Below the pieces are notes generated by a model. It searched no databases. It was not told the origin of the DNA and saw only the letters and a list, made by a program, of their open reading frames with translations. Shown here in pieces: positions 1 through 60,445 of a DNA stretch of 60,445 bases. This DNA comes from a virus (lineage: Duplodnaviria; Caudoviricetes). Numbering within the stretch: the first letter of the stretch is position 1; the number at the start of each line of letters is the position of its first letter. The position numbers and the translations under genes were made by a program. The stretch is taken from IMG/VR virus record IMGVR_UViG_3300027306_000005, positions 1-60,445 of that record. One strand, written 5' to 3'.

Positions 1-12
1 GGTGCGCTGAGC
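1..12. repeat. left cohesive end (cos) 12-mer GGTGCGCTGAGC
   Basis: Identical to the last 12 nt (60434-60445); resembles the 12-nt cos of phage Chi (GGTGCGCAGAAA, recalled); a lambda GpA-type terminase is present. Confidence 0.85.
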
Positions 13-51
13 CGCGACGCGCACAAATTTTTCTGAGTCCCCTAGGAGGTC

Positions 52-72
52 ATATATTCACTGAATACATCG
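52..72. promoter_or_regulatory. palindromic site ATATATTCACTGAATACATCG next to cos
   Basis: TATTCA-S-TGAATA palindrome also present at 10963-10981 and 55071-55091. Confidence 0.7.
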
Positions 73-409
73 ACCCCCATCCCCCTGATCCGTGCGACGG
101 CTCGACGCGGATCGCGAAGTCAGTTCCAGGCAACCCCGTTTGCCCGCACACGCGTGTAGGCGTGCTCACGCACACACGAGGTTTAACCTGAAATCTAGAA
201 CAGGAGCCCCGTCAGTGGGTCGAAGCGCCAGGGCTGTTTTAAATGATCTTGGCGAGCCTGCCCACCTCCACGTACCAAATTTCCACGGCGTGAGCTTTAA
301 AAGTGCTGTGGCAATTCCTAAATTGGTTTGGGCCGGGGTGAGAGATCGCCGTTTACACCGTTTGCTCGGCCAAGGCTCGTCGATGGTCGCTCTGTCCGGA
401 AAACCGGGC

Positions 410-523
410 TTGTCCCGTTGGTCCCGTAAACACCCCATTTTTACCCTTATGTGTAGGTATTGTTTGATGAACTTTCACGTAGCGCATAGTCAAAACAGGG
501 TATTTATGGGACCAACGGGACAA
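410..523. repeat. ~35-bp imperfect inverted repeat with GTCCC/GGGAC units; candidate replication origin
   Basis: TTGTCCCGTTGGTCCCGTAAACACCC (410-435) versus GGGTATTTATGGGACCAACGGGACAA (498-523), AT-rich spacer, just downstream of the primase-helicase. Confidence 0.55.
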
Positions 524-623
524 ACGTACGGGAAAACCCTTAAATTTTTCTTTACAATCGTCGGCGATCTTGGTCGTCGCAAAACCGATTTTTAGAGAAG
601 TTAGTTCTGAGCCTGAAATCAAG

Positions 624-650
624 AAACGAAAAAGCCGCCCGAAGGCGGCA
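624..650 (-). terminator. rho-independent terminator after the primase-helicase
   Basis: GCCGCC-TTCG-GGCGGC hairpin followed by a T-tract on the minus strand. Confidence 0.8.
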
Positions 651-664
651 TCTAAAGAACATTT

Positions 665-3160
665 TTAGAGTGATTCACACTCTTCACGCCTTTTCTTGAA
701 CCACTCACGGATCATCGCACCGGGGCTGTGTTCGAATCGCGAGGGGTCACGAACGTAGATGCGGCTGCGCTCATCCGAGCTAATTCGGACCCGCGCAAGC
801 AACTCGTAACCCTCTCGTTCCATCATGAAGCTGAGGGCCTTCTTCTGTGGGATCGCCGCGCCACGGGCCATCGCTGCTTCCATCAAGATGCTCAAGTCCA
901 CCACTTCGTAAGACACCTCCGGCACCTCGTTCTCGGCGATGATCTCGCTGAGGATCTGAATGAACTCAGGCTTGGAGCGGTCGATCATCTGGCGGCGGGC
1001 CTTCGTCTCAGGTGCGTCCCCCATCGGGTCGAACTCGTCGCTTTGCTCATGATCGAGAAGCCACGCCCGCAAAGCCCCGGCGCATTCGTCGATGCACTGG
1101 TAGAGCTTGGCGTAGTAGTCCCTGTTGGCCGACTTGAACGCCTTGATGTCATCCCTCTTCTGCCAGCGCGAGAAGAGGATGAGATAGCGCCGGTCTGTGT
1201 CATCGAGCGGCAGCGCGTCCTTGTAGTTGGTGAACAGCAGGTAGTTGGTCGTGTTGATGCAGTTGTAGACAGCCTTGCCCTTGGGGTGCACCTCGATCAC
1301 CGTGTTGGTGATGTAAGGCTTGATGCGGTTGATCACCTCGTACTTGTTCTTGTCGTTGATCAGGCGCACTTCCTCGACGCAGGCAACACACTGGCCAGCA
1401 CACCAGTCGGTGAAGTCGTTGTGCAGGATCTGTGCGTTGAGCATGGTCACGTTGCTCACGCCCATGATGGCCCGCAGCATCTCGGCGAAGAACGTCTTGC
1501 CGTCACCTTGAACACCTTGCAGCAGGATCGCGTAGTTCGCGTGCTTGCCGGGGTTCTGCACAACCCAGGACAGCCAGTCGAGCAGCATGCGTTGCTCACG
1601 CGGGTCTTCGAGAAGGTGTGCGATGTGCGCCCGCACACGCTCGATGGCTCGCTTGTCCTTGGGCAGCATTTTTTCGGGCCGTTCGGGGATCTCGTGCTCG
1701 GCGTAGGTGTTGGCGAACACGCCATCGGGCTCGTGGAAGATCGGGTCACGCCCAGGCATATAGCGCCTGCCGCCGACCGTGTGGATCTTGTAGATGTTCA
1801 ATGCCAGCGACGACGCGTTGGACGATGGCACCGTGCGACCCTCCAAGGCGTCCTTCTTGGTCAAGGCATTGCGGTCGTACATCGCGTTGAAGCCCTGCTG
1901 CGTCGTCGCGATCTTGTTGTCGGTGTTGAAGAAGCGGTCATCGCTGGTGTCGTACACCCAGCTTGCACACCACTTGGGCGTTTTCTCCTGCTTCTTGGGC
2001 GAGTAGGCCAGCGCCTTCTTGATCTCGACCAACGAGGTCTTGGTGCCGGTGATCGCGTCTCGCCTTTCCTTGGCAATCACGGCAAGGGCTGATCGCGACA
2101 AACCGTCGATCTCAGCTTCACGCACCAACTGCTGAGCCTTTGCCCAAGCACCAAGATCCTTGGCTTCGAGGAATGCGTCACGCAACTTGATGGTCAACTC
2201 GGCAGTCGTGTTCTCGACAGCTTCCTTGGCCAAGCGCAAGATGTATCGTGCGGTCAGTGGCGCCCGCTTTTTACCCTGGATGTTGAAGTCTTTCCAGCGA
2301 CGATCCAGCGCATCACCGTCGTAGTTGTCGGCGGTCTCAGACCACTCGTGCCACAACTCACGACCTTCGTCTTCGCCGTCGAACTGGTGGAAGAGGGCCA
2401 TGCCCACCTGCACCCAAGTCTCATAATCCTCGGCACCGTGCACGAGCAGCAGACGTGAGCGCAGTTCATCAACCGTGATGTCGATGGCGTCGGTGTCTTC
2501 AAGCCAGGGGTTGTCGGAAATCTTCGCAGAGCCGCTCATCGCGCTGCGAGCCTTCTTGGCCACTGTCCAGCCCTCTTCTTCGGCCAGTTCGTCGAAGTAG
2601 GCGATGAACTCTGCTGCCTTCTCAGGGGTCAGCACCGGCAGCGTGTGCGCCTGGGTCTCCAGCGGACCGTCGAAGTTCGGCCAGAAGTACGGCTTCTTCG
2701 TCTCAGGGTGGATGTGGTAGGCGACGAACTGCTGGCCGTCCCCCAACACCTCGATCTTGTGCTCCTGGCCCCATTCATCGACGTACTTCGACGACGTGAT
2801 CTTGCGGAAGGGCTCATCGCACCGGAACATGAACAGACGCTTAGGCGCCTTGCCGATGCGCACGGGCGCTTCGTCGCTCAGGTTCGTCTCGATCCAAGCC
2901 GACAGCTTCTTGACCACGTCGTCATCAAGCACGTCGATGTCTATGGCCGGCGTGTGCTTGGTGATGATGCCAACGCCTGAGTTCTTGTGCCCGTATTCGA
3001 GCCACTCGTTGAGTTGAGCCTTGGTCGAGCGAGACTTCTGCCAGCCGTCGAAACCTGGGGCCTTTTTGCCTCGTTGGATAGGGACGATGCTGTAGCCGTT
3101 GTCGATCAGTGTCTCGCCATGCTGAGCGAGGTAATCGCCGGGGTTGTTGAACTCACTCAT
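665..3160 (-). CDS. DNA primase-polymerase / PriCT-2 / SF3 (D5-like) helicase
   Basis: N-terminal prim-pol motifs (PIQRGKKAP, AIDIDV), PriCT-2-like YETWVQVGMAL..WHEWS, Walker A GVQGDGKT, Walker B CVEE. Confidence 0.9.
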   Translation of the reverse strand: MSEFNNPGDYLAQHGETLIDNGYSIVPIQRGKKAPGFDGWQKSRSTKAQLNEWLEYGHKNSGVGIITKHTPAIDIDVLDDDVVKKLSAWIETNLSDEAPVRIGKAPKRLFMFRCDEPFRKITSSKYVDEWGQEHKIEVLGDGQQFVAYHIHPETKKPYFWPNFDGPLETQAHTLPVLTPEKAAEFIAYFDELAEEEGWTVAKKARSAMSGSAKISDNPWLEDTDAIDITVDELRSRLLLVHGAEDYETWVQVGMALFHQFDGEDEGRELWHEWSETADNYDGDALDRRWKDFNIQGKKRAPLTARYILRLAKEAVENTTAELTIKLRDAFLEAKDLGAWAKAQQLVREAEIDGLSRSALAVIAKERRDAITGTKTSLVEIKKALAYSPKKQEKTPKWCASWVYDTSDDRFFNTDNKIATTQQGFNAMYDRNALTKKDALEGRTVPSSNASSLALNIYKIHTVGGRRYMPGRDPIFHEPDGVFANTYAEHEIPERPEKMLPKDKRAIERVRAHIAHLLEDPREQRMLLDWLSWVVQNPGKHANYAILLQGVQGDGKTFFAEMLRAIMGVSNVTMLNAQILHNDFTDWCAGQCVACVEEVRLINDKNKYEVINRIKPYITNTVIEVHPKGKAVYNCINTTNYLLFTNYKDALPLDDTDRRYLILFSRWQKRDDIKAFKSANRDYYAKLYQCIDECAGALRAWLLDHEQSDEFDPMGDAPETKARRQMIDRSKPEFIQILSEIIAENEVPEVSYEVVDLSILMEAAMARGAAIPQKKALSFMMEREGYELLARVRISSDERSRIYVRDPSRFEHSPGAMIREWFKKRREECESL

Positions 3161-3444
3161 GCGCTGGCCTTGATCTTCAAAGGTTCAATCAGGTACTCGG
3201 ACTTCACGATGGAGCGGCCAACTGCGTCCTCGATGGCCTTAGCCATGCTCTCCGTGAAGTAGCCCCGGCGAATGGCAAAGGACAGCGACGAGTGATCCAT
3301 TTCGATCTGCTCGCAAAGACCTCGTACACTCTGCCTTCCCGTGGCTTCGATTGCAGCTCTGTTGATCAAGTAGCGCAGGCGTGCCGACGCACGCTGCTCT
3401 TCGTCTTTGTGGGCGTCTACCCATTTGGGGAATCGCACAGTCAT
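3157..3444 (-). CDS. Cro/CI-like HTH regulator
   Basis: SVRGLCEQIEMDHSSLSFAIRRG helix-turn-helix; ATGA overlap with the primase; start placed at the ATG at 3444. Confidence 0.65.
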   Translation of the reverse strand: MTVRFPKWVDAHKDEEQRASARLRYLINRAAIEATGRQSVRGLCEQIEMDHSSLSFAIRRGYFTESMAKAIEDAVGRSIVKSEYLIEPLKIKASA

Positions 3445-3494
3445 AGGATCTCCTGTGTTGTTGCGAAAAAGTGTACGCGAACTTGTTGACAGTC

Positions 3495-3510
3495 TCAACC
3501 AAATGTGGAA
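3495..3510 (-). promoter_or_regulatory. 16-bp repeated motif TTCCACATTTGGTTGA (copy 1)
   Basis: Exact copies at 45653-45668 and 53031-53046; lies in the divergent intergenic region next to TTGACA (3486-3491). Confidence 0.7.
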
Positions 3511-3576
3511 AAGTACACCTCACTCGATCATCGAGTCGAAACCGCGAAATCGTTGAACCCGTTCTAGGAGAACACC

Positions 3577-4101
3577 ATGAGCACCACCATTGGCGCCAAC
3601 GCCAACATCCCCTTCGACTTCATCGCAAGCGTTCGCCGCTTCATGGAGATCAGCGGTCAGTACAAAGGTCATGGTGACCTGAAGACCTACGGCTTCTACA
3701 CCGGCATGCAGCTTGAAGAGCTTGCCGAGAAGATGGAACTCATCGCTGCCGGTGAGCCCAACCACTCGGATCGCATGCACTTGACCGAACTGGTGACGCT
3801 GATGAAGCTGTTCGCCACGCGCTTCAAGGGTGGCATGCACCTCGGTGCCATTGGCCTCGCGGATCTGCCCGAGATGCTCGACGGCGACATCGACCTCGGT
3901 TGGGTCTCGGTTGGCGCAGCCCACTTCGCCACCATCGGCCCGAAGGCGACCGAATGGTCCTTCGAGCACGTTGCTCAGCGCAACCTCGCGAAGTTCCCCA
4001 ACGGTGTCGTGCTGCGCGATGACAACGGCAAGGTCATGAAGCCTGAAGGCTGGACCCCGCCCGATCACACCCCCTACGTCACGTCGTTCCGCGCCGACTG
4101 A
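3577..4101 (+). CDS. MazG-like nucleoside triphosphate pyrophosphohydrolase
   Basis: EELAE...D..D acidic motifs and C-terminal NLAK...RDDNGKVMKPEGW typical of phage all-alpha NTP-PPases. Confidence 0.8.
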   Translation: MSTTIGANANIPFDFIASVRRFMEISGQYKGHGDLKTYGFYTGMQLEELAEKMELIAAGEPNHSDRMHLTELVTLMKLFATRFKGGMHLGAIGLADLPEMLDGDIDLGWVSVGAAHFATIGPKATEWSFEHVAQRNLAKFPNGVVLRDDNGKVMKPEGWTPPDHTPYVTSFRAD

Positions 4102-4179
4102 CGCTCCCTTTCGTTTCCACATCCTGTGCTGCTGCCCACAGCACGGGCTTTCATCATCCATGGGCAAAAGGAAAACATC

Positions 4180-4539
4180 ATGAGCATCACCGTCTCGAAG
4201 ACCTTCGAAACCGAATCCGAAGCGATCGCATGGCTGAACGGCGGCAGCGCCGACACCTCGGTCTCCACCGGCAAGACCGGCAAGGCTGAAACCAGCAAAC
4301 CTGCCGCCAAGACCACCAGCAAGCCCAAGGTGACCCAGGAGCAGGTGCAAGCTGCCCTGACCAAGGTCAAGGACACCCTGGGTGTGCCCGCAGCCAAAGG
4401 CATCATCAACGAAACCGGCGGCGTCAAGAAGATGGACGACATCCCGGAGGACAAGTACGCCGCTGTGATCAAGGCTTGCGAAGAAAAGCTGACCGAAGCC
4501 GAAGCCGAAACCGAGAACGCCGAAGACGACGGCATCTGA
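4180..4539 (+). CDS. conserved small protein preceding the DUF2800 nuclease
   Basis: AAGGA RBS; K/T-rich linker plus helical domain (GVPAAKGII..GG.KKMDDIPEDKY); usual position in this operon type. Confidence 0.75.
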   Translation: MSITVSKTFETESEAIAWLNGGSADTSVSTGKTGKAETSKPAAKTTSKPKVTQEQVQAALTKVKDTLGVPAAKGIINETGGVKKMDDIPEDKYAAVIKACEEKLTEAEAETENAEDDGI

Positions 4540-4558
4540 CCCTGGCCGGTGGGCAGCA

Positions 4559-5869
4559 ATGAGTGAACATCGCATTGACCTGAAGCAGCTTGAAAGCATC
4601 CGTGATGGATCGGGCCACTCGATCTTCGGAGCTTCAGGTTCGGCGATGTTCCTCAACTGTGCCTACTCTTTGATCCCCAACCTCCTGGCACCCGACGACG
4701 CGGGCGAGGACGCTGCATACGGCACCGTGGCTCACGCCATGGGCGAGTTGTGGCGCAAGACCGGCCGCAAGCCGGTTGAGTTCCTCGGCAAGCGCAAGTT
4801 CGTGGAGTCTGGAGAGTGGGGGTTCTTCATCGAGATCGACGAAACGATGCTCGACTATGTGCAGCAGTCCGTCGATTGGTCTGCACTTCTCCCTGGAGAT
4901 CACATAGTCGAGGTTCGTGTTGATTATTCCGACCTCACACCAATCAGGAACCAAGGTGGCACCCTGGACTTCGGCGCGATGATGCTGCACCGTGCTTACG
5001 TGCAGGACGAGAAGTACGGCAAGAACGAAGAAATCCTGGCCGAAGAGAACACCCAACTCATGCTCTATGCCTATGGCATGTACCGAGAGTGGGACTGGCT
5101 GTATGGCTTCAAGGAGTTCGTCATTCGCATCTCGCAGCCGCGCCTTGGTCACTTCGACGAGTGGGTGTGTAGCCGTTCACGCCTGTTGGAGTTCGCGGCA
5201 TGGGCCAAAGAGCGTATGCATCTGGCATGGAGTCACGATGCACGCCCCACCCCAGGTCACAAGCAGTGCAAGTGGTGCAAGGTCAAGTCGTCATGCGCTG
5301 CTGCCGCGAAGATGGAGAACGACCTTGTTACCGAGGCGTTCGCCAGCATTCGCGAGTACGACGAAGAAGACATTGCGCAGTTCAAGGAGACATTGGACGC
5401 CGGCCTTCTGGGTCGACCGCTCAGCGTGATGACACTGACCCTGGAACAGATGGTTGCTCTGAAGCAGTATCAGCGTTTCAGTGAGTCGTTCTGGAAATCA
5501 CTAGACAAGGAACTGATGCGACGTGCAATCACCATGCGGGAGAAGATCCCCGGCATGAAGTTGGTTCACGGACGCTCGTTTCGCACCTTTAAGAACAGGA
5601 ATGTTGCGATCAAGACGCTTACCAGCCTTGGTTGCGACATCAAAGATGTTGTGGTTGAAACCTTGGTCAGTCCTGCTGAAGCGGAGAACTTGCTTCGCAA
5701 AGCTGGCCACCGGCACAAGGATTTGCCCCAACTGCTTGGCCCGCTGGTTGAGAAACCTCCTGGCAAGCCCACCCTCGTTCCGCTGAGTGATCGGCGTGAC
5801 GAGATCAAAGATGTCACCGATGGCGCATTTGTCGCCTTTGACGATGACGAAACCGAAGAAACCGATTGA
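4559..5869 (+). CDS. DUF2800 / Cas4-like PD-(D/E)xK exonuclease
   Basis: HS..GASG, GTVAH, GTLD, DEKYG, QLMLYA and CKWC motifs. Confidence 0.85.
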   Translation: MSEHRIDLKQLESIRDGSGHSIFGASGSAMFLNCAYSLIPNLLAPDDAGEDAAYGTVAHAMGELWRKTGRKPVEFLGKRKFVESGEWGFFIEIDETMLDYVQQSVDWSALLPGDHIVEVRVDYSDLTPIRNQGGTLDFGAMMLHRAYVQDEKYGKNEEILAEENTQLMLYAYGMYREWDWLYGFKEFVIRISQPRLGHFDEWVCSRSRLLEFAAWAKERMHLAWSHDARPTPGHKQCKWCKVKSSCAAAAKMENDLVTEAFASIREYDEEDIAQFKETLDAGLLGRPLSVMTLTLEQMVALKQYQRFSESFWKSLDKELMRRAITMREKIPGMKLVHGRSFRTFKNRNVAIKTLTSLGCDIKDVVVETLVSPAEAENLLRKAGHRHKDLPQLLGPLVEKPPGKPTLVPLSDRRDEIKDVTDGAFVAFDDDETEETD

Positions 5870-5879
5870 AAGGTAGATC

Positions 5880-6527
5880 ATGAGCCAACTGACCGTTGTC
5901 AAGGAATACAAGAACGGCGCGATGATGAAGGACGCGAAGGGGGAGGTGTACTTCCGCGTCGACAAGATTCGCGCTTCCTACCCCTTCGTGGGCACCCCGT
6001 CGAAAGACGAGGGCGAGGATGGCAGCGAGCGCAGCAACTGGCGCATCGTCGGCATGCTGCCCAAGGCCACGCACACCGAGATCAAGGACGCCATGAAGCA
6101 GCACATCTTGCAGCTTCAGAAGGACAACGATGCTAAGGTGCCGGCTGACAAGTGGTATCTGAAGAACGGCGACGACTCGGAAGACGAAGCCATGCATGGC
6201 CACTTCTTGCTCAGTGCTGCCGACTCGAAGAAACGGCCCAAGGTGCGTGACCGCAAGGGTCAGGTCATGGACGACATCCAGAAGATCGATGACACCTTCT
6301 ACGGTGGCTGCTGGGTGAGCCTGCTGATCCGCCCCTGGTTCTTCAACGGCACCGCCCGCAGTTCGACGAAGAAGTTCCCCAAGCGTGTCTCGGCGAACCT
6401 CGTCGGCGTCATGTTCTACAAGGACGACACGCCGTTCGGCTCCGGCCGCATCGATGACGATGGCGCCTGGGGCGACACCGCGAGCGACGAAGACGACGGC
6501 ATGGACGACGGCGACGACGGCCTTTGA
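5880..6527 (+). CDS. DUF2815-type single-stranded DNA-binding protein
   Basis: RASYP, LKNGD, FYGGCW, D.PFG motifs, acidic tail, position between nuclease and polymerase. Confidence 0.85.
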   Translation: MSQLTVVKEYKNGAMMKDAKGEVYFRVDKIRASYPFVGTPSKDEGEDGSERSNWRIVGMLPKATHTEIKDAMKQHILQLQKDNDAKVPADKWYLKNGDDSEDEAMHGHFLLSAADSKKRPKVRDRKGQVMDDIQKIDDTFYGGCWVSLLIRPWFFNGTARSSTKKFPKRVSANLVGVMFYKDDTPFGSGRIDDDGAWGDTASDEDDGMDDGDDGL

Positions 6528-6585
6528 TTCCCCGCAGGCTCCACATCCCGTGGGGCCTTCAACAACTGCTCAACAGGAGAAAACC

Positions 6586-6783
6586 ATGAGCGTGCAACAA
6601 GCGTCCCTCGCCAAAGAGGGCAAGAAAGTCGAGATCACCCGCCGCAACGGTCAGGTCGCCAAGGGCACCGTGGCCAGTGTTGAAGAGACCGGCAAGGGCA
6701 CCTGGGTCGGCGTGAACATCGGCGACAAGAAGCTGCCGAACATCGTCAAGGTCCGCGCTTCGCAACTGCGCAAGCCGTCCTGA
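6586..6783 (+). CDS. small basic hypothetical protein (SH3/KOW-like)
   Basis: CAGGAG RBS before ATG 6586; 65 aa beta-rich; followed by a hairpin. Confidence 0.7.
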   Translation: MSVQQASLAKEGKKVEITRRNGQVAKGTVASVEETGKGTWVGVNIGDKKLPNIVKVRASQLRKPS

Positions 6784-6789
6784 TCGAAA

Positions 6790-6816
6790 CGAGCCCTGCG
6801 GGGCTCGGGCCTTTTG
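6790..6816 (+). terminator. probable terminator
   Basis: CGAGCCC-TGCG-GGGCTCG hairpin followed by GGCCTTTT. Confidence 0.55.
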
Positions 6817-6844
6817 CAGAGACACGTAAGCGTGGCTGCGCAAA

Positions 6845-8950
6845 ATGCCCAAACGTTACGCCATCAAACGCAAGGAAGCGTCCTTCGACTTGGAGGTCTT
6901 CCGAAACTACTTCGCGGTCGCTTTCAAGTGCATCGAAACGCGCCGCTGGAAGCGGTTTGAGTTGTTCCCTGGGGGAACGCTCGACCGCGCCGGGATCGCA
7001 AAGATTCTGCGCAACTTCCGTATCTACGGGTTCAACAGCATCAGCTTTGACATGCCGATCCTGATGGCCGCAATGGACGGCTTCAGTTGCTCTGAGTTGA
7101 AGAACCTGTGCGACACGATCATCCAAGAGCGGCTGATTTACTTCAAGACCTACGAGCAGTTTGGTATCAATAAGCCACCTGTCTTCGTCGACCACATCGA
7201 CTTGATGAACGTTTCCCCAGGTTCGCCCAACAACAACCTGAGCGGGAAGGGGAGCGGCGAGTGGCCGAGCCTCAAGCTCTACGGTGGCCGGCTGCACACA
7301 CGCAAGATCCAAGAGATGCCCGTGGACTTCACGCGCAACCTCACTGCGCAAGAGATCGAAGAAGTTCGGACGTACCACATCAACGATCTCGATGTGACCA
7401 TCGACATGGTGTCGGACTTGCGCACGCAGATCGATCTTCGTGCAGTGATGTCGGATGAGTACGGCATCGATCTTCGCTCGCGTTCTGACGCTCAGATCGC
7501 CGAGGCAGTCATCCGCGTTGAGGTCGAGCGGCAAAGCGGGAACAAGGTTCCAAAGCCGCAGATCACACCGGGGAAGTTCCGCTATACGCCCCCGTCGTTC
7601 ATCAAGTTCCAGACTCCCGTATTGCAGGAGTTGTTTGACACCGTTTGCAGTGCGAGGTTCACCATTGGCCATGACGGCAAAGTCTACGAGCCACCCGAGA
7701 TCAAGTCCAAGAAGATCACCCTGGACATCCAGACTTACACGTTCGGCATCGGCGGTTTGCATTCCACCGAGAAGCGGGTCTGCTACGTCGATGACGGCAC
7801 CTTCTCGCTTCGTGACCGTGACGTGACGAGCTACTACCCGCGCACGATCCTGAACACCGGCCTGTTTCCCAAACAGCTTGGAATTTACTTCCCGAAGGTG
7901 TACGAGGGCATTCTCGTTCGTCGGGTCACTGCGAAAGACGCAGGAGACAAGAACACCGCAGAGACACTGAAGATCGTTTTGAACGGCACTTTCGGGAAGC
8001 TGGGTCAAGGCACGTCGATCCTCTACGCGCCCAACCTGCTCATCCAGACCACCGTCACAGGTCAGCTTGCGATCTTCATGCTGATCGAGCGCCTCGTGCT
8101 TGCCGGCATCACGGTGATCTCGGCCAACACCGACGGCATCGTCAGCAAGGTTCCCAAGAACCTCGAAGATCGGTTCTTCTGGATCTGCCACGATTGGGAG
8201 GTCGACACCGGCTACGGCACGGAGGAAGTTCGATACAAGGCCCTCTACTCTCGCGACGTCAACAACTACATCGCGCTGTACGAAGAGAAGGACAAGGCCA
8301 CAGGTCAGGTCAAGATCAAGGCCAAGCGCAAGGGAGCCTACGGTGAACGCGGCCCCGGGCTCTCTGGCGCCGCTGGTCAGAAACACAACCCTGATGCGGA
8401 AATCTGCTCCATCGCGGTCATCGAGTACCTCAAGAACGGCACTCCCATCGAGACCACGATTGAGGACTGTGAAGACTTTCGCAAGTTCGTCATCGTGCGT
8501 CGCGTGGCCGGTGGTGCTGTGCTGCGCGGCGAGTTCATCGGCAAGGTTGTCCGGTGGTATCAAAGCACAGAGTCGGATGAGCCTTTGCGGTACGAGAAGA
8601 ACGGCAACAAGGTTCCATCGTCAGAAGGTGCAAAACCGGCGATGGTTCTCCCGGACGAGTTCCCCGATGACATCGACTACGAATGGTACGTGCGCGAGGC
8701 ATACGCGATCCTCTCTGACATCGGTGCCGGTGAAGGTGACCCGAACTTGGCCGGTCGCGCAGGCGTGATGTTTGGTCGGGCTCCCGATCAGAAGACGATC
8801 CACCGTGTGAAGCTGCCCGATGGCACAGCAATGTGCGGCAAGGAGCTTGCAAACTTCCGTGATCGTTGGGTGGAGTATCCGGACGGCGTGCCGATGGGCA
8901 TGCGTCTTTGCTCGAAGTGCGTCAAGTGCGTTGACGAGGATGATCTGTGA
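6845..8950 (+). CDS. family B DNA polymerase with 3'-5' exonuclease and C-terminal Zn-finger-like extension
   Basis: ExoI FDLE, ExoII NSISFD, ExoIII YHIND; polB motifs DVTSYYP, KIVLNGTFGK, SANTDG. Confidence 0.88.
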   Translation: MPKRYAIKRKEASFDLEVFRNYFAVAFKCIETRRWKRFELFPGGTLDRAGIAKILRNFRIYGFNSISFDMPILMAAMDGFSCSELKNLCDTIIQERLIYFKTYEQFGINKPPVFVDHIDLMNVSPGSPNNNLSGKGSGEWPSLKLYGGRLHTRKIQEMPVDFTRNLTAQEIEEVRTYHINDLDVTIDMVSDLRTQIDLRAVMSDEYGIDLRSRSDAQIAEAVIRVEVERQSGNKVPKPQITPGKFRYTPPSFIKFQTPVLQELFDTVCSARFTIGHDGKVYEPPEIKSKKITLDIQTYTFGIGGLHSTEKRVCYVDDGTFSLRDRDVTSYYPRTILNTGLFPKQLGIYFPKVYEGILVRRVTAKDAGDKNTAETLKIVLNGTFGKLGQGTSILYAPNLLIQTTVTGQLAIFMLIERLVLAGITVISANTDGIVSKVPKNLEDRFFWICHDWEVDTGYGTEEVRYKALYSRDVNNYIALYEEKDKATGQVKIKAKRKGAYGERGPGLSGAAGQKHNPDAEICSIAVIEYLKNGTPIETTIEDCEDFRKFVIVRRVAGGAVLRGEFIGKVVRWYQSTESDEPLRYEKNGNKVPSSEGAKPAMVLPDEFPDDIDYEWYVREAYAILSDIGAGEGDPNLAGRAGVMFGRAPDQKTIHRVKLPDGTAMCGKELANFRDRWVEYPDGVPMGMRLCSKCVKCVDEDDL

Positions 8951-9240
8951 TGGGCAGTTTCTTTGAGCGCACGAGTCGTGAGCGAGCCGACGTGGAAGCG
9001 CCGGCAATCAAGTTTGCGCAACGCCGTGGTTGGTGGCACACCAAGATCACCTCTCCAACGCGAGACTCTCTTCCCGATGACTTGTTTGTGCGCAATGGCG
9101 TCTACATCTGGTGGGAGTTCAAGGCCCCAGGTGAAGAGCCCACATCAAAGCAACGTCTTCGGCACCGGCAGATGTGCGAACGCGGCATGGACGTGAGGTG
9201 GACGGACAACCTCGAAGACTTCAAGAGGCAGATGCAATGA
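8950..9240 (+). CDS. VRR-NUC domain nuclease
   Basis: E..VE, PD.LF, EFKAPG..PT..Q motifs; TGATG coupling to the polymerase. Confidence 0.85.
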   Translation: MGSFFERTSRERADVEAPAIKFAQRRGWWHTKITSPTRDSLPDDLFVRNGVYIWWEFKAPGEEPTSKQRLRHRQMCERGMDVRWTDNLEDFKRQMQ

Positions 9241-10838
9241 GTTTCTGCATGGCCGAGTTCATCGCGGAGAAGTTTGCTCATGTCGAGTATCGACGCGATG
9301 AGATGCACCCGTACCAGAGAGAGGGTTACGACTTTCTTCGCAAGAACCCTTTCTCTGCGCTGTTCATCGACATGGGGATGGGCAAAACAGTCACGTCGTT
9401 GACGCTCATCGTCGACCTCATCTGCTCCTTCGAGACCCCGAAGGTACTGGTGATCGGCCCGCTCAAGGTTGCCACCGACACATGGCCGAACGAGATCAAG
9501 AAGTGGAACCACACTGCGGTTTTGAACTACACCCTCATTCGCTGCGAGGATGACAACCCGGAGCTTGTCGAGGCAATGCGTGTCGCTCGACGCGAGGCTC
9601 GAAGCATCGGCTTAGGCGGCAATCAGGTCGAGAAGTATGTTCAAACTGTCCGTGCGAAGACCAAGGCTGACATCTTGGCTCGCAAGGCTTCGGATGGGAA
9701 CTCGGTTCACATCATCAACCGAGAAGAGGTTGAGTGGCTTGTTCAGTTCCATGGGCGGAAGTGGCCATATCGAACGGTGTTCATCGACGAGAGCAGTGCG
9801 TTCAAGGACCACACCACGATCAGGTTCAAGGCTCTTGCAAAGGTTCGCAAGACCCCTGGTTTGATCACTCGGATGCATCTGCTCACGGCAACACCGGCAG
9901 CAGAGACCTATGAGCACCTGTTTGCCCAAATCTACTTGCTCGATGCCGGTGAGCGTTTCGGCAAGCACATCACCAAGTTCAGGAACGAGTTCTTCACATA
10001 CAACGCCTACTCTCGCAAGTACAAGATCCGACCGAACTGCGAACAGATCATCCTCGACAAGATCAAGGACATTTGCTTGGTCATGCGGGCGAAGGACTAC
10101 CTCGATCTTGAAGAGCCAACTCTCGCGCCTCGCGAAGTGATCCTCTCAGAGGCACAGATGCGTCTCTACAAGAGCATGGAGGAAGAGGGCTACGTCAAGC
10201 TACCTGACGGCACCGAGATCGATGCTGAAACCGCCGCTGCGCTATCTGGCAAGCTGCTCCAGATGTCCTCGGGTGTGCTGTACGAAACCTTCGAGCTTGG
10301 TGATTGGGAGTCCGAGGACGTACGCAAGGTCAAGCGCGTTCATCAGTTGCACGATCACAAGATCGAGATGCTGCGGCAGATCGTCGAAGAGTGCCCTGGT
10401 GAGCCGCTGCTTGTTGGCTATCACTTCAAGTCCTCTCTTGACAGACTGAAGAAGGCGTTCCCCAAGGGTGTCGCCATGGACAAGGAGGGGCGGTGCATCA
10501 AGGACTGGAACGCACGCAAGATCCCGATGCTCTTCATTCACCCTCAGTCAGGTGGCCACGGCTTGAACATGCAGAAGGGTGGCCATAACCTCATCTTCTT
10601 CGATCTCCCGTGGTCGCTTGAACTGTTTCTGCAACTCATCGGTCGCTTGGCGCGTCAAGGTCAGAAGAATCCTGTTCTCGTGCAACCCCTGATCGCCAAG
10701 GGAACCCTTGACGAGTACGTCTACAAGCAACTGATCAACAAACGGGACGCTCAAGAAATGTTGTTCCGAATGCTCAAGAGAATGATCAAGAAAGCCAAAG
10801 AACGTCAGGCTTTGAGGGAGCTTGACCTCGCTCTTTAA
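9237..10838 (+). CDS. SNF2-family helicase
   Basis: HPYQ, DMGMGKT, DESS, TATP, GHGLNMQ, QLIGRLARQGQ; ATGA overlap start. Confidence 0.9.
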   Translation: MSFCMAEFIAEKFAHVEYRRDEMHPYQREGYDFLRKNPFSALFIDMGMGKTVTSLTLIVDLICSFETPKVLVIGPLKVATDTWPNEIKKWNHTAVLNYTLIRCEDDNPELVEAMRVARREARSIGLGGNQVEKYVQTVRAKTKADILARKASDGNSVHIINREEVEWLVQFHGRKWPYRTVFIDESSAFKDHTTIRFKALAKVRKTPGLITRMHLLTATPAAETYEHLFAQIYLLDAGERFGKHITKFRNEFFTYNAYSRKYKIRPNCEQIILDKIKDICLVMRAKDYLDLEEPTLAPREVILSEAQMRLYKSMEEEGYVKLPDGTEIDAETAAALSGKLLQMSSGVLYETFELGDWESEDVRKVKRVHQLHDHKIEMLRQIVEECPGEPLLVGYHFKSSLDRLKKAFPKGVAMDKEGRCIKDWNARKIPMLFIHPQSGGHGLNMQKGGHNLIFFDLPWSLELFLQLIGRLARQGQKNPVLVQPLIAKGTLDEYVYKQLINKRDAQEMLFRMLKRMIKKAKERQALRELDLAL

Positions 10839-10898
10839 GGTAATGTACACTTCACTTGCTCGATGCGGGGGTTGTGTCGAGTGATGTGAGTGGTGCGG

Positions 10899-10937
10899 AC
10901 GGGTACAGAGGGAAACTTCTGTACCCGTTTCTTCTTT
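10899..10937 (+). terminator. terminator ending the replication operon
   Basis: ACGGGTACAGA...TCTGTACCCGT hairpin followed by TTCTTCTTT. Confidence 0.75.
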
Positions 10938-10962
10938 GCAAATAGGTTTTCACTGATATGGG

Positions 10963-10981
10963 ATATATTCAGTGAATATAT
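10963..10981. promoter_or_regulatory. perfect palindrome ATATATTCA-G-TGAATATAT overlapping the HTH gene start
   Basis: Direct reading; near-identical copies at 52-72 and 55071-55091. Confidence 0.75.
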
Positions 10982-11222
10982 GCCTTCAGCCACCCCCAAC
11001 CCACTGCTTGTCTCCCTGGAGTCCAGAACGGGGCTCGGGCCGACCTACGCCGCTGCGTTGCTGGGTATGCCCTACATCACCTACTCACAGTACCGCTCGG
11101 GCAAACGCCCGCTCAAGGCGACCGTGGTTCGGCACATCGAGCTTGTGCTGTTCCTCAACCCCGAGCAACTCCTGATCTGGATCGAAAGCCATGCCCGTCA
11201 GCCAAATATCGACCAAGCGTAA
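10980..11222 (+). CDS. small XRE-type HTH DNA-binding protein
   Basis: LGPTYAAALLGMPYITYSQYRSGKR HTH; lies directly before the terminase genes. Confidence 0.7.
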   Translation: MPSATPNPLLVSLESRTGLGPTYAAALLGMPYITYSQYRSGKRPLKATVVRHIELVLFLNPEQLLIWIESHARQPNIDQA

Positions 11223-11811
11223 CCAAAAGAGCCTGGATGACCGCAGCCAGGAGATGCTCTTCGAGGGGCTGAACCTCTCGCAGCTTGGGCTCGCATTCAA
11301 CATGGACATCCGGGCAGTCCAACAAAAGCTCCACGGCGTGGCCCCATCCACTGTTCGCCACGGCTCGAAGGTGTGGCTCCTGGCCGATGCGGCTCCGTAC
11401 CTTGTGAAGCCCAAGGTAGACGTGGAGACCTACATCAAGTCGATGAGCCACAGCGATCTACCCAAGCACCTGACGAAGGAGTTTTGGGCGGGCCAGCGTG
11501 CACGGCAGGAGTTCATGCTCAAGGAGGGCGACCTCTGGCCGACACCAATGGTCGTTGAGAACGTCGGTGAGCTTATGAAGGTGATGGCCATGGCCTTAAA
11601 GCTGCTCGGCGACACCGTGGACCGCCAAGCAGAACTCACTCCAAAACAGCGCAAGATCATCACCGAGATCGTGGACGCAACTCTCAAGGATCTGGTCAGG
11701 TCCGTTGAAGAACGCTTCGGAAAGGCGAAGTCGCGAATCGAGGCTGAGGCAGCTATCGTTGCTGAATCGCGCAAGGTTGCCGAAGAAGAGGACGACGATG
11801 AGTCGCTATAA
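11191..11811 (+). CDS. terS: terminase small subunit (DUF1441-like)
   Basis: Position before terL; N-terminal HTH-like LSQLGLAF..D; LPKHLTKEFWAGQ. Confidence 0.8.
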   Translation: MPVSQISTKRNQKSLDDRSQEMLFEGLNLSQLGLAFNMDIRAVQQKLHGVAPSTVRHGSKVWLLADAAPYLVKPKVDVETYIKSMSHSDLPKHLTKEFWAGQRARQEFMLKEGDLWPTPMVVENVGELMKVMAMALKLLGDTVDRQAELTPKQRKIITEIVDATLKDLVRSVEERFGKAKSRIEAEAAIVAESRKVAEEEDDDESL

Positions 11812-13864
11812 GCACATTGGCGAAATCTTCGTCGAACTCGCAACGATCTTTCGCCCGCCTGAGCGCATGTCGCCGGCCAAGGCGGCTGAAGAGTACCGCT
11901 ACGTCAACTCCCCTGGTTCTTACGTGGGCAAGTGGTTGAACAAGACCACACCGTACATGGTTGAGCCGGCAAACACCTTTGCCTCTCGCGATTTCATCGG
12001 TGAGGTGTTCGTCGGCCCCGCTCAATCCGGCAAGACCGACTCGTTGGTGCTCAACAGCTTGGTGTACTCGATCAAGGTTGAGCCGATGGACATCATGGTG
12101 GTGTGTCCCACCATGCTTGCGGCTCGCGACTTCTCGATGCGGCGTATTGACCGTCTGCATCGGCATAGCGAGAAGGTTGGCGCGATGCTGCTACCCGGAG
12201 CCGAGAACGACAACACGTTCGACAAGCACTACCGCACGGGCATGATGCTCTCGCTGTCCTGGCCAACGCCAACTGAACTGGCGGGTAAGCCGATTCCGCG
12301 TGTGATCTTGACTGACCGTGATCGCATGGACGATGACGTCGATGGTGACGGTGAACCCTTCGACTTGGCCTCGAAGCGGACCACCACCTTCGGCTCGTAC
12401 GCCATGACCGTTGCCGAGTCGTCACCTTCTCGTGAGGTGGACAACCTCAAGTGGATTCGGACATCGCCCCATGAGGCCCCGCCGTGCAAGGGAATTTTGG
12501 CTCTTTACAACCGTGGTGATCGTCGTCGCTGGTATTGGCCTTGCCCTGACTGCTCGCGCTATTTCGAGGGCAACTTCTCGATGCTGCTGTGGGACAAACA
12601 GCCGGGGATGACCAACCTCGAAGCTGCCGACAGCACGCGGATGGTTTGCCCACATTGCAGCTACAAGATCCACCCTGACGAGCGTGACGAGATGCAGCAG
12701 TGGGGTTTGTGGGTCAAGGATGGGCAGGCTGTTGACGAGAGCGGGCAGATCATCGGGCCAGCGCCGCGAACCCGGATTGCTTCGTTCTGGCTCAACGGCG
12801 TTGCTGCTGCCTTCACCAACTGGCGCAGCCTCGTTGCGATGTACCTCGATGCAAACGATGAGTACGAACGAACCGGCTCCGAGGAAGCACTCAAGAAGTT
12901 CTACAACAACGACCTAGGTGAGCCGTACTACCCCAAGTCGATGTCGGACCTCGGGCGTCTGCCTGAGACCCTCAAGAGCCGCGCAGAACATCTGCCGGAA
13001 CGTGAGGTTCCTGACAACGTGCGGTTCCTCATCGCCAACGTTGACGTGCAGAAGAACAGCTTCGCCGTGCAGGTTCACGGGGTTCTTCCTGGGACACCTT
13101 TCGACAGCGTGCTCATCGACAGGTTCGACATCAGGAAGTCAGATCGTGTTGACGCAGATGGTGACCGCGAATGGGTGAGGCCCCACGCGAACGCCGAGGA
13201 CTGGTACAAGATCGCCGAGCACGTCATTGATCGGGAGTACCCCTTGGCCGATGGCTCTGGTCGAATGATGTCGATCAAGTTCACGACTTGCGACTCGGGT
13301 GGTAAAGAAGGGGTCACCACCCGGGCCTACGAGTTCTATCGTTGGCTTCGTGCGCAGAACCGTCATCGCCGGTTCATCCTCACGAAGGGTGAAACTAAGC
13401 CGAACCAGCCGCGCACTCGCGTGAGCTACCCGGACGCGACTCGGAGGGATGTTAAGTCTGCTGCGCGTGGCGACGTCCCCGTTCTGATCTTGAACTCCAA
13501 CATGCTGAAGGACGACCTCAACGGACGCTTGGATTGCCTAACGCCAGGGGCCGGCATGTTCCGATTCCCTGATTGGGTATCTGACTCATTGTTCGGTGAG
13601 TTTTGCAGCGAGATTCGCACGCCTAAGGGTTGGGAGAAACCTAGCGGCGTGAAGAATGAAGGCTGGGACTTGGCCTACTACTTCATTGGAGTTTGCGTCT
13701 CAGAACTGATTCGCGTTGAGAGCATCGATTGGTCTAAGCCGCCTTCGTGGGCAGAGGTTTGGGACAAGAATGATTTGGTGCGGCACGCTGACGAATCCGC
13801 GCCCTTTGCGCATAACGTAGAATCCGCTTATGATTTCGGGCAACTTGGGAAAGCCCTAGCCTAA
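11798..13864 (+). CDS. terL: terminase large subunit, lambda GpA family
   Basis: GPAQSGKT Walker A, GDRRRWYWPCPDC, CPHC, DVQ and DSGG nuclease motifs; start at ATG 11798. Confidence 0.92.
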   Translation: MSRYKHIGEIFVELATIFRPPERMSPAKAAEEYRYVNSPGSYVGKWLNKTTPYMVEPANTFASRDFIGEVFVGPAQSGKTDSLVLNSLVYSIKVEPMDIMVVCPTMLAARDFSMRRIDRLHRHSEKVGAMLLPGAENDNTFDKHYRTGMMLSLSWPTPTELAGKPIPRVILTDRDRMDDDVDGDGEPFDLASKRTTTFGSYAMTVAESSPSREVDNLKWIRTSPHEAPPCKGILALYNRGDRRRWYWPCPDCSRYFEGNFSMLLWDKQPGMTNLEAADSTRMVCPHCSYKIHPDERDEMQQWGLWVKDGQAVDESGQIIGPAPRTRIASFWLNGVAAAFTNWRSLVAMYLDANDEYERTGSEEALKKFYNNDLGEPYYPKSMSDLGRLPETLKSRAEHLPEREVPDNVRFLIANVDVQKNSFAVQVHGVLPGTPFDSVLIDRFDIRKSDRVDADGDREWVRPHANAEDWYKIAEHVIDREYPLADGSGRMMSIKFTTCDSGGKEGVTTRAYEFYRWLRAQNRHRRFILTKGETKPNQPRTRVSYPDATRRDVKSAARGDVPVLILNSNMLKDDLNGRLDCLTPGAGMFRFPDWVSDSLFGEFCSEIRTPKGWEKPSGVKNEGWDLAYYFIGVCVSELIRVESIDWSKPPSWAEVWDKNDLVRHADESAPFAHNVESAYDFGQLGKALA

Positions 13865-13880
13865 TTCGGAGAATTTCCAC

Positions 13881-14108
13881 ATGCCGTTGACGACCGAACA
13901 GAAACTGGAAGAAGCCGAAAAGGCTTACCACGCACTCGTGACCGGCACGAGCCCGCGAGTGATCGTCGACCGCAACGGTGAGCGTGTGGAGTTCACCGCT
14001 GCCAACCGACAAGGCTTGGCCAGTTACATCACCGAATTGAAGATGGCTCTCGGTCTGCTGACCCCCAACGCGCTGCCCGTCAACGGTCCCGCACAGTTCC
14101 TGTTCTGA
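13881..14108 (+). CDS. gpW-like head-tail joining protein
   Basis: AEKAYHALVTG...V.DRNGERVEFT.AN; between terL and portal. Confidence 0.85.
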   Translation: MPLTTEQKLEEAEKAYHALVTGTSPRVIVDRNGERVEFTAANRQGLASYITELKMALGLLTPNALPVNGPAQFLF

Positions 14109-14109
14109 T

Positions 14110-15735
14110 ATGGCCAAAACTCCAACCACCACCGAGATCGTCCCTGTTGAGCAGAAAGCCATCGGTGGTGGCTTGGAGGGCGCCGAGCGCACGACGCGGG
14201 AAACCTTCAATTGGGCACCGGCCGTCATCTCGCCTGATCGACAGATCAACCCGAACAAGGAGATGGCCGACGCCCGCTCCTTGGATTCGGTGCAGAACGA
14301 CGGCTTTGCGATGGGAGCCGTTGGCACCCACCGTGACAGCATCGTCGGAAGTCAGTTCCGTCTCAACGCACAACCGAACATCGATGTGCTCGGTGCTGAC
14401 GAAGGCTGGCTTGAAGAGTTCCAGCGGCAGACCGAAAGCCGCTTCAACTTGATGGCTCAAAGCGAAGAGTGCTGGTTCGACGCTTCCGGTCGCAACACCT
14501 TCACCAACATGGTCCGCTTGGCCGTCGTCGGTGAAATCCTGACGGGCGAGGTGCTCGCCACTGCTGAGTGGTTACGCTCAACGTTGCGTCCCTTCAGCAC
14601 AGCGATCCAGATGGTCTCCCCGAGCCGTCTTTCGAACCCCGACAACACCTCCGACACACGCTACCTGCGCCGGGGGGTGGCAATCGACCGTTTCGGCCGA
14701 CCGCTGGGCTACCACATCCGAGCATCGCACCCGACCGACTTCTACAACGACATGGAAGTCAACCGTTGGATCTACGTGCCTGCTCGCAAGCCGTGGGGCC
14801 GTCGTCAGGTGCTGCACATCATCCAGCAGATGCGCCCCGACCAGACTCGCGGCATCAGCGACATGGTGGCCGTGCTCAAGAACATGCGCATGACCAAGAA
14901 GTTCCGCGACGTGACGTTGCAGAACGCCGTGGTCAACGCCAGTTACGCCGCAGCGGTCGAATCTGAGCTTCCGCGTGAAGTGGTGTTCGGTGCGCTTGGT
15001 GCAGGGCAGCCGGGCTTTGCTGACATGCTCAGCACCTTCATGACGGCACTGAACCAGTACGTCTCTGCCTCGGACAACATCGCCATCGACGGCGTGAAGA
15101 TCCCCCATCTGTTCCCTGGCACGAAGCTCAACCTCAAGCCGATGGGTACACCGGGTGGTATCGGCACCGACTTCGAAGAGTCGCTTCTGCGCCACACGGC
15201 TGCAACCCTGGGCTTGAGCTACGAGCAGTTCGCCAAGGACTACTCCAAGACCAACTACTCGTCGGCCCGTGCATCCATGGGTGAGACCGAGAAGCACATG
15301 GCCGCTCGCAAGAAGGCCGTGGCTGATCGCTTCGCGTCGATGATCTACGCTTTGTGGTTCGAAGAAGAACTCAATGCCGGCAACATCCCGATGCCACCGG
15401 GCAAGACGGCTGAAATCTTCTACAACCCGGTGATGCGCGAGGCGCTCCTGAATCATTCGTGGATTGGCGCTGGTCGTGGCCAGATCGACGAGAAGAAGGA
15501 AACGGAGTCGGCGATCCTGCGCATTCAGAACAACCTTTCGACTTTGGAATCCGAGTGCGCTCGCCTTGGTCAGGACTACCGTCACATCCTTCGTCAGCGG
15601 GCACGCGAGCAAAAGATGCTGAAGGAATTGGACCTGATGCCGCCTGCACCGCAACAGATGGGGCAGAATGCGACCCAGGATTCCACGAATGGTTCGGACG
15701 AGAACCAGCACGACGGAGAGAAGAAAGATGTCTGA
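14110..15735 (+). CDS. portal protein, lambda family
   Basis: RPDQTRG, DYSKTNYSSARAS, IDEKKE motifs; synteny. Confidence 0.92.
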   Translation: MAKTPTTTEIVPVEQKAIGGGLEGAERTTRETFNWAPAVISPDRQINPNKEMADARSLDSVQNDGFAMGAVGTHRDSIVGSQFRLNAQPNIDVLGADEGWLEEFQRQTESRFNLMAQSEECWFDASGRNTFTNMVRLAVVGEILTGEVLATAEWLRSTLRPFSTAIQMVSPSRLSNPDNTSDTRYLRRGVAIDRFGRPLGYHIRASHPTDFYNDMEVNRWIYVPARKPWGRRQVLHIIQQMRPDQTRGISDMVAVLKNMRMTKKFRDVTLQNAVVNASYAAAVESELPREVVFGALGAGQPGFADMLSTFMTALNQYVSASDNIAIDGVKIPHLFPGTKLNLKPMGTPGGIGTDFEESLLRHTAATLGLSYEQFAKDYSKTNYSSARASMGETEKHMAARKKAVADRFASMIYALWFEEELNAGNIPMPPGKTAEIFYNPVMREALLNHSWIGAGRGQIDEKKETESAILRIQNNLSTLESECARLGQDYRHILRQRAREQKMLKELDLMPPAPQQMGQNATQDSTNGSDENQHDGEKKDV

Positions 15736-17038
15736 ACACGCTGCACAGCAAGCCATCGCACGGATGAACAACCGTGAGGTGGCTGTCGCTGCTCACCTGA
15801 CCACCCTGGCCATGGACTTGCGCCAAATGGCTGGTGCTGACCCGAGTGAGCAACAGAAGATGTTCCTGGCTCGCCGCAGCGAACTGTGTGAATCGTTCGG
15901 TCTCGCTGCGATGCCGCAGAACAAACCGTTCGCCTTCTCGCAGGGTATCGCCGTGATTCCAGTGACCGGCTCCCTGATCAACCGATTCGGTCAGTCCTAC
16001 GGCTGGATCACCGGCTACAACTTCATCCGCTCCCAGGTTGCAGCGGCTGGCATGGACCCTGAGGTCTCGGCCATCGTCTTCGACATGAACAGCTATGGCG
16101 GTGAGGCCGCAGGCTGCTTCGAGTGCGCGGCCGACATCCCGCGCCTTGCCAACGGCAAGAAGACCTTGGCCGTCGTCGACTCCAACTGCTATTCGGCCTG
16201 TTACGCCCTGGCCAGTCAGTGCGACAAGATCGTGTGCACACCCTCCGGTGGTGTGGGCTCGGTCGGTGTCGTCGCCATGCACGCTGACATGAGCAAGATG
16301 CTCGACAAGTGGGGCATCGAGATCACCTTCATCTTTGCTGGCGATCACAAGGTCGACGGCAATCCATACGAACCGCTGCCTGACGAAGTGAAGGCAGACA
16401 TGCAAGCGAGCATCGACAAGAGCTACTCGGCTTTCGTTGCTCTCGTGGCCAAGGGTCGCAAGCTGGACGAGAAAGTCGTTCGCGACACCCAGGCCCGCAC
16501 CTATCGCGCCGACGACGCCCTTGCGCTCGGCCTCATCGACGCTGTTGCAACGCCCCAATCGGCGGTGCAGGCGTTCTTCGACGAGCTGTCCGGCTCGACA
16601 TTCCAACTGTCCTCAACAAAGGAGCCTGAAATGGCAGACCAAGAAAAGAAGCCGGGTGCCGACGAAGCCAGCACCCAAGCCGCACGCACTGCCGAGCGTG
16701 CTCGCATCCAGGGCATTCAGTCCTGCGAAGAAGCCAAGGGCCGTGAAGCCCTGGCCAACCACCTCGCCCTGAACACCGAGATGTCGGTGGACGATGCCAA
16801 GGCCATCTTGGCTGCATCGCCGAAGGTCGAGTCCAAGACCGAAGCTGCCGCGCAAACGCAGCAGACCCAAGGCAATGCCTTCAAGGCCACGATGGACGCT
16901 GACAACCACCCGAATGTTGGTGCTGATGGCGCTGGTGGCGAAGCTGCCTCCGGTGAGCAGAGCGCCGCCGCCCGCATCCTGGCCAACTACCGCTTGGCCA
17001 CGGGTCGCAACACCGACTTGGCTGGCGCCAAGAAGTAA
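15728..17038 (+). CDS. S49 prohead protease with C-terminal scaffold (gpC/Nu3-like)
   Basis: NSYGGE, YSACY.LAS, GSVGV, AGDHKVDGNPY; possible internal start at 16631 after AAGGAG. Confidence 0.9.
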   Translation: MSEHAAQQAIARMNNREVAVAAHLTTLAMDLRQMAGADPSEQQKMFLARRSELCESFGLAAMPQNKPFAFSQGIAVIPVTGSLINRFGQSYGWITGYNFIRSQVAAAGMDPEVSAIVFDMNSYGGEAAGCFECAADIPRLANGKKTLAVVDSNCYSACYALASQCDKIVCTPSGGVGSVGVVAMHADMSKMLDKWGIEITFIFAGDHKVDGNPYEPLPDEVKADMQASIDKSYSAFVALVAKGRKLDEKVVRDTQARTYRADDALALGLIDAVATPQSAVQAFFDELSGSTFQLSSTKEPEMADQEKKPGADEASTQAARTAERARIQGIQSCEEAKGREALANHLALNTEMSVDDAKAILAASPKVESKTEAAAQTQQTQGNAFKATMDADNHPNVGADGAGGEAASGEQSAAARILANYRLATGRNTDLAGAKK

Positions 17039-17079
17039 GCGACTCGGCATCCGAAACCTGACACTGAAAGGAAACCATC

Positions 17080-17445
17080 ATGGCTGTCAATGACATCGCT
17101 GCCGGCTCGCTCGTCGGCACCTGGGCTCCCGAGCAACTCTTTGCCGGCGATGCCCCCGTCCGCACCGATTCGGCTCCCGCTGCCGCTGCGATCTCGAAGT
17201 ACCAACTGATCGCACTCCTGGCCGCTGGCACCGTGACCCCGTTCGTCCCCGGCACGCACACTGCTGACCAAGCCTTCGTGGCCGCGCAAGCCGCCTCCAC
17301 GGGCCAGCAGTGCCCGTACTTCGCGAGCGGCTGCTTCAACCACGAAATCATCGTCTGGCCCGCAGGCACCGCACTCGACACCTACGTTGAGCGCAAGGCG
17401 CTGTTCGGCAACCGTCCGCTGTCCGTGGGCAAGCTGCTCGCCTGA
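17080..17445 (+). CDS. head decoration protein (gpD-like)
   Basis: QLFAGD, Y.SGCFNHE...WP; position before the major capsid protein. Confidence 0.8.
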   Translation: MAVNDIAAGSLVGTWAPEQLFAGDAPVRTDSAPAAAAISKYQLIALLAAGTVTPFVPGTHTADQAFVAAQAASTGQQCPYFASGCFNHEIIVWPAGTALDTYVERKALFGNRPLSVGKLLA

Positions 17446-17484
17446 TCGCTTTCCAGCAACCAAGCCATAAGAAAGGAACCTGCC

Positions 17485-18528
17485 ATGGCTTTCTACAACA
17501 CCGCCGAACTGCTGGAAACGCTGCGCGTCGTGCGCCAGCCCACCAGCTTCTTCCTCGATCTGCTGTTCAACCGTCAGATCAACTTCGACAAGGACAGCAT
17601 CGACTTCGATGTCGTGTACGGTGACGACCGCAAGCTCGCCCCGTTCGTGGTTCCGAACGTTCAGGGCCGCGCCAGCAAGATGAGCGGCTACGAACAACGC
17701 TCGTTCAAGCCGGCCTACGTCAAGCCCAAGGATGTCATCGATCCCAACATGGTGATCGAACGTCTGCCGGGTGAAGCTCTGGGCACCGGCTCGCTCAGCC
17801 TGATGCAGCGCCGTGACGCCGTGGTTGCCGAACTGCTGCGCCAGCACTCGGTCAAGCACCGCAACCGCCAGGAATGGATGGCTGCCAAGGCGATCATCGA
17901 CGGCAAGGTCACCATCAGCGGTGAGGACTACCCCGAAACCCTGGTCGATTTCCGCCGCCACTCGTCGCTGAGCTACGTCCTGGCCGGTGCCGCTCTGTGG
18001 AGCGCAGCCACTGCCGACCCCCTGGCCAACCTGAAGGCCGCTCGCGTCAATGCCAACGTCCGCTCGGGTGCTCGCATCCAGAAGCACGTCTTCGGTGGTG
18101 AAGCCTGGGACAAGTTCACTGCTCGTGTGAACCTGAAGGATCTGCTGGACACCCGCTACAAGGACAGCCAGTCCGAGATCAAGACCATGACCGATGGTTA
18201 CGAAGGCGTCGAGTTCATCGGCACGATCCGCTCGATCAACGACGGCGGTCGCCTGGACATCTGGGTGCACACCGGCAAGTACATCGACGAGAGCGGCAGC
18301 GAGCAGTTCTTGATGGACCAGAACACCGTGGTGGGCTTCTCCGAGGCCGTCCAGGGTGTGCGCTGCTTCGGCGCCATCAAGGACAAGAACGCCAACTATC
18401 AGCCGCTGGAAATCTTCCCGAAGTCCTGGGAAGAAGAAGACCCGAGCGTCGAGTTCCTGATGACCCAATCGGCGCCGCTGATGGTGCCCAAGCAGCCTGA
18501 CGCCACCTTCTCGATCAAGGTGGCCTGA
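17485..18528 (+). CDS. major capsid protein (gpE family)
   Basis: LAPFV.P, FKPAYVKPK, EWMAA, TQSAPLMVP motifs. Confidence 0.93.
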   Translation: MAFYNTAELLETLRVVRQPTSFFLDLLFNRQINFDKDSIDFDVVYGDDRKLAPFVVPNVQGRASKMSGYEQRSFKPAYVKPKDVIDPNMVIERLPGEALGTGSLSLMQRRDAVVAELLRQHSVKHRNRQEWMAAKAIIDGKVTISGEDYPETLVDFRRHSSLSYVLAGAALWSAATADPLANLKAARVNANVRSGARIQKHVFGGEAWDKFTARVNLKDLLDTRYKDSQSEIKTMTDGYEGVEFIGTIRSINDGGRLDIWVHTGKYIDESGSEQFLMDQNTVVGFSEAVQGVRCFGAIKDKNANYQPLEIFPKSWEEEDPSVEFLMTQSAPLMVPKQPDATFSIKVA

Positions 18529-18601
18529 CGGCTGACCCCTCACATCCGACAACCCCCAAGTCGAACCTCATTCAACCCAATCAGACTCACTGGAGCCCGT
18601 C

Positions 18602-18853
18602 ATGAGCCAGTCCCTCATCCCCTTGCAGTCCATCGTGGTCGTGCGTGACAACAAGATGGTCACGCCGCCCCTGAACAAGCCCTTCACCTTCACCGATGAC
18701 GAAGTGAAGGATCTGCCCGCTGGCAGCTACCGCAGCCCCGTGGTCGAGGTTGCCGCCGACGAAGGTGGTGACGAAGACACCAGCAGCAAGCAGACCGCAC
18801 CCGCTGCCAAGACCGCCGCGAAGGGCAAGAAGCCCTCCAACGAGGATCTGTGA
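18602..18853 (+). CDS. hypothetical head-associated protein
   Basis: GGAG RBS; position after the major capsid protein. Confidence 0.7.
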   Translation: MSQSLIPLQSIVVVRDNKMVTPPLNKPFTFTDDEVKDLPAGSYRSPVVEVAADEGGDEDTSSKQTAPAAKTAAKGKKPSNEDL

Positions 18854-19203
18854 TGCCTTTCGACTTTGCATCTGCAAAGGCGAACGCACGCCGAGTGGTT
18901 CACACGACACTCGGCGTGTCTGCATTTATCAAGGTCAATTCGCTGAGCACGCCCCAAGAGATCGTCGCCCGCCTGCATGAAGCCAGCACCGTCTACGGTG
19001 ATTTGCTTGATCAGGGGTACGCCGAGACGGTTGAGGCTGTTGACCGAATTGTCTTCATCCCCGAGGACATCGCCACTGAGCATCGGCCGCGCAAACTCGC
19101 TGAAGTCACGTTCCCTCATCGTCCTGGGATCACGTTCATCCTTCAGGCCAAGATGCCCACGGATGGACCTCACGAAGAGGTATGGGAGGTGACTCGCAAA
19201 TGA
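18853..19203 (+). CDS. head-tail adaptor (FII-like)
   Basis: Synteny and size; TGATG coupling. Confidence 0.65.
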   Translation: MPFDFASAKANARRVVHTTLGVSAFIKVNSLSTPQEIVARLHEASTVYGDLLDQGYAETVEAVDRIVFIPEDIATEHRPRKLAEVTFPHRPGITFILQAKMPTDGPHEEVWEVTRK

Positions 19204-19796
19204 GCGTCTCCGTTATTGCTGACGCGCTGGGTGACGCCGCTCGCTACTTCGAGCAGTTGCCTGAGATCGCGCCTCAAGCCGCAGCCTTAGCCATCAACAC
19301 GGTGAGCCAGCGCGAAGCCCTGCCGATGATCCGCCGCGAGATGCGCGAGCAGTTGGAGTTCCCGCAAGGCTACCTCGAAACCAAGGACCGCTTGGCCATT
19401 GTCCGCAAGGCCACCAAGGGCGCACTCCAGGCGACGATCCGTGGCCGAGACCGCGCCACCTCGCTCGCACGCTTTCGTGTCGGTGGCCAGAACCCCACGA
19501 ACACCCGTGGTCGTGGTGTGCGTGTTCAACTCAAACGAGGTCAGACACGCTTGCTGCGTAAGGCGTTCTTGGTGAACCTGCGCGGTGGCAACACAGGTCT
19601 TGCGGTACGCCTTAAGCCGGGTGAAAGCCTCCAGAACTCTACGGGTGCCGTGGAGCTTGCGAACAACGTGTATCTACTCTATGGGCCTTCGGTGGATCAG
19701 GTCTTTCAGACTGTCTCCGGTGACGTTGCACCCAACGTGCTCGACTCCGTGGCCAACGAGTTCTTCCGACAACTTGCGAGGTTGAGCAATGGCTAA
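19200..19796 (+). CDS. neck / minor tail protein (gpZ-like)
   Basis: Basic protein, AINT.., LYGPSVDQVF; ATGA overlap. Confidence 0.7.
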   Translation: MSVSVIADALGDAARYFEQLPEIAPQAAALAINTVSQREALPMIRREMREQLEFPQGYLETKDRLAIVRKATKGALQATIRGRDRATSLARFRVGGQNPTNTRGRGVRVQLKRGQTRLLRKAFLVNLRGGNTGLAVRLKPGESLQNSTGAVELANNVYLLYGPSVDQVFQTVSGDVAPNVLDSVANEFFRQLARLSNG

Positions 19797-20289
19797 CTCC
19801 CCGCGCTTGAACGTACTGATCGCATTGAGCGACTTGCTCAAGACCATGACACCGGCAAACGACTGGCCTTACGACTTGAGCGTGTCCGTCTTCCGTGGCC
19901 GCAGCAAGTTTGGCGAGGACGATCCTGAGACCATGGTTTCTATCCTCGAAGCGCCAAAGCCTGACTACGGTCTGACGGCAGGCGAGAGCGGTGGTCACCG
20001 CAAGGAAGAGTGGAACTTGCTTCTTCAAGGTTGGTGCCCCGAGGACCACAGCAATCCGACTGACCCTGCGCACGAAATGATGTGGGCCGTCGAGCAGTTG
20101 CTCAACAAGGTCATCGCTGTCGATGGCCGCAACGGCAACCCCAAGTACCCGTCTACCTACATGCTGGGTGGACTCATCGCGAGCTTTGCCTTTGGTCCCG
20201 GTGTTGTTCGGCCGGCGACGGAGGGCATTTCGAACAGGGCCTTCTTTTACCTGCCGGTGAGAGTTGGTCTTGTCACCCGCAACGGTTGA
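19789..20289 (+). CDS. tail terminator protein
   Basis: Synteny; VFRGR..FG..DP...SILE motif. Confidence 0.65.
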   Translation: MANSPRLNVLIALSDLLKTMTPANDWPYDLSVSVFRGRSKFGEDDPETMVSILEAPKPDYGLTAGESGGHRKEEWNLLLQGWCPEDHSNPTDPAHEMMWAVEQLLNKVIAVDGRNGNPKYPSTYMLGGLIASFAFGPGVVRPATEGISNRAFFYLPVRVGLVTRNG

Positions 20290-20346
20290 CCCTATTCTCG
20301 CGGATAATTTCAACCGTCTTTCATCTGTTCCACAAGGAGTGCCATC

Positions 20347-21159
20347 ATGCCTTTGACTTCCGATCTCGGCGGCAAGAACTACATCCTCGGTCGAGGCAAG
20401 GTGTTCTTCGACCGCTTCGCCGCCAACGCCATCGTCACAGCAACCACCCGTGGTGAAGGCGAACGTTACCTGGGCAACACGCCCGAGTTCTCCACCACCT
20501 CGTCGGTCGAAAACCTCGACCACTACGACTCGGACGGTGGCGTCAAGACCAAGGACGGTTCCGTGCAACTGTCACTGGACCGCTCCGGCGCTTTCACCTG
20601 CGACAACATCACGGCCGAGAACTTGGCCCTGTTCTTCCAGGGTGACGCTTCCACGCTGACGCAGACCGCTGCGACCGGCGTGGTCGAGGTGCTCAACGAT
20701 GTGAAGCACGAACGCTTCTACCAACTCGGCGTGTCCACCAGCACCCCTTCGGGCGTGCGCAAGGTCACCAACGTGGTCGTCAAGAAGGGTGCGGGCTACA
20801 CCACCACGGTGACCCAGGCCGGCAACTATGAAGTCGATGAGGTCACCGGCCGCGTCTACATCCTGTCGGGCTCGACCGACATCCCCAACGACACGGACAT
20901 CCAGGTCACCTACGACATCCAGGCTTCGACTCGCGAGACCGTGATCTCGAAGAACCAGTCGATCTACGGTGCAGTGCGCTTCGTGTCCGACAACCCCACC
21001 GGCCCGAACCGCGACATCTACCTGCCCTACGTCAAGCTGTCTCCAGACGGCGACTACCAACTCAAGGGCGACGACTGGCAAGTCATGGGCTTCCAAGTCG
21101 AAGTGTTGAAGAAGGCTTCGAACATCGAGGCCATCTACGTCGACGGCCGCCCGGTGTAA
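20347..21159 (+). CDS. major tail tube protein
   Basis: NYILGRGKVFF, YLGNTPEF, L.PDGDY.LKGDDWQ; AAGGAG RBS. Confidence 0.85.
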   Translation: MPLTSDLGGKNYILGRGKVFFDRFAANAIVTATTRGEGERYLGNTPEFSTTSSVENLDHYDSDGGVKTKDGSVQLSLDRSGAFTCDNITAENLALFFQGDASTLTQTAATGVVEVLNDVKHERFYQLGVSTSTPSGVRKVTNVVVKKGAGYTTTVTQAGNYEVDEVTGRVYILSGSTDIPNDTDIQVTYDIQASTRETVISKNQSIYGAVRFVSDNPTGPNRDIYLPYVKLSPDGDYQLKGDDWQVMGFQVEVLKKASNIEAIYVDGRPV

Positions 21160-21168
21160 GGTCAAATC

Positions 21169-21618
21169 ATGTCACTCGCCTCGTACACCCCCGAGACGCG
21201 AGCCGTGCCGCTCGGAAACGACAAGTCGTTTGTCGTTTCCGGGCTCTCGCTTGCTCACGTCGAGATCCTCATTCGTACCCACCTTGCGGACATCGAAGCA
21301 CTCTTCGACCTGTTCACCCAAGGTGGCGGCAACTTCGAACCGGAAGACCTCAAACGTCTGTCCATCTCTTTGGCCACCAACGCCCCGGGTTTTGTGGCCA
21401 ACCTCATCGCCCTGGCTGCCAACGAGACTGACGCGACCGAGAACGCAGCCCGTCTGCCGTTCCCGATCCAACTCCAGGCCCTGAGCGAAATCATGGAACT
21501 CACTTTCACGGAAGTGGGTGGGGTAAAAAAATTCATGGAGGCAGTCGCGAGCCTCCTGGGTTCGATCAGCGGAAAGGTGCCGACAAAGCTCAAGAAGGCG
21601 ATGGAGAACCTCGGGTAA
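21169..21618 (+). CDS. tail assembly chaperone (gpG-like)
   Basis: Between tail tube and tape measure; contains an A7 slippery site. Confidence 0.85.
   Translation: MSLASYTPETRAVPLGNDKSFVVSGLSLAHVEILIRTHLADIEALFDLFTQGGGNFEPEDLKRLSISLATNAPGFVANLIALAANETDATENAARLPFPIQLQALSEIMELTFTEVGGVKKFMEAVASLLGSISGKVPTKLKKAMENLG
21525..21531 (+). other. programmed -1 frameshift site A-AAA-AAA
   Basis: GTA AAA AAA TTC; the -1 frame is open from 21531 to the stop at 21857. Confidence 0.8.
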
Positions 21619-21857
21619 TCCGGTTCTACCTGGGCCTTCGACGCGACGTGAGCTTGTTGCTGTCAGAAGGCCACGCGGACGCACGGCGCTACCCCGTCGC
21701 GTTCGCTTGGTCAGAGGCGCGAATAGTTCGGCAGAGGAATGCGTTTCGACGCAAAGAGGAAACGGCTCTTCTGCAACTTGCTGTCGGGTCGATCCTCGAT
21801 AAGAAAGCAGGCAAAGAGCTTGCGAAACTGATCGAAAGGATGGACGAAAGTGATTGA
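21531..21857 (+). CDS. gpT-like extension (G-T fusion via -1 frameshift)
   Basis: In frame with ORF 21648..21857, with no stop between the slip site and that ORF. Confidence 0.75.
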   Translation: MHGGSREPPGFDQRKGADKAQEGDGEPRVIRFYLGLRRDVSLLLSEGHADARRYPVAFAWSEARIVRQRNAFRRKEETALLQLAVGSILDKKAGKELAKLIERMDESD

Positions 21858-24800
21858 CAGCAAGACCGTTGACCTCATCATCCGGGCGCAACTGGAAGGG
21901 AAGGCCGATCTTGCATCGGTCACCAAGGGCATCAAGGAGCTTGAGAAGGCCCTCCAGTCTCAGTCCGAAGCTGCCAAGAAGGGTGAGTCCTCAATCGACG
22001 AGTTGCGGGCCACCCTCCTTGCCTTGGAGCAGGTTCAGAAGAAACTCAAGACCGACTCGTCGTTGGTGCGAGAGTTCGATTCGCTGCCTACCAAGATCGA
22101 CCGCGCATCGCGTTCGGTTGAAAAGGCCAAGACCGCTTACGAAACCCTGGCCGAACAGCAGAAGAAGTCGGCCGAAGTCACCGAAGCACAGGCCCAGCGC
22201 CTGTTTGACCTTTCCGCACGCTACGAGAACGCACAGAAGCGTCTCGATGGTCTGACGGCACGCCAAGGTGCACTGCGCGAAGAACTGGTCAAGCTCGGCG
22301 CCGATACCAATGACCTTGCTGGTTTTCAGAACCGACTGAACACCGCATTGGGGGATGCAGCCGTTGTCTACGGCAAGACGCAGCGGGCAATCACAGGCTA
22401 CGGTGAGACCGTTCGTGCTGCTCGTGACGCACAGCGAGAGCTTGCTCAACAGCAGGCTCAGGCGACACGCGAGGCCGCGCAATTCGAAGCTGCCGAGAAG
22501 CGTGCTGCCGCCGCATCAGAAGCCCGCGCTGCGGCTGCCCGCGCAGTGGCCGAAGCCCAGGCCAACCGTCGTGCTGAGAGCACCGCTGCTGGAAACCAGT
22601 TCGCCGATGACGCGGCTGCCGCTGCGCGGGCTCGCGAGCTTGCTCAACTGCGTGAGGACATCACTCGCCGCTCAGAAGAGCAACTGGCTGTCGAGCGCCA
22701 GCTTGCCAAGAGCAACGCCCTGGCCAAGACGGCTGACGACGCACAACAGGCCGCCCGTCAGTACGGCACCCTGGCCAACGCCTCGTCTGATCTCGCCCCC
22801 AAGCTCATCAGTGTGCGCTCGGCAGTCGATGACATCCTGAACCCGAGCAAGGCTGTCACTTCGACCCTGGCCGGCGTGGAAGGGCGCATCAACGACCTGT
22901 CGACCACCATCGGCAAGATCAACGGTCCGGTCAAGGAGTACCGCGAGACGTTGGCTTCCCTCAACGAGGCTCAACGTTCCCTGGCCAACCAAGCCGGCCT
23001 GATCGACAGCTACCGTCGCCAAGAGGTGGTTGTGCGTGCGGCTCGTGAGGAATACGTCAAGGCCACGGGCAAGGTTGACGAGTACGCCGCTGCCGTGCGT
23101 AAGGGTGGCTCAGACGTTGATCAGATGCTTGCCTCCCTGGCTCGGGCAAAGAGTGCGGCTGAAAGTAGCGGTGCGGCTTATCAGAAACAGGTAGGCGCAC
23201 TCAACGAGACCAAGGAAGCCCTGCGTACAGCCGGCGTCAACACAAATGATTTGGCGAACGCTCAGACCCGCTTGCTCAACAGCAGCCGTCAGGCGCAGGC
23301 CGCAGCCACGGCTCTTGGCAAGGCCGTCAAGGAGTACGGGCAAGAGTCTGAGGAAGCCGGCCGCAAGTCGGGCAAGGGGATCTTCGGTGATGAGGGGCGC
23401 ACCACGCTGTCGCTCGCTCAGCGCATCCGTGGTGAGATCCTCGCGTTGACCGCTTCCTACGTTGGTCTGCAAGGCGCGATCAGCACTGCAACTGGCGCAC
23501 TGGAGTCGTTCAACAACCGGGCCTCCACGCGCACCGTGATCGGCGTCGGCTTGCAGACCACCGACAAGGCGCAGATCGACGCTGAGTACAACTACATCAA
23601 GCAACAAGCTGACCGCATCGGCTTGGTGTTCGCTGACACAGCAAAGCAGTACGGCAAGTTTGCCGCTTCGGCTGCGTTCGCTGGCCGCGACCGCAACGAG
23701 ATCCGCTACATCTTTGAATCGTTCTCGGAAGCTGGCCGCGTCCTGGGGTTGACCCAGGACAACCTCAACGGCGTGTTCATCGCCCTGGAGCAAACCTTCT
23801 CCAAGGGTAAGATTGGCGCAGAAGAACTCAAGCAGCAGTTGGGTGAACGGCTGGCCGCCGTCTTCGAGGTTGCGCAGAAGGCCCTTCAAGACCAGTACCC
23901 CGACTTGGCCAAGGCCATGGAGAAGGGGCAGGTTGGTGCTGAGAACCTCGTGCTCATCGCACAGAAGTATCGCGAGATGATCGGCGGGCAGTTGCCCGAG
24001 GCAACGAAATCCTTGGCCGCTCAGCAAGCCCGTCTGACCAATGCGGTTGAGGACTTCAAGCTGGCCATCGCGGATGCGGGCTTCGTCGATGCATACGCTG
24101 CCACCATCGAAGAGATAAGCAAGTTTCTCAAGAGCGAGGATGGCAAGCAGTTCGCAGAGGGTATGGCCGGTGCATTCTCAAGCGTGCTGGAGATAATCAA
24201 GCTCCTGCTGAAGAACTTCGACGAACTGAGCGCCATCGTTTCGGCCGGGGTTTGGCTCTTCAGCGCAAACTTGTTCCTCAAGATCGCAGAGAACCTTTGG
24301 ACTGTCTCGAAGGCAGCAACTGCCGCATCCGTGGCCATGAGCGGCTTCCAGAAGGCATTTCTACTGCTGGGGGCAGCCATCGTCGGCTGGGAGATCGGCA
24401 AGTACCTGAGCGACAAGTTCAAGGAAGTTCGTGCATTCGGCGTGGCCCTGGTCACCGGGATGGACATCGCTTGGACCAAGATCAAGTACGGTGCTCAGAT
24501 CGCCTTCGAGGCCATTCCCACCTACGTCGAGAACCTCGTCATCAAGGTTGACAACCTGATGCTGCGGATGACTCGCGGTATTGCTCGCACCTTCGCCGAC
24601 TTGGCCAAGGCTGCCGGGTTGGACTCGGTTGCTCAGACCTACGCCAAGTTTGCTGATGGCTTGATCGAGAAGACCTACAAGAAGGAGACCGACAAGGCGG
24701 CAGCACTGCGCAAGCAGATGGAGGCCGACCTTGCCACGATCAAGCAGATCCAGAGCGACATGTACGACGAGATCCTTGCCAGCGACAAGAAGATCTCTGC

Positions 24801-26298
24801 CAAGACCTCACCCACGGCAACAGCTTTCCCAGGTAAGGGAGGTAACACCCGCAACACCGGCCCGAGCGAAGCTGACGTTGCCAAGGCTGCCCGTGAACTG
24901 GAGTCGCTCGAAGATCGCGTGCTGTCCCTCGAAGGCCGCATCGAACGCGCCTCTTCGCAGACCCTGGCCGTGCAACTGCAAGGCGTGGACAAGAGCACCA
25001 AGGATCTCAAGGACGACATCACCTCGAAGGTCAAGGACGCGGAGAAACGACAAGCCCTGCTGGCTCGCGTTGACGCTGCGACGGCCCAACTGCGGCTGCA
25101 AACCACCGACAAGTTCAACAAGGAGACGCTCACGGCTGAAGAGTCGTTGCAGCGTCAACTTGAGGAAGCTCAAGCCGCAGCAGGCAAGCGTCAGAAGGAA
25201 TCCCTGGACGCTCGTCTGAACGCGATCAAGTTGCGCTACGAGAAGTTCTTCCGCGAAGCCGATGAACTCATCAAGCGGCAGCAAGAGAACGGGCTCGACA
25301 CCTCGAAGACCGAGGGTGTCAAGGCCAACATGACCGCGAACGTGGCCGAGCTTCAACAGCTTGAGGCCAAGAAGTTCTACGAGGAAGAGATCAACCGGGT
25401 CATCGGTGAGCGAAAGATCCAGATCGACGCTGTTCGTGCTGCGCAGCAAGCGGGAAGCATTGATCAGAACCAAGCGGCAGAGCGCATCAACAAGCTCAAT
25501 GCCGACTTCATCCCCATCATCACGCAGATCAAAGATCAAGCTGTTCAATGGGCTCTTGCCAATCAACAGGTGTTTGGCAATCAAGAAGCCCTGGACGCTT
25601 TCATCGCGAAGATGGAAGCCATCAAGCTCAAGGCCACTGAAGTCAAAACTGAGTTCGGCACCTTCGACACTGCTGTCAAGAACAGCATGGTCAACGGTGT
25701 GAACTCCGGCTTGGAGAAGATCGCCGACTCATTTGGCCAGATCATCAGTGGTCAACAAACCGTGAAAGAAGGCTTCGCCGACATGGGCCGAAGCGCGGTG
25801 CTATTCATCGCGAACTTCTTGCGTGACCTCTCAATCGCGATGATCAAACTGGCGATCTTCAACGCCATGAAGAAGAGCCCCTATGCTCCCGTGGCTGCGG
25901 CCGGCAACGTCGGTGCCGCCTCTGTGAACGTGCAGCACACGGGCGGCATCGTGAGTGGTTCGTATGGACGCAACCGTCTCGCCGACCCTTCGTGGTTTGC
26001 CAACGCACCGCGCTACCACAGCGGCGGCATCTCCGGCCTCGCGCCTGATGAGTATCCGGCGATCCTCCAGAAGAACGAAGAGGTGCTCAGCGCAAGTGAT
26101 CCTCGCAACATCATGAACGGTGGTGCAGGCGTCAACGGTGCTGCGGGTGCTGCCGCCGATGCGCAGCCGATGCGCTTCGTGCTCGTGGATGACCGCAGCA
26201 AGGTGCCTGAGGCCATGAACAGTGCTGACGGTGAGAAGGTGATCATGCAGATCCTTACTCGCAACGCACCCACAGTTCGTCAAATGGTCAAGGGTTGA
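21850..26298 (+). CDS. tape measure protein
   Basis: 1482 aa Ala-rich coiled coil; SKGKIGAEELKQQLGE tape-measure motif; C-terminal HTGG/YHSGG/DEYPAILQ. Confidence 0.93.
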   Translation: MIDSKTVDLIIRAQLEGKADLASVTKGIKELEKALQSQSEAAKKGESSIDELRATLLALEQVQKKLKTDSSLVREFDSLPTKIDRASRSVEKAKTAYETLAEQQKKSAEVTEAQAQRLFDLSARYENAQKRLDGLTARQGALREELVKLGADTNDLAGFQNRLNTALGDAAVVYGKTQRAITGYGETVRAARDAQRELAQQQAQATREAAQFEAAEKRAAAASEARAAAARAVAEAQANRRAESTAAGNQFADDAAAAARARELAQLREDITRRSEEQLAVERQLAKSNALAKTADDAQQAARQYGTLANASSDLAPKLISVRSAVDDILNPSKAVTSTLAGVEGRINDLSTTIGKINGPVKEYRETLASLNEAQRSLANQAGLIDSYRRQEVVVRAAREEYVKATGKVDEYAAAVRKGGSDVDQMLASLARAKSAAESSGAAYQKQVGALNETKEALRTAGVNTNDLANAQTRLLNSSRQAQAAATALGKAVKEYGQESEEAGRKSGKGIFGDEGRTTLSLAQRIRGEILALTASYVGLQGAISTATGALESFNNRASTRTVIGVGLQTTDKAQIDAEYNYIKQQADRIGLVFADTAKQYGKFAASAAFAGRDRNEIRYIFESFSEAGRVLGLTQDNLNGVFIALEQTFSKGKIGAEELKQQLGERLAAVFEVAQKALQDQYPDLAKAMEKGQVGAENLVLIAQKYREMIGGQLPEATKSLAAQQARLTNAVEDFKLAIADAGFVDAYAATIEEISKFLKSEDGKQFAEGMAGAFSSVLEIIKLLLKNFDELSAIVSAGVWLFSANLFLKIAENLWTVSKAATAASVAMSGFQKAFLLLGAAIVGWEIGKYLSDKFKEVRAFGVALVTGMDIAWTKIKYGAQIAFEAIPTYVENLVIKVDNLMLRMTRGIARTFADLAKAAGLDSVAQTYAKFADGLIEKTYKKETDKAAALRKQMEADLATIKQIQSDMYDEILASDKKISAKTSPTATAFPGKGGNTRNTGPSEADVAKAARELESLEDRVLSLEGRIERASSQTLAVQLQGVDKSTKDLKDDITSKVKDAEKRQALLARVDAATAQLRLQTTDKFNKETLTAEESLQRQLEEAQAAAGKRQKESLDARLNAIKLRYEKFFREADELIKRQQENGLDTSKTEGVKANMTANVAELQQLEAKKFYEEEINRVIGERKIQIDAVRAAQQAGSIDQNQAAERINKLNADFIPIITQIKDQAVQWALANQQVFGNQEALDAFIAKMEAIKLKATEVKTEFGTFDTAVKNSMVNGVNSGLEKIADSFGQIISGQQTVKEGFADMGRSAVLFIANFLRDLSIAMIKLAIFNAMKKSPYAPVAAAGNVGAASVNVQHTGGIVSGSYGRNRLADPSWFANAPRYHSGGISGLAPDEYPAILQKNEEVLSASDPRNIMNGGAGVNGAAGAAADAQPMRFVLVDDRSKVPEAMNSADGEKVIMQILTRNAPTVRQMVKG

Positions 26299-26300
26299 TC

Positions 26301-27224
26301 ATGATCTACACACCATTCGAGTTCCCCCTTCCAACGGCAATCGCTGCATCGTTCACGAGCGGCGAGAAAGCCGTGGCCATTGCCAACCCCATGGCCAGTG
26401 CCCCAGGTCGAAGCACCTACGCGATCAGCCGCTGGATCTACCTGCACTCAGGCACATACGTCATCCGTTGTGCCGCAAAGACCTCGGCAACCTTTCTGCT
26501 CAACACCGTTGATGAACACCTGGGGTTTCGCAAAGAGCAGAAGCAGTTGCTTTTCACTTGCACCTCAAGCCAAGGTGTCATCGAGCGCGAGGTCTTCGTT
26601 GCCAAGTCTGGTGTGCGCAAGCTCGACGTGATCCTGCGCAATATCTCGGTTGGCCCGGATGACTGCTATGTCGTTTTCAACATCCGGCGCAGCGGCAACC
26701 TGATCTACGCCTCTGACAACGAGGGGTGGGTGGCAAGCGACACTGGCACGGTTGCACCGTCCGAGATGCCGGAGATGCCGGATTACCGAGCCTCCTTGCC
26801 TGTCTTCTCTGTGATTCCAAACTGGAAGGACGGGGTTCTTGAACGCCTGGAGTACAAGACCAACGTCCTGACGAGTACCTCGGACGCCGAGCAACGCAGG
26901 GCGATGCGGCTCTACCCACGGCGCTCATTCGAGGCTTCTTTCCTGAGAGAGAGGTCAGTTCGCTCGCGCCTGGACGCTTTCATCTCAGGTAACGGCCATG
27001 GGGAGTTCTTGGTGCCCCTGTGGCACGAGTCCTTGCGACTCCCTTATGGTGACCCTAAGGAGACGGTCGTTGTTCCGTTCGATGGCTACAATCTGGTCAG
27101 CAACGGGCTTAGGAAGAGTGACGGAACCTACTTCTCCTACGGTCTTGACTTCCTCTACACATCAATCTCAGACGGCGACGTTCTCTCTGACGGTGCCACA
27201 ACCTCAAACGGATACAAGGACTGA
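26301..27224 (+). CDS. distal tail protein, N-terminal half
   Basis: Follows the tape measure; PNWKDGVLERLEYKTNVL.S....EQRRAMR..PRRSFE motif; atypical DG-rich C-terminus. Confidence 0.7.
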   Translation: MIYTPFEFPLPTAIAASFTSGEKAVAIANPMASAPGRSTYAISRWIYLHSGTYVIRCAAKTSATFLLNTVDEHLGFRKEQKQLLFTCTSSQGVIEREVFVAKSGVRKLDVILRNISVGPDDCYVVFNIRRSGNLIYASDNEGWVASDTGTVAPSEMPEMPDYRASLPVFSVIPNWKDGVLERLEYKTNVLTSTSDAEQRRAMRLYPRRSFEASFLRERSVRSRLDAFISGNGHGEFLVPLWHESLRLPYGDPKETVVVPFDGYNLVSNGLRKSDGTYFSYGLDFLYTSISDGDVLSDGATTSNGYKD

Positions 27225-27226
27225 CC

Positions 27227-28903
27227 ATGGCCGACTTGACACCAACTCCCGACGAGAACGCTGCTGTGTGGCAATGGGACGGCGAGACACCGTTGCTCGG
27301 TGGGCCATCGACCGCCCCATTGAACCGACAAGCCCAGGCACTGCTGAATCGGCAGGCGTGGCTCAAGGCTGAGGTTGCGCGTGTCGAAGGCGTGGCAGAT
27401 GACGCGGCAACAGACGCCGCCACCGCCCTTTCCACGGCGGCATCGGCCTTGTCCTACGTCACCGACAACGTGGCCCAACTGCCGGAGACCTCCTACTTCG
27501 AAAACAACTACGCGGGTATTCTCGCCAAAATGGTCGACGGGCGCATCGTTGGCTGGGGGCGGGCAACGGCATCGAACCTCGGCACGGGGCACACCCACGA
27601 TGGTGACATTCGGCCTTCGTTTTCCAACTTTGCACCGAAGATCCCGGCAGGGGTGACCATCGCAGGCTTCAGCATGGCCGGTGCTGACAGCTTCGTTTGG
27701 CTGTCGAACGGCTGGGTTTACCACGCAGGGGTCAACGCTCGTGGCATTGGTGGACATGGGGACACCGCTCGTCGTTACATCTTCACCCGCATCAATTACT
27801 TCTTCTCTGGCGGGTTGTCCGTGGTTGATGTCAAGCCACGTTCCAATCGCTCCGACGACCAGTACAGCAACGCGCTGTTCTTGTGCAGCAACGGGGATGT
27901 TTACTTTTCGGGTTACTCCAATACAGCCGACGCTGGTGACGGCATCAACACCGAAAGGAGCATCTCCACGCCGGTCAAGTGCTTGGCCATCTCGGGTGCT
28001 GTTGGCATCTCAGCCGGCTCCGACAACTACAGCGGCAACTTTGCATGGCGAGCAGACGGCACCTGCTACGCATGGGGTCCGAACTCTCAAGGGATGCTGG
28101 GCGTGGGCGGCTCTGCGGCGACCCATACCCCCGTGGTCATCGCAGGGCTGCTTGCTGCCAAAGTGGTTAACCGTGTTGGCATGAACACATCCAACACACG
28201 TTACGGCTTCACGTTGTTCTTGCTCAAAGATGGCACCGTGAAGGCTGCGGGCTACAACCTGAATAACAACTTGGGTGACGGCACGACCACTGACCGCAAC
28301 ACCCCAACGACAGTCATCGGCTTGAGCGACATCGCAGACGTGGGCATCGGAGGTGGCGACTTCGGCTGGGGTTGGGCTGTTACCACCGGGAAACGTCTCA
28401 AGGTTTGGGGCTGCAACGTACACGGTGTCCTTGGCGTCGGTGACACCACAGCCCGTGGCACGCCCTTGGAGCCAATCGGCTGGACTGATGAGACCGACAC
28501 TGACGTTCTCAGCGGCTCCCCTCCGTTCCAGGGCAAGGTCGTCAAGGTCATCACAGGAAAGACGGTCGCCTCTGGCTACAGTGGACAGCAGATGGTCGTG
28601 CTCGATGAAGACGGCAACATCTGGTCTGCTGGTATGAACCTCACCCAATGTGTCGGCTGGAACTCTACCGGCACTAACACGAGGTTCAAACGTGCTGGCC
28701 TGATGGGTGTTGCGCCCGGGGACAAGATCGTTGACATCCATATTCAGGGCAGCCCCCTCTACGGTGGTCAACGCCTCTTCGCTCTGACCCAACAAGGTCG
28801 CTTGGTGGCTTCTGGCCCCAACAGTTACGCCATCCTGACGTGTGTGCCGAACTCCGGTTATCACGGCAACGTCTTTGTTCAACCTGTGCGCCTCGGAGTT
28901 TGA
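27227..28903 (+). CDS. tail fibre / receptor-binding protein with RCC1-like repeats
   Basis: Myophage-fibre-type N-terminus (LGGP...NRQAQALLNR..WLK); about 7-8 repeats of G.V..WG.N..G.LG.G. Confidence 0.8.
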   Translation: MADLTPTPDENAAVWQWDGETPLLGGPSTAPLNRQAQALLNRQAWLKAEVARVEGVADDAATDAATALSTAASALSYVTDNVAQLPETSYFENNYAGILAKMVDGRIVGWGRATASNLGTGHTHDGDIRPSFSNFAPKIPAGVTIAGFSMAGADSFVWLSNGWVYHAGVNARGIGGHGDTARRYIFTRINYFFSGGLSVVDVKPRSNRSDDQYSNALFLCSNGDVYFSGYSNTADAGDGINTERSISTPVKCLAISGAVGISAGSDNYSGNFAWRADGTCYAWGPNSQGMLGVGGSAATHTPVVIAGLLAAKVVNRVGMNTSNTRYGFTLFLLKDGTVKAAGYNLNNNLGDGTTTDRNTPTTVIGLSDIADVGIGGGDFGWGWAVTTGKRLKVWGCNVHGVLGVGDTTARGTPLEPIGWTDETDTDVLSGSPPFQGKVVKVITGKTVASGYSGQQMVVLDEDGNIWSAGMNLTQCVGWNSTGTNTRFKRAGLMGVAPGDKIVDIHIQGSPLYGGQRLFALTQQGRLVASGPNSYAILTCVPNSGYHGNVFVQPVRLGV

Positions 28904-28905
28904 TC

Positions 28906-29214
28906 ATGGCTTTGACCGAATACACCCTCAACGGCATGACGTGTGTCGCGGAAGAGATCCCTCCTGGCGCCGTTCCGGTGGAGGTCTCCAGCTTTCAGGG
29001 CCGTGCTGCGCTCATTCAATCTGGCTACATGGCTGCCATTCGCGCTTACATCGAGCACCCCGACACCGACGCTTTGGTCAAGGAAGCGTGGGACAGCGTG
29101 CGAACTTTCCGCCGCCAAAGCCTGATGATCATGACTGTTGCCCTGGTTCTCGGTTTGAACGACCAAGACCTCGACAATCTGTTCATCTCAGCCCACAGCA
29201 TCGGCGACGTTTGA
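28906..29214 (+). CDS. tail fibre assembly chaperone-like protein
   Basis: VS.FQ.R.AL...W.....F.R......LGL....LD.LF..A pattern, directly after the fibre. Confidence 0.7.
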   Translation: MALTEYTLNGMTCVAEEIPPGAVPVEVSSFQGRAALIQSGYMAAIRAYIEHPDTDALVKEAWDSVRTFRRQSLMIMTVALVLGLNDQDLDNLFISAHSIGDV

Positions 29215-29221
29215 GCAGAAC

Positions 29222-30775
29222 ATGGCCAATCAGTTGATCCACACAAACTACGGCTTGCGCTGGATGGGGCGAGCCCTGTCCGCTGGAACAACCGTGGCCA
29301 TTCATCAAGTCGCCATTGGCATTGGCGCCTTGACGCTCGACCGTGATGTCACAGCCCTGGTCGATGAACGTTTTCGCTTGCCGCCTGGACGCGTCTACTA
29401 CGAAGACGCAGAGACTCTTCTGGTGGTTATCGAGGTCATCCTGCCGGTGACGATCACACAGATCCAGCCGCGTGAAGTCGCGTTGTTCGATTCCACAGGC
29501 AGTTGTGTGGCGTGCGGCACGTTGAGCAGAGCCACGAAGTTCGCTGACGACCGCATGCGCATTCGCATGTACCTCGCTGTGCCCAGCGTGGGCTTTGTCG
29601 ATGAAGCTGGTGAGCCGAGCGCCGATCCAACGAAGATCGAGTTCCCGCTTGGCACACTGGATGAGCCTGAGCTTTACCCGAACAGCTATGCGCTGATGCA
29701 CAACAAAGAGCCGGCCGTCCATGAGGTCGTGAAAATCGTGTCGGTCACGGACACCACGATCACCCTGGCAGAAGCCCCGACGATGAATTGGCAACGTGGC
29801 TCGCGCATCACACCGTTGCGCGTGGCAAGGTTTGATCAGTTGCCGCAGATTCAGAACCTCACAGACCGGGTGTCGCAGATCACCGCACGCTTTGAGATCC
29901 TTGAATACACCCTCTACTCTCCGGTAGAGGATTGGGGGTACTGCGCTCCGGTGTTCGCTTTCGATCCCGATTGGTCGGACAGCGTTACCGTGAGCCATGA
30001 CCGCAACATCGTCGTGCTCGACAACGAGACTGGTGTGCGGCACTACTTCGACTCGGGCGAGCGTGATCGCATCGGCACACGGGCAAGTCTCAAGCTCCTT
30101 GAGCGCAGCGATGTTCTGCGCTTTCGTAAGTTCATCTCGGCCGCACGCGGCAAGGCTGTGAGCTTTTGGGCACCGTCGTTCACGATGGACATTGAGCCGG
30201 TTGGTGCGATCTCCGGCAGCTACTTTGATGCCCTGGACACCGGCTTCAGCGAGGCTTTCGTCAAGCCGCAAGACAGCCGCATCATGATCGCCATCGTGTT
30301 CGACGACGGTCGCCCCACGCTCTACCGCAAGCTCACTTCTGTCGTTCGAACGCTCACGGCAGAGCGGTACTTCGTCGACGTGCCGTTGCCGTTGATCAAG
30401 CGATCCGAGATCAACCGTGTGCACTTCATGGTGCCGTCCCGGTTCGATCAAGACGGATTCGAGATGCGCCATCACGTTGACGGCAGTCGAGCGGTTTCGA
30501 CCAGTGTCGTGCTCAAGTCTGTCGACATCGGTGATCTGCCTGACATCAACTGCTTCGTCACATCGAAGCCTTACCCGGTCGACGCCGTTGAGAAGCTGGA
30601 CGTTGGCATGGCAGTCACGGGCATTTCGATGGTTGAACTGCCGATGTGGGGCTATGCAGTGCAAGCCTCAATGTTTGTCTCAACCGTGAGCCTAGAAGAA
30701 GCCCCTGTGAGCTATACAGACGAGGCGCACGCCATCGAGACAAGCCTTACCGTAACAGGAGTGACACTGACATGA
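29222..30775 (+). CDS. chimeric tail protein: fibre-collar-like N-terminus plus distal tail protein C-terminal half
   Basis: N-terminal T..G......A......I..VAIG.G...L..E.FR...REVALF; C-terminal PLRVAR, PDWSD, ARGKAVSFWAPS. Confidence 0.65.
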   Translation: MANQLIHTNYGLRWMGRALSAGTTVAIHQVAIGIGALTLDRDVTALVDERFRLPPGRVYYEDAETLLVVIEVILPVTITQIQPREVALFDSTGSCVACGTLSRATKFADDRMRIRMYLAVPSVGFVDEAGEPSADPTKIEFPLGTLDEPELYPNSYALMHNKEPAVHEVVKIVSVTDTTITLAEAPTMNWQRGSRITPLRVARFDQLPQIQNLTDRVSQITARFEILEYTLYSPVEDWGYCAPVFAFDPDWSDSVTVSHDRNIVVLDNETGVRHYFDSGERDRIGTRASLKLLERSDVLRFRKFISAARGKAVSFWAPSFTMDIEPVGAISGSYFDALDTGFSEAFVKPQDSRIMIAIVFDDGRPTLYRKLTSVVRTLTAERYFVDVPLPLIKRSEINRVHFMVPSRFDQDGFEMRHHVDGSRAVSTSVVLKSVDIGDLPDINCFVTSKPYPVDAVEKLDVGMAVTGISMVELPMWGYAVQASMFVSTVSLEEAPVSYTDEAHAIETSLTVTGVTLT

Positions 30776-31674
30776 ACAAAGTAACCTCGCAACTCAGTGG
30801 CCGCTACATGCTGCGTGCCACGCGCCCCGATGGCAGTGTCCGCACCGTGGCTGACTGGTTTGACAACCTCGTGCTCGACAACGGTCTGAACCGCATCGGC
30901 TCTGGCGGCATCATGTCCACTGCCGTCGTCGGCTCTGGCAACACCACGCCGGCAAACGCGCAGAGCACTCTTGCCGCCCTGGTTGGTAGCACCACGACAA
31001 CGCAAGGCTCTGACATCAAGGGGACAGATCTTGCGAATGGCTTCGCGTACTGCCGTCGCACTTTCCGCTTCGCAGCCGGGGTTGCCGCAGGCAACTTGGC
31101 CGAGGTCGGCATCGGCTGGGCGTCCAACAATCTCTTCAGCCGCACGCTGATCCGAGACGGTGGTGGCACACCCACGACGGTGACCGTGCTCTCCGATGAA
31201 GTCCTCGATCTGGTCTACGAGCTTCGGGTGTACTGGCCAACAACGGACAACGTGACCACGGTCGACATCGGCGGCACCACCTACACGGTCACAGTGCGTG
31301 CGAGCGACGTGGACCAGTGGGCCGAAGGCACCAGCATGTTCGCTTACCTGTTGGGTAACGGGATCACGAACGGCATTCAGGACGTTCTCGGGTATGGCCC
31401 TGGCACCCTTGGCGGTGTCACGGATGGGCCGGGTGGCAGCTTCCTCAACCGACCCAGCACAACGGGCTTCGACGGTTCCTACGTGAACAACAGCAACGAA
31501 CGCCTGTTCAAAACCATCGCTGGGCTGAGCGACATCACCTCCAGCATCGGCAGCTTCAATCTGATCACCCCGCTTGGTATGTACAAGATGGGCTTCAGCC
31601 CCTCAATCCCCAAGACCGCTTCGAACATCCTGACCATCAACTTCAAGCTCTCGTGGGCGCGCAAGGTCATCTGA
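30772..31674 (+). CDS. virion structural (tail) protein
   Basis: WFDNLVLDNGL, VGSG.T.P, RF..G.AAGNLAEVG, LFSR.LI; ATGA overlap. Confidence 0.75.
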   Translation: MNKVTSQLSGRYMLRATRPDGSVRTVADWFDNLVLDNGLNRIGSGGIMSTAVVGSGNTTPANAQSTLAALVGSTTTTQGSDIKGTDLANGFAYCRRTFRFAAGVAAGNLAEVGIGWASNNLFSRTLIRDGGGTPTTVTVLSDEVLDLVYELRVYWPTTDNVTTVDIGGTTYTVTVRASDVDQWAEGTSMFAYLLGNGITNGIQDVLGYGPGTLGGVTDGPGGSFLNRPSTTGFDGSYVNNSNERLFKTIAGLSDITSSIGSFNLITPLGMYKMGFSPSIPKTASNILTINFKLSWARKVI

Positions 31675-32267
31675 TGCTGCCGTCTAACGCGCCTGCCACG
31701 TACCCGATCCCCGGGCTCTTCTTGAGTCCGGACGACCGTTTGCCGTCGAGCCTCGTCGACTACGAACGTGGGGGCGTGGCCATCAACGATCCGTCGTTCG
31801 GTCTGGACGTTCAGGATTGGACATGCTGGTACGAAAGCCTGGAGGTTCGCGTTGCACCGGCTGACGGTCCACGCGAGACCTTGTTCACGCGTGCAGGCAT
31901 CAACCACTTGAGTTTCGCCTTCGATCAGAACATGCGCCCAACGGTAGTGTTCATCGAAGGTGAAACGACCTATCTTTGGTGGTACGACAGCACGGTCCCA
32001 GGGCACGTCTTCACCAGCTTCGGCACAGGCATTACCTCCCCACGCGTGGCCATGGACGACCGTCGCGCTCTTTCATCGTCCTCGTCTGACGTGATCTTCG
32101 CGTACATTCGCTATGACGCAGGCACCAGTTCCTATGCCCTGTGCTACCGGCAGCAGCGGGATCGATATACGGTCGAGCGGGTTCTCCGCACCGGGCTGTC
32201 AGAGCGCACGCGGCTCAAGAACATCGGCATGTCGGCGAACCTGCGCTTTCAATTCGAGTTGGCCTGA
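31674..32267 (+). CDS. virion structural (tail) protein
   Basis: DYERGGVAINDPS.GL, FAFDQNMRP, YRQQRDRY; TGATG coupling. Confidence 0.75.
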   Translation: MLPSNAPATYPIPGLFLSPDDRLPSSLVDYERGGVAINDPSFGLDVQDWTCWYESLEVRVAPADGPRETLFTRAGINHLSFAFDQNMRPTVVFIEGETTYLWWYDSTVPGHVFTSFGTGITSPRVAMDDRRALSSSSSDVIFAYIRYDAGTSSYALCYRQQRDRYTVERVLRTGLSERTRLKNIGMSANLRFQFELA

Positions 32268-32269
32268 TC

Positions 32270-33100
32270 ATGAGCTTCAATGCACGCGAAACATCCACAG
32301 AAAGTGGACAACCGATCCGCTGTTACCGCTTCGTCTTCGAAGACGGCAGCCGCGACTTCGGCTTCACTTCTGCGCCCAACCTGACCACGTTGATCCCGAT
32401 TGCAGGGGCACTCATGTTCCTGCCCGTGGCCATCAAGGATGATGGTCTGCGTTCGACCGGCGACAAGATCGCCGACACGATGACGATCACAGCCCCTTCG
32501 GACATCGAGCCGGCTCAGTGGTTCGTGCGCTCACCGCCGACCCGAACTGTGCGGGTCATCATCTACGACAAGCACCACGCTGACGATGAGTTCCTTGTGA
32601 CCTACACGGGTGAGGTGCGAGAAGTCAGTTTCGACGAGATTGGCCAGTGCAAGTTCATCTGCGGCGCAATTGGTGACTCGATGGACCGCGAAGGCTTGCG
32701 GCTGTGCTGGGAGCGAACCTGCACACACACGATCTATGACGACGAATGCAAGCTCATCGCTGCGTTCTTCGGCGTCGACGTGTTTGTCATGAGCCTGACT
32801 GCTGACAGCGTGCAAGTTGACGGCTTGGCGGGCCAACCTGACGGGAAGTTCAACGGTGGTTTCCTCCAGTTCCAGCACCCGGTCAAGGGTCAGCTTTACA
32901 AGACGATCCGAAAGCACGTTGGCTCGACGCTCTCAATCTTCGAAGGAACGACCGACATCTTCGCGGGCACGCAGATCCGGGTCTATCCAGGGTGCGATCA
33001 CACGCCAGCAACTTGCCAGTCTTTCGGCAACTACAACAACTACGGTGGCGTGCCGAGCCTTCCTGGCAAGTCGCCGTTCGACGGCAATCCGGTCTTCTAA
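32270..33100 (+). CDS. DUF2163/BR0599 tail tip hub protein (gpL-like)
   Basis: C.H.IYD..C and YPGCDHT..TC..F.N..NYGG Cys motif. Confidence 0.85.
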   Translation: MSFNARETSTESGQPIRCYRFVFEDGSRDFGFTSAPNLTTLIPIAGALMFLPVAIKDDGLRSTGDKIADTMTITAPSDIEPAQWFVRSPPTRTVRVIIYDKHHADDEFLVTYTGEVREVSFDEIGQCKFICGAIGDSMDREGLRLCWERTCTHTIYDDECKLIAAFFGVDVFVMSLTADSVQVDGLAGQPDGKFNGGFLQFQHPVKGQLYKTIRKHVGSTLSIFEGTTDIFAGTQIRVYPGCDHTPATCQSFGNYNNYGGVPSLPGKSPFDGNPVF

Positions 33101-33109
33101 GGAGCGGCC

Positions 33110-33346
33110 ATGGAACTTGCAATCTATATCGCGATCCTTGTCATCTCGATCTACGTCTCTGTCTCTATGGCCCCTAAACCTGAAACACCTCGGGCCACGG
33201 CATTCGAGGACATTGACTTCCCGCAGGTTGACGAAGGCACCCCGCAAGCCGTGATCTTCGGTGACTGCTGGTCGGGTGACTGGACCGTCCTGGCCGTTGG
33301 CAACTACCGCACCACCGCCATCCGCTCGAAGGGGGGCAAGAAGTGA
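33110..33346 (+). CDS. tail assembly protein
   Basis: Hydrophobic N-terminus, FPQVDEGTPQAVIFG, ends GGKK. Confidence 0.8.
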   Translation: MELAIYIAILVISIYVSVSMAPKPETPRATAFEDIDFPQVDEGTPQAVIFGDCWSGDWTVLAVGNYRTTAIRSKGGKK

Positions 33347-33552
33347 CCGACATCACCGTGACCATCGCAGACGTTCGTGCCTGCAACCTGTGCGTGCGTG
33401 GTGCTCGTCAGTGGTTCAACCTCAACAAGTTGGACTTCCAGCACTTCCTCATGCACGGCTATCCGATTGAAACCATCGAGGCCACGAACGATGCCCTGGG
33501 CAAGCAGGTGGCCGAGTACGCACGTCGTCGTGCAGCAGGGGAAGAAGAATGA
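33343..33552 (+). CDS. tail assembly protein
   Basis: C..GAR.WF....LD...F...G motif. Confidence 0.8.
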   Translation: MTDITVTIADVRACNLCVRGARQWFNLNKLDFQHFLMHGYPIETIEATNDALGKQVAEYARRRAAGEEE

Positions 33553-35132
33553 GTCGTTGGCACCGTCATGAATGGGACATGCTGCCCGAGCGGGCGTTCC
33601 AGCCTCGTGGGCCGCACGGCCAGATGACGCTTGAAGGTGGCGGTGGCGGTGGGAGCCAAGTGGTTGGCTACCGCTACTACTTCGGCATTCACATGGGTGT
33701 TTGCCGTGGCCCTGTCGATGAACTCGTGGCCATCAAGGTTGGCGACAAGCTGGCGTGGAGTGGCTCGGTCACATCGTCAGGTTACTTCTCAATCGACAAT
33801 CCGAACCTGTTCGGCGGGGACAAAGGCGAGGGTGGTATCCAAGGAACCGTGCGGGCGATGTTCGGAGAGGACACGCAGACGGCCCCAGGTGAGATCGAGG
33901 CGATGACAGGGACCGCGCAACCTGCGTTCCGTCGAAAGTTCACGCTGTTCTTCGATGGTCTGGTCAGCGCACTCAACCCATACCCGAAGGCATGGAAGAT
34001 GCGCGTGCGTCGCGTGCTCTCTGGTTGGCAAGATGGCACCTTACCTTCGTGGGGTGTGACGTACGGCAAGATCATCATGACGCCGAACGACTTTGCTACC
34101 CTCGGTTCCGAATGGGGTGACAAGTACATCCATGCGATGAACCCGGCCCTGATCATCTACGAGTGCTTGACCAACAAGCAGTGGGGTCGAGGCTTGAGCG
34201 CCGATGCGATTGACGACACCTCTTTTGCCGCTTCCGCGCAGACCCTGTGGTCCGAAGGCTTCGGCCTGTGCATCAAGTGGTCACGCAAGGACACGATCCG
34301 CAACTTCATCAGTTCGGTTCTTGATCATGTCGCTGCAACGCTCTACACCGACAGAAGCACCGGCAAGATCACGCTGAAGTTGATCCGTGACGACTACACG
34401 GTGAGCACGCTTCCACTCTTTACGCCGGAAACTGGCCTGCTTGACGTTTCTTCGAACGATGTCGTCAGCCCCAACGAACAGGTCAACGTCATTCAAGTGA
34501 AATACAGGCACGCTGTGACGAATGAGGCTCGGATCGTTCGAAGCGACAGCCTCGGCGGTGTCATCGGCAAGTACGGTGTTGTGAACGCGAGCACGAGGGA
34601 CTACCCAGGTATCCCAACGGCATCGCTCGCTTTGCGCGTGGCCGAGCGTGATCTACGCATTTCCGCTACCAGTCTTCGTCGCTACAGCTTCCGGCTCGAC
34701 CGCCGAGGCTATGCGGTCTACCCCGGTCAAGCCATTCGAATCGCCCACCCTTCGATGAACATCCCTGAGACGGTGGTTCGCGTGGGCAAGATCGAAGACA
34801 ACTTCGGCGACGGCAACATCAAAGTCACCGCAGTGCAGGATGTCTTTGGCCTGCCCTCCGAGAGTTTTGGTGGCAGCGTGGGCAGCACTTGGACGCCACC
34901 TGACACCGCACCCTGTGTGCCGTTCAACCGCGCGTTCGAAGTGCCTTACTTCCTTGTCGCTCGATACACGACGGCTTCCGAGTTTGCTTTCGTGGACGCC
35001 ACGTCAGCCGGCATCGGTGTCGTGGCTGACAAGGGTAAACCGCTCAACGGTGCGTATGACATCGCGGTTCGCACGAGTGCGCCGACCAGCGATGACAATG
35101 CTGTCGACGCTTCCTACAACTGCCCGATCTGA
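33549..35132 (+). CDS. central tail tip protein (gpJ-like)
   Basis: GYRYYFGIHMG, LFGGDKGEGG, NPYPK.W, MNPA.IIYECLT...WGRG. Confidence 0.85.
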   Translation: MSRWHRHEWDMLPERAFQPRGPHGQMTLEGGGGGGSQVVGYRYYFGIHMGVCRGPVDELVAIKVGDKLAWSGSVTSSGYFSIDNPNLFGGDKGEGGIQGTVRAMFGEDTQTAPGEIEAMTGTAQPAFRRKFTLFFDGLVSALNPYPKAWKMRVRRVLSGWQDGTLPSWGVTYGKIIMTPNDFATLGSEWGDKYIHAMNPALIIYECLTNKQWGRGLSADAIDDTSFAASAQTLWSEGFGLCIKWSRKDTIRNFISSVLDHVAATLYTDRSTGKITLKLIRDDYTVSTLPLFTPETGLLDVSSNDVVSPNEQVNVIQVKYRHAVTNEARIVRSDSLGGVIGKYGVVNASTRDYPGIPTASLALRVAERDLRISATSLRRYSFRLDRRGYAVYPGQAIRIAHPSMNIPETVVRVGKIEDNFGDGNIKVTAVQDVFGLPSESFGGSVGSTWTPPDTAPCVPFNRAFEVPYFLVARYTTASEFAFVDATSAGIGVVADKGKPLNGAYDIAVRTSAPTSDDNAVDASYNCPI

Positions 35133-35134
35133 CC

Positions 35135-35968
35135 ATGGCCAATAGCGACTATTCCGTGACAGCCACCTCGGCGCCTTTCTGCCCGAACGCGCAGATCGTC
35201 AATGCCGTAGGCCCTTTGACCACCGTCTTCGACATCGAGAACTTGCGCTCAACGGGCGTCGACGAAATCCTGGCCGGCGAGGCTGCGATGATCAACGACG
35301 AGATCGTCAAGGTGGTCAGCATCTCGTCGACTGAGTTGGTCGTCGCCCGTGGCTGTGCAGATACGATCCCACAGGCTCACGCCGCTGGCTCGCGCATCTG
35401 GTTCTTCAACGACAGCATCGGCTACGACGGACGTGAGTACGCCGGGTCTGAGACGGTAGGTGTGAAGATCCTGCCGAAGACGGCCAGTTCTCAGGTGCCC
35501 ATCGAGTACAGCCCACCTTCGGCCCTCACGTTCAACTTCCGCTTTGCTCGACCGTACGCCCCGGGGTTGGTCGAGGTCAACGGTGACCCGTTCACCGAGG
35601 TCAAGACCATCAACCCGACCAACGATACGCTGAGCCTGACCTGGGCGCACCGTGATCGCGTCACACAGTTCGACCAGTTGATCGACCACTTGGCCACCAG
35701 CATCGGCCCTGAGGCGGGCACCACCTACACCGTCAAGGCCCACAGGTCGAGCGACAACAGCGTGGTCAGGACGACGACGGGCATCACGGGAGCCAGTTGG
35801 ACTTACCCCTTGGCCACGGCGAGAAGTGATTTCGGGATCACGGTCGGCGCCGTGGGTGCACCTGTGGTGTTGACCGATGGCTACCTCACCCTGGAGGCGG
35901 TGCGTGACGGCTACACCTCATGGCAGAAATACAGGATCGACTTCAAGGTGAGCAACGCAGCCGTGTAA
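35135..35968 (+). CDS. tail tip-associated protein
   Basis: ARGCADTIPQ.H.AG..IWF, RPYAPG, W.HRDR, GPEAGTTY. Confidence 0.8.
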   Translation: MANSDYSVTATSAPFCPNAQIVNAVGPLTTVFDIENLRSTGVDEILAGEAAMINDEIVKVVSISSTELVVARGCADTIPQAHAAGSRIWFFNDSIGYDGREYAGSETVGVKILPKTASSQVPIEYSPPSALTFNFRFARPYAPGLVEVNGDPFTEVKTINPTNDTLSLTWAHRDRVTQFDQLIDHLATSIGPEAGTTYTVKAHRSSDNSVVRTTTGITGASWTYPLATARSDFGITVGAVGAPVVLTDGYLTLEAVRDGYTSWQKYRIDFKVSNAAV

Positions 35969-36006
35969 GTCCTGCTACACTGGCCTTGCCAACACGAGTC
36001 TCCCTA

Positions 36007-36041
36007 AACCCCGTCCGACGCAAGTCGGCGGGGTTCTTTTC
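36007..36041 (+). terminator. terminator after the tail operon
   Basis: AACCCCG(T)CCGAC-GCAA-GTCGGCGGGGTT followed by CTTTT. Confidence 0.75.
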
Positions 36042-36119
36042 ATGGGGTGTTTGAAATTGCAACGTTGTGCGTACAATGAGCGTCCAAATGGTTGAACCGT
36101 CAATCTTTTGGGAATCAGC

Positions 36120-36539
36120 ATGCCGCACAGCCAGCTTAATCCGGTGGAAGCGACAGTGGCCTTGCTGCTCTTGGTGTTCTCGCCGGAAGCAGCAAAGATC
36201 GTAGGCCCCTACGCAGTGATCATCCTCTCAGCGGCGCTCGGCGCAAGCTGGTCTCTCGGGCGCAAGCCGCCCCTCGAACGTAACGCAGGAGCGTTCGCGT
36301 TCTTCCTCAAGATCATCGGCACGGCATGCCTCGTGACCGTTGGCTTGGCTGAGTTGGCCAAGCACTACTTCAAGCTCGACATCGACATCACATGGCTGCT
36401 CGCTCCTATCGGGCTGCTGATCGGTGGGGTGGGCGACGACTGGCCGAAGCTGGTCAATTGGGCATGGGAGAAAGTCAAAGGTCGCATCGGCGCAAAGATC
36501 GAAGGCCAAAGCACCGGAGGCTCTGATGGCAACGCCTGA
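36120..36539 (+). CDS. holin-like membrane protein
   Basis: 3-4 hydrophobic segments; first gene of the lysis cassette. Confidence 0.65.
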   Translation: MPHSQLNPVEATVALLLLVFSPEAAKIVGPYAVIILSAALGASWSLGRKPPLERNAGAFAFFLKIIGTACLVTVGLAELAKHYFKLDIDITWLLAPIGLLIGGVGDDWPKLVNWAWEKVKGRIGAKIEGQSTGGSDGNA

Positions 36540-36831
36540 AGTCCAACTCATCGCTTCGATCAACCTCACCATCTGCGCAGGCTGCTTTTGGGCATGCCTG
36601 TGCAGACTCAACTCGATGTCTGCAAAGGTCTGCAAACGGGTGCGACTTCAGTTTGTGCTCTTGCTCGTCGGCTCCCTGGCCAGTGGGTTGCAGCCGATGT
36701 TCTTCCAGCAGTGGCCCGGTGTGGGCCAAACGCTTTTCTCCGCTGCCGTCCTCATCGGGCTGGTGTTGTCGATGAGCAGATGGAAGAGTGGGCCACCTGA
36801 AGACCTCCTGCCACGGGACGACGAATCATGA
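36526..36831 (+). CDS. second holin/antiholin-like membrane protein
   Basis: GGAGG RBS; 3 hydrophobic segments; directly before the endolysin. Confidence 0.6.
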   Translation: MATPEVQLIASINLTICAGCFWACLCRLNSMSAKVCKRVRLQFVLLLVGSLASGLQPMFFQQWPGVGQTLFSAAVLIGLVLSMSRWKSGPPEDLLPRDDES

Positions 36832-37262
36832 GCACGCAGATCACCCTCGCGAACTACTGGATGGGCCGGGACAAGACTCATCCGATGGACCTGAGCACGC
36901 TGGTCTACCGCAACGCTGAAGTCCTCGTCAGCCTGATCAACAAGCTGCTGCCCTTGGCCGAGGCGGACGGGGTGAAGTTCGAGATTCACCCACGTACGAA
37001 GTCGATCATCTCCGGTGGCTGGCGCCCGCCCGCGATCAACTCATCCACAAAGGGTGCGGCCGTCAACTCCAAGCACATCACCGGGCAAGCTGTCGATGTG
37101 TACGACCCGGATGGCGACTTCGACGAGTGGCTCATCAGCGAGCGCGGAATCAAGGCTCTGGAGCAGATCGGGTTGTGGATCGAGCATCCCGCGTCGACGA
37201 AGGGTTGGACTCACCTGCAATCGGTGCCACCGGGCTCCAAGCGGCGCGTGTTCTATCCCTAG
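36828..37262 (+). CDS. endolysin, peptidase M15 family
   Basis: SGGWRP...N...GAA.NSKHITGQAVD and W.H Zn-ligand motifs. Confidence 0.85.
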   Translation: MSTQITLANYWMGRDKTHPMDLSTLVYRNAEVLVSLINKLLPLAEADGVKFEIHPRTKSIISGGWRPPAINSSTKGAAVNSKHITGQAVDVYDPDGDFDEWLISERGIKALEQIGLWIEHPASTKGWTHLQSVPPGSKRRVFYP

Positions 37263-37271
37263 GAGGTTTCC

Positions 37272-37769
37272 ATGTTCGTGATCCCGACCCACTACAAGGT
37301 CATTGCAGGTGCCGCTCTCGCGGCCCTTTGCGCTTTCGGGGTTTGGTCGTTCGGCGAGGCCCGCTTTGCCGAAGGACAGGAGAGCGAAAGGGCACTGGCC
37401 AGGGCTGCGAAGACCACCGAATCCGAGAGCAGCCGCAAGCTCGAAGCTGATGTCTCGGGCAACAAGGAGAACCGTTATGACGAGTACATCAAGGCCCGTG
37501 ACACGGCCATCGCTTCTGCCGATGCTGCTCGCACTGAGCTTGGCCGGCTGCGCAACACCCTTGCCCGTTACCAACGTGGAGCCACCCAAGGCACCACCAC
37601 CGAATGCCGAGTTGATGAGCAAGCCGCGCTCGCTCGGAGCCTCGAAAGCTGCGGAGAACGACATCAAGAAGTGGCGCGAGACGGTGAACTCGACGCCGAG
37701 CAAGTGATCGGCTTGCAGAACTACATCCAATCCATCGCGCCTTTGTGCATTCGGAAAACTGAAGATTGA
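37272..37769 (+). CDS. Rz: i-spanin
   Basis: AGGAGG RBS; N-terminal TM plus coiled coil; ends ..GLQNYI. Confidence 0.8.
   Translation: MFVIPTHYKVIAGAALAALCAFGVWSFGEARFAEGQESERALARAAKTTESESSRKLEADVSGNKENRYDEYIKARDTAIASADAARTELGRLRNTLARYQRGATQGTTTECRVDEQAALARSLESCGERHQEVARDGELDAEQVIGLQNYIQSIAPLCIRKTED
37477..37707 (+). CDS. Rz1: o-spanin lipoprotein embedded in Rz
   Basis: AAGGAG RBS, lipobox LAGC, Pro-rich, +1 frame entirely inside Rz. Confidence 0.8.
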   Translation: MTSTSRPVTRPSLLPMLLALSLAGCATPLPVTNVEPPKAPPPNAELMSKPRSLGASKAAENDIKKWRETVNSTPSK

Positions 37770-37780
37770 AAGGAACCATC

Positions 37781-38146
37781 ATGAAACTCTTCTTCACGTT
37801 CATCCTGACCATCTTGCCAGCCATGGCCATGGCTTCCGCAGTGACCTGTCTGCCCAAGCAGCTCGCCGGCAGCGGCACAAGCGCCATTGCGCGTTCGAAC
37901 GCGAAGGGGGACTTCATCGCCTACTACTGTCCCAGGGAAGCCATGCCGACCATGTTCGTCTGCCTGAAGTCGACATGCTCCCTGGTCGCCAGCAAACGGG
38001 CCTTTGCGCAGATCCTCACCAACCCGAGCGTGGTGGGGGTCAACGCGGCCATCAAACCGTACACGCGTGACCCCCTGCGTGATCCTGAACTCAAACAGGT
38101 GTGGTTGCCGCACATCGACGAGATTGCCGCACTCGGAAAGCAGTGA
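37781..38146 (+). CDS. exported Cys-containing hypothetical protein
   Basis: Signal peptide MKLFF...AMA; 4 Cys. Confidence 0.7.
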   Translation: MKLFFTFILTILPAMAMASAVTCLPKQLAGSGTSAIARSNAKGDFIAYYCPREAMPTMFVCLKSTCSLVASKRAFAQILTNPSVVGVNAAIKPYTRDPLRDPELKQVWLPHIDEIAALGKQ

Positions 38147-38147
38147 C

Positions 38148-38462
38148 ATGACGACTGCGGAACGTGTCCTCCAAATCCTCAAAGAGAAGGATGGGTTCGT
38201 CCGCATCTCAGATCTGCGTTCGCTCGACGTGCACCCACAGACACTGTACCGGGTGATCGGAAAACTCTTGAACGAGGGCTTGATCGAGCGAGGGATTCGG
38301 ATCACGGATCGTGGGCAGGCTTGCAGGGCCACTCGGCAGCGCAAGACTTGTCCTGAACTGTCCATGTTGATTCACCCACCTCAGGAAACCTTCAAAGCTA
38401 TCAGCGATGAGGCCATTGAAGACTTGAGAAACGAAGCCGTTGAGGCCCGACAATTTCGCTGA
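38148..38462 (+). CDS. winged-helix protein (AbiEi N-terminal-like)
   Basis: GFVRISDL...VHPQTLYRVIGKLLNEGLIERG. Confidence 0.65.
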   Translation: MTTAERVLQILKEKDGFVRISDLRSLDVHPQTLYRVIGKLLNEGLIERGIRITDRGQACRATRQRKTCPELSMLIHPPQETFKAISDEAIEDLRNEAVEARQFR

Positions 38463-38502
38463 GAGTTAGCTCACTGAAACAACCTTAGAAAGGAAACACA
38501 TC

Positions 38503-40617
38503 ATGCCTTCTCCCGGAAAACGTGAAATCACTTCCAACGGTCTCGTCATGCCTGCTGGTCTCGGCGACGAGTTCGACGATGAGACGAACTGGCGCGCTCT
38601 CGATCAGATGATCTCGGGCACGCACCCACTGGTCAAGCTGCCGCGTTTGAACGCGCAGAATCAAGTCGTGGACGCTCAAGGGCGACCTGTGAGCGGCGCT
38701 GTTGTTTGGGCGACCAACCCCACCTTTGCTGGCGGGGCAGACCCTTCGGGTGTGACCCCTTCGGCCGCTGCTTGGAATGCAGCGTGTCAGGCCGCTGCGG
38801 CTCTCGGGGTGCCGGCTTTCGTTTGTGCCCCAAAGGGCAACTACTTGCTCGAATCGACTGTGTTCGTCCCTGCGGGGGTGTTCATTGTCGGCGAAGGGGC
38901 CGGCAACGGGGCGCACCCCTTGACCTTCACTCCGACGGCCAGTTCATCGTTCACCGATGGGTGGATGTTCCTCATCAACTCGACGAATGGGACGACGGCT
39001 GTATCAAACATCTATGCTGCTCAATACCTCGGCGGCATCATTGGTGCTCGTTTCAACAACTACACGACGAACCTGCCGAACATTCGGGGCGCAATGTGCT
39101 TTGGTTCCGCCTTCTTCCAAGACATCCGTTCCTACCGGATGACCTGTGCTCTGAAACGACCTCGGAACCATTACATTGACCGATTCACGGTGATCCGATG
39201 TCACTCTGACCAAGAGTACAACGGCACCACCGAGTACCAGATTGAGATCGACGGGACTGGTGACACCGTGCTGATTGACCGCTGCACCTTCCCGGACTCA
39301 GGCGGGGTCACTTCGAGCGGCGGCACAAACCCGATCAAAGCTGTTCGCTTCAAGAACAGCGATTCGTTGCTGTCTTGCGCAAGTGCTGTCGTGCGAGGAA
39401 ACGTCAATGGAGATCACCTCTTCGTTGGCGTCAAGGCGTTGCGCATGGAGGTCTTCCACAGCGAGTTCGGCAAGGTCACTTGCGACAGGACCAACGTGGC
39501 CCTCGAAGACTTCTACGTGGCCGTCCCGACCGCACACAACTACACACCGCTCGTCTTTGTCGGCAGCGGCTTCAGCAGTGCGGCGTACTTCGCCAAGCTC
39601 AAGAACATCGAGTTCAACTATGGTTGGGGCAACTTCCAGAGCCCTTACGCTTTCGAGATCAAAACTCACCACGAGTATCACCTCCAGATCGAGAACTGCT
39701 ACCGGGTCTCTGACTTGAGCGCCGCAGCCCCCGCACTGCTGGGCCTGCGCATCGCCAACGCCTCCGACGCGGCCGTCTCATCGTGGGCTGCCGCTGCCCA
39801 CATGGCCAGTGCCTACGGCATCCTCCACGGCTACACGCTCGAAGACATCCGTCGTACCGTCACCATGGATTCCACGTACGGTGGCGCGTACTTCGCTTCG
39901 GCTTCGAGTTCTCAAGCTGATTGGGACGAGGCCGCAGGCACGTACTACTACACGACGCAGTACCTGCTCGACCCCGTGAACATGATTGGGGTTAACCAGT
40001 CGAACGGTGTGCAGTCCGCGACGATCTCGGCAACCACAGACACCGGCATCTTCTTGACGACCAGTGTTGGCAGCAGCCTCCCTTCTGCGACGGTCATTCG
40101 GGTCTACCGAGGAACCACGTCGGGCTCGTACGACAAGTACATCGACCTGCCCGCCGTGATGGTTCGCTCGATCCAAGATTCGGGCTCGAAGGTCTGCGGC
40201 TTGCCGTGGCTGTCGCGGACTGCCGGCGCTGTCGATACGCTCAAAGCCAACGCCAACAGCGGCAAGTGGGCTGTCAGCAGTGCAACGGGTGTGCGCCGTG
40301 CGGAAGATGTGTTTGTCGCTCGGACGAACAGTAACGGGCCGTTCGGCGCTTACGGTGGCCGAGCCATCATCGTCTACACCGCAGCGATTGGCACAACTTC
40401 GTACTACGTGAGCGCACCAACAAACGCCATGGCAGGTGACTCGGCCAGGGTTGTCCGCTCGATTGCTGCGACAGGCACAGGTGCCATTGTTGTGCAGAAT
40501 CTCGGCTCAGGTGGTAGCACCACACGCACCCTCGGCTCCCCTGGCATGTGGGTCGATCTCTACTTCGACGGCACAAGCTGGATCGAAGTGGGTGGTGGAA
40601 CCATGGTCACGACCTAA
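38503..40617 (+). CDS. tailspike-like polysaccharide depolymerase (beta-helix)
   Basis: Pectate_lyase_3-like GADPSG..S.AA..AA....V..PKG.Y start of the enzymatic domain; shared N-terminal anchor. Confidence 0.75.
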   Translation: MPSPGKREITSNGLVMPAGLGDEFDDETNWRALDQMISGTHPLVKLPRLNAQNQVVDAQGRPVSGAVVWATNPTFAGGADPSGVTPSAAAWNAACQAAAALGVPAFVCAPKGNYLLESTVFVPAGVFIVGEGAGNGAHPLTFTPTASSSFTDGWMFLINSTNGTTAVSNIYAAQYLGGIIGARFNNYTTNLPNIRGAMCFGSAFFQDIRSYRMTCALKRPRNHYIDRFTVIRCHSDQEYNGTTEYQIEIDGTGDTVLIDRCTFPDSGGVTSSGGTNPIKAVRFKNSDSLLSCASAVVRGNVNGDHLFVGVKALRMEVFHSEFGKVTCDRTNVALEDFYVAVPTAHNYTPLVFVGSGFSSAAYFAKLKNIEFNYGWGNFQSPYAFEIKTHHEYHLQIENCYRVSDLSAAAPALLGLRIANASDAAVSSWAAAAHMASAYGILHGYTLEDIRRTVTMDSTYGGAYFASASSSQADWDEAAGTYYYTTQYLLDPVNMIGVNQSNGVQSATISATTDTGIFLTTSVGSSLPSATVIRVYRGTTSGSYDKYIDLPAVMVRSIQDSGSKVCGLPWLSRTAGAVDTLKANANSGKWAVSSATGVRRAEDVFVARTNSNGPFGAYGGRAIIVYTAAIGTTSYYVSAPTNAMAGDSARVVRSIAATGTGAIVVQNLGSGGSTTRTLGSPGMWVDLYFDGTSWIEVGGGTMVTT

Positions 40618-40628
40618 CCCACCAAAAC

Positions 40629-40654
40629 AAAAGGCCCAACACGGGGCCTTTCTT
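40629..40654. terminator. bidirectional terminator (copy 1)
   Basis: AAAAGGCCC-loop-GGGCCTTTCTT. Confidence 0.75.
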
Positions 40655-40669
40655 CATTGCAAGAAGCCG

Positions 40670-40713
40670 TCACAGGCTGTCGTCATCATCGTCGTCGTTC
40701 AGAGGATCGTGGG
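40670..40713 (-). pseudogene. 3' remnant of gene 42587..42889 (..HDPLNDDDDDDSL*)
   Basis: Near-identical to 42587-42633. Confidence 0.85.
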
Positions 40714-40860
40714 CAAACTCATCAGATCCATAAGCGAAGGTCAGCTTGTGCCGAGCCGGTCATGCTGATCCACCCTCCGCAAGATGTCTTTGAAGCTGTC
40801 AGCGACGAGGCCATCGAACGGTTAAGAAGTGAAGCCGTAGAGGCTCGGCAATTTCGCTGA
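40704..40860 (+). pseudogene. 3' remnant of the wHTH gene 38148..38462
   Basis: DRGQ...C.E..MLIHPPQ..F.A.SDEAIE.LR.EAVEARQFR* matches the C-terminal half. Confidence 0.85.
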
Positions 40861-40899
40861 GAATCGGCACACCGAAGCAACCTTTAGAAAGGAATAATC

Positions 40900-42408
40900 A
40901 TGCCTTCTCCCGGAAAACGTGAAATCACTTCCAACGGTCTCGTCATGCCTGTCGGTCTCGGCGACGAACAAGACGACAAGCACAACTGGCCGGCGTTTGA
41001 CCAGATGCTTTCGGGCACGCACCCGCTGGTCAAGCTGCCGCGTTTGAACGCGCAGAATCAAGTCGTGGACGCTCAGGGTCAGCCGGTGGGTGGTGCGGTG
41101 CCCTGGCAGGCTAATCAGGTCGTTTCACCGTGGGCGGGCGCGGTCTTGCCAACGGGGACCGATGCGATCAACGAATGGACTTCGGCGGGTTCTTCTGGCG
41201 CGGTCATCTCTAGCGACACAAACGTGAAGTTTGGTGGGCGTCCGACAACGCGCGTGACGTTCGGTGGCGCACCGAGTGGCACGGCCTTCGAAGTGGGTGT
41301 TTCGGGTGCTTCAGTCGCCATCCGGGGTGTGGCGCGTGAGCTGCTGAGCGGATACGCAGTTGTCGCGGTCAATGGCACAGCTCCCATCACCGCCGCGAAG
41401 CTGTACATCGGTGACGCAGGTTACGCGAACTACTACGAAGTGAACATCACGAACAATGCGCTCAACGCTGTGAAGGACATCGGCAATGGGTGGCGGCTGC
41501 TCATGGCTGATTGCTCGCTCGCGGGCGTTGTGAGCGTTCAAGGTGCCCCGAACCTTGACGGTCTCAAGCGCATGAAAGTCACTTGCTTCAGTGACGCCAA
41601 CCCGCCTTCAGGAAGCGTGTGGGTCGGGTTCGCGGGCGTGGTCAAGAAGCCGAAGCCAACTGTCGTTCTGACCTGTGACGATGGTTACTCCGAGTGGGCC
41701 AGCTACCTTTTCCCGGCGATGAAGGAGCGCAACGTTCCCGGCTCTTTCTCGATCGACGCGGGCTATGTGAGTGCGCCGGGCTTCATGACCGAGCAGCAGT
41801 TCAGGACGTCTCTGGCGACTTATGGCGACCTGATCGAATATGTGAATCACGGGGCCAACAACGTCGCGTATGCGCCGGCCAGCTTCGCGCAGTACACGGC
41901 CAACATCTTGCAGTGCGACGCGCTGCTGAAGGAGTGGGGAGTCACCGATGAATCGCGCAAGCTGCACACGTACGTGCAAGGTCAATTTGATCAGTCTCTG
42001 ATTGACTGGCTGGTGTCAAACGGCTTCAAGGCGGCGCGAGAAGTGGGGGCCTCGAACCGTTCGCAGTTCCATTTGGCGGCGCACCTTGGCATTCCCGATG
42101 TGAACAGGAACTCGCGCTACGCGATCCCAGCAGGCTGCAACCTGAGCAACGCCCAGCCGGTGGCCACGGTGATCGACTACATCGAAGAGGCGAAGCTACG
42201 CGGCTCAGCCTTCTTCCTGATGGGCCATGAGTTCAAGGTCGCACCAGGCCCTCAGGCTTACGTCGCCGGTTATCACGCGACGCACGGCATGAGCAACCTG
42301 CTGGACTACTTGGCGGCTGAGCGTGATGCAGGGCGGATCGACCTTGTGAAGTGGTCGACCTATGTGGAATCAATGTCCCTTGGTCGTCCTGTTGTTGGCG
42401 TGAGCTGA
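40900..42408 (+). CDS. polysaccharide deacetylase (NodB/CE4-like) with shared virion-type anchor
   Basis: VVLTCDDGY, NHG and MGH motifs; first ~65 aa nearly identical to 38503..40617. Confidence 0.78.
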   Translation: MPSPGKREITSNGLVMPVGLGDEQDDKHNWPAFDQMLSGTHPLVKLPRLNAQNQVVDAQGQPVGGAVPWQANQVVSPWAGAVLPTGTDAINEWTSAGSSGAVISSDTNVKFGGRPTTRVTFGGAPSGTAFEVGVSGASVAIRGVARELLSGYAVVAVNGTAPITAAKLYIGDAGYANYYEVNITNNALNAVKDIGNGWRLLMADCSLAGVVSVQGAPNLDGLKRMKVTCFSDANPPSGSVWVGFAGVVKKPKPTVVLTCDDGYSEWASYLFPAMKERNVPGSFSIDAGYVSAPGFMTEQQFRTSLATYGDLIEYVNHGANNVAYAPASFAQYTANILQCDALLKEWGVTDESRKLHTYVQGQFDQSLIDWLVSNGFKAAREVGASNRSQFHLAAHLGIPDVNRNSRYAIPAGCNLSNAQPVATVIDYIEEAKLRGSAFFLMGHEFKVAPGPQAYVAGYHATHGMSNLLDYLAAERDAGRIDLVKWSTYVESMSLGRPVVGVS

Positions 42409-42545
42409 CGTCCGTTACAAGATCGACCATCGAAGTCGTTGATGATCTTGGCTCAAACCAAAATTCGGCCGAGCTGGCTGCATTGAAGCCATCGCCGCTT
42501 AACCACCCGACTCGGCGCGGATCAGCGAATTAAGCCCACCAAAAC

Positions 42546-42571
42546 AAAAGGCCCCGTGTGGGGCCTTTCTT
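42546..42571. terminator. bidirectional terminator (copy 2) between convergent arms
   Basis: AAAAGGCCCC-GTGT-GGGGCCTTTCTT. Confidence 0.8.
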
Positions 42572-42586
42572 CATTGCGTCGTGCCG

Positions 42587-42889
42587 TCACAGGCTGTCGT
42601 CGTCATCGTCGTCGTCGTTCAGAGGATCGTGGGGCTTCTCGGCTACCTTGCCCTTGACAACCCTCTTTTCGGCCGCTGTGAGTGATCCTGACCTGTCCAC
42701 GGGGGCGTTGAGACGACTCTTGATGTGCTCGATCACGGCATCCCCGATGGCCAGAACGTCGCTGACCTTCCAGTTGTAGCCGTTCTTGACCCTGGAGACG
42801 GGCTTGACGCCGGCCTCGATCAGGATCTCGGGACGGAACTGCACACCGAAGTGCTTGCACAGTTGAGTGGTTGTGACGGTATCGCTCAT
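42587..42889 (-). CDS. hypothetical protein (possible DNA-binding) with acidic tail
   Basis: AAGGA RBS; ends DPLNDDDDDDDSL. Confidence 0.75.
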   Translation of the reverse strand: MSDTVTTTQLCKHFGVQFRPEILIEAGVKPVSRVKNGYNWKVSDVLAIGDAVIEHIKSRLNAPVDRSGSLTAAEKRVVKGKVAEKPHDPLNDDDDDDDSL

Positions 42890-42922
42890 TGGCTGGTTTC
42901 CTTGTTGTGGTTGGGTGGTTGA

Positions 42923-43852
42923 TCAAAGGCTCTCGTCGTCTTCGGCTTCGACCTTCGGCACGTCACCCAGCACGCGCACGCGCAGCCGCTTGCCGTCGAT
43001 GGCGTCGACGTGCTGGCGGGGCACCCGCACGAAGAACGTCACGTAGTCGTTGGCTTCGAGGTCTTCAGCCGGGGCGTACACGTCGACCACGATCTCGGGG
43101 TTCTTGGCCTTGGTGTCGCCCTTGGTCAGGGTCTTCTTGGTGATCTTCTTCTTGCCACCGGCCTCGGCCACCTCGACGGCTTCGGTCAGCTTCTTGGCCG
43201 CACCCTTGCCGTCCTTCTTGAGTTCTTCGATGGCCAGGGACGCCGAGACCTTGCCCTGCTCGACCAGCTTGCGCACAGCAGCGGGAGCCGCGAGCAACTC
43301 GAAGAGGTTGTCGACGTACTTCTTGGTGAAGCAGAGACGATCAGCGATGGCTTTGTTGTCCAGGCCAAAGCCCTGCAAACGTTTGCACACGATGGCCGTC
43401 TCGATGGGCGTCAGGGGACGCCCCTTGTTGCCGGTGACCAGGGCAACTGTGATGTCTTCTTGCGACGTACCTTGCGGTTTGACGATCACCGGGACCGCTT
43501 CGATGGTGTGACCTTCTTCGATGGCCATGCCCACGGCTTCGTGCCGCGTGTGACCCCCGGTCACGAAGATGGCGTTGTTGCCGTTCCTGTCCTTGCCCAC
43601 GTAGCCTTCGAGCGGCTTGTCACGGTAGAAACCGTTCGCCGTGATTGAGTTCTTGATGTCGTTGAGGTGGGCAAGGTACTCAGCGTTGCGAATGCGGACA
43701 TTGAAGCCCGGAATCACACGCAACTGGCTGTAGGGGACCATCCACAGGTCGGACGACGAGGCGCCTGCGTCCTTCATGGCGGCTTTGACGCTGCCGGGGA
43801 CGAGGCCCTCGATCACCGTGTCGGTGGTGGGGGTTGCTGCTTTGGTGTTCAT
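42923..43852 (-). CDS. ParB/Spo0J-like protein
   Basis: GFNVR, GGHTRH, N.GRPLTPIE and HTH IADRLCFTKKYV. Confidence 0.8.
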   Translation of the reverse strand: MNTKAATPTTDTVIEGLVPGSVKAAMKDAGASSSDLWMVPYSQLRVIPGFNVRIRNAEYLAHLNDIKNSITANGFYRDKPLEGYVGKDRNGNNAIFVTGGHTRHEAVGMAIEEGHTIEAVPVIVKPQGTSQEDITVALVTGNKGRPLTPIETAIVCKRLQGFGLDNKAIADRLCFTKKYVDNLFELLAAPAAVRKLVEQGKVSASLAIEELKKDGKGAAKKLTEAVEVAEAGGKKKITKKTLTKGDTKAKNPEIVVDVYAPAEDLEANDYVTFFVRVPRQHVDAIDGKRLRVRVLGDVPKVEAEDDESL

Positions 43853-43877
43853 GGTGCTTCCTTTCGGGGTTGTGATG

Positions 43878-44159
43878 TCAGGTGGTCTTCACCTTGGTCT
43901 GACGGAGGTAACGGTGGGAGATGAGGTGGTCGAGCAGTTCGTCCACCTGCTCATCCGGGAGATCGATGTGGGCCACCACGGTGCCATGCTGGCCTCGGGT
44001 GCGGACGTTGATGCGCGTCGTGTTGTCGCCTTGATCGGTCACGTTCAGGTAGCCGGGGTAGCCCTGGCCGGTGCTCTCGGTGTAGGCGAAAACGCAGGTG
44101 TGTTCTTGGCTCATGGTTGACTCCACAGTGGGTTGAGGGGAGACCAGTGTAGTGCTCAC
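43878..44159 (-). CDS. hypothetical protein
   Basis: Coupled ORF in the leftward operon; start uncertain (44159 or 44114). Confidence 0.6.
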   Translation of the reverse strand: MSTTLVSPQPTVESTMSQEHTCVFAYTESTGQGYPGYLNVTDQGDNTTRINVRTRGQHGTVVAHIDLPDEQVDELLDHLISHRYLRQTKVKTT

Positions 44160-44722
44160 TTGAGCGGCAGAAAGGGCTTGATCGCCTGCAACTTCTTCGA
44201 GCGAGAGACCTGATACCGATTGGTCTTCTCCCTGGCCGTCAGCGGAGAAATGTGTGGCGCGTTTTCCTTGGCACCGAATCGATAGCGGGCTCGCGGGTAC
44301 ATCTTTCCGCCTTCTTCAACACGTTCATAGACCTCGACGTGAGCTTGCTGCGGGTACGCCGGGCTCTTCTTGATCATGTTGGCCAGGGTGTTGCGCATCG
44401 TGTTGGGAAGGATCGTGATGCCGTGCGTGTGTTCAAGCTCTTGACGGATCTCTTCGGCAAGGAAGGAGTCTTCTTTGTGTTCGGCCAGGAAGTTAAGTAC
44501 CAGGGCTCGCAACGTGGCCATGCCCGTGCGCTCTTTGAGGATCTCGCGTTGAGCCCGGTGTTCGATGTTGCGCAAGCTGGTATGACGAACCAGCAGCGCA
44601 TCGATCTTCACGTTCAGGGCTGCGATCTGCTCGCTGACAGCGCGGAGTTCTTCTTGAGCCTTGGCCATGCGCTGCTTTGCCGGCAGCTTGAGCCAGGAGG
44701 TTTCATTCAATGGACGTGACAT
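44156..44722 (-). CDS. hypothetical coiled-coil plus winged-helix-like protein
   Basis: ORF in operon; N-terminal heptad pattern. Confidence 0.65.
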   Translation of the reverse strand: MSRPLNETSWLKLPAKQRMAKAQEELRAVSEQIAALNVKIDALLVRHTSLRNIEHRAQREILKERTGMATLRALVLNFLAEHKEDSFLAEEIRQELEHTHGITILPNTMRNTLANMIKKSPAYPQQAHVEVYERVEEGGKMYPRARYRFGAKENAPHISPLTAREKTNRYQVSRSKKLQAIKPFLPLK

Positions 44723-45005
44723 TGCTGATCAGGCTCAGAGATTGGAGTTGCCAGTGGTCCGGGATGAGGTTCACTTCGTCCCCGTCTTCAGAGTAGATCC
44801 ACTTCATGCTTTCGCCGATGCGGTAACGCCATGCGACGGGGATGCCCTGCTGCCTGAGGATGGTGAGTTGTTCTTCGTCGTCTGCGCGTGAACTCATCAT
44901 GAGGATGGCGCACAGGAAGAAACCGACGATGACCCCGAGTAGTAGGCAAGAGACAGCGACGATCAGCATGTAGGACGGCGGCATGGTGTTGATGAACTCG
45001 TACAT
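44703..45005 (-). CDS. membrane-anchored hypothetical protein
   Basis: N-terminal TM segment. Confidence 0.65.
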   Translation of the reverse strand: MYEFINTMPPSYMLIVAVSCLLLGVIVGFFLCAILMMSSRADDEEQLTILRQQGIPVAWRYRIGESMKWIYSEDGDEVNLIPDHWQLQSLSLISNVTSIE

Positions 45006-45008
45006 GGT

Positions 45009-45599
45009 TCACTCCCCAACGCCGTTCTCGGCCTGCATGTCTTCCCACCGCTGGAGGGAGACGATGGCCTCGTGCACATCCTTGGTCATGTCCTTGTGAC
45101 CACGGCCACCGGCAACGAGTAGCTTCTTGATCGCATGCTGGATGCACGGGTCGGTGACGTTCCACAAATCGATCACCCGGTAGACATCGATGCTGTCGAG
45201 GTGACTCACGTCTTTGAAGTAGTGCGGGAAGCAGGCGTAGGCGGCACCTTGGTGCACCTTGATGTTGGAGATGGGGAGGGTTTCGACTTCCGCCACGGCA
45301 GACACCTTGGTCGGCAGCACGGGAAGGTGGAACTCACCGATCTTGGTCTCGGTGGGGGCTTGTTCAGCCTTCACAGCACCAAAGCGAAACTTCGCCACCT
45401 GCGACCATGTAACGTTCTTGGCCAGGAGGTAAGCCTTGGTGTTGTCCTTGTAGATCACATCAACGAGGGTGACCCCAGGATGCTCGATGACAGGTGGTAC
45501 GCCGTGCGAGAAGGTCCAGTCGATCAGCTTGTACCAGCCGTTGCCTTGCGATTCGCAGTAGCCGTCACGTTGTTCGGGGTTCAAGGGTCCTTGGGCCAT
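45009..45599 (-). CDS. hypothetical protein with DUF3310-like C-terminal domain
   Basis: HYFK...IDVYRV......HAIKKLL.AG.RG.KD; AGGAG RBS. Confidence 0.7.
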   Translation of the reverse strand: MAQGPLNPEQRDGYCESQGNGWYKLIDWTFSHGVPPVIEHPGVTLVDVIYKDNTKAYLLAKNVTWSQVAKFRFGAVKAEQAPTETKIGEFHLPVLPTKVSAVAEVETLPISNIKVHQGAAYACFPHYFKDVSHLDSIDVYRVIDLWNVTDPCIQHAIKKLLVAGGRGHKDMTKDVHEAIVSLQRWEDMQAENGVGE

Positions 45600-45652
45600 G
45601 TCAGTTCTCCTAAGTGAGGTGTTTGGTGCAGTCAGTAAATTCTAATCACAAA

Positions 45653-45668
45653 TCAACCAAATGTGGAA
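45653..45668 (-). promoter_or_regulatory. 16-bp motif TTCCACATTTGGTTGA (copy 2), with a downstream TAGAAT
   Basis: Exact repeat; intergenic. Confidence 0.7.
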
Positions 45669-45686
45669 GTCAGTTCCAAAGAAATT

Positions 45687-45953
45687 TCAGAGTTCTTCGT
45701 CGGTCAGCGTGACGTGCGGGGCTTGGAGCCATACAACGTCATAGACCAGATCAACATTGAGCGACTTGTTCAGATCGCCGAAGATGGTGTCGAAGACCTC
45801 CGACAATGTTTCGACATCGCGAGCCATGATCGCAACCTCCTGCCCATTTGGCAGGTTGATCGATGCACCCTTGCCGAAAACGCCCATCGTCTTGGCGGTG
45901 TTGAGCTTTGCAACGTCCAGGCGTTGCAGCCGTGGCCCCTTGATGTCGCTCAC
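45687..45953 (-). CDS. hypothetical protein (paralog of 45950..46216)
   Basis: GTGA overlap; L.NG.EV motif. Confidence 0.7.
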   Translation of the reverse strand: MSDIKGPRLQRLDVAKLNTAKTMGVFGKGASINLPNGQEVAIMARDVETLSEVFDTIFGDLNKSLNVDLVYDVVWLQAPHVTLTDEEL

Positions 45954-46216
45954 AGATCATCCTCCAGATCGAGATCACGCACGTCGCAGATAGCGGCGTT
46001 GATGTTGAGCCGTGTGTCCAGTGCCGGTGGCCTGTTCAGTGAGATGTCAAGTTGATCGACCACGCGTTGGAGGTTCTCGTCACTGCTCGTCAGCAAGATC
46101 ACCTCAATGCCGTTACGCAGCTTCACGCACGTCGCTCGACCCAGGTACACCGTGCGACCGGCCTTAGCCGACTGCTCGCGCTTGATCGTCTTCGGTGGTC
46201 GGGCACTGGCGCTCAT
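45950..46216 (-). CDS. hypothetical protein (paralog of 45687..45953)
   Basis: L.NG.EV motif; acidic tail. Confidence 0.7.
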   Translation of the reverse strand: MSASARPPKTIKREQSAKAGRTVYLGRATCVKLRNGIEVILLTSSDENLQRVVDQLDISLNRPPALDTRLNINAAICDVRDLDLEDDL

Positions 46217-46334
46217 GGGTCTTCTCGGTTTGAGGTTTGATGATCTGCTTCTTGTAGAGGTGCTCGGCTACGGAGAAGCCCAGCAGGAAACTCAGGAGCA
46301 GCATGAAGAGGGTGCGGATGAAGTAGGTTGTCAT
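46164..46334 (-). CDS. small membrane protein (56 aa, not in ORF track)
   Basis: GGAGGT RBS, ATGA overlap, MTTYFIRTLFMLLLSFLLGFSVA TM segment. Confidence 0.55.
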   Translation of the reverse strand: MTTYFIRTLFMLLLSFLLGFSVAEHLYKKQIIKPQTEKTHERQCPTTEDDQARAVG

Positions 46335-46564
46335 CGTTGTTCACCTCCCGCCTGGGCGGGCATGGCGGCGCCTGCACCACTGCAAGCTGGGCATGCTTCG
46401 GTACGCATGCGCGGTGGCCAGGCGCTTGTTCCGCTGCCGCAGGTGATTCGACCGCTGCCACTGCACCTCTGGCATGGCCCCGCATCCAGCGCAGCGGCCT
46501 GATCCTGATCGCGCGGGCCCATGCCGCCGTCGCTCACGATGTCGGTGTATTGGGTATTGCTCAT
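46331..46564 (-). CDS. DnaJ-type zinc-finger protein
   Basis: Two CxxCxGxG motifs (CQRCSGSG, CPACSGAG). Confidence 0.65.
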   Translation of the reverse strand: MSNTQYTDIVSDGGMGPRDQDQAAALDAGPCQRCSGSGRITCGSGTSAWPPRMRTEACPACSGAGAAMPAQAGGEQR

Positions 46565-46827
46565 AGCTCTTCATCCTCGTCATCATTGAGTGGGTCATAG
46601 GCAGGCTTGCTGACTGCCTTGCGCTTGGGATCAGGACGCCAGCGGTAGATGTACTTCTCGTTGTCGCTGGTGATCTCCAAAGTGCCGTGATCGACACCGT
46701 AGAAGAAGGCGTTACCTGTGACCGGGATGCCGGCCTTTTTCATGTCCTTGATCACCTCGATCTCGACGAGGATGCTGTTGCCCAGGAACTTGACACGGTC
46801 CTTGGAGATGGTGACTTCGATGGTCAT
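46561..46827 (-). CDS. hypothetical protein with acidic tail
   Basis: AGGAG RBS, ATGA overlap; ends DPLNDDEDEEL. Confidence 0.7.
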   Translation of the reverse strand: MTIEVTISKDRVKFLGNSILVEIEVIKDMKKAGIPVTGNAFFYGVDHGTLEITSDNEKYIYRWRPDPKRKAVSKPAYDPLNDDEDEEL

Positions 46828-47642
46828 GGCGTCTCCTGGCCGGGGCTCAATTCTTCGAAGACCGAACCGTGCGAGGCCCAGGCTGCTTGTTGCATCGCAT
46901 CGAGTTGTTCGTCGGTGACGTTGGCGATGGTCACGCAAGTGACACCCTTGTATTGGCGCACGCCGATGGCATCGGGCTTGAGGATGTACTTGGGTGGGTA
47001 GAACAGTTCCTCGATCTCCGCATAGGAGAGGATCAGCCGGTTGCCCATGTCAGTGAGCACGCTGATTGCCCATTCACTGAGTTCCATCTTGGCACCGACG
47101 ACAACTGCGTTGCCACAGCGACGACCGTCCTTGGTCATGAGTTGGGCACGTTCCGCCAAGTAGCCATTGACGTGCGGCTCAACGTGGCATTCCGCCCATT
47201 CAGGTAGAGGGAACTCGTCTTCTTCGATGGTGGCAACGTGCTGAGTTTCATTGCCGATCACGATGCCTTCGGCCATGGGTTTGACTTGGTAGTCCCGGCC
47301 CACCAATGCCCGGTACAACTGCTCAGGCGTGATGTCCACGTTGCGCTGCTTGATGGCTTCAACGAAGTCCAGGGCAGCTTCCATCGTTTGCCACGCACCG
47401 AGCGGGTCGGCGCTGTAGCCGTGAGCAGAAATGACCAGCTTCCCATCGGCGTTCACACCGTAGGTGCTCAACGTGTTCGCAGCCCACAGGGTGTCGGTGG
47501 TCACGTCGCCGGCTTGCAGGGCATCGGCCAGGGTGAACAGCCAACGGGGCGCATCGTCCCAGGTGTTGAGCGCACGGTTGAGGGCCACCAGCAGCATCGG
47601 CAGGCGTTCTTCGGTGATGTGGGTCAGGAGGTTGGTTTTCAT
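46824..47642 (-). CDS. hypothetical multidomain protein
   Basis: ORF in operon; start reassigned to ATG 47642. Confidence 0.7.
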   Translation of the reverse strand: MKTNLLTHITEERLPMLLVALNRALNTWDDAPRWLFTLADALQAGDVTTDTLWAANTLSTYGVNADGKLVISAHGYSADPLGAWQTMEAALDFVEAIKQRNVDITPEQLYRALVGRDYQVKPMAEGIVIGNETQHVATIEEDEFPLPEWAECHVEPHVNGYLAERAQLMTKDGRRCGNAVVVGAKMELSEWAISVLTDMGNRLILSYAEIEELFYPPKYILKPDAIGVRQYKGVTCVTIANVTDEQLDAMQQAAWASHGSVFEELSPGQETP

Positions 47643-47665
47643 GATGGTGCGTTTGTCAGTTGGTT

Positions 47666-48037
47666 TCAGAAAATCTCGAAGCGGGAGATGCCGCGAGTGA
47701 CGAGACGTTGCTTGTTGGTGCCTTGCTCGACAGCGATCATCAGTCGCATGCTGTAGTCGCTGACCCAAGCCTTTTCGGAAGACTCGTACAACTTCACTTC
47801 GTTCTGTTGCATGCCGAGGTACACATCGAACCAGCGCACCGCCGTTTCCAGGGTTGACCGAGCTTCACCAGCGCGGATGAACGGTCGTTTAGCTTGCTGC
47901 TCGTCAATCGTGAGCTTCGTTGCAGCGACGATCTCGTCCTTGTTGGCGATGAGTGTGTCAATCGATTCCCGCAAAGCCCTGGCCATGCGCTGTGAGTCGA
48001 CCAAGTAAGGCAGAGTGTTGTTGATGGGGGAGTTCAT
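47666..48037 (-). CDS. hypothetical protein
   Basis: ORF in operon. Confidence 0.6.
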   Translation of the reverse strand: MNSPINNTLPYLVDSQRMARALRESIDTLIANKDEIVAATKLTIDEQQAKRPFIRAGEARSTLETAVRWFDVYLGMQQNEVKLYESSEKAWVSDYSMRLMIAVEQGTNKQRLVTRGISRFEIF

Positions 48038-48042
48038 GGTGC

Positions 48043-48474
48043 TCACAGGTTGTCGAGGGAGGCGATGATGGGCATGCATGACTTGCCACGGATGCGGCCG
48101 GACGCCTGGGCGAACTGCGGGGTCTCAGCGTCGATGGGACGACCAACCCACACGATGCGATCAGCGAACACGCGCCAGCCCGAGCAGTTGCTGTGATCGG
48201 ACAGGAGCAGACCGTTCGGATGGTCAGTCGTGACACGCAGCCAGCGGCGCAAGGCGGCTTCAGGGTTGACAGCGTTGAGCATGACGATGGACATGCCGGT
48301 GATCTTCTCTTGGATCAGGTTGGCCGCAGCGATACCGGGCACGAAGACAATGCTGTGACCGTACTTGACGATCTCGCGCAGGTTGGTCTCAGGGGTGTTG
48401 CTCATGATGAGGTGTGGTTGAAAAGCGAACAGACGGTTATCTCGTTGGGCAAGGTAGGGGGTGGGGTGGTTCAT
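48043..48474 (-). CDS. hypothetical protein
   Basis: ATGA overlap. Confidence 0.6.
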   Translation of the reverse strand: MNHPTPYLAQRDNRLFAFQPHLIMSNTPETNLREIVKYGHSIVFVPGIAAANLIQEKITGMSIVMLNAVNPEAALRRWLRVTTDHPNGLLLSDHSNCSGWRVFADRIVWVGRPIDAETPQFAQASGRIRGKSCMPIIASLDNL

Positions 48475-48806
48475 GCCTTGAAGTGCGTCTCGATGTAGCG
48501 CACACCGAAGCGGGCGATCTCGACGGCGCTGGCGCCTGGGTTGTCGTTCTGCCAGAACGTCATCGCGCCGAAGATCCGATCCGTATTCTCGTCATCAGCA
48601 AGCTCAGGAAATTTCTGAAGCACTGCAATGCGGGCGACAAGTTGGGCGCACCACTTGATCGCATCTTTGTAGCTATCGCAGGGGTGGCTCATCGGGTGGC
48701 TGTTGAGCTTGGCGAGATTGCTCGGAACACGGACATACCAGTCACCCGTGGCACGTCGAACCGAGCAGACTTGGCGAGCTTTGACGAGGGCGAGGGAGAT
48801 GTTCAT
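48471..48806 (-). CDS. hypothetical protein
   Basis: ORF in operon. Confidence 0.6.
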   Translation of the reverse strand: MNISLALVKARQVCSVRRATGDWYVRVPSNLAKLNSHPMSHPCDSYKDAIKWCAQLVARIAVLQKFPELADDENTDRIFGAMTFWQNDNPGASAVEIARFGVRYIETHFKA

Positions 48807-48816
48807 GGTGGTGCTT

Positions 48817-49017
48817 TCATTCGGAGATGCAGACCCAGCGAGCCTTTGCCGACTTGCGGTGCCACACCGCTACGCCGTCGCGTGTGCAGCAGCCGGATTT
48901 GGCGTAGATGCACAGCAGGCCGATCACGCTTTCATGCTTCGTCCAGAACGAGACGTTAGGGCCTGAGATGGTGGCAGTGACCACGGCGTAACGGTCTTGC
49001 GGGGTGGCGGCGTTCAT
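48817..49017 (-). CDS. hypothetical protein
   Basis: First ORF after the promoter at 49050-49078. Confidence 0.55.
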   Translation of the reverse strand: MNAATPQDRYAVVTATISGPNVSFWTKHESVIGLLCIYAKSGCCTRDGVAVWHRKSAKARWVCISE

Positions 49018-49049
49018 GGTGCTGGGGTTGTTGCGTTGTCGATGGCTTG

Positions 49050-49078
49050 ACTTTAGCGATAGACGCCACGTCTGACAA
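49050..49078 (-). promoter_or_regulatory. sigma70-like promoter with AGAC-N5-GTCT operator
   Basis: TTGTCA-17-TAAAGT; AGACGCCACGTCT at 49061-49073. Confidence 0.7.
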
Positions 49079-49095
49079 GCGGGTAACCTTAGAAC

Positions 49096-49320
49096 TTAGT
49101 CGGACTTTGCCGGGAGAAGTTCCGTCGCAAACGCCACACCCTCTTGATGGGCCATCTCACCGAGCGTCGACGGTGTGAGGGTCTTCATGTCGAGAGTCAT
49201 CGTGTCCTTCTCACCATGGCAGGTGACCTCGATCAGACGTGTCTTGGTGTCGAGGTCGTCACACCAGTAGACGCGATCCACGAGCTTGTTGCAGCGGGCA
49301 CAGCGGATGCGGGGGTTCAC
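49096..49320 (-). CDS. small Zn-binding hypothetical protein
   Basis: CARC...CHG. Confidence 0.6.
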   Translation of the reverse strand: MNPRIRCARCNKLVDRVYWCDDLDTKTRLIEVTCHGEKDTMTLDMKTLTPSTLGEMAHQEGVAFATELLPAKSD

Positions 49321-49718
49321 GTCGCGCCTCCGTTGAGTTCCTCGGTCAGATCGACATCAGGCACCTCGATGATCTTGACGAAGACCTTCAGACCTTTGTA
49401 GTTGGCCATGTCGATCATCTGCTTCGTGCCCTTGCTCTGGCCATCCCATACCGCGATGAGTGCCTCACCGGCCTTGGCCATGTCGGTGTTGCGGCTGAAC
49501 CCGGCGTAACGGTTGAAGTTGCCCCGGGCGTCGTACCACACCGGCAGGAACTTCTCGACGGGTATGCCGTTCTCTTTGGCCCACTGGACACCCAGCTTGT
49601 CCACGCCTCGGGCGTCACCGGAGATCACCTTCGTGATCGTGAAGCCGCTTTCCGCTATGGCCTGCTTGAGCACCTCGTAGTCACAGATGGCACGGGTGCC
49701 TGCGATGACGGTTTTCAT
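49317..49718 (-). CDS. SLOG-family (YspA/DUF2493-like) protein
   Basis: IAGTR, ISGDARGVD, AG..RN..MA, WDGQSKGT. Confidence 0.8.
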   Translation of the reverse strand: MKTVIAGTRAICDYEVLKQAIAESGFTITKVISGDARGVDKLGVQWAKENGIPVEKFLPVWYDARGNFNRYAGFSRNTDMAKAGEALIAVWDGQSKGTKQMIDMANYKGLKVFVKIIEVPDVDLTEELNGGAT

Positions 49719-49957
49719 CCTTCATCTCCCGACAGACTCTGCGGCAGACGCAGGGCCTCGTGCATGACCTCGACGGGTTGCCCCATGAAGAAGTCAGAGC
49801 CGGCCATGTCGCCGAGGAACACGAACCGCTTGGCCGCTGCGATGGTGGGCTGGTGGTAGCCGAGGTGGCCGGTGTTGCCGGTCTCCAGCGCGTTGTGCAG
49901 GCCCTGGATGCAGCGATATGCGCGGGCAAGTTCGATCTTGAGTTGGTATTCGGTCAT
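49715..49957 (-). CDS. hypothetical protein
   Basis: ATGA overlaps at both ends. Confidence 0.6.
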   Translation of the reverse strand: MTEYQLKIELARAYRCIQGLHNALETGNTGHLGYHQPTIAAAKRFVFLGDMAGSDFFMGQPVEVMHEALRLPQSLSGDEG

Positions 49958-50262
49958 TGTTCATCCTTCTTTGGTAGACGGTAGCTCCACACCCAAGAGG
50001 GGAAGCCCATGCTGTGCATGTCACCAAGACCTGTGCGATGGCGCCGAAGCCGTTTGCGCTTGTGCATCTCCGTGAGGTCTCGACCGAGTTGGCGGCAACG
50101 GTCGGCCCCGTACATCATGGGTTTGCTCTTTGCACCCGTGGCCTGCACATAGGCGAAAACGAAGTTCGCGTCGCAGACATCAACGGTGTAGCTGCCGTAG
50201 TTGGTTCGCGTGTGCACACGCAGGTAGTTCTCGATCCACTCGTAACGGTCGATGGGCTTCAT
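49954..50262 (-). CDS. hypothetical protein
   Basis: ATGA overlaps. Confidence 0.65.
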   Translation of the reverse strand: MKPIDRYEWIENYLRVHTRTNYGSYTVDVCDANFVFAYVQATGAKSKPMMYGADRCRQLGRDLTEMHKRKRLRRHRTGLGDMHSMGFPSWVWSYRLPKKDEQ

Positions 50263-50510
50263 TTCGATGCGCCTTCCTCATCGGGCAAACGTGTCACCCG
50301 AACGATGTCGATCACTTCTCGCGTGGTCGGCTGCACGGAGACAAACCACTCCTGTTTCAGCTTGCCGGTGAGCCCGTTGCGCTTGGCGCACGCGCACACG
50401 GTCTGCTGTAAGGGCATGGGACCACGCGAGGTAGCGTCGAAGAACTCAACGTCACCCGGTTGCATTGACAACAGCCGGTCGGCCATGCTGCCGTGGCGGG
50501 GGCCTGTCAC
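50259..50510 (-). CDS. hypothetical protein
   Basis: Coupled ORF; L.SMQPGD..FF ... VRVTR. Confidence 0.6.
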   Translation of the reverse strand: MTGPRHGSMADRLLSMQPGDVEFFDATSRGPMPLQQTVCACAKRNGLTGKLKQEWFVSVQPTTREVIDIVRVTRLPDEEGASK

Positions 50511-50713
50511 GTCGTCTCCTTGATGTGCTTGTTGCCGTCCGCAACCGACTCAGCGAGGCACGGTGACTGGTGCACACGGTGCTCGACGCCATCACGGTCG
50601 CGGACGATCTCGAAGTAGAAGAGGTTCAGACCCTTGCCGGGTGCGCGTTGAAGCTGGCGCAGGCAGTGCCAGCACAGCGACGGCGGGCCTGGGGCGATGC
50701 GGGCTTTGGTCAT
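50507..50713 (-). CDS. small Zn-finger-like protein
   Basis: CWHC...H..C. Confidence 0.6.
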   Translation of the reverse strand: MTKARIAPGPPSLCWHCLRQLQRAPGKGLNLFYFEIVRDRDGVEHRVHQSPCLAESVADGNKHIKETT

Positions 50714-50955
50714 CAGTACGACCTTCTCAGCGGCTCAGGTTCCGGCCATGGCTTTGCGAAGCCGATCAACTGACAAGGCACCTCGACTTCAACCACTTGC
50801 TGGAGGCTTCCTCGCGTCAGTTGCATGTACCGACCATTGCTAACGACGTTATCGGCCCATTCCTTTTTGGCGATGGGACCGGCAAGCATGCCCACGATCT
50901 CATCGGGCTTGTCGGGCATGACCTCGACGACGTAGTAGCAGGTGAACGTGGCCAT
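50713..50955 (-). CDS. hypothetical protein
   Basis: TGATG coupling to rdgC. Confidence 0.6.
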   Translation of the reverse strand: MATFTCYYVVEVMPDKPDEIVGMLAGPIAKKEWADNVVSNGRYMQLTRGSLQQVVEVEVPCQLIGFAKPWPEPEPLRRSY

Positions 50956-52004
50956 CACAGTTCCTCGTCGTCTTCTTCGTTGAGCGGATCGACGGGTTTG
51001 GTCTTGGCGATCTCCTTGGCCTCGCGCTTGAGTTCGGCCAGGGTCTTGAAGCCACCGAACTCGTGCATCAGGTTGATCACCACATCGGTGTACGTGCGAG
51101 CCGTGAGCCACAGGACGGCTTCGAGTTGCTGCTCGGTGGTCTCGGCGTCACCCATCTCGGTCTTGGCGACACCATCGTTGAACTTCAGACCCTTGAAGAC
51201 CAGCTTGTCGCTGAGCTTGAAGCTGAGCATGCGGTTCTCTTCGTTGCCGTTGGGGTCGTAGCTGATGCCGAGTTCATGCACGTCATACTGCTGCTTGAGC
51301 AGCTTGGTCACGTCATCCGACTCGATGTCCTTGTCCTTGATGCGGATGGTCTGCTTGCCCTCGCCACGCAGCACGGCGTTGTCGGTGACCATGAAGGCGC
51401 CGTCATCATTGGCACTGCTGAAGCCGTCCTTGGCCAGGAGGGTCAGCGTGCCCACCACGGCGTTGTTCGGTTGCAGCGGGTACCACGAGGTGTCGCTGCT
51501 CGTCATCTGGTTGAACAGGCCGCACAGCATCACAATGGTGTCCTCGGCACGCTTGGGCGAGGTCGTGCACACCAGCACGAGACGGTGCTTGGCGATGAAG
51601 ATCACCGGGGTGACGGAGCGGCGGATGAACGCCTTGGGAAGCAAGGAGAACTCGACTTCCTCCTTGAGCATGGCGTAGTCCTTCTTGCCGATGGCACGGC
51701 CTTCGCGCTGGTTGAACTTCTCAACCTCCTTGGCCAGGAACTCGTCACGCACCTTGCCAGGGAGGATGCGTTCGTTGACCTGCATGGCCATGAGGAACTT
51801 GCCTGCTTCGATCTGGTGGACGAGGTTTTCACCCACGGCAGCGATCAGACCCTGCGAGCGCCAGGACGTTGCGGCCGGGTCTTTGCTGCCCCACACCTCG
51901 GCGATGCTGCCGCTGAGGGTCTCGGGCTCATCACCCTTGAGCCAGTCGAAGACGGCTTGCGATGCGAGGTAGGGGATGAACGCGGGGAACTTGAGCTTCT
52001 TCAT
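50955..52004 (-). CDS. rdgC: recombination-associated protein RdgC
   Basis: ERILPG.V, EGR.IGKK....LKEE....LLPKAF, ends ..FGG. Confidence 0.85.
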   Translation of the reverse strand: MKKLKFPAFIPYLASQAVFDWLKGDEPETLSGSIAEVWGSKDPAATSWRSQGLIAAVGENLVHQIEAGKFLMAMQVNERILPGKVRDEFLAKEVEKFNQREGRAIGKKDYAMLKEEVEFSLLPKAFIRRSVTPVIFIAKHRLVLVCTTSPKRAEDTIVMLCGLFNQMTSSDTSWYPLQPNNAVVGTLTLLAKDGFSSANDDGAFMVTDNAVLRGEGKQTIRIKDKDIESDDVTKLLKQQYDVHELGISYDPNGNEENRMLSFKLSDKLVFKGLKFNDGVAKTEMGDAETTEQQLEAVLWLTARTYTDVVINLMHEFGGFKTLAELKREAKEIAKTKPVDPLNEEDDEEL

Positions 52005-52052
52005 GATGGTTTGTCCGTTGAACAGGTGGAGGGGAGAACCGGATGTGGAGGG

Positions 52053-52481
52053 TCAGCGCAGGAAGGCGTTGTAGGCGGCGCCGAAGTAGAAGCCCATGAT
52101 GAAGATCCCAGCGGCCAGGAGGATCTTTTCACCGTATTTGCGGGGCTTCTTGTTGAGGGTCTGGTCGATGAAGCCAAAGGTGTTGCTGGCCTCGCTCTCG
52201 CGTTCAACCCACTTGATGCGATGGTTGATCTCACCGTGCACCTTGTAGAGCAGAGTGATGTCGATGAGACGGCCGGCACGACGGTAGCTGTCGATCTTCT
52301 GGATCTCCTGCCAGAGGGTCGATGTCACCCCTTCACATTGGGCGATGCTGCGGGCCGCATGTTCCACGGTGCGGGCGTCGAAGTCAGTGAAGCGACGAGC
52401 AGGTTTACTGAAGTCGGTGGCGCTGGAGATGGTCATGGTTGGCGGTCCTGGGTTGCGTTGAGGTGGGGTTTGGTTGTTCAT
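52053..52481 (-). CDS. hypothetical protein with C-terminal TM segment
   Basis: ATGA overlap; ILLAAGIFIMGFYFGAA. Confidence 0.6.
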   Translation of the reverse strand: MNNQTPPQRNPGPPTMTISSATDFSKPARRFTDFDARTVEHAARSIAQCEGVTSTLWQEIQKIDSYRRAGRLIDITLLYKVHGEINHRIKWVERESEASNTFGFIDQTLNKKPRKYGEKILLAAGIFIMGFYFGAAYNAFLR

Positions 52482-52969
52482 TGGCTCTTCAGCTTCACTT
52501 GCTCGACGTGCTCGATCTCCAAGTGCAAAAGCTCTTGTTGCGACTCGCTGTAGCACCAATCAAACTTCGTGCCGAAGGGGAGATCGAACTGCTCGATCAG
52601 CAGCTTCTCGATGTCGTCGATGGCGATGCGGCCCTTGATCATGTGCGTTTGCACGGTCTCGGTGTTGCGAGCGATTGCCGCAGAGATGGCGTTGCGACCG
52701 GGTTTGGGCTTGGCACGTTGGTCGTCTTCGGCAGGTTTGTCTGGATTGTTCAGTTGTTGCCTGAGCAGGTTCTTACAAGCATCGATGACAGCTTTGTACT
52801 TCTCAGGTGGGATGTCCATCAACTTGGACCTGCCACCATAGACCTCCATGACAGTTTTGGCATCACCCACGCCCAACTTGTCCTTGAGAAGATATACGTG
52901 CGCCTCCATCGTGTGTTGGTCGACGGTCGTGCTGTCGAGCAGCGCAGTTTGTTCGGGGGTGAGTTGCAT
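52478..52969 (-). CDS. hypothetical protein sharing a domain with 4180..4539
   Basis: AGGAG RBS; KDKLGV.DAK.V....GG..KL.DIP.EKY.AVI.AC. Confidence 0.7.
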   Translation of the reverse strand: MQLTPEQTALLDSTTVDQHTMEAHVYLLKDKLGVGDAKTVMEVYGGRSKLMDIPPEKYKAVIDACKNLLRQQLNNPDKPAEDDQRAKPKPGRNAISAAIARNTETVQTHMIKGRIAIDDIEKLLIEQFDLPFGTKFDWCYSESQQELLHLEIEHVEQVKLKSQ

Positions 52970-53030
52970 CGGGTGCTCCTGTGAATCTGTAGAACCGGCC
53001 AGGGGTGTGAGGTAAGGGCCGGGTAAACAA

Positions 53031-53067
53031 TCAACCAAATGTGGAATCAAGTGTAGACGAGAAATCT
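53031..53067 (-). promoter_or_regulatory. 16-bp motif (copy 3) plus degenerate AGAC-N5-ATCT operator
   Basis: TCAACCAAATGTGGAA at 53031-53046; AGACGAGAAATCT at 53055-53067. Confidence 0.6.
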
Positions 53068-53108
53068 GACACCGGCAAGGGGTCGATAGCAGAAAGTTGG
53101 AAGTCAGT

Positions 53109-53378
53109 TCACGACGTGCGGGTGATCAGGGTGACAACGAAAATGTTGCCGGTGGCCGTGATCAGTTCGGTCGTCTCGATGATGTAGCCCTGGCCAGAGG
53201 AATCGCTCGCACGCTTGATCGGCGGGCTGTAATGCTGACGCAGGGTCTTCTTGACCTCGTTAAGCGTGTGCAGTTCGGACGGGTCGATCTGTTTGGCCAC
53301 GCTGAAGGTCTGACCGACATCGAGGTTGACCAGTTGTTCACGGATCGAGGGCATGGGAGTTTGTTCTTCGTTGCTCAT
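53109..53378 (-). CDS. hypothetical protein
   Basis: L.NLDVGQTFSV ... VTLITR. Confidence 0.7.
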   Translation of the reverse strand: MSNEEQTPMPSIREQLVNLDVGQTFSVAKQIDPSELHTLNEVKKTLRQHYSPPIKRASDSSGQGYIIETTELITATGNIFVVTLITRTS

Positions 53379-53383
53379 GGTCT

Positions 53384-53887
53384 TCAGTCTTTCAGTGGGT
53401 CGATGGGAAGGTCGGGCCGGATGACGGTGTAGGGGGTGCCGAGCATGAGCCGGCCGAGTTCTGCGTCGGAGATGGGCTCACGGGCTGCGGCGGCGAACTT
53501 CTTCATCGCCCGATCACCTGACTCGGTGATCTTGGTGTGCATCGCAGGATCGTAGGGCCGGGTGAAGGTTGTGGTTCGCGGCATGGCCAGGGAGGGGAAG
53601 TCTTCGTCGTCGCTTGACACGTCCCACCAGGGGGAGCGGGCAAGAAGCTGACTTCGCCGCGAGAGCAACCCACCGTAGTGGCTGTTGATCATCAGCTTGC
53701 ACCACCTCACATAGAACCTGACCGTGGTGGACAGGGTTTTGTAGTTTGACGCGTTGATCGGTGTGCCTGGGCATGCCGGGATGCCACTGAGCTTGAGGAT
53801 CTTGGTTGCTCGGAGGTAGATCGTCCACTGATGTGCACGGTTGACCTGAAACGAGTTCTTGTGACGACGACGTTGACGCATCTTCAT
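53384..53887 (-). CDS. hypothetical protein
   Basis: GGAGG RBS and ATGA overlap at 53887. Confidence 0.55.
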   Translation of the reverse strand: MKMRQRRRHKNSFQVNRAHQWTIYLRATKILKLSGIPACPGTPINASNYKTLSTTVRFYVRWCKLMINSHYGGLLSRRSQLLARSPWWDVSSDDEDFPSLAMPRTTTFTRPYDPAMHTKITESGDRAMKKFAAAAREPISDAELGRLMLGTPYTVIRPDLPIDPLKD

Positions 53888-54078
53888 TTGCGGAACCTCC
53901 GTTGCTCTTGCTTCCATTGAGCGGTCTTGCGTTGTTGCCGTGGTTGAGCAGGGCGGTCATAGCAGACGGCCACCGTAAGCCCATTCATCTCCTTGGGGAA
54001 TGTGACGGTGCCCGTGCGCTGGTTGAGTACAACCCCATCCACTGAGAGACTGACGTTGCTGATGATGTAGGTCTTCAT
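53884..54078 (-). CDS. hypothetical protein
   Basis: AAGGAG RBS before ATG 54078. Confidence 0.6.
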   Translation of the reverse strand: MKTYIISNVSLSVDGVVLNQRTGTVTFPKEMNGLTVAVCYDRPAQPRQQRKTAQWKQEQRRFRK

Positions 54079-54080
54079 GA

Positions 54081-54482
54081 TCAGAACAACTCCTTGACGT
54101 TGAACGGGTTGCGCAGGAGCACGATCTGGCATGGCGCCTGAACGGTCTGCATGCGATGACTGATGGCTGCAATGAGTTGACGCAGCTTGAAGAGCTTGTA
54201 CTCGTCGCAATCGTCGATGACCACAAGACTCACTGGCCGGAAGACCTTGCCGCCTCGTCCTTCGATCACATCGTCTGCCGTGACAGCTTTGTCTTCTTGC
54301 AAGGCTCGATGTTGCACGGTCCAAGCGACCATGCTTTGAGACGTGCAAACGAACCACGGGCACGGGGCGGTCTCAAGATCGAAGTAAGGGGCGAACCTGT
54401 TGACCATCGACACGCCGAGCGAGGTCAGGCCGGTTTGCCGCTCCATGGTGCCGAGGCTGATGATGTGGGGGAGGGTGGTCAT
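54081..54482 (-). CDS. hypothetical protein (degenerate P-loop-like)
   Basis: RQTGLTS and LVVIDD resemble Walker motifs. Confidence 0.55.
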   Translation of the reverse strand: MTTLPHIISLGTMERQTGLTSLGVSMVNRFAPYFDLETAPCPWFVCTSQSMVAWTVQHRALQEDKAVTADDVIEGRGGKVFRPVSLVVIDDCDEYKLFKLRQLIAAISHRMQTVQAPCQIVLLRNPFNVKELF

Positions 54483-54528
54483 AGGGTGGTGCGGGTAGAA
54501 AAGGGTGGTACGTGTTCTGGAAGAGGCA

Positions 54529-55053
54529 TCAACCCTGGGTGGGTTGCTCAGGCTTCCACTGCTGGGTCTTGATCTGAACGATCAGGTCGCGTGCCTTGTT
54601 CTGGCTGTCCGCTGTCGGATGTGGTGCATCGGCGATGTCTTCGAGCAGATCGAACATGCGCTTCGCGTTGACCAGCAGCGGGACATTCTTGTAGTAGTCA
54701 TCGCGACGTTGACGCATCTCGGTCGCACGCTCTTCATCAGTCTGAGCTATGAGCCACCAAGTGGCGGGGATCATGGCCACGGTGTTGTCGTTCTCGTCGA
54801 TGACATGGCAGATGTCGTTGCGCATGACCTTGCGCCAACCCTTTTCAGGTGGCTTGGCCTTGGCCTCGCAGCGGTCAACGAGGTCTTGCATGTCGCTGGT
54901 GCGCGGGCATGCGGGCTTGTCGGTGCTCAGGTAGACGGTTTGGCCGCACTCGATGTCCTGCGGGATGCTCTGGCAGTGTCTGGCGTAGAGACTCAGCAGG
55001 TTGTCGATGCGGTTCACGTGGGTGACGAGGAACGGGGTGGTGCTGAGGGTCAT
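54529..55053 (-). CDS. hypothetical protein, first gene of the leftward early operon
   Basis: AAAGG RBS downstream of the promoter. Confidence 0.65.
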   Translation of the reverse strand: MTLSTTPFLVTHVNRIDNLLSLYARHCQSIPQDIECGQTVYLSTDKPACPRTSDMQDLVDRCEAKAKPPEKGWRKVMRNDICHVIDENDNTVAMIPATWWLIAQTDEERATEMRQRRDDYYKNVPLLVNAKRMFDLLEDIADAPHPTADSQNKARDLIVQIKTQQWKPEQPTQG

Positions 55054-55070
55054 GGTGGTGCCTTTCGTCG

Positions 55071-55122
55071 ATATATTCAGTGAATACATCGCCAATCATA
55101 GCGTAGACAAAGCGTCTGTCAA
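55071..55122 (-). promoter_or_regulatory. leftward sigma70 promoter with two operator types
   Basis: TTGACA-16-TATGAT (55122-55095); AGACAAAGCGTCT at 55105-55117; TATTCAGTGAATA palindrome at 55071-55091. Confidence 0.75.
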
Positions 55123-55166
55123 CACTCTCAACCAAGAATTTACCCGGTGAAGATGTAAAAACTTTT

Positions 55167-55300
55167 GGAACGGGCCAGGGTCACAAAGTAAGACGAGGTG
55201 TGGAGTTGAGCTTTCTGCGGTGGTCCGGGGTGAGCACTGGCCAAATTTGCCCGCTGGCAAAGCGTAGAACTTAGGAACTGGCCAGGGTCACAAAGTAAGA
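55167..55300 (+). repeat. 27-bp direct repeat GGAAC(G/T)GGCCAGGGTCACAAAGTAAGA, two copies
   Basis: 55167-55193 and 55274-55300, one mismatch. Confidence 0.85.
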
Positions 55301-55573
55301 ACGGGGAATCTGATTGAGCGGCTCACCGTTTGGCGGTGCGCTCTGCCTGTGTGCGTGCGCGTGGGCGTGCGCCCGTACACGTATGCACGCGTGCGATAGG
55401 TATACCCCCTGGGGTATCACCCCCTACCCCCTCAGGTATCGCCCCTAGGGAGGGCGCACGTTTTCAGGGGCGCACCCGTGCACCTCCCTAGGGGGAATGG
55501 GGCAGGGGGTATGCCGTGGACCCCCTGAGGTGCCCTAGGGGTGACGTGCTGAAGGCTTACCGTTTGTCGGGTT

Positions 55574-55650
55574 AGATGTGGCATCTATCACACATCCCGC
55601 AAATAAGGGGGTTAGGGTGTTGACAGACGGGGTGTCTGTCGTGAGATGAT
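55574..55650 (+). promoter_or_regulatory. rightward promoter region with two operators
   Basis: AGATGTGGCATCT at 55574-55586; TTGACA at 55620 overlapping GACAGAC-GGGGT-GTCTGTC; weak -10. Confidence 0.6.
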
Positions 55651-55683
55651 CGGGGCATCCCAACGAACACCGGATCACACATC

Positions 55684-56277
55684 ATGAGCAACACCCGCAG
55701 CGCCTACCGTGGCAAGTATCCCCACCGGATCAAGTCTGTTGTCAGCACCGCGCCCGGTTGGGTCTTGCTGACTGCCAACAATGGCGAATCCGTGGAAGTG
55801 AGCGCACGCGCAGCCGCTCATGCGGTGGGTGCCTACCGCATGCCTGAAATTGGCGATGACTTCGGCACGTGGCGGCAAATTGCCCGCGATTACGATTGTT
55901 TGCTCTCTCAGGTCTTTTCCGGCCTGACCCGTGCCATGGAAAGCATTCAATCGATCCACGGTCAGGCTTCACTTTTCGATCCCATGCGAGAAACGCAATT
56001 GCTGGCCTGCTTTCTGGCATGTGCCATGCAATGTGCATACATTGCGGCAGACAAAATGGTTCACGGCCGCAAATGGAACCCGGCCTCGCGTGCCTTTTCT
56101 TACAGTGTCGGGGAGGGTGGGCCGGAAATTGAGAATGCGTTCACTGTTGCTTATGTGTCCCGTATCGAGCGGCTTTATCCGCACGGCGTGCCCGTGCTGA
56201 CGTGCGGACACATCTGCACCCGTGGGCGTGACTCTGAAAAGGCCCGTCACATCATCGGCGTGGGCCTCATCGCCTAA
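55684..56277 (+). CDS. hypothetical early protein
   Basis: First ORF after the promoter. Confidence 0.65.
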   Translation: MSNTRSAYRGKYPHRIKSVVSTAPGWVLLTANNGESVEVSARAAAHAVGAYRMPEIGDDFGTWRQIARDYDCLLSQVFSGLTRAMESIQSIHGQASLFDPMRETQLLACFLACAMQCAYIAADKMVHGRKWNPASRAFSYSVGEGGPEIENAFTVAYVSRIERLYPHGVPVLTCGHICTRGRDSEKARHIIGVGLIA

Positions 56278-56304
56278 ACCCTCACACCCTCAGGAGGTCA
56301 CACC

Positions 56305-56445
56305 ATGCATAACAACCGGCAAACGGAAAAGGCACAGACAGAAGCGCGGAAAGAAAAGCGCCCCTACACCCCGATCGTGTGGCTCGGCGGAAAGGTTTAC
56401 AAACCTTCCAAAAATGGGGGTTGGATTTTGGGTGCGAACAAGTAA
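56305..56445 (+). CDS. small hypothetical protein (46 aa, not in ORF track)
   Basis: AGGAGGT RBS; MHNNRQ...GANK. Confidence 0.55.
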   Translation: MHNNRQTEKAQTEARKEKRPYTPIVWLGGKVYKPSKNGGWILGANK

Positions 56446-56450
56446 TCGTT

Positions 56451-56518
56451 AGACGCCCCGTCTGATACAAACCTTTACAATCTAAGGTGTTGACAGACGG
56501 GGCGTCTAACGCTATAGT
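56451..56518 (+). promoter_or_regulatory. sigma70 promoter with two inverted operators
   Basis: TTGACA-17-TATAGT (56490-56518); AGACGCCCCGTCT at 56451 and AGACGGGGCGTCT at 56495. Confidence 0.85.
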
Positions 56519-56551
56519 TCATTCATCGCAACGAACAACGGACCCGACCTC

Positions 56552-56713
56552 ATGTCCCTCCTTTTCGCCCTCCTGAGTCTCGCCCTTTTCGCGGTCTCGC
56601 TTTTCGGCACGGTGTTTGCCGGGTTGAATCAAGCCCCCTTGATTCTGTGCGGTCTCGTCGGCGCCATGGCCATGGGGGCTCTTGCTGCGATCTGTGAGGA
56701 TCGGGGGCTCTGA
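56552..56713 (+). CDS. small 2-TM membrane protein (53 aa, not in ORF track)
   Basis: MSLLFALLSLALFAVSLFG...LILCGLVGAMAMGALAAI. Confidence 0.55.
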   Translation: MSLLFALLSLALFAVSLFGTVFAGLNQAPLILCGLVGAMAMGALAAICEDRGL

Positions 56714-56715
56714 CC

Positions 56716-56868
56716 ATGCGCAACGAACACCAAGCAAACCAAGCCCTGAGCGCCATGGCCCAAACCCGTGCTGCATGGGCTCAGGCCCTCAGCCCGTCGC
56801 CCCGTCGCATCGTGCGCCCCGTCAAGGTCAAGCGCGGGGGCTTGCTGGGTCTGCTGTTTGGGAAGTGA
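56716..56868 (+). CDS. small protein with C-terminal amphipathic helix (50 aa, not in ORF track)
   Basis: Ends KRGGLLGLLFGK; starts 2 nt after the previous stop. Confidence 0.55.
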   Translation: MRNEHQANQALSAMAQTRAAWAQALSPSPRRIVRPVKVKRGGLLGLLFGK

Positions 56869-56911
56869 TTCCACAAACGGTAACGCACACCACACACAGG
56901 AGATGCACACC

Positions 56912-57190
56912 ATGAAAATCTATGTTCGCGATGGCTTGGCCCGCATGGAAGGACATTCACGCTCAGACACCGTGATTCGTTTGGAAATGCCCCGCGATGG
57001 CAAGCCCGGGATTATGGTCACGCATGCCAAAGGTACGCGCGGATGGGTTGGACGTGGAGAGCCCTGGGCTTACTTCCCCGCCTCCTACACCGTGGTGACG
57101 TTCACCGAATACCGCACCTCAGACGATGGTAAGGGCCACGCAATCGAGCGTGCAAGTCACACCACGTTCAACCAAACCCCCGAGAAATAA
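56912..57190 (+). CDS. hypothetical early protein
   Basis: AGGAG RBS (start 56903 or 56912). Confidence 0.6.
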   Translation: MKIYVRDGLARMEGHSRSDTVIRLEMPRDGKPGIMVTHAKGTRGWVGRGEPWAYFPASYTVVTFTEYRTSDDGKGHAIERASHTTFNQTPEK

Positions 57191-57244
57191 ACCCACACCA
57201 CGGGTGCACGTTGCCCCGTGAATCACTCAGTTAGGACTGAAATC

Positions 57245-57778
57245 ATGTCAGACGAAAAGCGCGCCCAAATCGAACAAATCCTGACCGATGCTCAGGTCAA
57301 GTTTTCGGCCATGTATCGCGGGGAGACCACGCGGGATGATGATTGGAAGTGCGACGAATGGTCGTGCACTTTCCGAAAGATTCGCACGAATGAGCCCCAA
57401 TACGCCATGGGTGCGGGTTTGGGAGGCAAGGTCGAAAAATTCGAGTTTTACACGGGTTTGGGACATCGCGAAGAAAACCCGGTGACGGTGCGCAATCTTC
57501 TGCAACAGGGCTACAAACGTCACTTGCACGCCTCACGGTTTTTTGACGCTGCAAAACCCGTGCCCCCTCATGCGGCGGATGTTCTCTATTCGCTCATTCT
57601 TGATTCGAGCGCATGCGAAATGAGTTTTGCCGACTGGTGCGCGAACTTCGGTTATGACACCGATTCGCGTAAGGCGTTCGCCACCTATGAGGCGTGCCAG
57701 CAAAACGCCAACAAACTGAGCCGCATCTTCACGCATGCGCAGATTGCATCCATCCGTGAAGCCCTGGAGGATTATTAA
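57245..57778 (+). CDS. hypothetical early protein
   Basis: FYTGLGH, P.AADVLYSL..D, F.DWC..FGYD.DSRKA motifs seen in phage early proteins. Confidence 0.75.
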   Translation: MSDEKRAQIEQILTDAQVKFSAMYRGETTRDDDWKCDEWSCTFRKIRTNEPQYAMGAGLGGKVEKFEFYTGLGHREENPVTVRNLLQQGYKRHLHASRFFDAAKPVPPHAADVLYSLILDSSACEMSFADWCANFGYDTDSRKAFATYEACQQNANKLSRIFTHAQIASIREALEDY

Positions 57779-57780
57779 TC

Positions 57781-57984
57781 ATGAAAACGGCACAGATTCA
57801 CCGATTCCGGGGCAGTGTGGCGCTTTGGGTGGGCAATGGTCAGACTGTTTACCTTGACCCGAAAATGGCTCAATCAATCGCCCGATCCCTGAACGCATGC
57901 GCCCGTGACATCAAGGAAAAGCCAAGTTTTTCCGAATCGGATTTTCAAACGGTCGAATTTAAGTTTTCAGGGGAGGTCAAATAA
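57781..57984 (+). CDS. hypothetical early protein
   Basis: GGAGG RBS; tight packing. Confidence 0.65.
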   Translation: MKTAQIHRFRGSVALWVGNGQTVYLDPKMAQSIARSLNACARDIKEKPSFSESDFQTVEFKFSGEVK

Positions 57985-57986
57985 TC

Positions 57987-58205
57987 ATGGCCACGTGTAC
58001 AAAATTCGAGATGCGGATTCAATGCGATAACGCGGCATTTGAAGACAACGGCACAGGGTTGGAAACTGCCCGGATTCTGCGCCAATTGGCCGATCAAATC
58101 GAGCGGGGATATAACGGTCGAATGCCCGATGAATACTACCCCCGTGACGACAATGGAAACTGTGTCGGCGTGGCGCGTTTCTATATCGGACGATTAACAG
58201 ACTGA
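57987..58205 (+). CDS. hypothetical early protein
   Basis: DNAAFED...E.ARILR.LA..I...RD.NGN.VG pattern. Confidence 0.7.
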   Translation: MATCTKFEMRIQCDNAAFEDNGTGLETARILRQLADQIERGYNGRMPDEYYPRDDNGNCVGVARFYIGRLTD

Positions 58206-58299
58206 ACCCGCCTAGCGCATCCCTCAGGGGTGCGTTATGGGGTGGAGTCACCAAACCCGAAGCCGGCCGGGTAAAGCCGAATATCAGTTAGGACTGAAA

Positions 58300-58857
58300 A
58301 TGTATAGCGGACAGACTTTTGATTTTGAGCACGAAGGCAAACAGTTTCGCGCATTCATCGAATCGGACCATGACGCGGGTACGCCATGGGATCGCGAATG
58401 TGGCCACGTTGATGTGAGCGAATGGGAACACCGCAACAAACGCCCGTCTGAGGTCATCGTTAACGAAGATCGGGGCTCACGCCGTTTCGTGTGCATCCGT
58501 GAGGCAATCGCTAAAGCAACTCGGGAGGGTTGGGGCCTGAGCGATGAATCCCTGCAAGCCCTGAGCGATCGCATCGGCCGCACCCCCACGAAAAAGGAAG
58601 TAACGACAGAATCCGTGCGCCTTGATGTGGAGCGCATGCGGGCATGGTGCGCCGATGAATGGGAATACATCGGCGTCTGTGTCTGCCTGCTCGATTCTGA
58701 GGGCTCACCCATTGGCAACAAATACGCGGCCGCATTGTGGGGGATTGAATCAGACTGTGATGATTACATCCGGGATGTTGCCCGGGAGCTGGCATCCGAA
58801 GCAATGACCGAAGCCCGCAACACCTGCGAACGTATCAATTCTGTTTTGGAGGGCTGA
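58300..58857 (+). CDS. hypothetical early protein
   Basis: AGGA RBS; W..DEW.YIGV, LWGIESD. Confidence 0.7.
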   Translation: MYSGQTFDFEHEGKQFRAFIESDHDAGTPWDRECGHVDVSEWEHRNKRPSEVIVNEDRGSRRFVCIREAIAKATREGWGLSDESLQALSDRIGRTPTKKEVTTESVRLDVERMRAWCADEWEYIGVCVCLLDSEGSPIGNKYAAALWGIESDCDDYIRDVARELASEAMTEARNTCERINSVLEG

Positions 58858-58860
58858 GCC

Positions 58861-59121
58861 ATGCCTACAGAATTGATTGTTTACGTGGAAGTCACCGACA
58901 CGTTTTCAGGTGAAGCCAATTATTCATGGGTGAAACGTCATGAGGTGCGCGGGCTTGAGAATAAATCAGACTTGGCCATTGTTCGCCACGTCAAACGCCT
59001 CATTGGTTGGAATGGCCATCGGTGCAACACCGACACATCGGGCGATCAAATCACGATTCGGCCGCGTGGCATGAATCAGGTTTGCTTTGTCTCTTGGCAC
59101 ACAGTGGGAAACGCATCATGA
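58861..59121 (+). CDS. hypothetical early protein
   Basis: EVTDTFSGEANYSWVKR motif. Confidence 0.7.
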   Translation: MPTELIVYVEVTDTFSGEANYSWVKRHEVRGLENKSDLAIVRHVKRLIGWNGHRCNTDTSGDQITIRPRGMNQVCFVSWHTVGNAS

Positions 59122-59336
59122 GCCGCAAAACATCCGCAGTGTTCCGCGTGGGCGTTTCTTTCGAATCTTCAATCCTGTGCATGGGTGAGCCCGTCGCCCG
59201 TGAAGAATTGGGCAAGATCGAAAACGGTAACGCGTGGAAATATTACCCGCGTGCCCGACATTGGGACATTTGCCACGTTGACAAGAAAACGGGCGAATTG
59301 TTCACGGTGCGCGACATGGAAAACGGGGAGGTCTGA
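59118..59336 (+). CDS. hypothetical early protein
   Basis: ATGA overlap. Confidence 0.55.
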   Translation: MSRKTSAVFRVGVSFESSILCMGEPVAREELGKIENGNAWKYYPRARHWDICHVDKKTGELFTVRDMENGEV

Positions 59337-59338
59337 CC

Positions 59339-59479
59339 ATGGCTAAACCCGCTTTCTTTCTGGTGTTCGTTTCGGGTCGATTCGCCGAGCGTTTCGAAAC
59401 CCGCACCGGGGCGCGCATCTATGCCGCAGCACAAAGGGCCCTCGGGCATTCCGTCATCATCAAGCCTCAGGGGTTCTAA
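59339..59479 (+). CDS. small hypothetical protein (46 aa, not in ORF track)
   Basis: GGAGGT RBS; fills the gap between neighbouring genes. Confidence 0.5.
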   Translation: MAKPAFFLVFVSGRFAERFETRTGARIYAAAQRALGHSVIIKPQGF

Positions 59480-59481
59480 TC

Positions 59482-59931
59482 ATGAAAGATCAAACAAATA
59501 TGCACGGGGCCCGGGCTTGCGGTTTGGGCATGGGTCAGGTGCGCATCATCGCGAAACACTTCCTCATTGCTGCGGTTTGGGCCGATGCGCCTGAGGGCAC
59601 ACACCCACGCGTGACCAAGCAAGCCCGCGCAGCGGCCGAAGAATGGGCGAAGGCTTTTCTGTGCATGGTTGACCCTGCCGATATCAAGGCATGTGCCGAT
59701 GCCCCGGGCTATGGTGCGCACCCGGATGCGGGTAGCCCATGGGCGGCCATTGGTCATGATTTGTGGCTCACCTGCAATGGCCACGGGGTAGGGTTTTGGG
59801 ATCGTGACGAACTCCCCGATGACGTGGGGCAGCGTCTGACCGAGGTCTGTAAAAAGCTAGGTGAGCCGGGCCACGGGTTTGAGTGTTACCGGGGTTGGGC
59901 CTACCTGCGTGCCCCTGAGGTGCAGGCATGA
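59482..59931 (+). CDS. hypothetical early protein
   Basis: GHDLWLTCNGHGVGFWDR motif. Confidence 0.75.
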   Translation: MKDQTNMHGARACGLGMGQVRIIAKHFLIAAVWADAPEGTHPRVTKQARAAAEEWAKAFLCMVDPADIKACADAPGYGAHPDAGSPWAAIGHDLWLTCNGHGVGFWDRDELPDDVGQRLTEVCKKLGEPGHGFECYRGWAYLRAPEVQA

Positions 59932-60152
59932 CAACCCGTCTGCTTTTCGCATGGGTGCGCCTCCTGCTAGGCGTGCTGGCCTCAGGCTATGGCCTCACAT
60001 GGGGGCTATGGCTTCACGTCACCGGCCATAGCGGGGAGGCCCTAGCCCATGCCCTCCTGTGGGGGCTAGCTGGGTGCATCGTTGCCCCATTGGCTGAGGA
60101 TGTGGGCGACATGCTGCAAAGACTCAAGCAAGCCCGAAGCAAGCCCCCTTAA
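59928..60152 (+). CDS. small membrane protein
   Basis: Two hydrophobic segments; ATGA overlap. Confidence 0.6.
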   Translation: MTTRLLFAWVRLLLGVLASGYGLTWGLWLHVTGHSGEALAHALLWGLAGCIVAPLAEDVGDMLQRLKQARSKPP

Positions 60153-60174
60153 ACCCGGAATTACTTCCTACCCT

Positions 60175-60202
60175 AGGCCCCCTATGCGGGGCCTTTTCTT
60201 TT
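60175..60202 (+). terminator. terminator ending the right early operon
   Basis: AGGCCCC-loop-GGGGCCT followed by TTTCTTTT. Confidence 0.8.
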
Positions 60203-60433
60203 GCCCGTGTGCGCCCGTCTAGGGGTGTGCATGGGCTTTGTTGTTTGTGGGTTGCCCCATGCCATGGGCTAGGGGTGTGCACGTGTGCCCGTGCTATGGG
60301 ACTAGGTGTCATGCATGGTCATTAGGTCATGCATGGGCATGGGCTGCCCCGGTGCTGGTGACGTGGAGCACCGAGGGGCAACGGGCAATCAAGGGGCTAA
60401 CGGGTCCCTCCTGGGGGTTTGATTTTGCACGGG

Positions 60434-60445
60434 GGTGCGCTGAGC
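60434..60445. repeat. right cohesive end (cos) 12-mer
   Basis: Identical to positions 1-12. Confidence 0.85.

What the first reader, a model, noticed from the sequence alone, without database searches (positions are those of the whole stretch)
665..52004. Shared acidic C-terminal tag ending in Leu on about a dozen unrelated proteins
Seen C-termini: primase EECESL; 4180 AEDDGI; SSB DDGDDGL; polymerase DEDDL; TerS EEEDDDESL; 18602 NEDL; 42587 DPLNDDDDDDDSL; ParB-like EAEDDESL; 45687 TDEEL; 45950 DLEDDL; 46561 DPLNDDEDEEL; RdgC DPLNEEDDEEL. Three unrelated genes share the longer DPLN-(D/E)n-x-L form. The capsid, tail and lysis proteins lack it. Established: the acidic tips of bacterial SSB (DDDIPF) and T7 gp2.5 dock onto partner proteins. 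Inference: a phage-wide docking code that recruits replication, recombination and packaging proteins to one hub, or a shared proteolysis or stability signal.
Basis: partly seen in the sequence, partly recalled or inferred. Interest (0 to 1): 0.78.

Follow-up and report, generated by a model that had tools for sequence, protein, structure and literature searches.

The report
Shared acidic C-terminal docking tails
About a dozen unrelated DNA-handling proteins of this phage end in the same short acidic tail capped by one leucine, and in related phages the capping residue changes in all of these proteins together, which suggests that one shared reader protein recognises all the tails.

Summary
In the window, which is a complete 60-kb phage genome, 10 of 87 predicted proteins end in an acidic run plus Leu. 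About 0.12 would be expected.

All 12 listed termini are real. They are kept in relatives whose proteins are only 65-74% identical: the acidic residues drift while the last residue stays.

The pattern is not a by-product of ribosome-site overlap, DNA repeats or composition.

The tail system runs through the family. Twenty-two of 26 Casjensviridae-like genomes or contigs carry 5-17 such tails each, against 0.2-0.5 expected. The same protein families carry them: SSB, PrimPol, TerS, RdgC, DUF2800 nuclease and others.

The last residue is specific to each lineage and nearly uniform within a genome: Leu in most, Val in Chi-like phages, Ile in an Aeromonas phage, Phe in contig G014. This concerted switching is the signature of one shared, co-evolving reader.

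The closest precedent is phage T7, where the SSB (gp2.5) and the helicase (gp4) share an acidic tail ending in Phe.

The reader protein is not identified, and no binding is shown. I rate this a new variant of a known kind, of high interest.

The parts
665..3160 (-). PrimPol / D5-like helicase-primase (831 aa). Tail ...KKRREECESL, class B.
   Evidence: Pfam Prim-Pol, PriCT_2 and DUF5906. Orthologues are tagged in 20 of 23 genomes. The tip is F in G014, V in Chi and I in BUCT551.
4126..4539 (+). Small protein of unknown function ('fam8', PHROG 7721; the ATG at 4180 is the likelier start). Tail ...ENAEDDGI, class A.
   Evidence: Orthologues are tagged in 22 of 22 genomes that have the gene. Across orthologues its own tip is loose: L, I, M or V.
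4559..5869 (+). DUF2800 / PD-(D/E)XK nuclease. Its end is acidic (DDDETEETD) but lacks the hydrophobic tip in this phage.
   Evidence: Pfam. Orthologues carry a full tail in 15 of 24 genomes, for example FoX4 LDADEL and Chi DDDDEV.
5880..6527 (+). T7 gp2.5-type single-stranded DNA-binding protein (Enc34_ssDNA-bd). Tail ...DEDDGMDDGDDGL, class A.
   Evidence: Pfam PF10991. Orthologues are tagged in 23 of 24 genomes. The Enc34 homologue has a solved structure with a disordered acidic tail (PMC5686142).
6845..8950 (+). Family-B-like DNA polymerase. A Cys-rich segment is followed directly by ...VDEDDL.
   Evidence: Annotated as DNA polymerase in relatives. Weak match to PDB 1S5J. Orthologues of this polymerase type are tagged in 6 of 16, and most others still end in L.
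9237..10838 (+). SNF2-type helicase. It ends ...RELDLAL, a terminal Leu without an acidic run; borderline member.
   Evidence: Pfam. Orthologues carry a full tail in 12 of 24 genomes.
11191..11811 (+). Small terminase subunit (DUF1441). Tail ...AEEEDDDESL, class B.
   Evidence: Pfam and PHROG 141. 82 of 89 database relatives end in at least 3 acidic residues plus a hydrophobic tip. Orthologues are tagged in 20 of 22 genomes, and FoX4 TerS as well.
18602..18853 (+). 83-aa DUF7443 protein directly after the major capsid gene, which I recall as the lambda FI position. Weak tail ...KKPSNEDL.
   Evidence: Pfam. Orthologues are tagged by the looser rule (at least 2 acidic residues plus a hydrophobic tip) in 19 of 22 genomes. 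The tip follows the lineage: V in Chi, I in BUCT551.
42587..42889 (-). 100-aa protein of unknown function. Long tail ...EKPHDPLNDDDDDDDSL.
   Evidence: no family. Orthologues are tagged in 7 of 7 genomes. It is the last gene of its operon, so no downstream ribosome site can explain the tail.
42923..43852 (-). ParB-like protein (HTH_ParB). Tail ...KVEAEDDESL.
   Evidence: Pfam and PHROG 1033. Orthologues are tagged in 5 of 6 tail-rich genomes.
45687..45953 (-). 88-aa protein of unknown function. Tail ...VTLTDEEL.
   Evidence: The tail is kept in G001, G002 and G006 (ADEEL, EDEEL, EDEEL).
45950..46216 (-). 88-aa protein of unknown function. Tail ...DLDLEDDL.
   Evidence: The tail is kept in G001, G002 and G006 (LEDDL, FESEL, FEDEL).
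46561..46827 (-). 88-aa protein (PHROG 31589). Tail ...SKPAYDPLNDDEDEEL.
   Evidence: Orthologues are tagged in 11 of 11 genomes. The tip is F in G014.
50955..52004 (-). RdgC-like protein. The RdgC domain ends at about residue 318, followed by a 31-residue linker and the tail ...KTKPVDPLNEEDDEEL.
   Evidence: Pfam RdgC over residues 45-318. 143 of 150 nearest database representatives end in an acidic run plus a hydrophobic tip. The two solved cellular RdgC proteins stop 4-7 residues after the same GG motif.

Best explanation
The tails are short linear docking motifs of the SSB-tip type. Each is an acidic run of about 3-11 D/E residues that ends in a single aliphatic residue carrying the free carboxylate. 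They usually follow a stretch that varies between orthologues.

Inference: the acidic run lies on a basic surface of a shared reader protein, and the last side chain plus the carboxylate sit in a small pocket. This would bring the replication, recombination and packaging proteins of the phage to one place.

My estimates for its identity are the gp2.5-type SSB (about 35%), the PrimPol helicase or polymerase as in T7 (about 20%), another phage protein (about 20%), and a host protein (about 15%).

Two sub-classes exist:
- Class A: SSB and the small protein fam8, of the form DDDG-[L/M/I/V].
- Class B: all other tagged proteins, of the form D-[D/E]-[E/D]-L with a strict tip.
There may therefore be two sites.

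Shown: the motif, its excess over chance, its conservation, and the co-variation of its tip.
Inferred: binding, the pocket, the hub and its function.
For: 1. Excess: 10 of 87 proteins against 0.12 expected; 0 of 748 non-gene frames.

2. Purifying selection on the tip. In G002 (RdgC 65% and polymerase 74% identical), 11 orthologues keep the terminal L or I while the acidic residues differ. Tips use 4 different Leu codons and two stop codons in the window. Chi uses 4 Val codons, BUCT551 2 Ile codons, and G014 both Phe codons.

3. Signature of a short linear motif. The consensus of 54 RdgC sequences is unconserved for about 18 columns after the GG motif, then reads DDDEL. 143 of 150 RdgC representatives and 82 of 89 TerS relatives carry the tail. 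The two solved cellular RdgC proteins lack it.

4. Family-wide use. Twenty-two of 26 Casjensviridae-like genomes or contigs carry 5-17 tails each, against 0.2-0.5 expected. Six outgroup genomes carry 0-3.

5. Concerted tip (table of 17 lineages by 11 families).
- G014 has F in 8 families (PrimPol, nuclease, SNF2, TerS, RdgC, exonuclease, fam43, fam29) and I in 3.
- Chi has V in all 7 families that are tagged there, and BUCT551 has I in all 8.
- JC01 is mixed.
- 12 lineages have L, with I, M or V mainly in SSB and fam8.
- There are 88 same-genome family pairs sharing a non-Leu tip. Permutations gave a mean of 14.8 and a maximum of 37, and 0 of 20000 reached 88.

6. Hosts do not predict the tip. 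In Achromobacter, AXY1 has 11 L tails and AchV4 has 2 plus LA/LL variants. Among enterobacterial phages the tips are V, L, or F and I.

7. Precedent.
- T7 gp2.5 (ADEDGDF) and gp4 (SNDTDF).
- Their tails bind basic patches of the polymerase (passages of PMC12593628).
- The gp2.5 tail interacts with polymerase and helicase and is needed to stimulate gp6 (passages of PMC4124056).
- Enc34 SSB is gp2.5-like, and in the crystal its tail lies in a neighbour's groove (passages of PMC5686142).
Against: - No binding partner is identified.
- My scan for columns of conserved proteins that change in all three non-Leu lineages found none in the SSB core and only 5 of 202 in PrimPol. It was inconclusive.
- Co-variation of the tip shows a shared constraint, not its nature. 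A shared protease adaptor or modifying enzyme would give the same pattern.
- G014 and JC01 have mixed tips (F and I), so more than one reader may exist.
- Lineages are related, so the permutation test overstates independence. There are only about four independent non-Leu lineages.
- All gene calls are from my own simple caller, and it missed FoX4 TerS.
Confidence: 0.62

Rival explanations
1. The tails are DNA mimics that act in cis. Each acidic tail folds back on the DNA-binding surface of its own protein and tunes DNA affinity or specificity. No common hub is needed.
For: - Nearly all tagged proteins with a recognisable family bind DNA.
- Deleting the Enc34 SSB tail lets the protein bind double-stranded DNA as well (passage of PMC5686142).
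- The reference list of the same paper names a study in which the T7 gp2.5 tail and single-stranded DNA compete for one surface (reference title only).
Against: - Unrelated DNA-binding folds would not all demand the same last residue, nor switch it together to V, I or F in one lineage.
- The strict position at the very end (free carboxylate) and the DPLN extension shared by three unrelated proteins point to one reader.
- This mechanism could still coexist with docking, as it does in T7.
Confidence: 0.15
2. The tails are a shared degradation or stability signal. A protease adaptor, of phage or host, reads them and times the removal or the protection of early proteins.
For: - A single adaptor would also explain the concerted tip changes.
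- Most tagged genes lie in the early and replication regions.
Against: - SSB and TerS are tagged. From general knowledge, SSB is needed in bulk and TerS is needed late.
- The portal is tagged in 3 of 24 genomes.
- The homologous tails of T7 gp2.5 and Enc34 SSB are documented as interaction or DNA-selectivity elements, not degrons.
- From memory, untested here: known bacterial C-terminal degrons are non-polar (ssrA ...LAA), and acidic residues near the end weaken them.
- No unfoldase-type protease was recognised among the genes I examined. The FoX4 record annotates only a ClpP-type prohead protease in the head module.
Confidence: 0.08
3. The reader is a conserved host protein, so the tails hijack a host hub rather than a phage hub.
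For: - In the outgroup phages JG054 and MiCath, one SF2 helicase ends in DDDIPF.
- I recall DDDIPF as the tip of bacterial SSB. If so, related phages do use host-type tips.
Against: - The tip differs between phages of closely related hosts: Klebsiella and Salmonella V, Erwinia L, Cronobacter F and I.
- It also differs between two Achromobacter phages.
- The tails do not resemble DDDIPF.
Confidence: 0.12
4. The tails are a by-product of nucleotide-level constraints: Shine-Dalgarno and start codons of coupled downstream genes (GAGGA..CTGTGATG), repeats, or composition.
For: Five of the 12 tails in the window overlap the ribosome site or start of the next gene, for example GAC GAG GAT GAT CTG TGATG at the polymerase end.
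Against: - Six or seven tails have no coupled downstream gene.
- Across 20 tail-rich genomes, tagged genes are coupled no more often than untagged ones: 112 of 218 against 763 of 1350, Fisher p 0.16.
- Codons and stop codons differ between tails.
- 0 of 748 non-gene frames carry the pattern.
- The tip co-varies at the protein level.
Confidence: 0.02

Closest known systems
Phage T7 gp2.5 (SSB) and gp4 (helicase-primase) acidic C-terminal tails ending in Phe, which dock on basic patches of T7 DNA polymerase
   Same: - An acidic run plus one hydrophobic last residue, at the very C-terminus.
- Present on the gp2.5-type SSB and on the primase-helicase of the same phage.
- The tails are documented as protein-protein contacts.
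   Different: - T7 has two such proteins of 56 annotated genes, and only gp2.5 passes my strict rule. Here there are 10-12 in the window and up to 17 in relatives. They include TerS, RdgC, nucleases, a ParB-like protein and small proteins of unknown function.
- The tip is aliphatic (L, V or I) in most lineages rather than aromatic.
- The polymerase itself is tagged in the window.
- The family holds two unrelated polymerase types with the same tail system, so the polymerase need not be the hub.
Enterobacter phage Enc34 ORF6 SSB (solved structure; Pfam Enc34_ssDNA-bd)
   Same: - It is a homologue of the window's SSB.
- 16 of its last 29 residues are acidic.
- The tail is disordered, lies in a neighbour's groove in the crystal, and controls the choice of single- over double-stranded DNA.
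   Different: - In the passages and sections I read, the paper treats the tail as a property of SSBs only.
- It does not mention other Enc34 proteins with the same tail.
- From the cloning primer quoted in the paper, I read its tip as ...WDEDEV. That matches the Val type I found in Chi-like phages.
Bacterial SSB C-terminal tip (recalled as ...DDDIPF), which recruits many genome-maintenance enzymes
   Same: An acidic run with a hydrophobic last residue serves as a multi-partner docking element in DNA metabolism.
   Different: - The polarity is reversed. In bacteria one protein (SSB) carries the tail and many enzymes carry pockets. Here many enzymes carry the tail.
- The sequence differs (no I-P-F).
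- The outgroup phages JG054 and MiCath do carry an exact DDDIPF on one helicase.
Sliding-clamp-binding peptides shared by many clients (bacterial QL[SD]LF; T4 gp45-binding C-termini of gp43, gp33 and gp55; recalled, not tested)
   Same: One short terminal peptide sits on many unrelated clients of one hub.
   Different: - Those motifs are hydrophobic rather than acidic.
- In the genes I examined I recognised no clamp gene.
- The tails do not fit the consensus.

Membership tests
SSB-tip / T7 gp2.5-gp4 type acidic C-terminal docking tail | Located at the extreme C-terminus (free carboxylate) | tested here: met
   All 12 tails are followed directly by a stop codon. The same pattern is about 80-fold rarer at internal positions.
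SSB-tip / T7 gp2.5-gp4 type acidic C-terminal docking tail | A run of acidic residues before the tip | tested here: met
   At least 3 D/E in the five residues before the tip in 11 of the 12 listed. 18602-18853 has two.
SSB-tip / T7 gp2.5-gp4 type acidic C-terminal docking tail | A single conserved hydrophobic last residue (Phe in T7 and in E. coli SSB) | tested here: met
   L in 11 and I in 1 in the window. The tip is conserved in orthologues and is Phe in lineage G014. It is aliphatic rather than aromatic in most lineages.
SSB-tip / T7 gp2.5-gp4 type acidic C-terminal docking tail | Carried by the phage's own SSB and its primase-helicase | tested here: met
   SSB is tagged in 23 of 24 genomes and PrimPol in 20 of 23.
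SSB-tip / T7 gp2.5-gp4 type acidic C-terminal docking tail | Preceded by a flexible, poorly conserved linker | tested here: inconclusive
   The RdgC consensus is unconserved between the GG motif and DDDEL. In the polymerase the tail follows a Cys-rich segment directly. No disorder predictor was run.
SSB-tip / T7 gp2.5-gp4 type acidic C-terminal docking tail | Binds a basic patch or pocket on a partner protein | not testable with these tools
   No experiment was possible. Sequence co-variation is indirect evidence.
Bacterial SSB-Ct mimic (DDDIPF) | The terminal I-P-F tripeptide after the acidic run | tested here: not met
   No protein of the window ends in IPF. It was seen only in the outgroup helicases of JG054 and MiCath.
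C-terminal degron of the ssrA / ClpXP type | A non-polar terminal tripeptide such as LAA (recalled consensus) | tested here: not met
   Positions -2 and -3 are acidic in class B tails: E47 and D25 of 95 at -2.
Casjensviridae-like siphophages (for the genome itself) | A shared core of replication, packaging and tail genes with named members of the family | tested here: met
   14 protein families are shared by all 24 compared genomes, which include Chi, AH2, AXY1, UF_RH7 and Salvo. The family names come from the record taxonomy lines. Nucleotide identity to any named phage is low, 64-70% over parts of the polymerase gene, so the genus is not assigned.

The most novel reading that the evidence does not exclude
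Casjensviridae-type phages run a private C-terminal address code. About 10-17 replication, recombination and packaging proteins per genome are gathered by one phage-encoded reader. The code would therefore also act as a compatibility barrier: a module imported from a phage with a different tip would not plug in. The mixed-tip genomes G014 and JC01 would be recent mosaics caught in transition.
Probability: 0.35. Interest if true: 0.9.

Novelty: new variant of a known kind. Interest (0 to 1): 0.8.

Why it matters
- It extends the SSB-tail idea from one or two proteins to a proteome-wide address system that covers packaging (TerS, the FI-position protein, sometimes the portal) as well as replication and recombination.
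- It assigns a likely shared context to several proteins of unknown function (4126-4539, 42587-42889, 45687-45953, 45950-46216, 46561-46827): all carry the same tail.
They would also explain limits on mosaic exchange between related phages.
- Four searches of the held paper library found no description of tails shared by many proteins in these phages. The library is incomplete, and supplementary files were not consulted.

Tried and rejected
1. Complex prediction. SSB core (residues 1-198, alignment A3) against the last 45 residues of RdgC (alignment A1). The tool's verdict was 'no answer' (score 0.01, mark 0.32). I count this neither for nor against binding.

2. Scan for receptor positions. 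In 24 families present in at least 19 genomes, I counted columns conserved in the L-type genomes and changed in the V, I and F lineages alike. PrimPol had 5 of 202, SNF2 2 of 157, RdgC 3 of 35 (one of these is the tip itself), and the SSB core 0. With only three independent non-Leu lineages this is inconclusive. Four families were skipped because a lineage was missing.

3. Shine-Dalgarno or coupling artefact. Rejected.

4. DNA-level repeat or gene conversion of tails. Rejected, because codons differ at nearly every position, including in the three DPLN tails.

5. fam8 as hub. It is present in all 22 genomes with tails and absent from the two tail-poor ones, Salvo and AchV4. The FI-position protein shows the same pattern. 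The fam8 core is not basic (pI 5.2-8.8), and the protein-atlas search gave no named relatives. This remains an untested idea.

7. The single-protein RdgC scan of viral contigs found only 1 locus. The alignment scan found 11.

8. Gene caller. The first version gave 87 genes and the improved version 85. Counts cite the version used. The caller missed FoX4 TerS, which I checked by hand.

Full report
**What the window is.** The 60,445-base window is a complete virus record. It has 58.6% G+C, and my codon-usage gene caller finds 85-87 genes.
- The genome has a leftward PrimPol gene, followed by a rightward replication block: a small protein, a DUF2800 nuclease, a T7 gp2.5/Enc34-type SSB, a family-B-like polymerase and an SNF2 helicase.
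- Then come TerS, TerL and a head and tail module. Its counterpart in the collinear phage FoX4 carries lambda-type gene names.
- A leftward early block follows, with a ParB-like protein, RdgC and many small genes.
- Fourteen protein families are shared with all 24 compared genomes, which include named Casjensviridae such as Chi, AH2, AXY1 and UF_RH7.
- No named phage is close at the DNA level.

- With the rule 'at least three D/E in the five residues before a terminal Leu', 10 of 87 proteins qualify. Internal positions of the same proteins predict 0.12 (binomial p about 1e-16). No set of 2000 shuffles exceeded 3.
- Of 15 proteins with an acidic end, 10 end in Leu and one in Ile.
- None of 748 long non-gene frames in the window shows the pattern.
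- Structural and lysis proteins lack it. The exception is the small gene after the capsid gene, 18602-18853.

**It is not a nucleotide-level artefact.**
- Five of the 12 tails do overlap the ribosome site and start of a coupled downstream gene, for example GAG GAT GAT CTG TGATG. Six or seven have no such neighbour.
- Over 20 tail-rich genomes, tagged genes are coupled in 112 of 218 cases and untagged genes in 763 of 1350 (p 0.16).
- The tips use four Leu codons and two stop codons in the window.
- The three DPLN tails differ at nearly every synonymous site.

**The tails are conserved as a motif.**
- Two metagenomic relatives keep the tails on the same genes. G001 has a polymerase 93% identical, and G002 has a polymerase 74% and RdgC 65% identical. 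Their acidic residues drift (EECESL to EECEGL, DEDDL to DADEL, EAEDDESL to AAEDDEAL) while the last residue stays.
- In an alignment of 54 RdgC relatives, the stretch after the domain's final GG motif has no consensus. The last five columns read DDDEL.
- Of the 150 nearest RdgC representatives in a library of 1.8 billion proteins, 143 end in at least three acidic residues plus a hydrophobic tip. The tips are L 127, I 9, F 8, Y 2, M 2, V 1, D 1.
- Of 89 TerS relatives, 82 have such a tail.
- The two solved cellular RdgC proteins (303 and 306 residues) stop 4-7 residues after the GG motif. The linker and tail are therefore an addition.

**It is a property of the whole family.** I fetched complete or near-complete relatives: 15 IMG/VR contigs and 16 named phages. 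I called genes in each with the same script.
- Tails (at least 3 acidic residues plus L, I, V, M or F) number 5-17 per genome in 22 of 26 Casjensviridae-like genomes or contigs, against 0.2-0.5 expected.
- AH2 has 3, AchV4 has 2 and Salvo has 2. The fragment G015 has 5 of 56.
- Six outgroups that share only the polymerase have 0-3.
- Eighteen further SSB-centred loci show the same tails.
- The same families are tagged everywhere (looser rule of at least 2 acidic residues):

| Family | Tagged / genomes with the gene |
|---|---|
| SSB | 23 of 24 |
| fam8 (4126-4539) | 22 of 22 |
| RdgC | 21 of 22 |
| TerS | 20 of 22 (plus FoX4 TerS) |
| PrimPol | 20 of 23 |
| FI-position protein | 19 of 22 |
| DUF2800 nuclease | 15 of 24 |
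| SNF2 helicase | 12 of 24 |
| 46561 family | 11 of 11 |
| B-like polymerase | 6 of 16 |
| Second polymerase type | 0 of 9 |
| Portal | 3 of 24 |
| TerL, capsid, tail tube, tape measure | 0 of 24 each |

- Tails come and go on individual proteins. The nuclease has lost its tip in the window's clade. The portal has gained a tail in FoX4 and G009.

**The key result is a concerted tip.** The last residue is nearly uniform within a genome and differs between lineages.
- Leu: the window and 11 other lineages.
- Val: Chi (V10, I1), a Klebsiella phage (V9) and a Providencia phage (V7, I3).
- Ile: Aeromonas phage BUCT551 (I11).
- Phe: contig G014 (F7, I2, no Leu).
- Mixed F and I: Cronobacter phage JC01.
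- In G014 the orthologues of PrimPol, nuclease, SNF2, TerS, RdgC, an exonuclease and two small proteins all end in Phe. Their counterparts elsewhere end in Leu.
- A permutation of tips among 17 lineages within each of 11 families gave a mean of 14.8 same-genome pairs sharing a non-Leu tip, with a maximum of 37. The observed value is 88, reached in 0 of 20000 permutations.
- The lineages are related, so the true number of independent switches is about four.
- Codon use at the tips is mixed in every lineage, so selection acts on the protein.
- Hosts do not predict the tip. Two Achromobacter phages differ, and enterobacterial phages show V, L, or F and I.

**There are two sub-classes and an extension.** In 15 L-type genomes the two classes differ.
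- SSB and fam8 tails (n=30) read D-D-D-G-tip, with a loose tip (L18, M6, I4, V2).
- All other tails (n=95) read D-[D/E]-[E/D]-L, with a strict tip (L91, I4).
- In both G014 and JC01, SSB and fam8 share one tip while TerS and RdgC share another. This hints at two sites.
- The DPLN extension (K-P-x-D-P-L-N before the acidic run) is confined to the window's sub-clade (G000, G001, G002, G006), with three proteins in each genome. It sits on TerS instead of RdgC in G006.

**Most likely mechanism.**
- The tails have the anatomy of the SSB tip. In T7, gp2.5 (ADEDGDF) and gp4 (SNDTDF) carry such tails, and they contact basic patches of the polymerase.
- The window's SSB is of the gp2.5/Enc34 type. The acidic tail of Enc34 lies in a neighbour's groove in the crystal and sets DNA selectivity.
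- I infer that the acidic run binds a basic surface and that the last side chain with its carboxylate fills a pocket of one shared reader.
- Only the motif, its excess, its conservation and its co-variation are shown. Binding, hub and function are inferred.
- The polymerase is an unlikely sole hub, because two unrelated polymerase types serve the same tail system.

**What failed.**
- The scan for co-varying receptor positions was inconclusive.

**Rivals.**
- Cis-acting DNA mimicry may well coexist with docking, but it does not explain a common tip that switches in concert.
- A degron read by one adaptor would explain the co-variation. It fits poorly with tags on SSB, TerS and portal, and with what is documented for the homologous SSB tails.
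- A host reader fits poorly with the way tips are distributed over hosts.
- The nucleotide-artefact reading is refuted.

**Novelty.**
- Acidic tails with a hydrophobic tip are established docking elements on SSBs and on T7 gp4.
- Several things appear new: the scale (up to 17 proteins), the reach into packaging and into proteins of unknown function, the reversed polarity compared with bacterial SSB, and the genus-specific tip that co-varies across the proteome.
- Four searches of the held literature found nothing on this. Of the Enc34 paper I read the passages listed, and they treat the tail as an SSB feature only. Supplementary files were not consulted.

Noticed in passing
L033:14383-16161 (Pseudomonas phage JG054) and MiCath 25225-27024: In two outgroup phages that share the polymerase but have no detectable homologue of the window's SSB, a roughly 595-aa protein ends in ...DDDIPF. 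I recall this as the tip of bacterial SSB. The JG054 protein is an SF2 helicase; the MiCath protein was not scanned. So phages that appear to lack their own SSB seem to copy the host tip on a helicase.
   Followed up: partly
AchV4 (NC_052974.1) genes ending at 34058, 50227, 51510 and 52124: This Achromobacter phage uses variant ends with one extra residue (…DDELL, …DDDMLA, …DIDDLL, …DDDPLA) and has few standard tails. Another Achromobacter phage, AXY1, has 11 standard Leu tails.
   Followed up: no
window 8860-8950: The polymerase ends in a Cys-rich segment (…CGKE…CSKCVKC…) directly before the DEDDL tip. Relatives show …CRREDSL and …CRKAGEL. It may be a zinc-binding element that presents the tip without a linker.
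   Followed up: no
window 18602-18853: The tagged DUF7443 gene lies just after the major capsid gene, which I recall as the position of lambda FI. FoX4's head genes carry lambda-type names in its record. Together with TerS this makes two packaging-associated proteins that carry the tail.
   Followed up: partly
Genomes (families 29 and 39 of that call): The compared phages carry one of two unrelated polymerase families. Fifteen genomes have the B-like type of the window and nine have another type of about 680 aa, in an otherwise collinear replication module. Only the B-like type is ever tagged.
   Followed up: no
window 46331-46564 (-): A low-scoring 77-aa frame starts at an ATGA overlap with the tagged gene 46561-46827. 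The improved gene caller dropped it, so it is unclear whether it is a real gene. This affects whether that tail counts as coupled.
   Followed up: no
G002 (IMG/VR contig) 58462-58623: A 53-aa frame ends in …PDEDEDEDEDEDEYNE. It is strongly acidic but has no hydrophobic tip.
   Followed up: no

Follow-up and report, generated by a model that had tools for sequence, protein, structure and literature searches.

Tandem duplications that form through microhomology are classical in phages T4, T7 and lambda. In a phage moron, a gene is inserted between two other genes together with its own terminator. PMC3029335 presents illegitimate recombination without extensive homology, perhaps aided by phage recombinases, as an attractive mechanism for the origin of mosaic junctions. 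The receptor-binding proteins described in PMC10408124 are modular: their anchors are conserved within a genus, their bodies are exchanged from one genus to another, and the recombination may be aided by DNA motifs that are conserved around the bodies. Most mosaic joints of phages have been polished by selection, and their formation is therefore argued indirectly; at the locus described here, the relics of both genes can still be read, and so can the microhomology. We consider that this locus is probably a scar that was left when two related Chi-like phages underwent one unequal crossover mediated by microhomology. It is a tidy example of a known process, and neither a new recombination system nor a host-range switch is established by it. 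The locus would thus be a readable case in which one tail enzyme became two through a single illegitimate crossover, after which the anchors of the two enzymes started to homogenise.

The window, i.e., the whole stretch of DNA that was analysed, is a river-type phage genome, is 60,445 bases long and has a CheckV completeness of 99. Its portal protein is about 60% identical to those of Chi, YSD1 and related records (tblastn). By similarity, as distinct from formal taxonomy, the window is taken to be the near-complete genome of a Chi-like siphovirus (Casjensviridae-type). A variable slot, whose features are collected in Table 1, sits between the lysis genes and the convergent early operon. The products of the enzyme genes in it start with a common module and continue with unrelated bodies that are predicted to modify glycans. 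Sliding identity to a complete related virus record, G001, drops from 88-97% to 54-75% from about position 37364 onward. Both G001 and a second complete record, G002, have the same slot between the spanin gene and the terminator followed by R; each carries two anchor genes with cargo unlike that of the window, and L and the relics are missing from both. In a short related contig (L007), an anchor gene lies directly 3′ of the spanin gene. The homologue of the 126-aa protein in G001 (76% nucleotide identity) is found at the opposite end of the slot, where it adjoins the terminator; no Pfam or PHROG family was found for this protein. When the phage collection was searched with positions 37700-43900, the near DNA search (megablast) returned no match and the distant one returned only a 185-nt ParB match in two Erythrobacter phages. 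No Rfam family was found within positions 37000-44000.

Table 1. Features of the variable slot and its borders.
Feature	Coordinates	Strand	Basis
Spanin gene with embedded lipoprotein ORF; left border of the slot	37272..37769	+	ORFs, sliding identity, BLAST break at 37753
Gene of a 126-aa small protein with signal-peptide-like N-terminus	37766..38146	+	ORF call
L, intact winged-helix-like (wHTH) gene, 104 aa, orphan	38148..38462	+	sub-cut-off Pfam, Atlas
10-mer copy 1, inside L, spanning D-R-G codons	38306..38315	+	
Cargo 1, 704 aa; anchor (about residues 1-62) and 640-aa beta-rich body	38503..40617	+	Pfam, Atlas
Internal copy of the bidirectional terminator hairpin	40629..40652	.	repeat search, folding
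R relic: stop, last 13 codons and two bases of the next	40670..40713	-	alignment
10-mer copy 2, hybrid joint where R relic meets L relic	40704..40713	+	alignments; inside unitig record 4
L relic: last 51 codons and stop of a diverged L allele, frame open	40705..40860	+	alignment
Cargo 2, 502 aa; anchor and NodB-type polysaccharide deacetylase body	40900..42408	+	Pfam PF01522
Bidirectional terminator hairpin; right border of the slot	42546..42569	.	folding, comparison
R, intact convergent gene, 100 aa, acidic poly-Asp tail	42587..42889	-	ORF call
10-mer copy 3, inside R; P-H-D-P codons on the minus strand	42624..42633	+	

An earlier note on this DNA had described a 10-mer repeated three times and two tandem units that meet at a hybrid junction; an exact search and the alignments of R and L, respectively, bear out both descriptions. 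The 10-mer, GGATCGTGGG, is present in exactly three copies, all on the plus strand, the chance expectation being 0.26; three or more copies were obtained in 1 of 100 shuffles. The spacing of the copies defines units of 2398 and 1920 bases. Direct repeat families D1, D2, D3 and D8 have offsets of 2397/2398 and 1917/1920, which identifies the units as head-to-tail with homologous ends. In the left arm, positions 38347-38486 are 76% identical to 40745-40884 and positions 38500-38702 are 86% identical to 40897-41099, and the 10-mer is in register with this homology (offset 2398). In the right arm, positions 40618-40713 (96 nt) match 42535-42633 (99 nt), and the two copies differ in two clusters of 5 nt, a 3-nt indel and a single substitution. 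These amount to about four events, namely the inversion of a hairpin, a 5-nt cluster through which a small inverted repeat becomes perfect, a codon indel and the substitution, and so few differences fit a recent event. Exactly identical blocks measure 55 and 50 nt in the left arm and 25, 20, 19 and 18 nt in the right arm. For the 126-nt spacer between cargo 2 and the right arm (42409-42534), neither the window nor G001 or G002 contains a relative.

Homology to R extends through the final base of the middle 10-mer and stops there; homology to L begins at or before the first base of this copy. That both limits fall within the same 10 bases supports a crossover at this point; the bases that flank the 10-mer differ (C vs. 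A on the left and C vs. G on the right). Under the preferred reading, two related phage genomes would have replicated together during a co-infection, one with allele L1 and the beta-helix cargo and the other with allele L2 and the deacetylase cargo. An illegitimate unequal crossover would then have joined R of one genome to L of the other at the common GGATCGTGGG, yielding a product with both enzyme genes. The scar left behind would be the terminator copy, the terminal 13-14 codons of R and the 51 codons with which the second L allele ends, and later gene conversion may have partly homogenised the two anchors. The co-infection and the order of these events are what we infer. The unequal crossover at the 10-mer proposed in the earlier note thus agrees with the topology, which is exactly the one expected; its use of the 10-mer as a reusable site is not supported. 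Random pairs of gene-sized segments from this genome had a 10-mer in common in 496 of 3000 draws (draws less than 1 kb apart were skipped yet counted in the denominator). The 10-mer is most likely a chance microhomology that was used once, and no dedicated recombination site.

The comparison of L with its relic (157 bases when counted from the joint, 40704-40860) gave pS of 0.63, dS of 1.35 and dN of 0.28, with dN/dS of about 0.11 for the last 35 codons. Most of the differences are synonymous, and the relic contains neither an indel nor a stop inside its frame. It follows that the divergence arose in two working genes, before the joint was formed, and the units indeed resemble alleles of two related phages, as had been proposed from the sequence. 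The claim of many synonymous changes in the duplicated flanks, made along with this, needs a correction: the first 13 codons (39 nt) after the 10-mer show only 41% nucleotide identity between relic and L. The presence of the full 10-mer in L1 despite such low identity beyond it is estimated to be a mild coincidence under every scenario, and we count it against the preferred reading; a rough hand estimate for all synonymous sites agreeing, with the D-R-G codons conserved and pS of 0.63, is about 0.05. Also counted against the crossover described above is the contrast between the R arms, which look like one and the same allele, and the widely diverged L arms. As in microhomology-mediated tandem duplication or unequal crossover, the units lie head-to-tail, the joint is of the distal-proximal kind, a short identity is present at both parental sites and at the joint, and here there is neither a dedicated recombinase nor a site conserved in relatives. 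Unlike in such duplications, the units are not copies of each other, the L alleles being different and the cargos unrelated, which makes it probable that two different genomes took part. A further difference is that the joint lies inside two genes and that both relics are unpolished.

L itself is an orphan: it has weak matches to HTH_Crp_2 and MarR below the Pfam cut-off, and Atlas structure rows connect it with TrmB/MarR-type clusters at TM 0.6-0.7 (wHTH leads). No homologue other than L itself was found in the protein collection searched, and none of 26 pattern stretches in viral_contigs was confirmed. No PHROG family was found for L, R or cargo 1.

The scar was seen in only one genome, and its junction was checked on contigs, both of which are counted against the preferred reading. 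The window comes from a metagenome, and the exact anchor repeats exceed the usual k-mers, so that two single-unit strains might have been co-assembled into a false tandem. The hybrid joint of R and L, impossible in either single-unit strain, is found within one unitig of run X1 (record 4, 2278 nt, positions 38649-40926), which runs from cargo 1 through the terminator and the joint into the L relic at a depth similar to that of the flanks. Cargo 1 (67.6, record 4) and cargo 2 together with its flank (70.5) each have a depth like that of the left flank (72.2), to which the two values do not add up, and the two exact anchor repeats have depths of 143 and 165, about twice those of the flanks. As evidence, these depths are limited by the fact that X1 is possibly the source sample of the record itself, in which case this is a re-assembly and not an independent sample. 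The joint is physically real and is no product of a two-strain co-assembly; we regard such an artefact as very improbable. A second run, X2, was uninformative on the junction: it yielded three short cargo-1 contigs of low depth (0-4 differences), and its matches of 18-21 nt, including an apparent "joint", were spurious, those at the unit borders lying in an Asp-codon repeat.

Formally, a single-unit genome together with a 2.4-kb circle at equal abundance is also compatible with the unitig graph, and this is counted against the preferred reading. A related proposal is that a 1.9-kb circle was excised from a relative at the 10-mers of L and R and integrated through homology with the terminator and R arm. 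The final structure would be the same, and near-identical right arms are what one would expect if integration took place there; however, two events are invoked where one is sufficient, no circle joint other than the tandem joint is present in the X1 contigs, and nothing sets this route apart from a single unequal crossover. We regard it as distinctly unlikely. The sequence seen here would likewise result if the unit had been duplicated inside a single genome and one copy had then been replaced by another allele, or if a circle had re-integrated via the right arm; the data cannot separate these possibilities.

Turning to the enzymes, the earlier note had pictured a conserved anchor followed by unrelated cargo, and this is what the alignment gives: over 60 aa, the N-termini of the two cargos have 88% identity, and no similarity is left past about residue 100. 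The naming of cargo 2 as a deacetylase agrees with a Pfam match above the cut-off (Polysacc_deac_1, PF01522, E 1.6e-7, 31.8 bits vs. a cut-off of 23.1). The "depolymerase" label of cargo 1 comes down to a sub-threshold PF12708 match (25 bits vs. a cut-off of 27) and Atlas leads, which point to a body that is probably a right-handed beta-helix glycanase. An AF2 model of cargo 1 built from 4 sequences had a mean pLDDT of 44.4 and was unusable. In tblastn searches of phages, cargo 1 matched only hypothetical proteins with 21-27% identity in 6 records and cargo 2 matched nothing; a scan of viral_contigs with the cargo-1 alignment retrieved only two loci with 25% identity. In sequence searches of the PDB, neither the anchor profile nor either of the cargos had a match below E 0.1.

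The N-terminal module of about 60 aa is probably a tail anchor, a role that, like the specificities of the enzymes, we infer. Of the 1405 positions of phrog_1101, the J-like tail protein (527 + 277 aa) covers only 70-801, which suggests that a distal binding part is missing from it. The anchor family is rare, with 19 matches at E<=1e-3 among 1.84 billion representatives, and the cargos behind it are mostly deacetylases and esterases. None of 64 stretches retrieved with the anchor from genome_contigs was confirmed; a metagenome scan confirmed at least one short contig. Bodies homologous to that of cargo 1 had the anchor in 0 of 3 cases. The 12 homologues of the cargo-2 body were sorted by eye over the first 110 residues: a related anchor is present in 1, the N-termini of 9 are of other kinds, and 2 start within the body. 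The presence of these bodies behind other N-termini points to swaps at domain boundaries, as opposed to moves of whole cassettes, as their usual route. The locus resembles modular receptor-binding proteins, several genes of which lie in tandem, in that paralogues have a common N-terminal module with unrelated bodies and the same bodies stand behind other N-termini. It is unlike them in that the anchor family is rare and without a sequence relative in the PDB, the cargo is mostly deacetylase or esterase, and virion attachment is putative. Moreover, a whole cassette was moved with pieces of both flanking genes, in place of a body swapped at a domain border. The locus also draws attention to an N-terminal anchor family that is rare and that, in a small group of Chi-like phages, stands in front of deacetylases, esterases and beta-helix enzymes.

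Mismatches between the two anchors of the window are clustered: 29 of them fall within 203 nt and leave the exact runs of 55 and 50 nt, both of which were reached in 0 of 100,000 shuffles. In all three complete genomes (window, G001 and G002), the anchors of one genome are each other's closest relatives, with 84-87% nucleotide identity vs. 62-79% between genomes. This clustering and the closeness of anchors within a genome fit gene conversion.

In the earlier note, the locus had been presented as an accordion in which recombination at the 10-mer and in the arms adds or drops cassettes again and again and so switches host range. Variation of the cargo is real, G001 and G002 having different cargo in the slot. 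The other expectations were not supported: the exact 10-mer is missing from G001, G002 and L007, and L, in which one copy resides, from both complete relatives, which gives no support to the 10-mer as the border of a reusable slot; the copy number of anchor genes is two in all three complete genomes; and in the X1 contigs, from which rare variants drop out, unitig records 4 and 7 are not interrupted by any other joint that would indicate circles or single-unit deletions. That cargo bodies are found elsewhere on other N-termini also speaks against such an active accordion. In its favour one can list the exact blocks of both arms, the signs of gene conversion in the anchors and the phage-encoded DUF2800 PD-(D/E)XK nuclease and Enc34-type ssDNA-binding protein (RdgC is encoded as well). 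The depth of the unit-1 unitig, about 5% below those of the flanks, was considered as a sign of deletion variants and rejected, being within noise. We consider an active accordion unlikely, and its operation together with a host-range switch is speculation: a possible consequence of the repeats and not an observed mechanism. Loss of a unit via the 55- and 50-base anchor blocks is plausible, and none was observed. Also improbable is the idea that the slot is breathing, with recombination in the anchor blocks or in the terminator and R arm recurrently removing and adding cassettes in natural populations. If this were true, the lineage would be a mix of variants with one, two and three enzymes and different surface-glycan ranges, and the scar-free pairs of enzyme genes in the relatives would have arisen in this way too and have been polished since.

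The three identical copies at the borders of the units could also be taken for the core of an attachment-like site served by a recombinase. The genome is integrase-free, as had been stated before: neither PF00589 nor PF00239 is matched, and recombinases of the tyrosine and serine types, integrases and resolvases are not encoded. Alignments revealed no conserved inverted repeats flanking the 10-mer, and the site is not kept in relatives, the corresponding position of R having 1 mismatch in G001 and 3 in G002. Site-specific recombination is therefore extremely improbable, and the locus is unlike integron-like or shufflon-like cassette systems in having neither a recombinase gene nor a border site conserved in relatives.

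Unit 2 is comparable to a phage moron in that it behaves like an additional block with a terminator at its end and in that it closes the late operon. It is unlike a moron in that no promoter was found for it and in that it carries relics of the flanking genes and a putative structural anchor. No sigma-70-like promoter was found before cargo 2, and a terminator copy lies between the cargos, so expression of cargo 2 is putative, which is counted against the preferred reading. Bidirectional terminators had been proposed at the ends of both units, and both hairpins do fold, with G+C-rich stems of 8-10 bp between A and T runs. The internal hairpin is the inverted form of the one at the right border (22 nt, 95% complementary). 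The R relic (44 bases) is one Asp codon shorter than R, for which no Pfam family was found. Compared with G001, the 3′ half of R is 64-69% identical and its 5′ end 97%, and the core of the right-border hairpin is kept in G001 and G002, with different loops.

The 10-mer GGATCGTGGG occurs three times in the window, where 0.26 copies are expected, and the repeat finder and pairwise alignments resolve a head-to-tail tandem whose units measure 2398 and 1920 bases, confirming the copies and tandem units described in an earlier note. Each unit reads, in order, the 3′ half of the winged-helix-like gene L or its relic, a ribosome-binding site, an anchor, a body, a hairpin with a G+C-rich stem and A and T runs on both sides, and the 3′ end of the convergent gene R or its relic; anchor and body together form the cargo. 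In the alignment, homology to R extends through the final base of the middle 10-mer (the joint); homology to L begins with that 10-mer's first base and keeps the register of the remaining left arm. A spacer separates the cargo-2 stop from the terminator; it has no unit-1 counterpart, terminator homology there directly adjoining the cargo-1 stop, and no relative in the two complete related virus records, G001 and G002.

Coordinates of features in the window and in loci of related records (L003, in G001; L004; the contig L007)
Feature	Window (strand)	Related loci	Detail
Possible recombination module	4559-6527, 50955-52004		DUF2800 PD-(D/E)XK nuclease, Enc34-type ssDNA-binding protein, RdgC homologue
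J-like tail protein, two pieces	33549-35132, 35135-35968		527 aa, 277 aa
126-aa secreted-looking gene	37766-38146	L003 8392-8763	slot left end in window; right end, beside terminator, in G001
L, intact	38148-38462 (+)		
10-mer	38306, 40704, 42624		
Cargo 1	38503-40617 (+)		704 aa
Anchor modules	38503-38682, 40900-41079	L003, L004, L007	
Terminator hairpins	40629-40652, 42546-42569		loops AACACG, CGTGTG
5-nt cluster	40655-40669, 42572-42586		AAGAA, GTCGT; between terminator and R stop
R relic	40670-40713 (-)		
L relic	40705-40860		
Cargo 2	40900-42408 (+)		502 aa
Spacer	42409-42534		126 nt
R, intact	42587-42889 (-)		100 aa
Poly-Asp tail of R	42590-42632	L003 8270-8312; L004 8270-8321	7 Asp in R, 6 in relic
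81-aa ORF		L003 7722-7967	between ParB-like gene and R in G001; absent from window

The tandem is physically real. Logan contigs of sequencing run X1 reproduce the region with 0 differences, X1 possibly being the source sample of the record, in which case its contigs are a re-assembly and not an independent sample. A single 2278-nt X1 unitig (38649-40926) runs from cargo 1 through terminator, R relic, joint and L relic into the second anchor at a depth of 67.6, compared with 72.2 for the left flank and 70.5 for cargo 2 plus the right flank; the two exact anchor repeats reach 143 and 165, about twofold. A co-assembly of two strains, which the earlier note had considered, would give no hybrid joint and cargo depths summing to that of the flanks. 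It is very unlikely, since the hybrid joint lies within one unitig and each cargo has about flank depth. A single-unit genome accompanied by an equally abundant 2.4-kb circle also agrees with the unitig graph and is far less economical than the tandem.

Judged from sequence, the units are alleles and not fresh copies. Between the 10-mer and the stop, L and its relic share 69% nucleotide identity (pS 0.63, dS 1.35, dN 0.28), with a dN/dS of ~0.11 over the last 35 codons, and the relic carries no indel and no stop. The low dN/dS and intact frame indicate that the differences arose in separate lineages in which both genes functioned, and that truncation is recent; this supports the earlier note's view that the units look like alleles from two related phages. 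The right arms differ by about four events across 96-99 nt: a flipped terminator hairpin (22-nt arms, 95% complementary), a 5-nt cluster, one Asp-codon indel and one substitution. The mutually inverted hairpins, whose stem recurs in G001 and G002 with other loops again, suggest that a conserved bidirectional terminator underwent hairpin flipping or template switching. The 5-nt cluster, which gives unit 1 alone a small inverted repeat (CTTCTT/AAGAAG), resembles a quasi-palindrome template-switch mutation. R ends in a poly-Asp tail of variable length, which in G001 and G002 has longer Asp/Glu runs; the slippage-prone GAC/GAT repeats that encode it yield spurious short contig matches.

The scar most likely stems from one illegitimate crossover between two co-replicating relatives, one with the intact L allele (L1) and cargo 1, the other with the diverged allele (L2) and cargo 2. 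The crossover would have joined R of the former to L of the latter at a chance 10-bp match, giving one genome with both enzymes and the relics in between; gene conversion between the two anchors would have followed. Joint anatomy and L/relic divergence support the unequal crossover between alleles suggested earlier. The same sequence would result from duplication inside one genome followed by allelic replacement, or from a circle excised and re-integrated via the right arm. The phage's DUF2800 nuclease, Enc34-type ssDNA-binding protein and RdgC may have assisted the crossover we favour. Crossovers of this illegitimate kind have long been put forward to explain phage mosaic joints (PMC3029335). 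Full-text literature searches yielded general work on phage mosaicism and tailspike modularity, and nothing on the anchor family, Casjensviridae deacetylase cassettes or tailspike tandems whose gene relics meet at a microhomology. The finding is a clear further example of processes already known.

The 10-mer itself is nothing special. Some 10-mer is common to random gene-sized segment pairs of this genome in 496 of 3000 draws, so microhomologies this long are readily available, and the window encodes no tyrosine or serine recombinase. Whole-record searches of G001, G002 and the short related metagenome contig L007 gave no exact match to it; the homologous place in R has one mismatch in G001 and three in G002. 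L is absent from both genomes, and the 5.8-billion-protein collection holds no homologue besides L itself. All ten bases are kept in L1, although the next 39 are only 41% identical between L alleles; D-R-G codon conservation mostly explains this, and we estimate the remainder as a coincidence of about 1 in 20.

Besides the window, the anchor was found in two virus records and in at least one short metagenome contig. G001 is ~92% identical to the window across most of the genome and G002 ~70-75%. Identity to G001 collapses from mid-spanin (~37364) and stays low until the 5′ part of R (~42815), so the exchange took in the entire slot plus the neighbouring half of each border gene. The G001 slot holds spanin, a deacetylase (473 aa), a 653-660-aa protein, a 123-aa protein homologous to the 126-aa one of the window, terminator and R; that of G002 holds spanin, a deacetylase (539 aa), a 443-aa protein, terminator and R; in L007 an anchor gene directly follows spanin. 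All three lack L, relics and an internal terminator. The 126-aa gene (76% nucleotide identity between window and G001) lies at opposite slot ends, from which it follows that the slot was rearranged more than once. Cargo differs in each genome, the three deacetylases being at most 29% identical to one another; the expected cargo variation was found and 10-mer conservation was not. With two anchor genes in each of the three complete genomes, copy number does not vary, and the idea of a reusable cassette slot was not upheld.

Of the accordion proposed in the earlier note the topology holds: left-arm recombination would drop cargo 1 and right-arm recombination cargo 2. Loss of cargo 1 is plausible given the exact 55- and 50-nt blocks. 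Such losses were not observed: X1 contigs, from which rare variants drop out, contain no alternative joints. The microhomology crossover between alleles is supported, a host-range accordion unlikely; only the enzyme types hint at a host-range role. The internal terminator and the absence of a detectable promoter upstream of cargo 2 make the structure look more like an unrefined scar than a tuned device.

The anchors of the two units are 88% identical over 60 aa and their bodies are unrelated. Their genes show 29 mismatches in 203 nt, clustered so that identical stretches of 55 and 50 nt remain, both of which were reached in 0 of 100,000 shuffles, and the two anchors of one genome are mutually closest in all three genomes. 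We read the clustering as probable gene conversion after the joint formed. Cargo 2 is a NodB-type polysaccharide deacetylase (PF01522, above cut-off). Cargo 1 is probably a beta-helix glycanase, as a below-threshold PF12708 match and Atlas leads suggest; its AF2 model was too poor for use. Searched against 1.84 billion representatives, a seven-anchor profile gave 19 proteins with E<=1e-3. Of nine further matches that were scanned, four have an esterase domain of GDSL or SASA type and five no Pfam family, two of these being 142-aa proteins. The module (~60 aa, N-terminal, consensus MPSPGKRExTxNGLVMPNGLGDEQDD..NW...DQM.SGTHP) is a rare family joined to NodB, GDSL, SASA and beta-helix-like bodies, with no PDB, Pfam or PHROG relative. 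Since body homologues mostly lack this anchor (0/3 have it for cargo 1, 1/12 a related one for cargo 2), body exchange occurs elsewhere at the anchor/body border, like the swaps described for modular receptor-binding proteins (PMC10408124).

The record (60445 bases, classed linear, CheckV completeness 99) encodes a portal protein that shares ~60% identity with the portals of Chi, YSD1 and further Chi-like siphoviruses; DNA searches of the phage collection found no DNA-level relatives. Rightward late genes (tape measure, tail tip, holin, endolysin, spanin) end with the tandem region, and from 42587 on R, a ParB-like gene and further genes run leftward. The J-like central tail protein is split, in the same way in G001 and G002; of the 1405 positions of phrog_1101 its pieces jointly cover just 70-801, and they therefore lack the distal receptor-binding part. 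The anchor-bearing enzymes may stand in for it.
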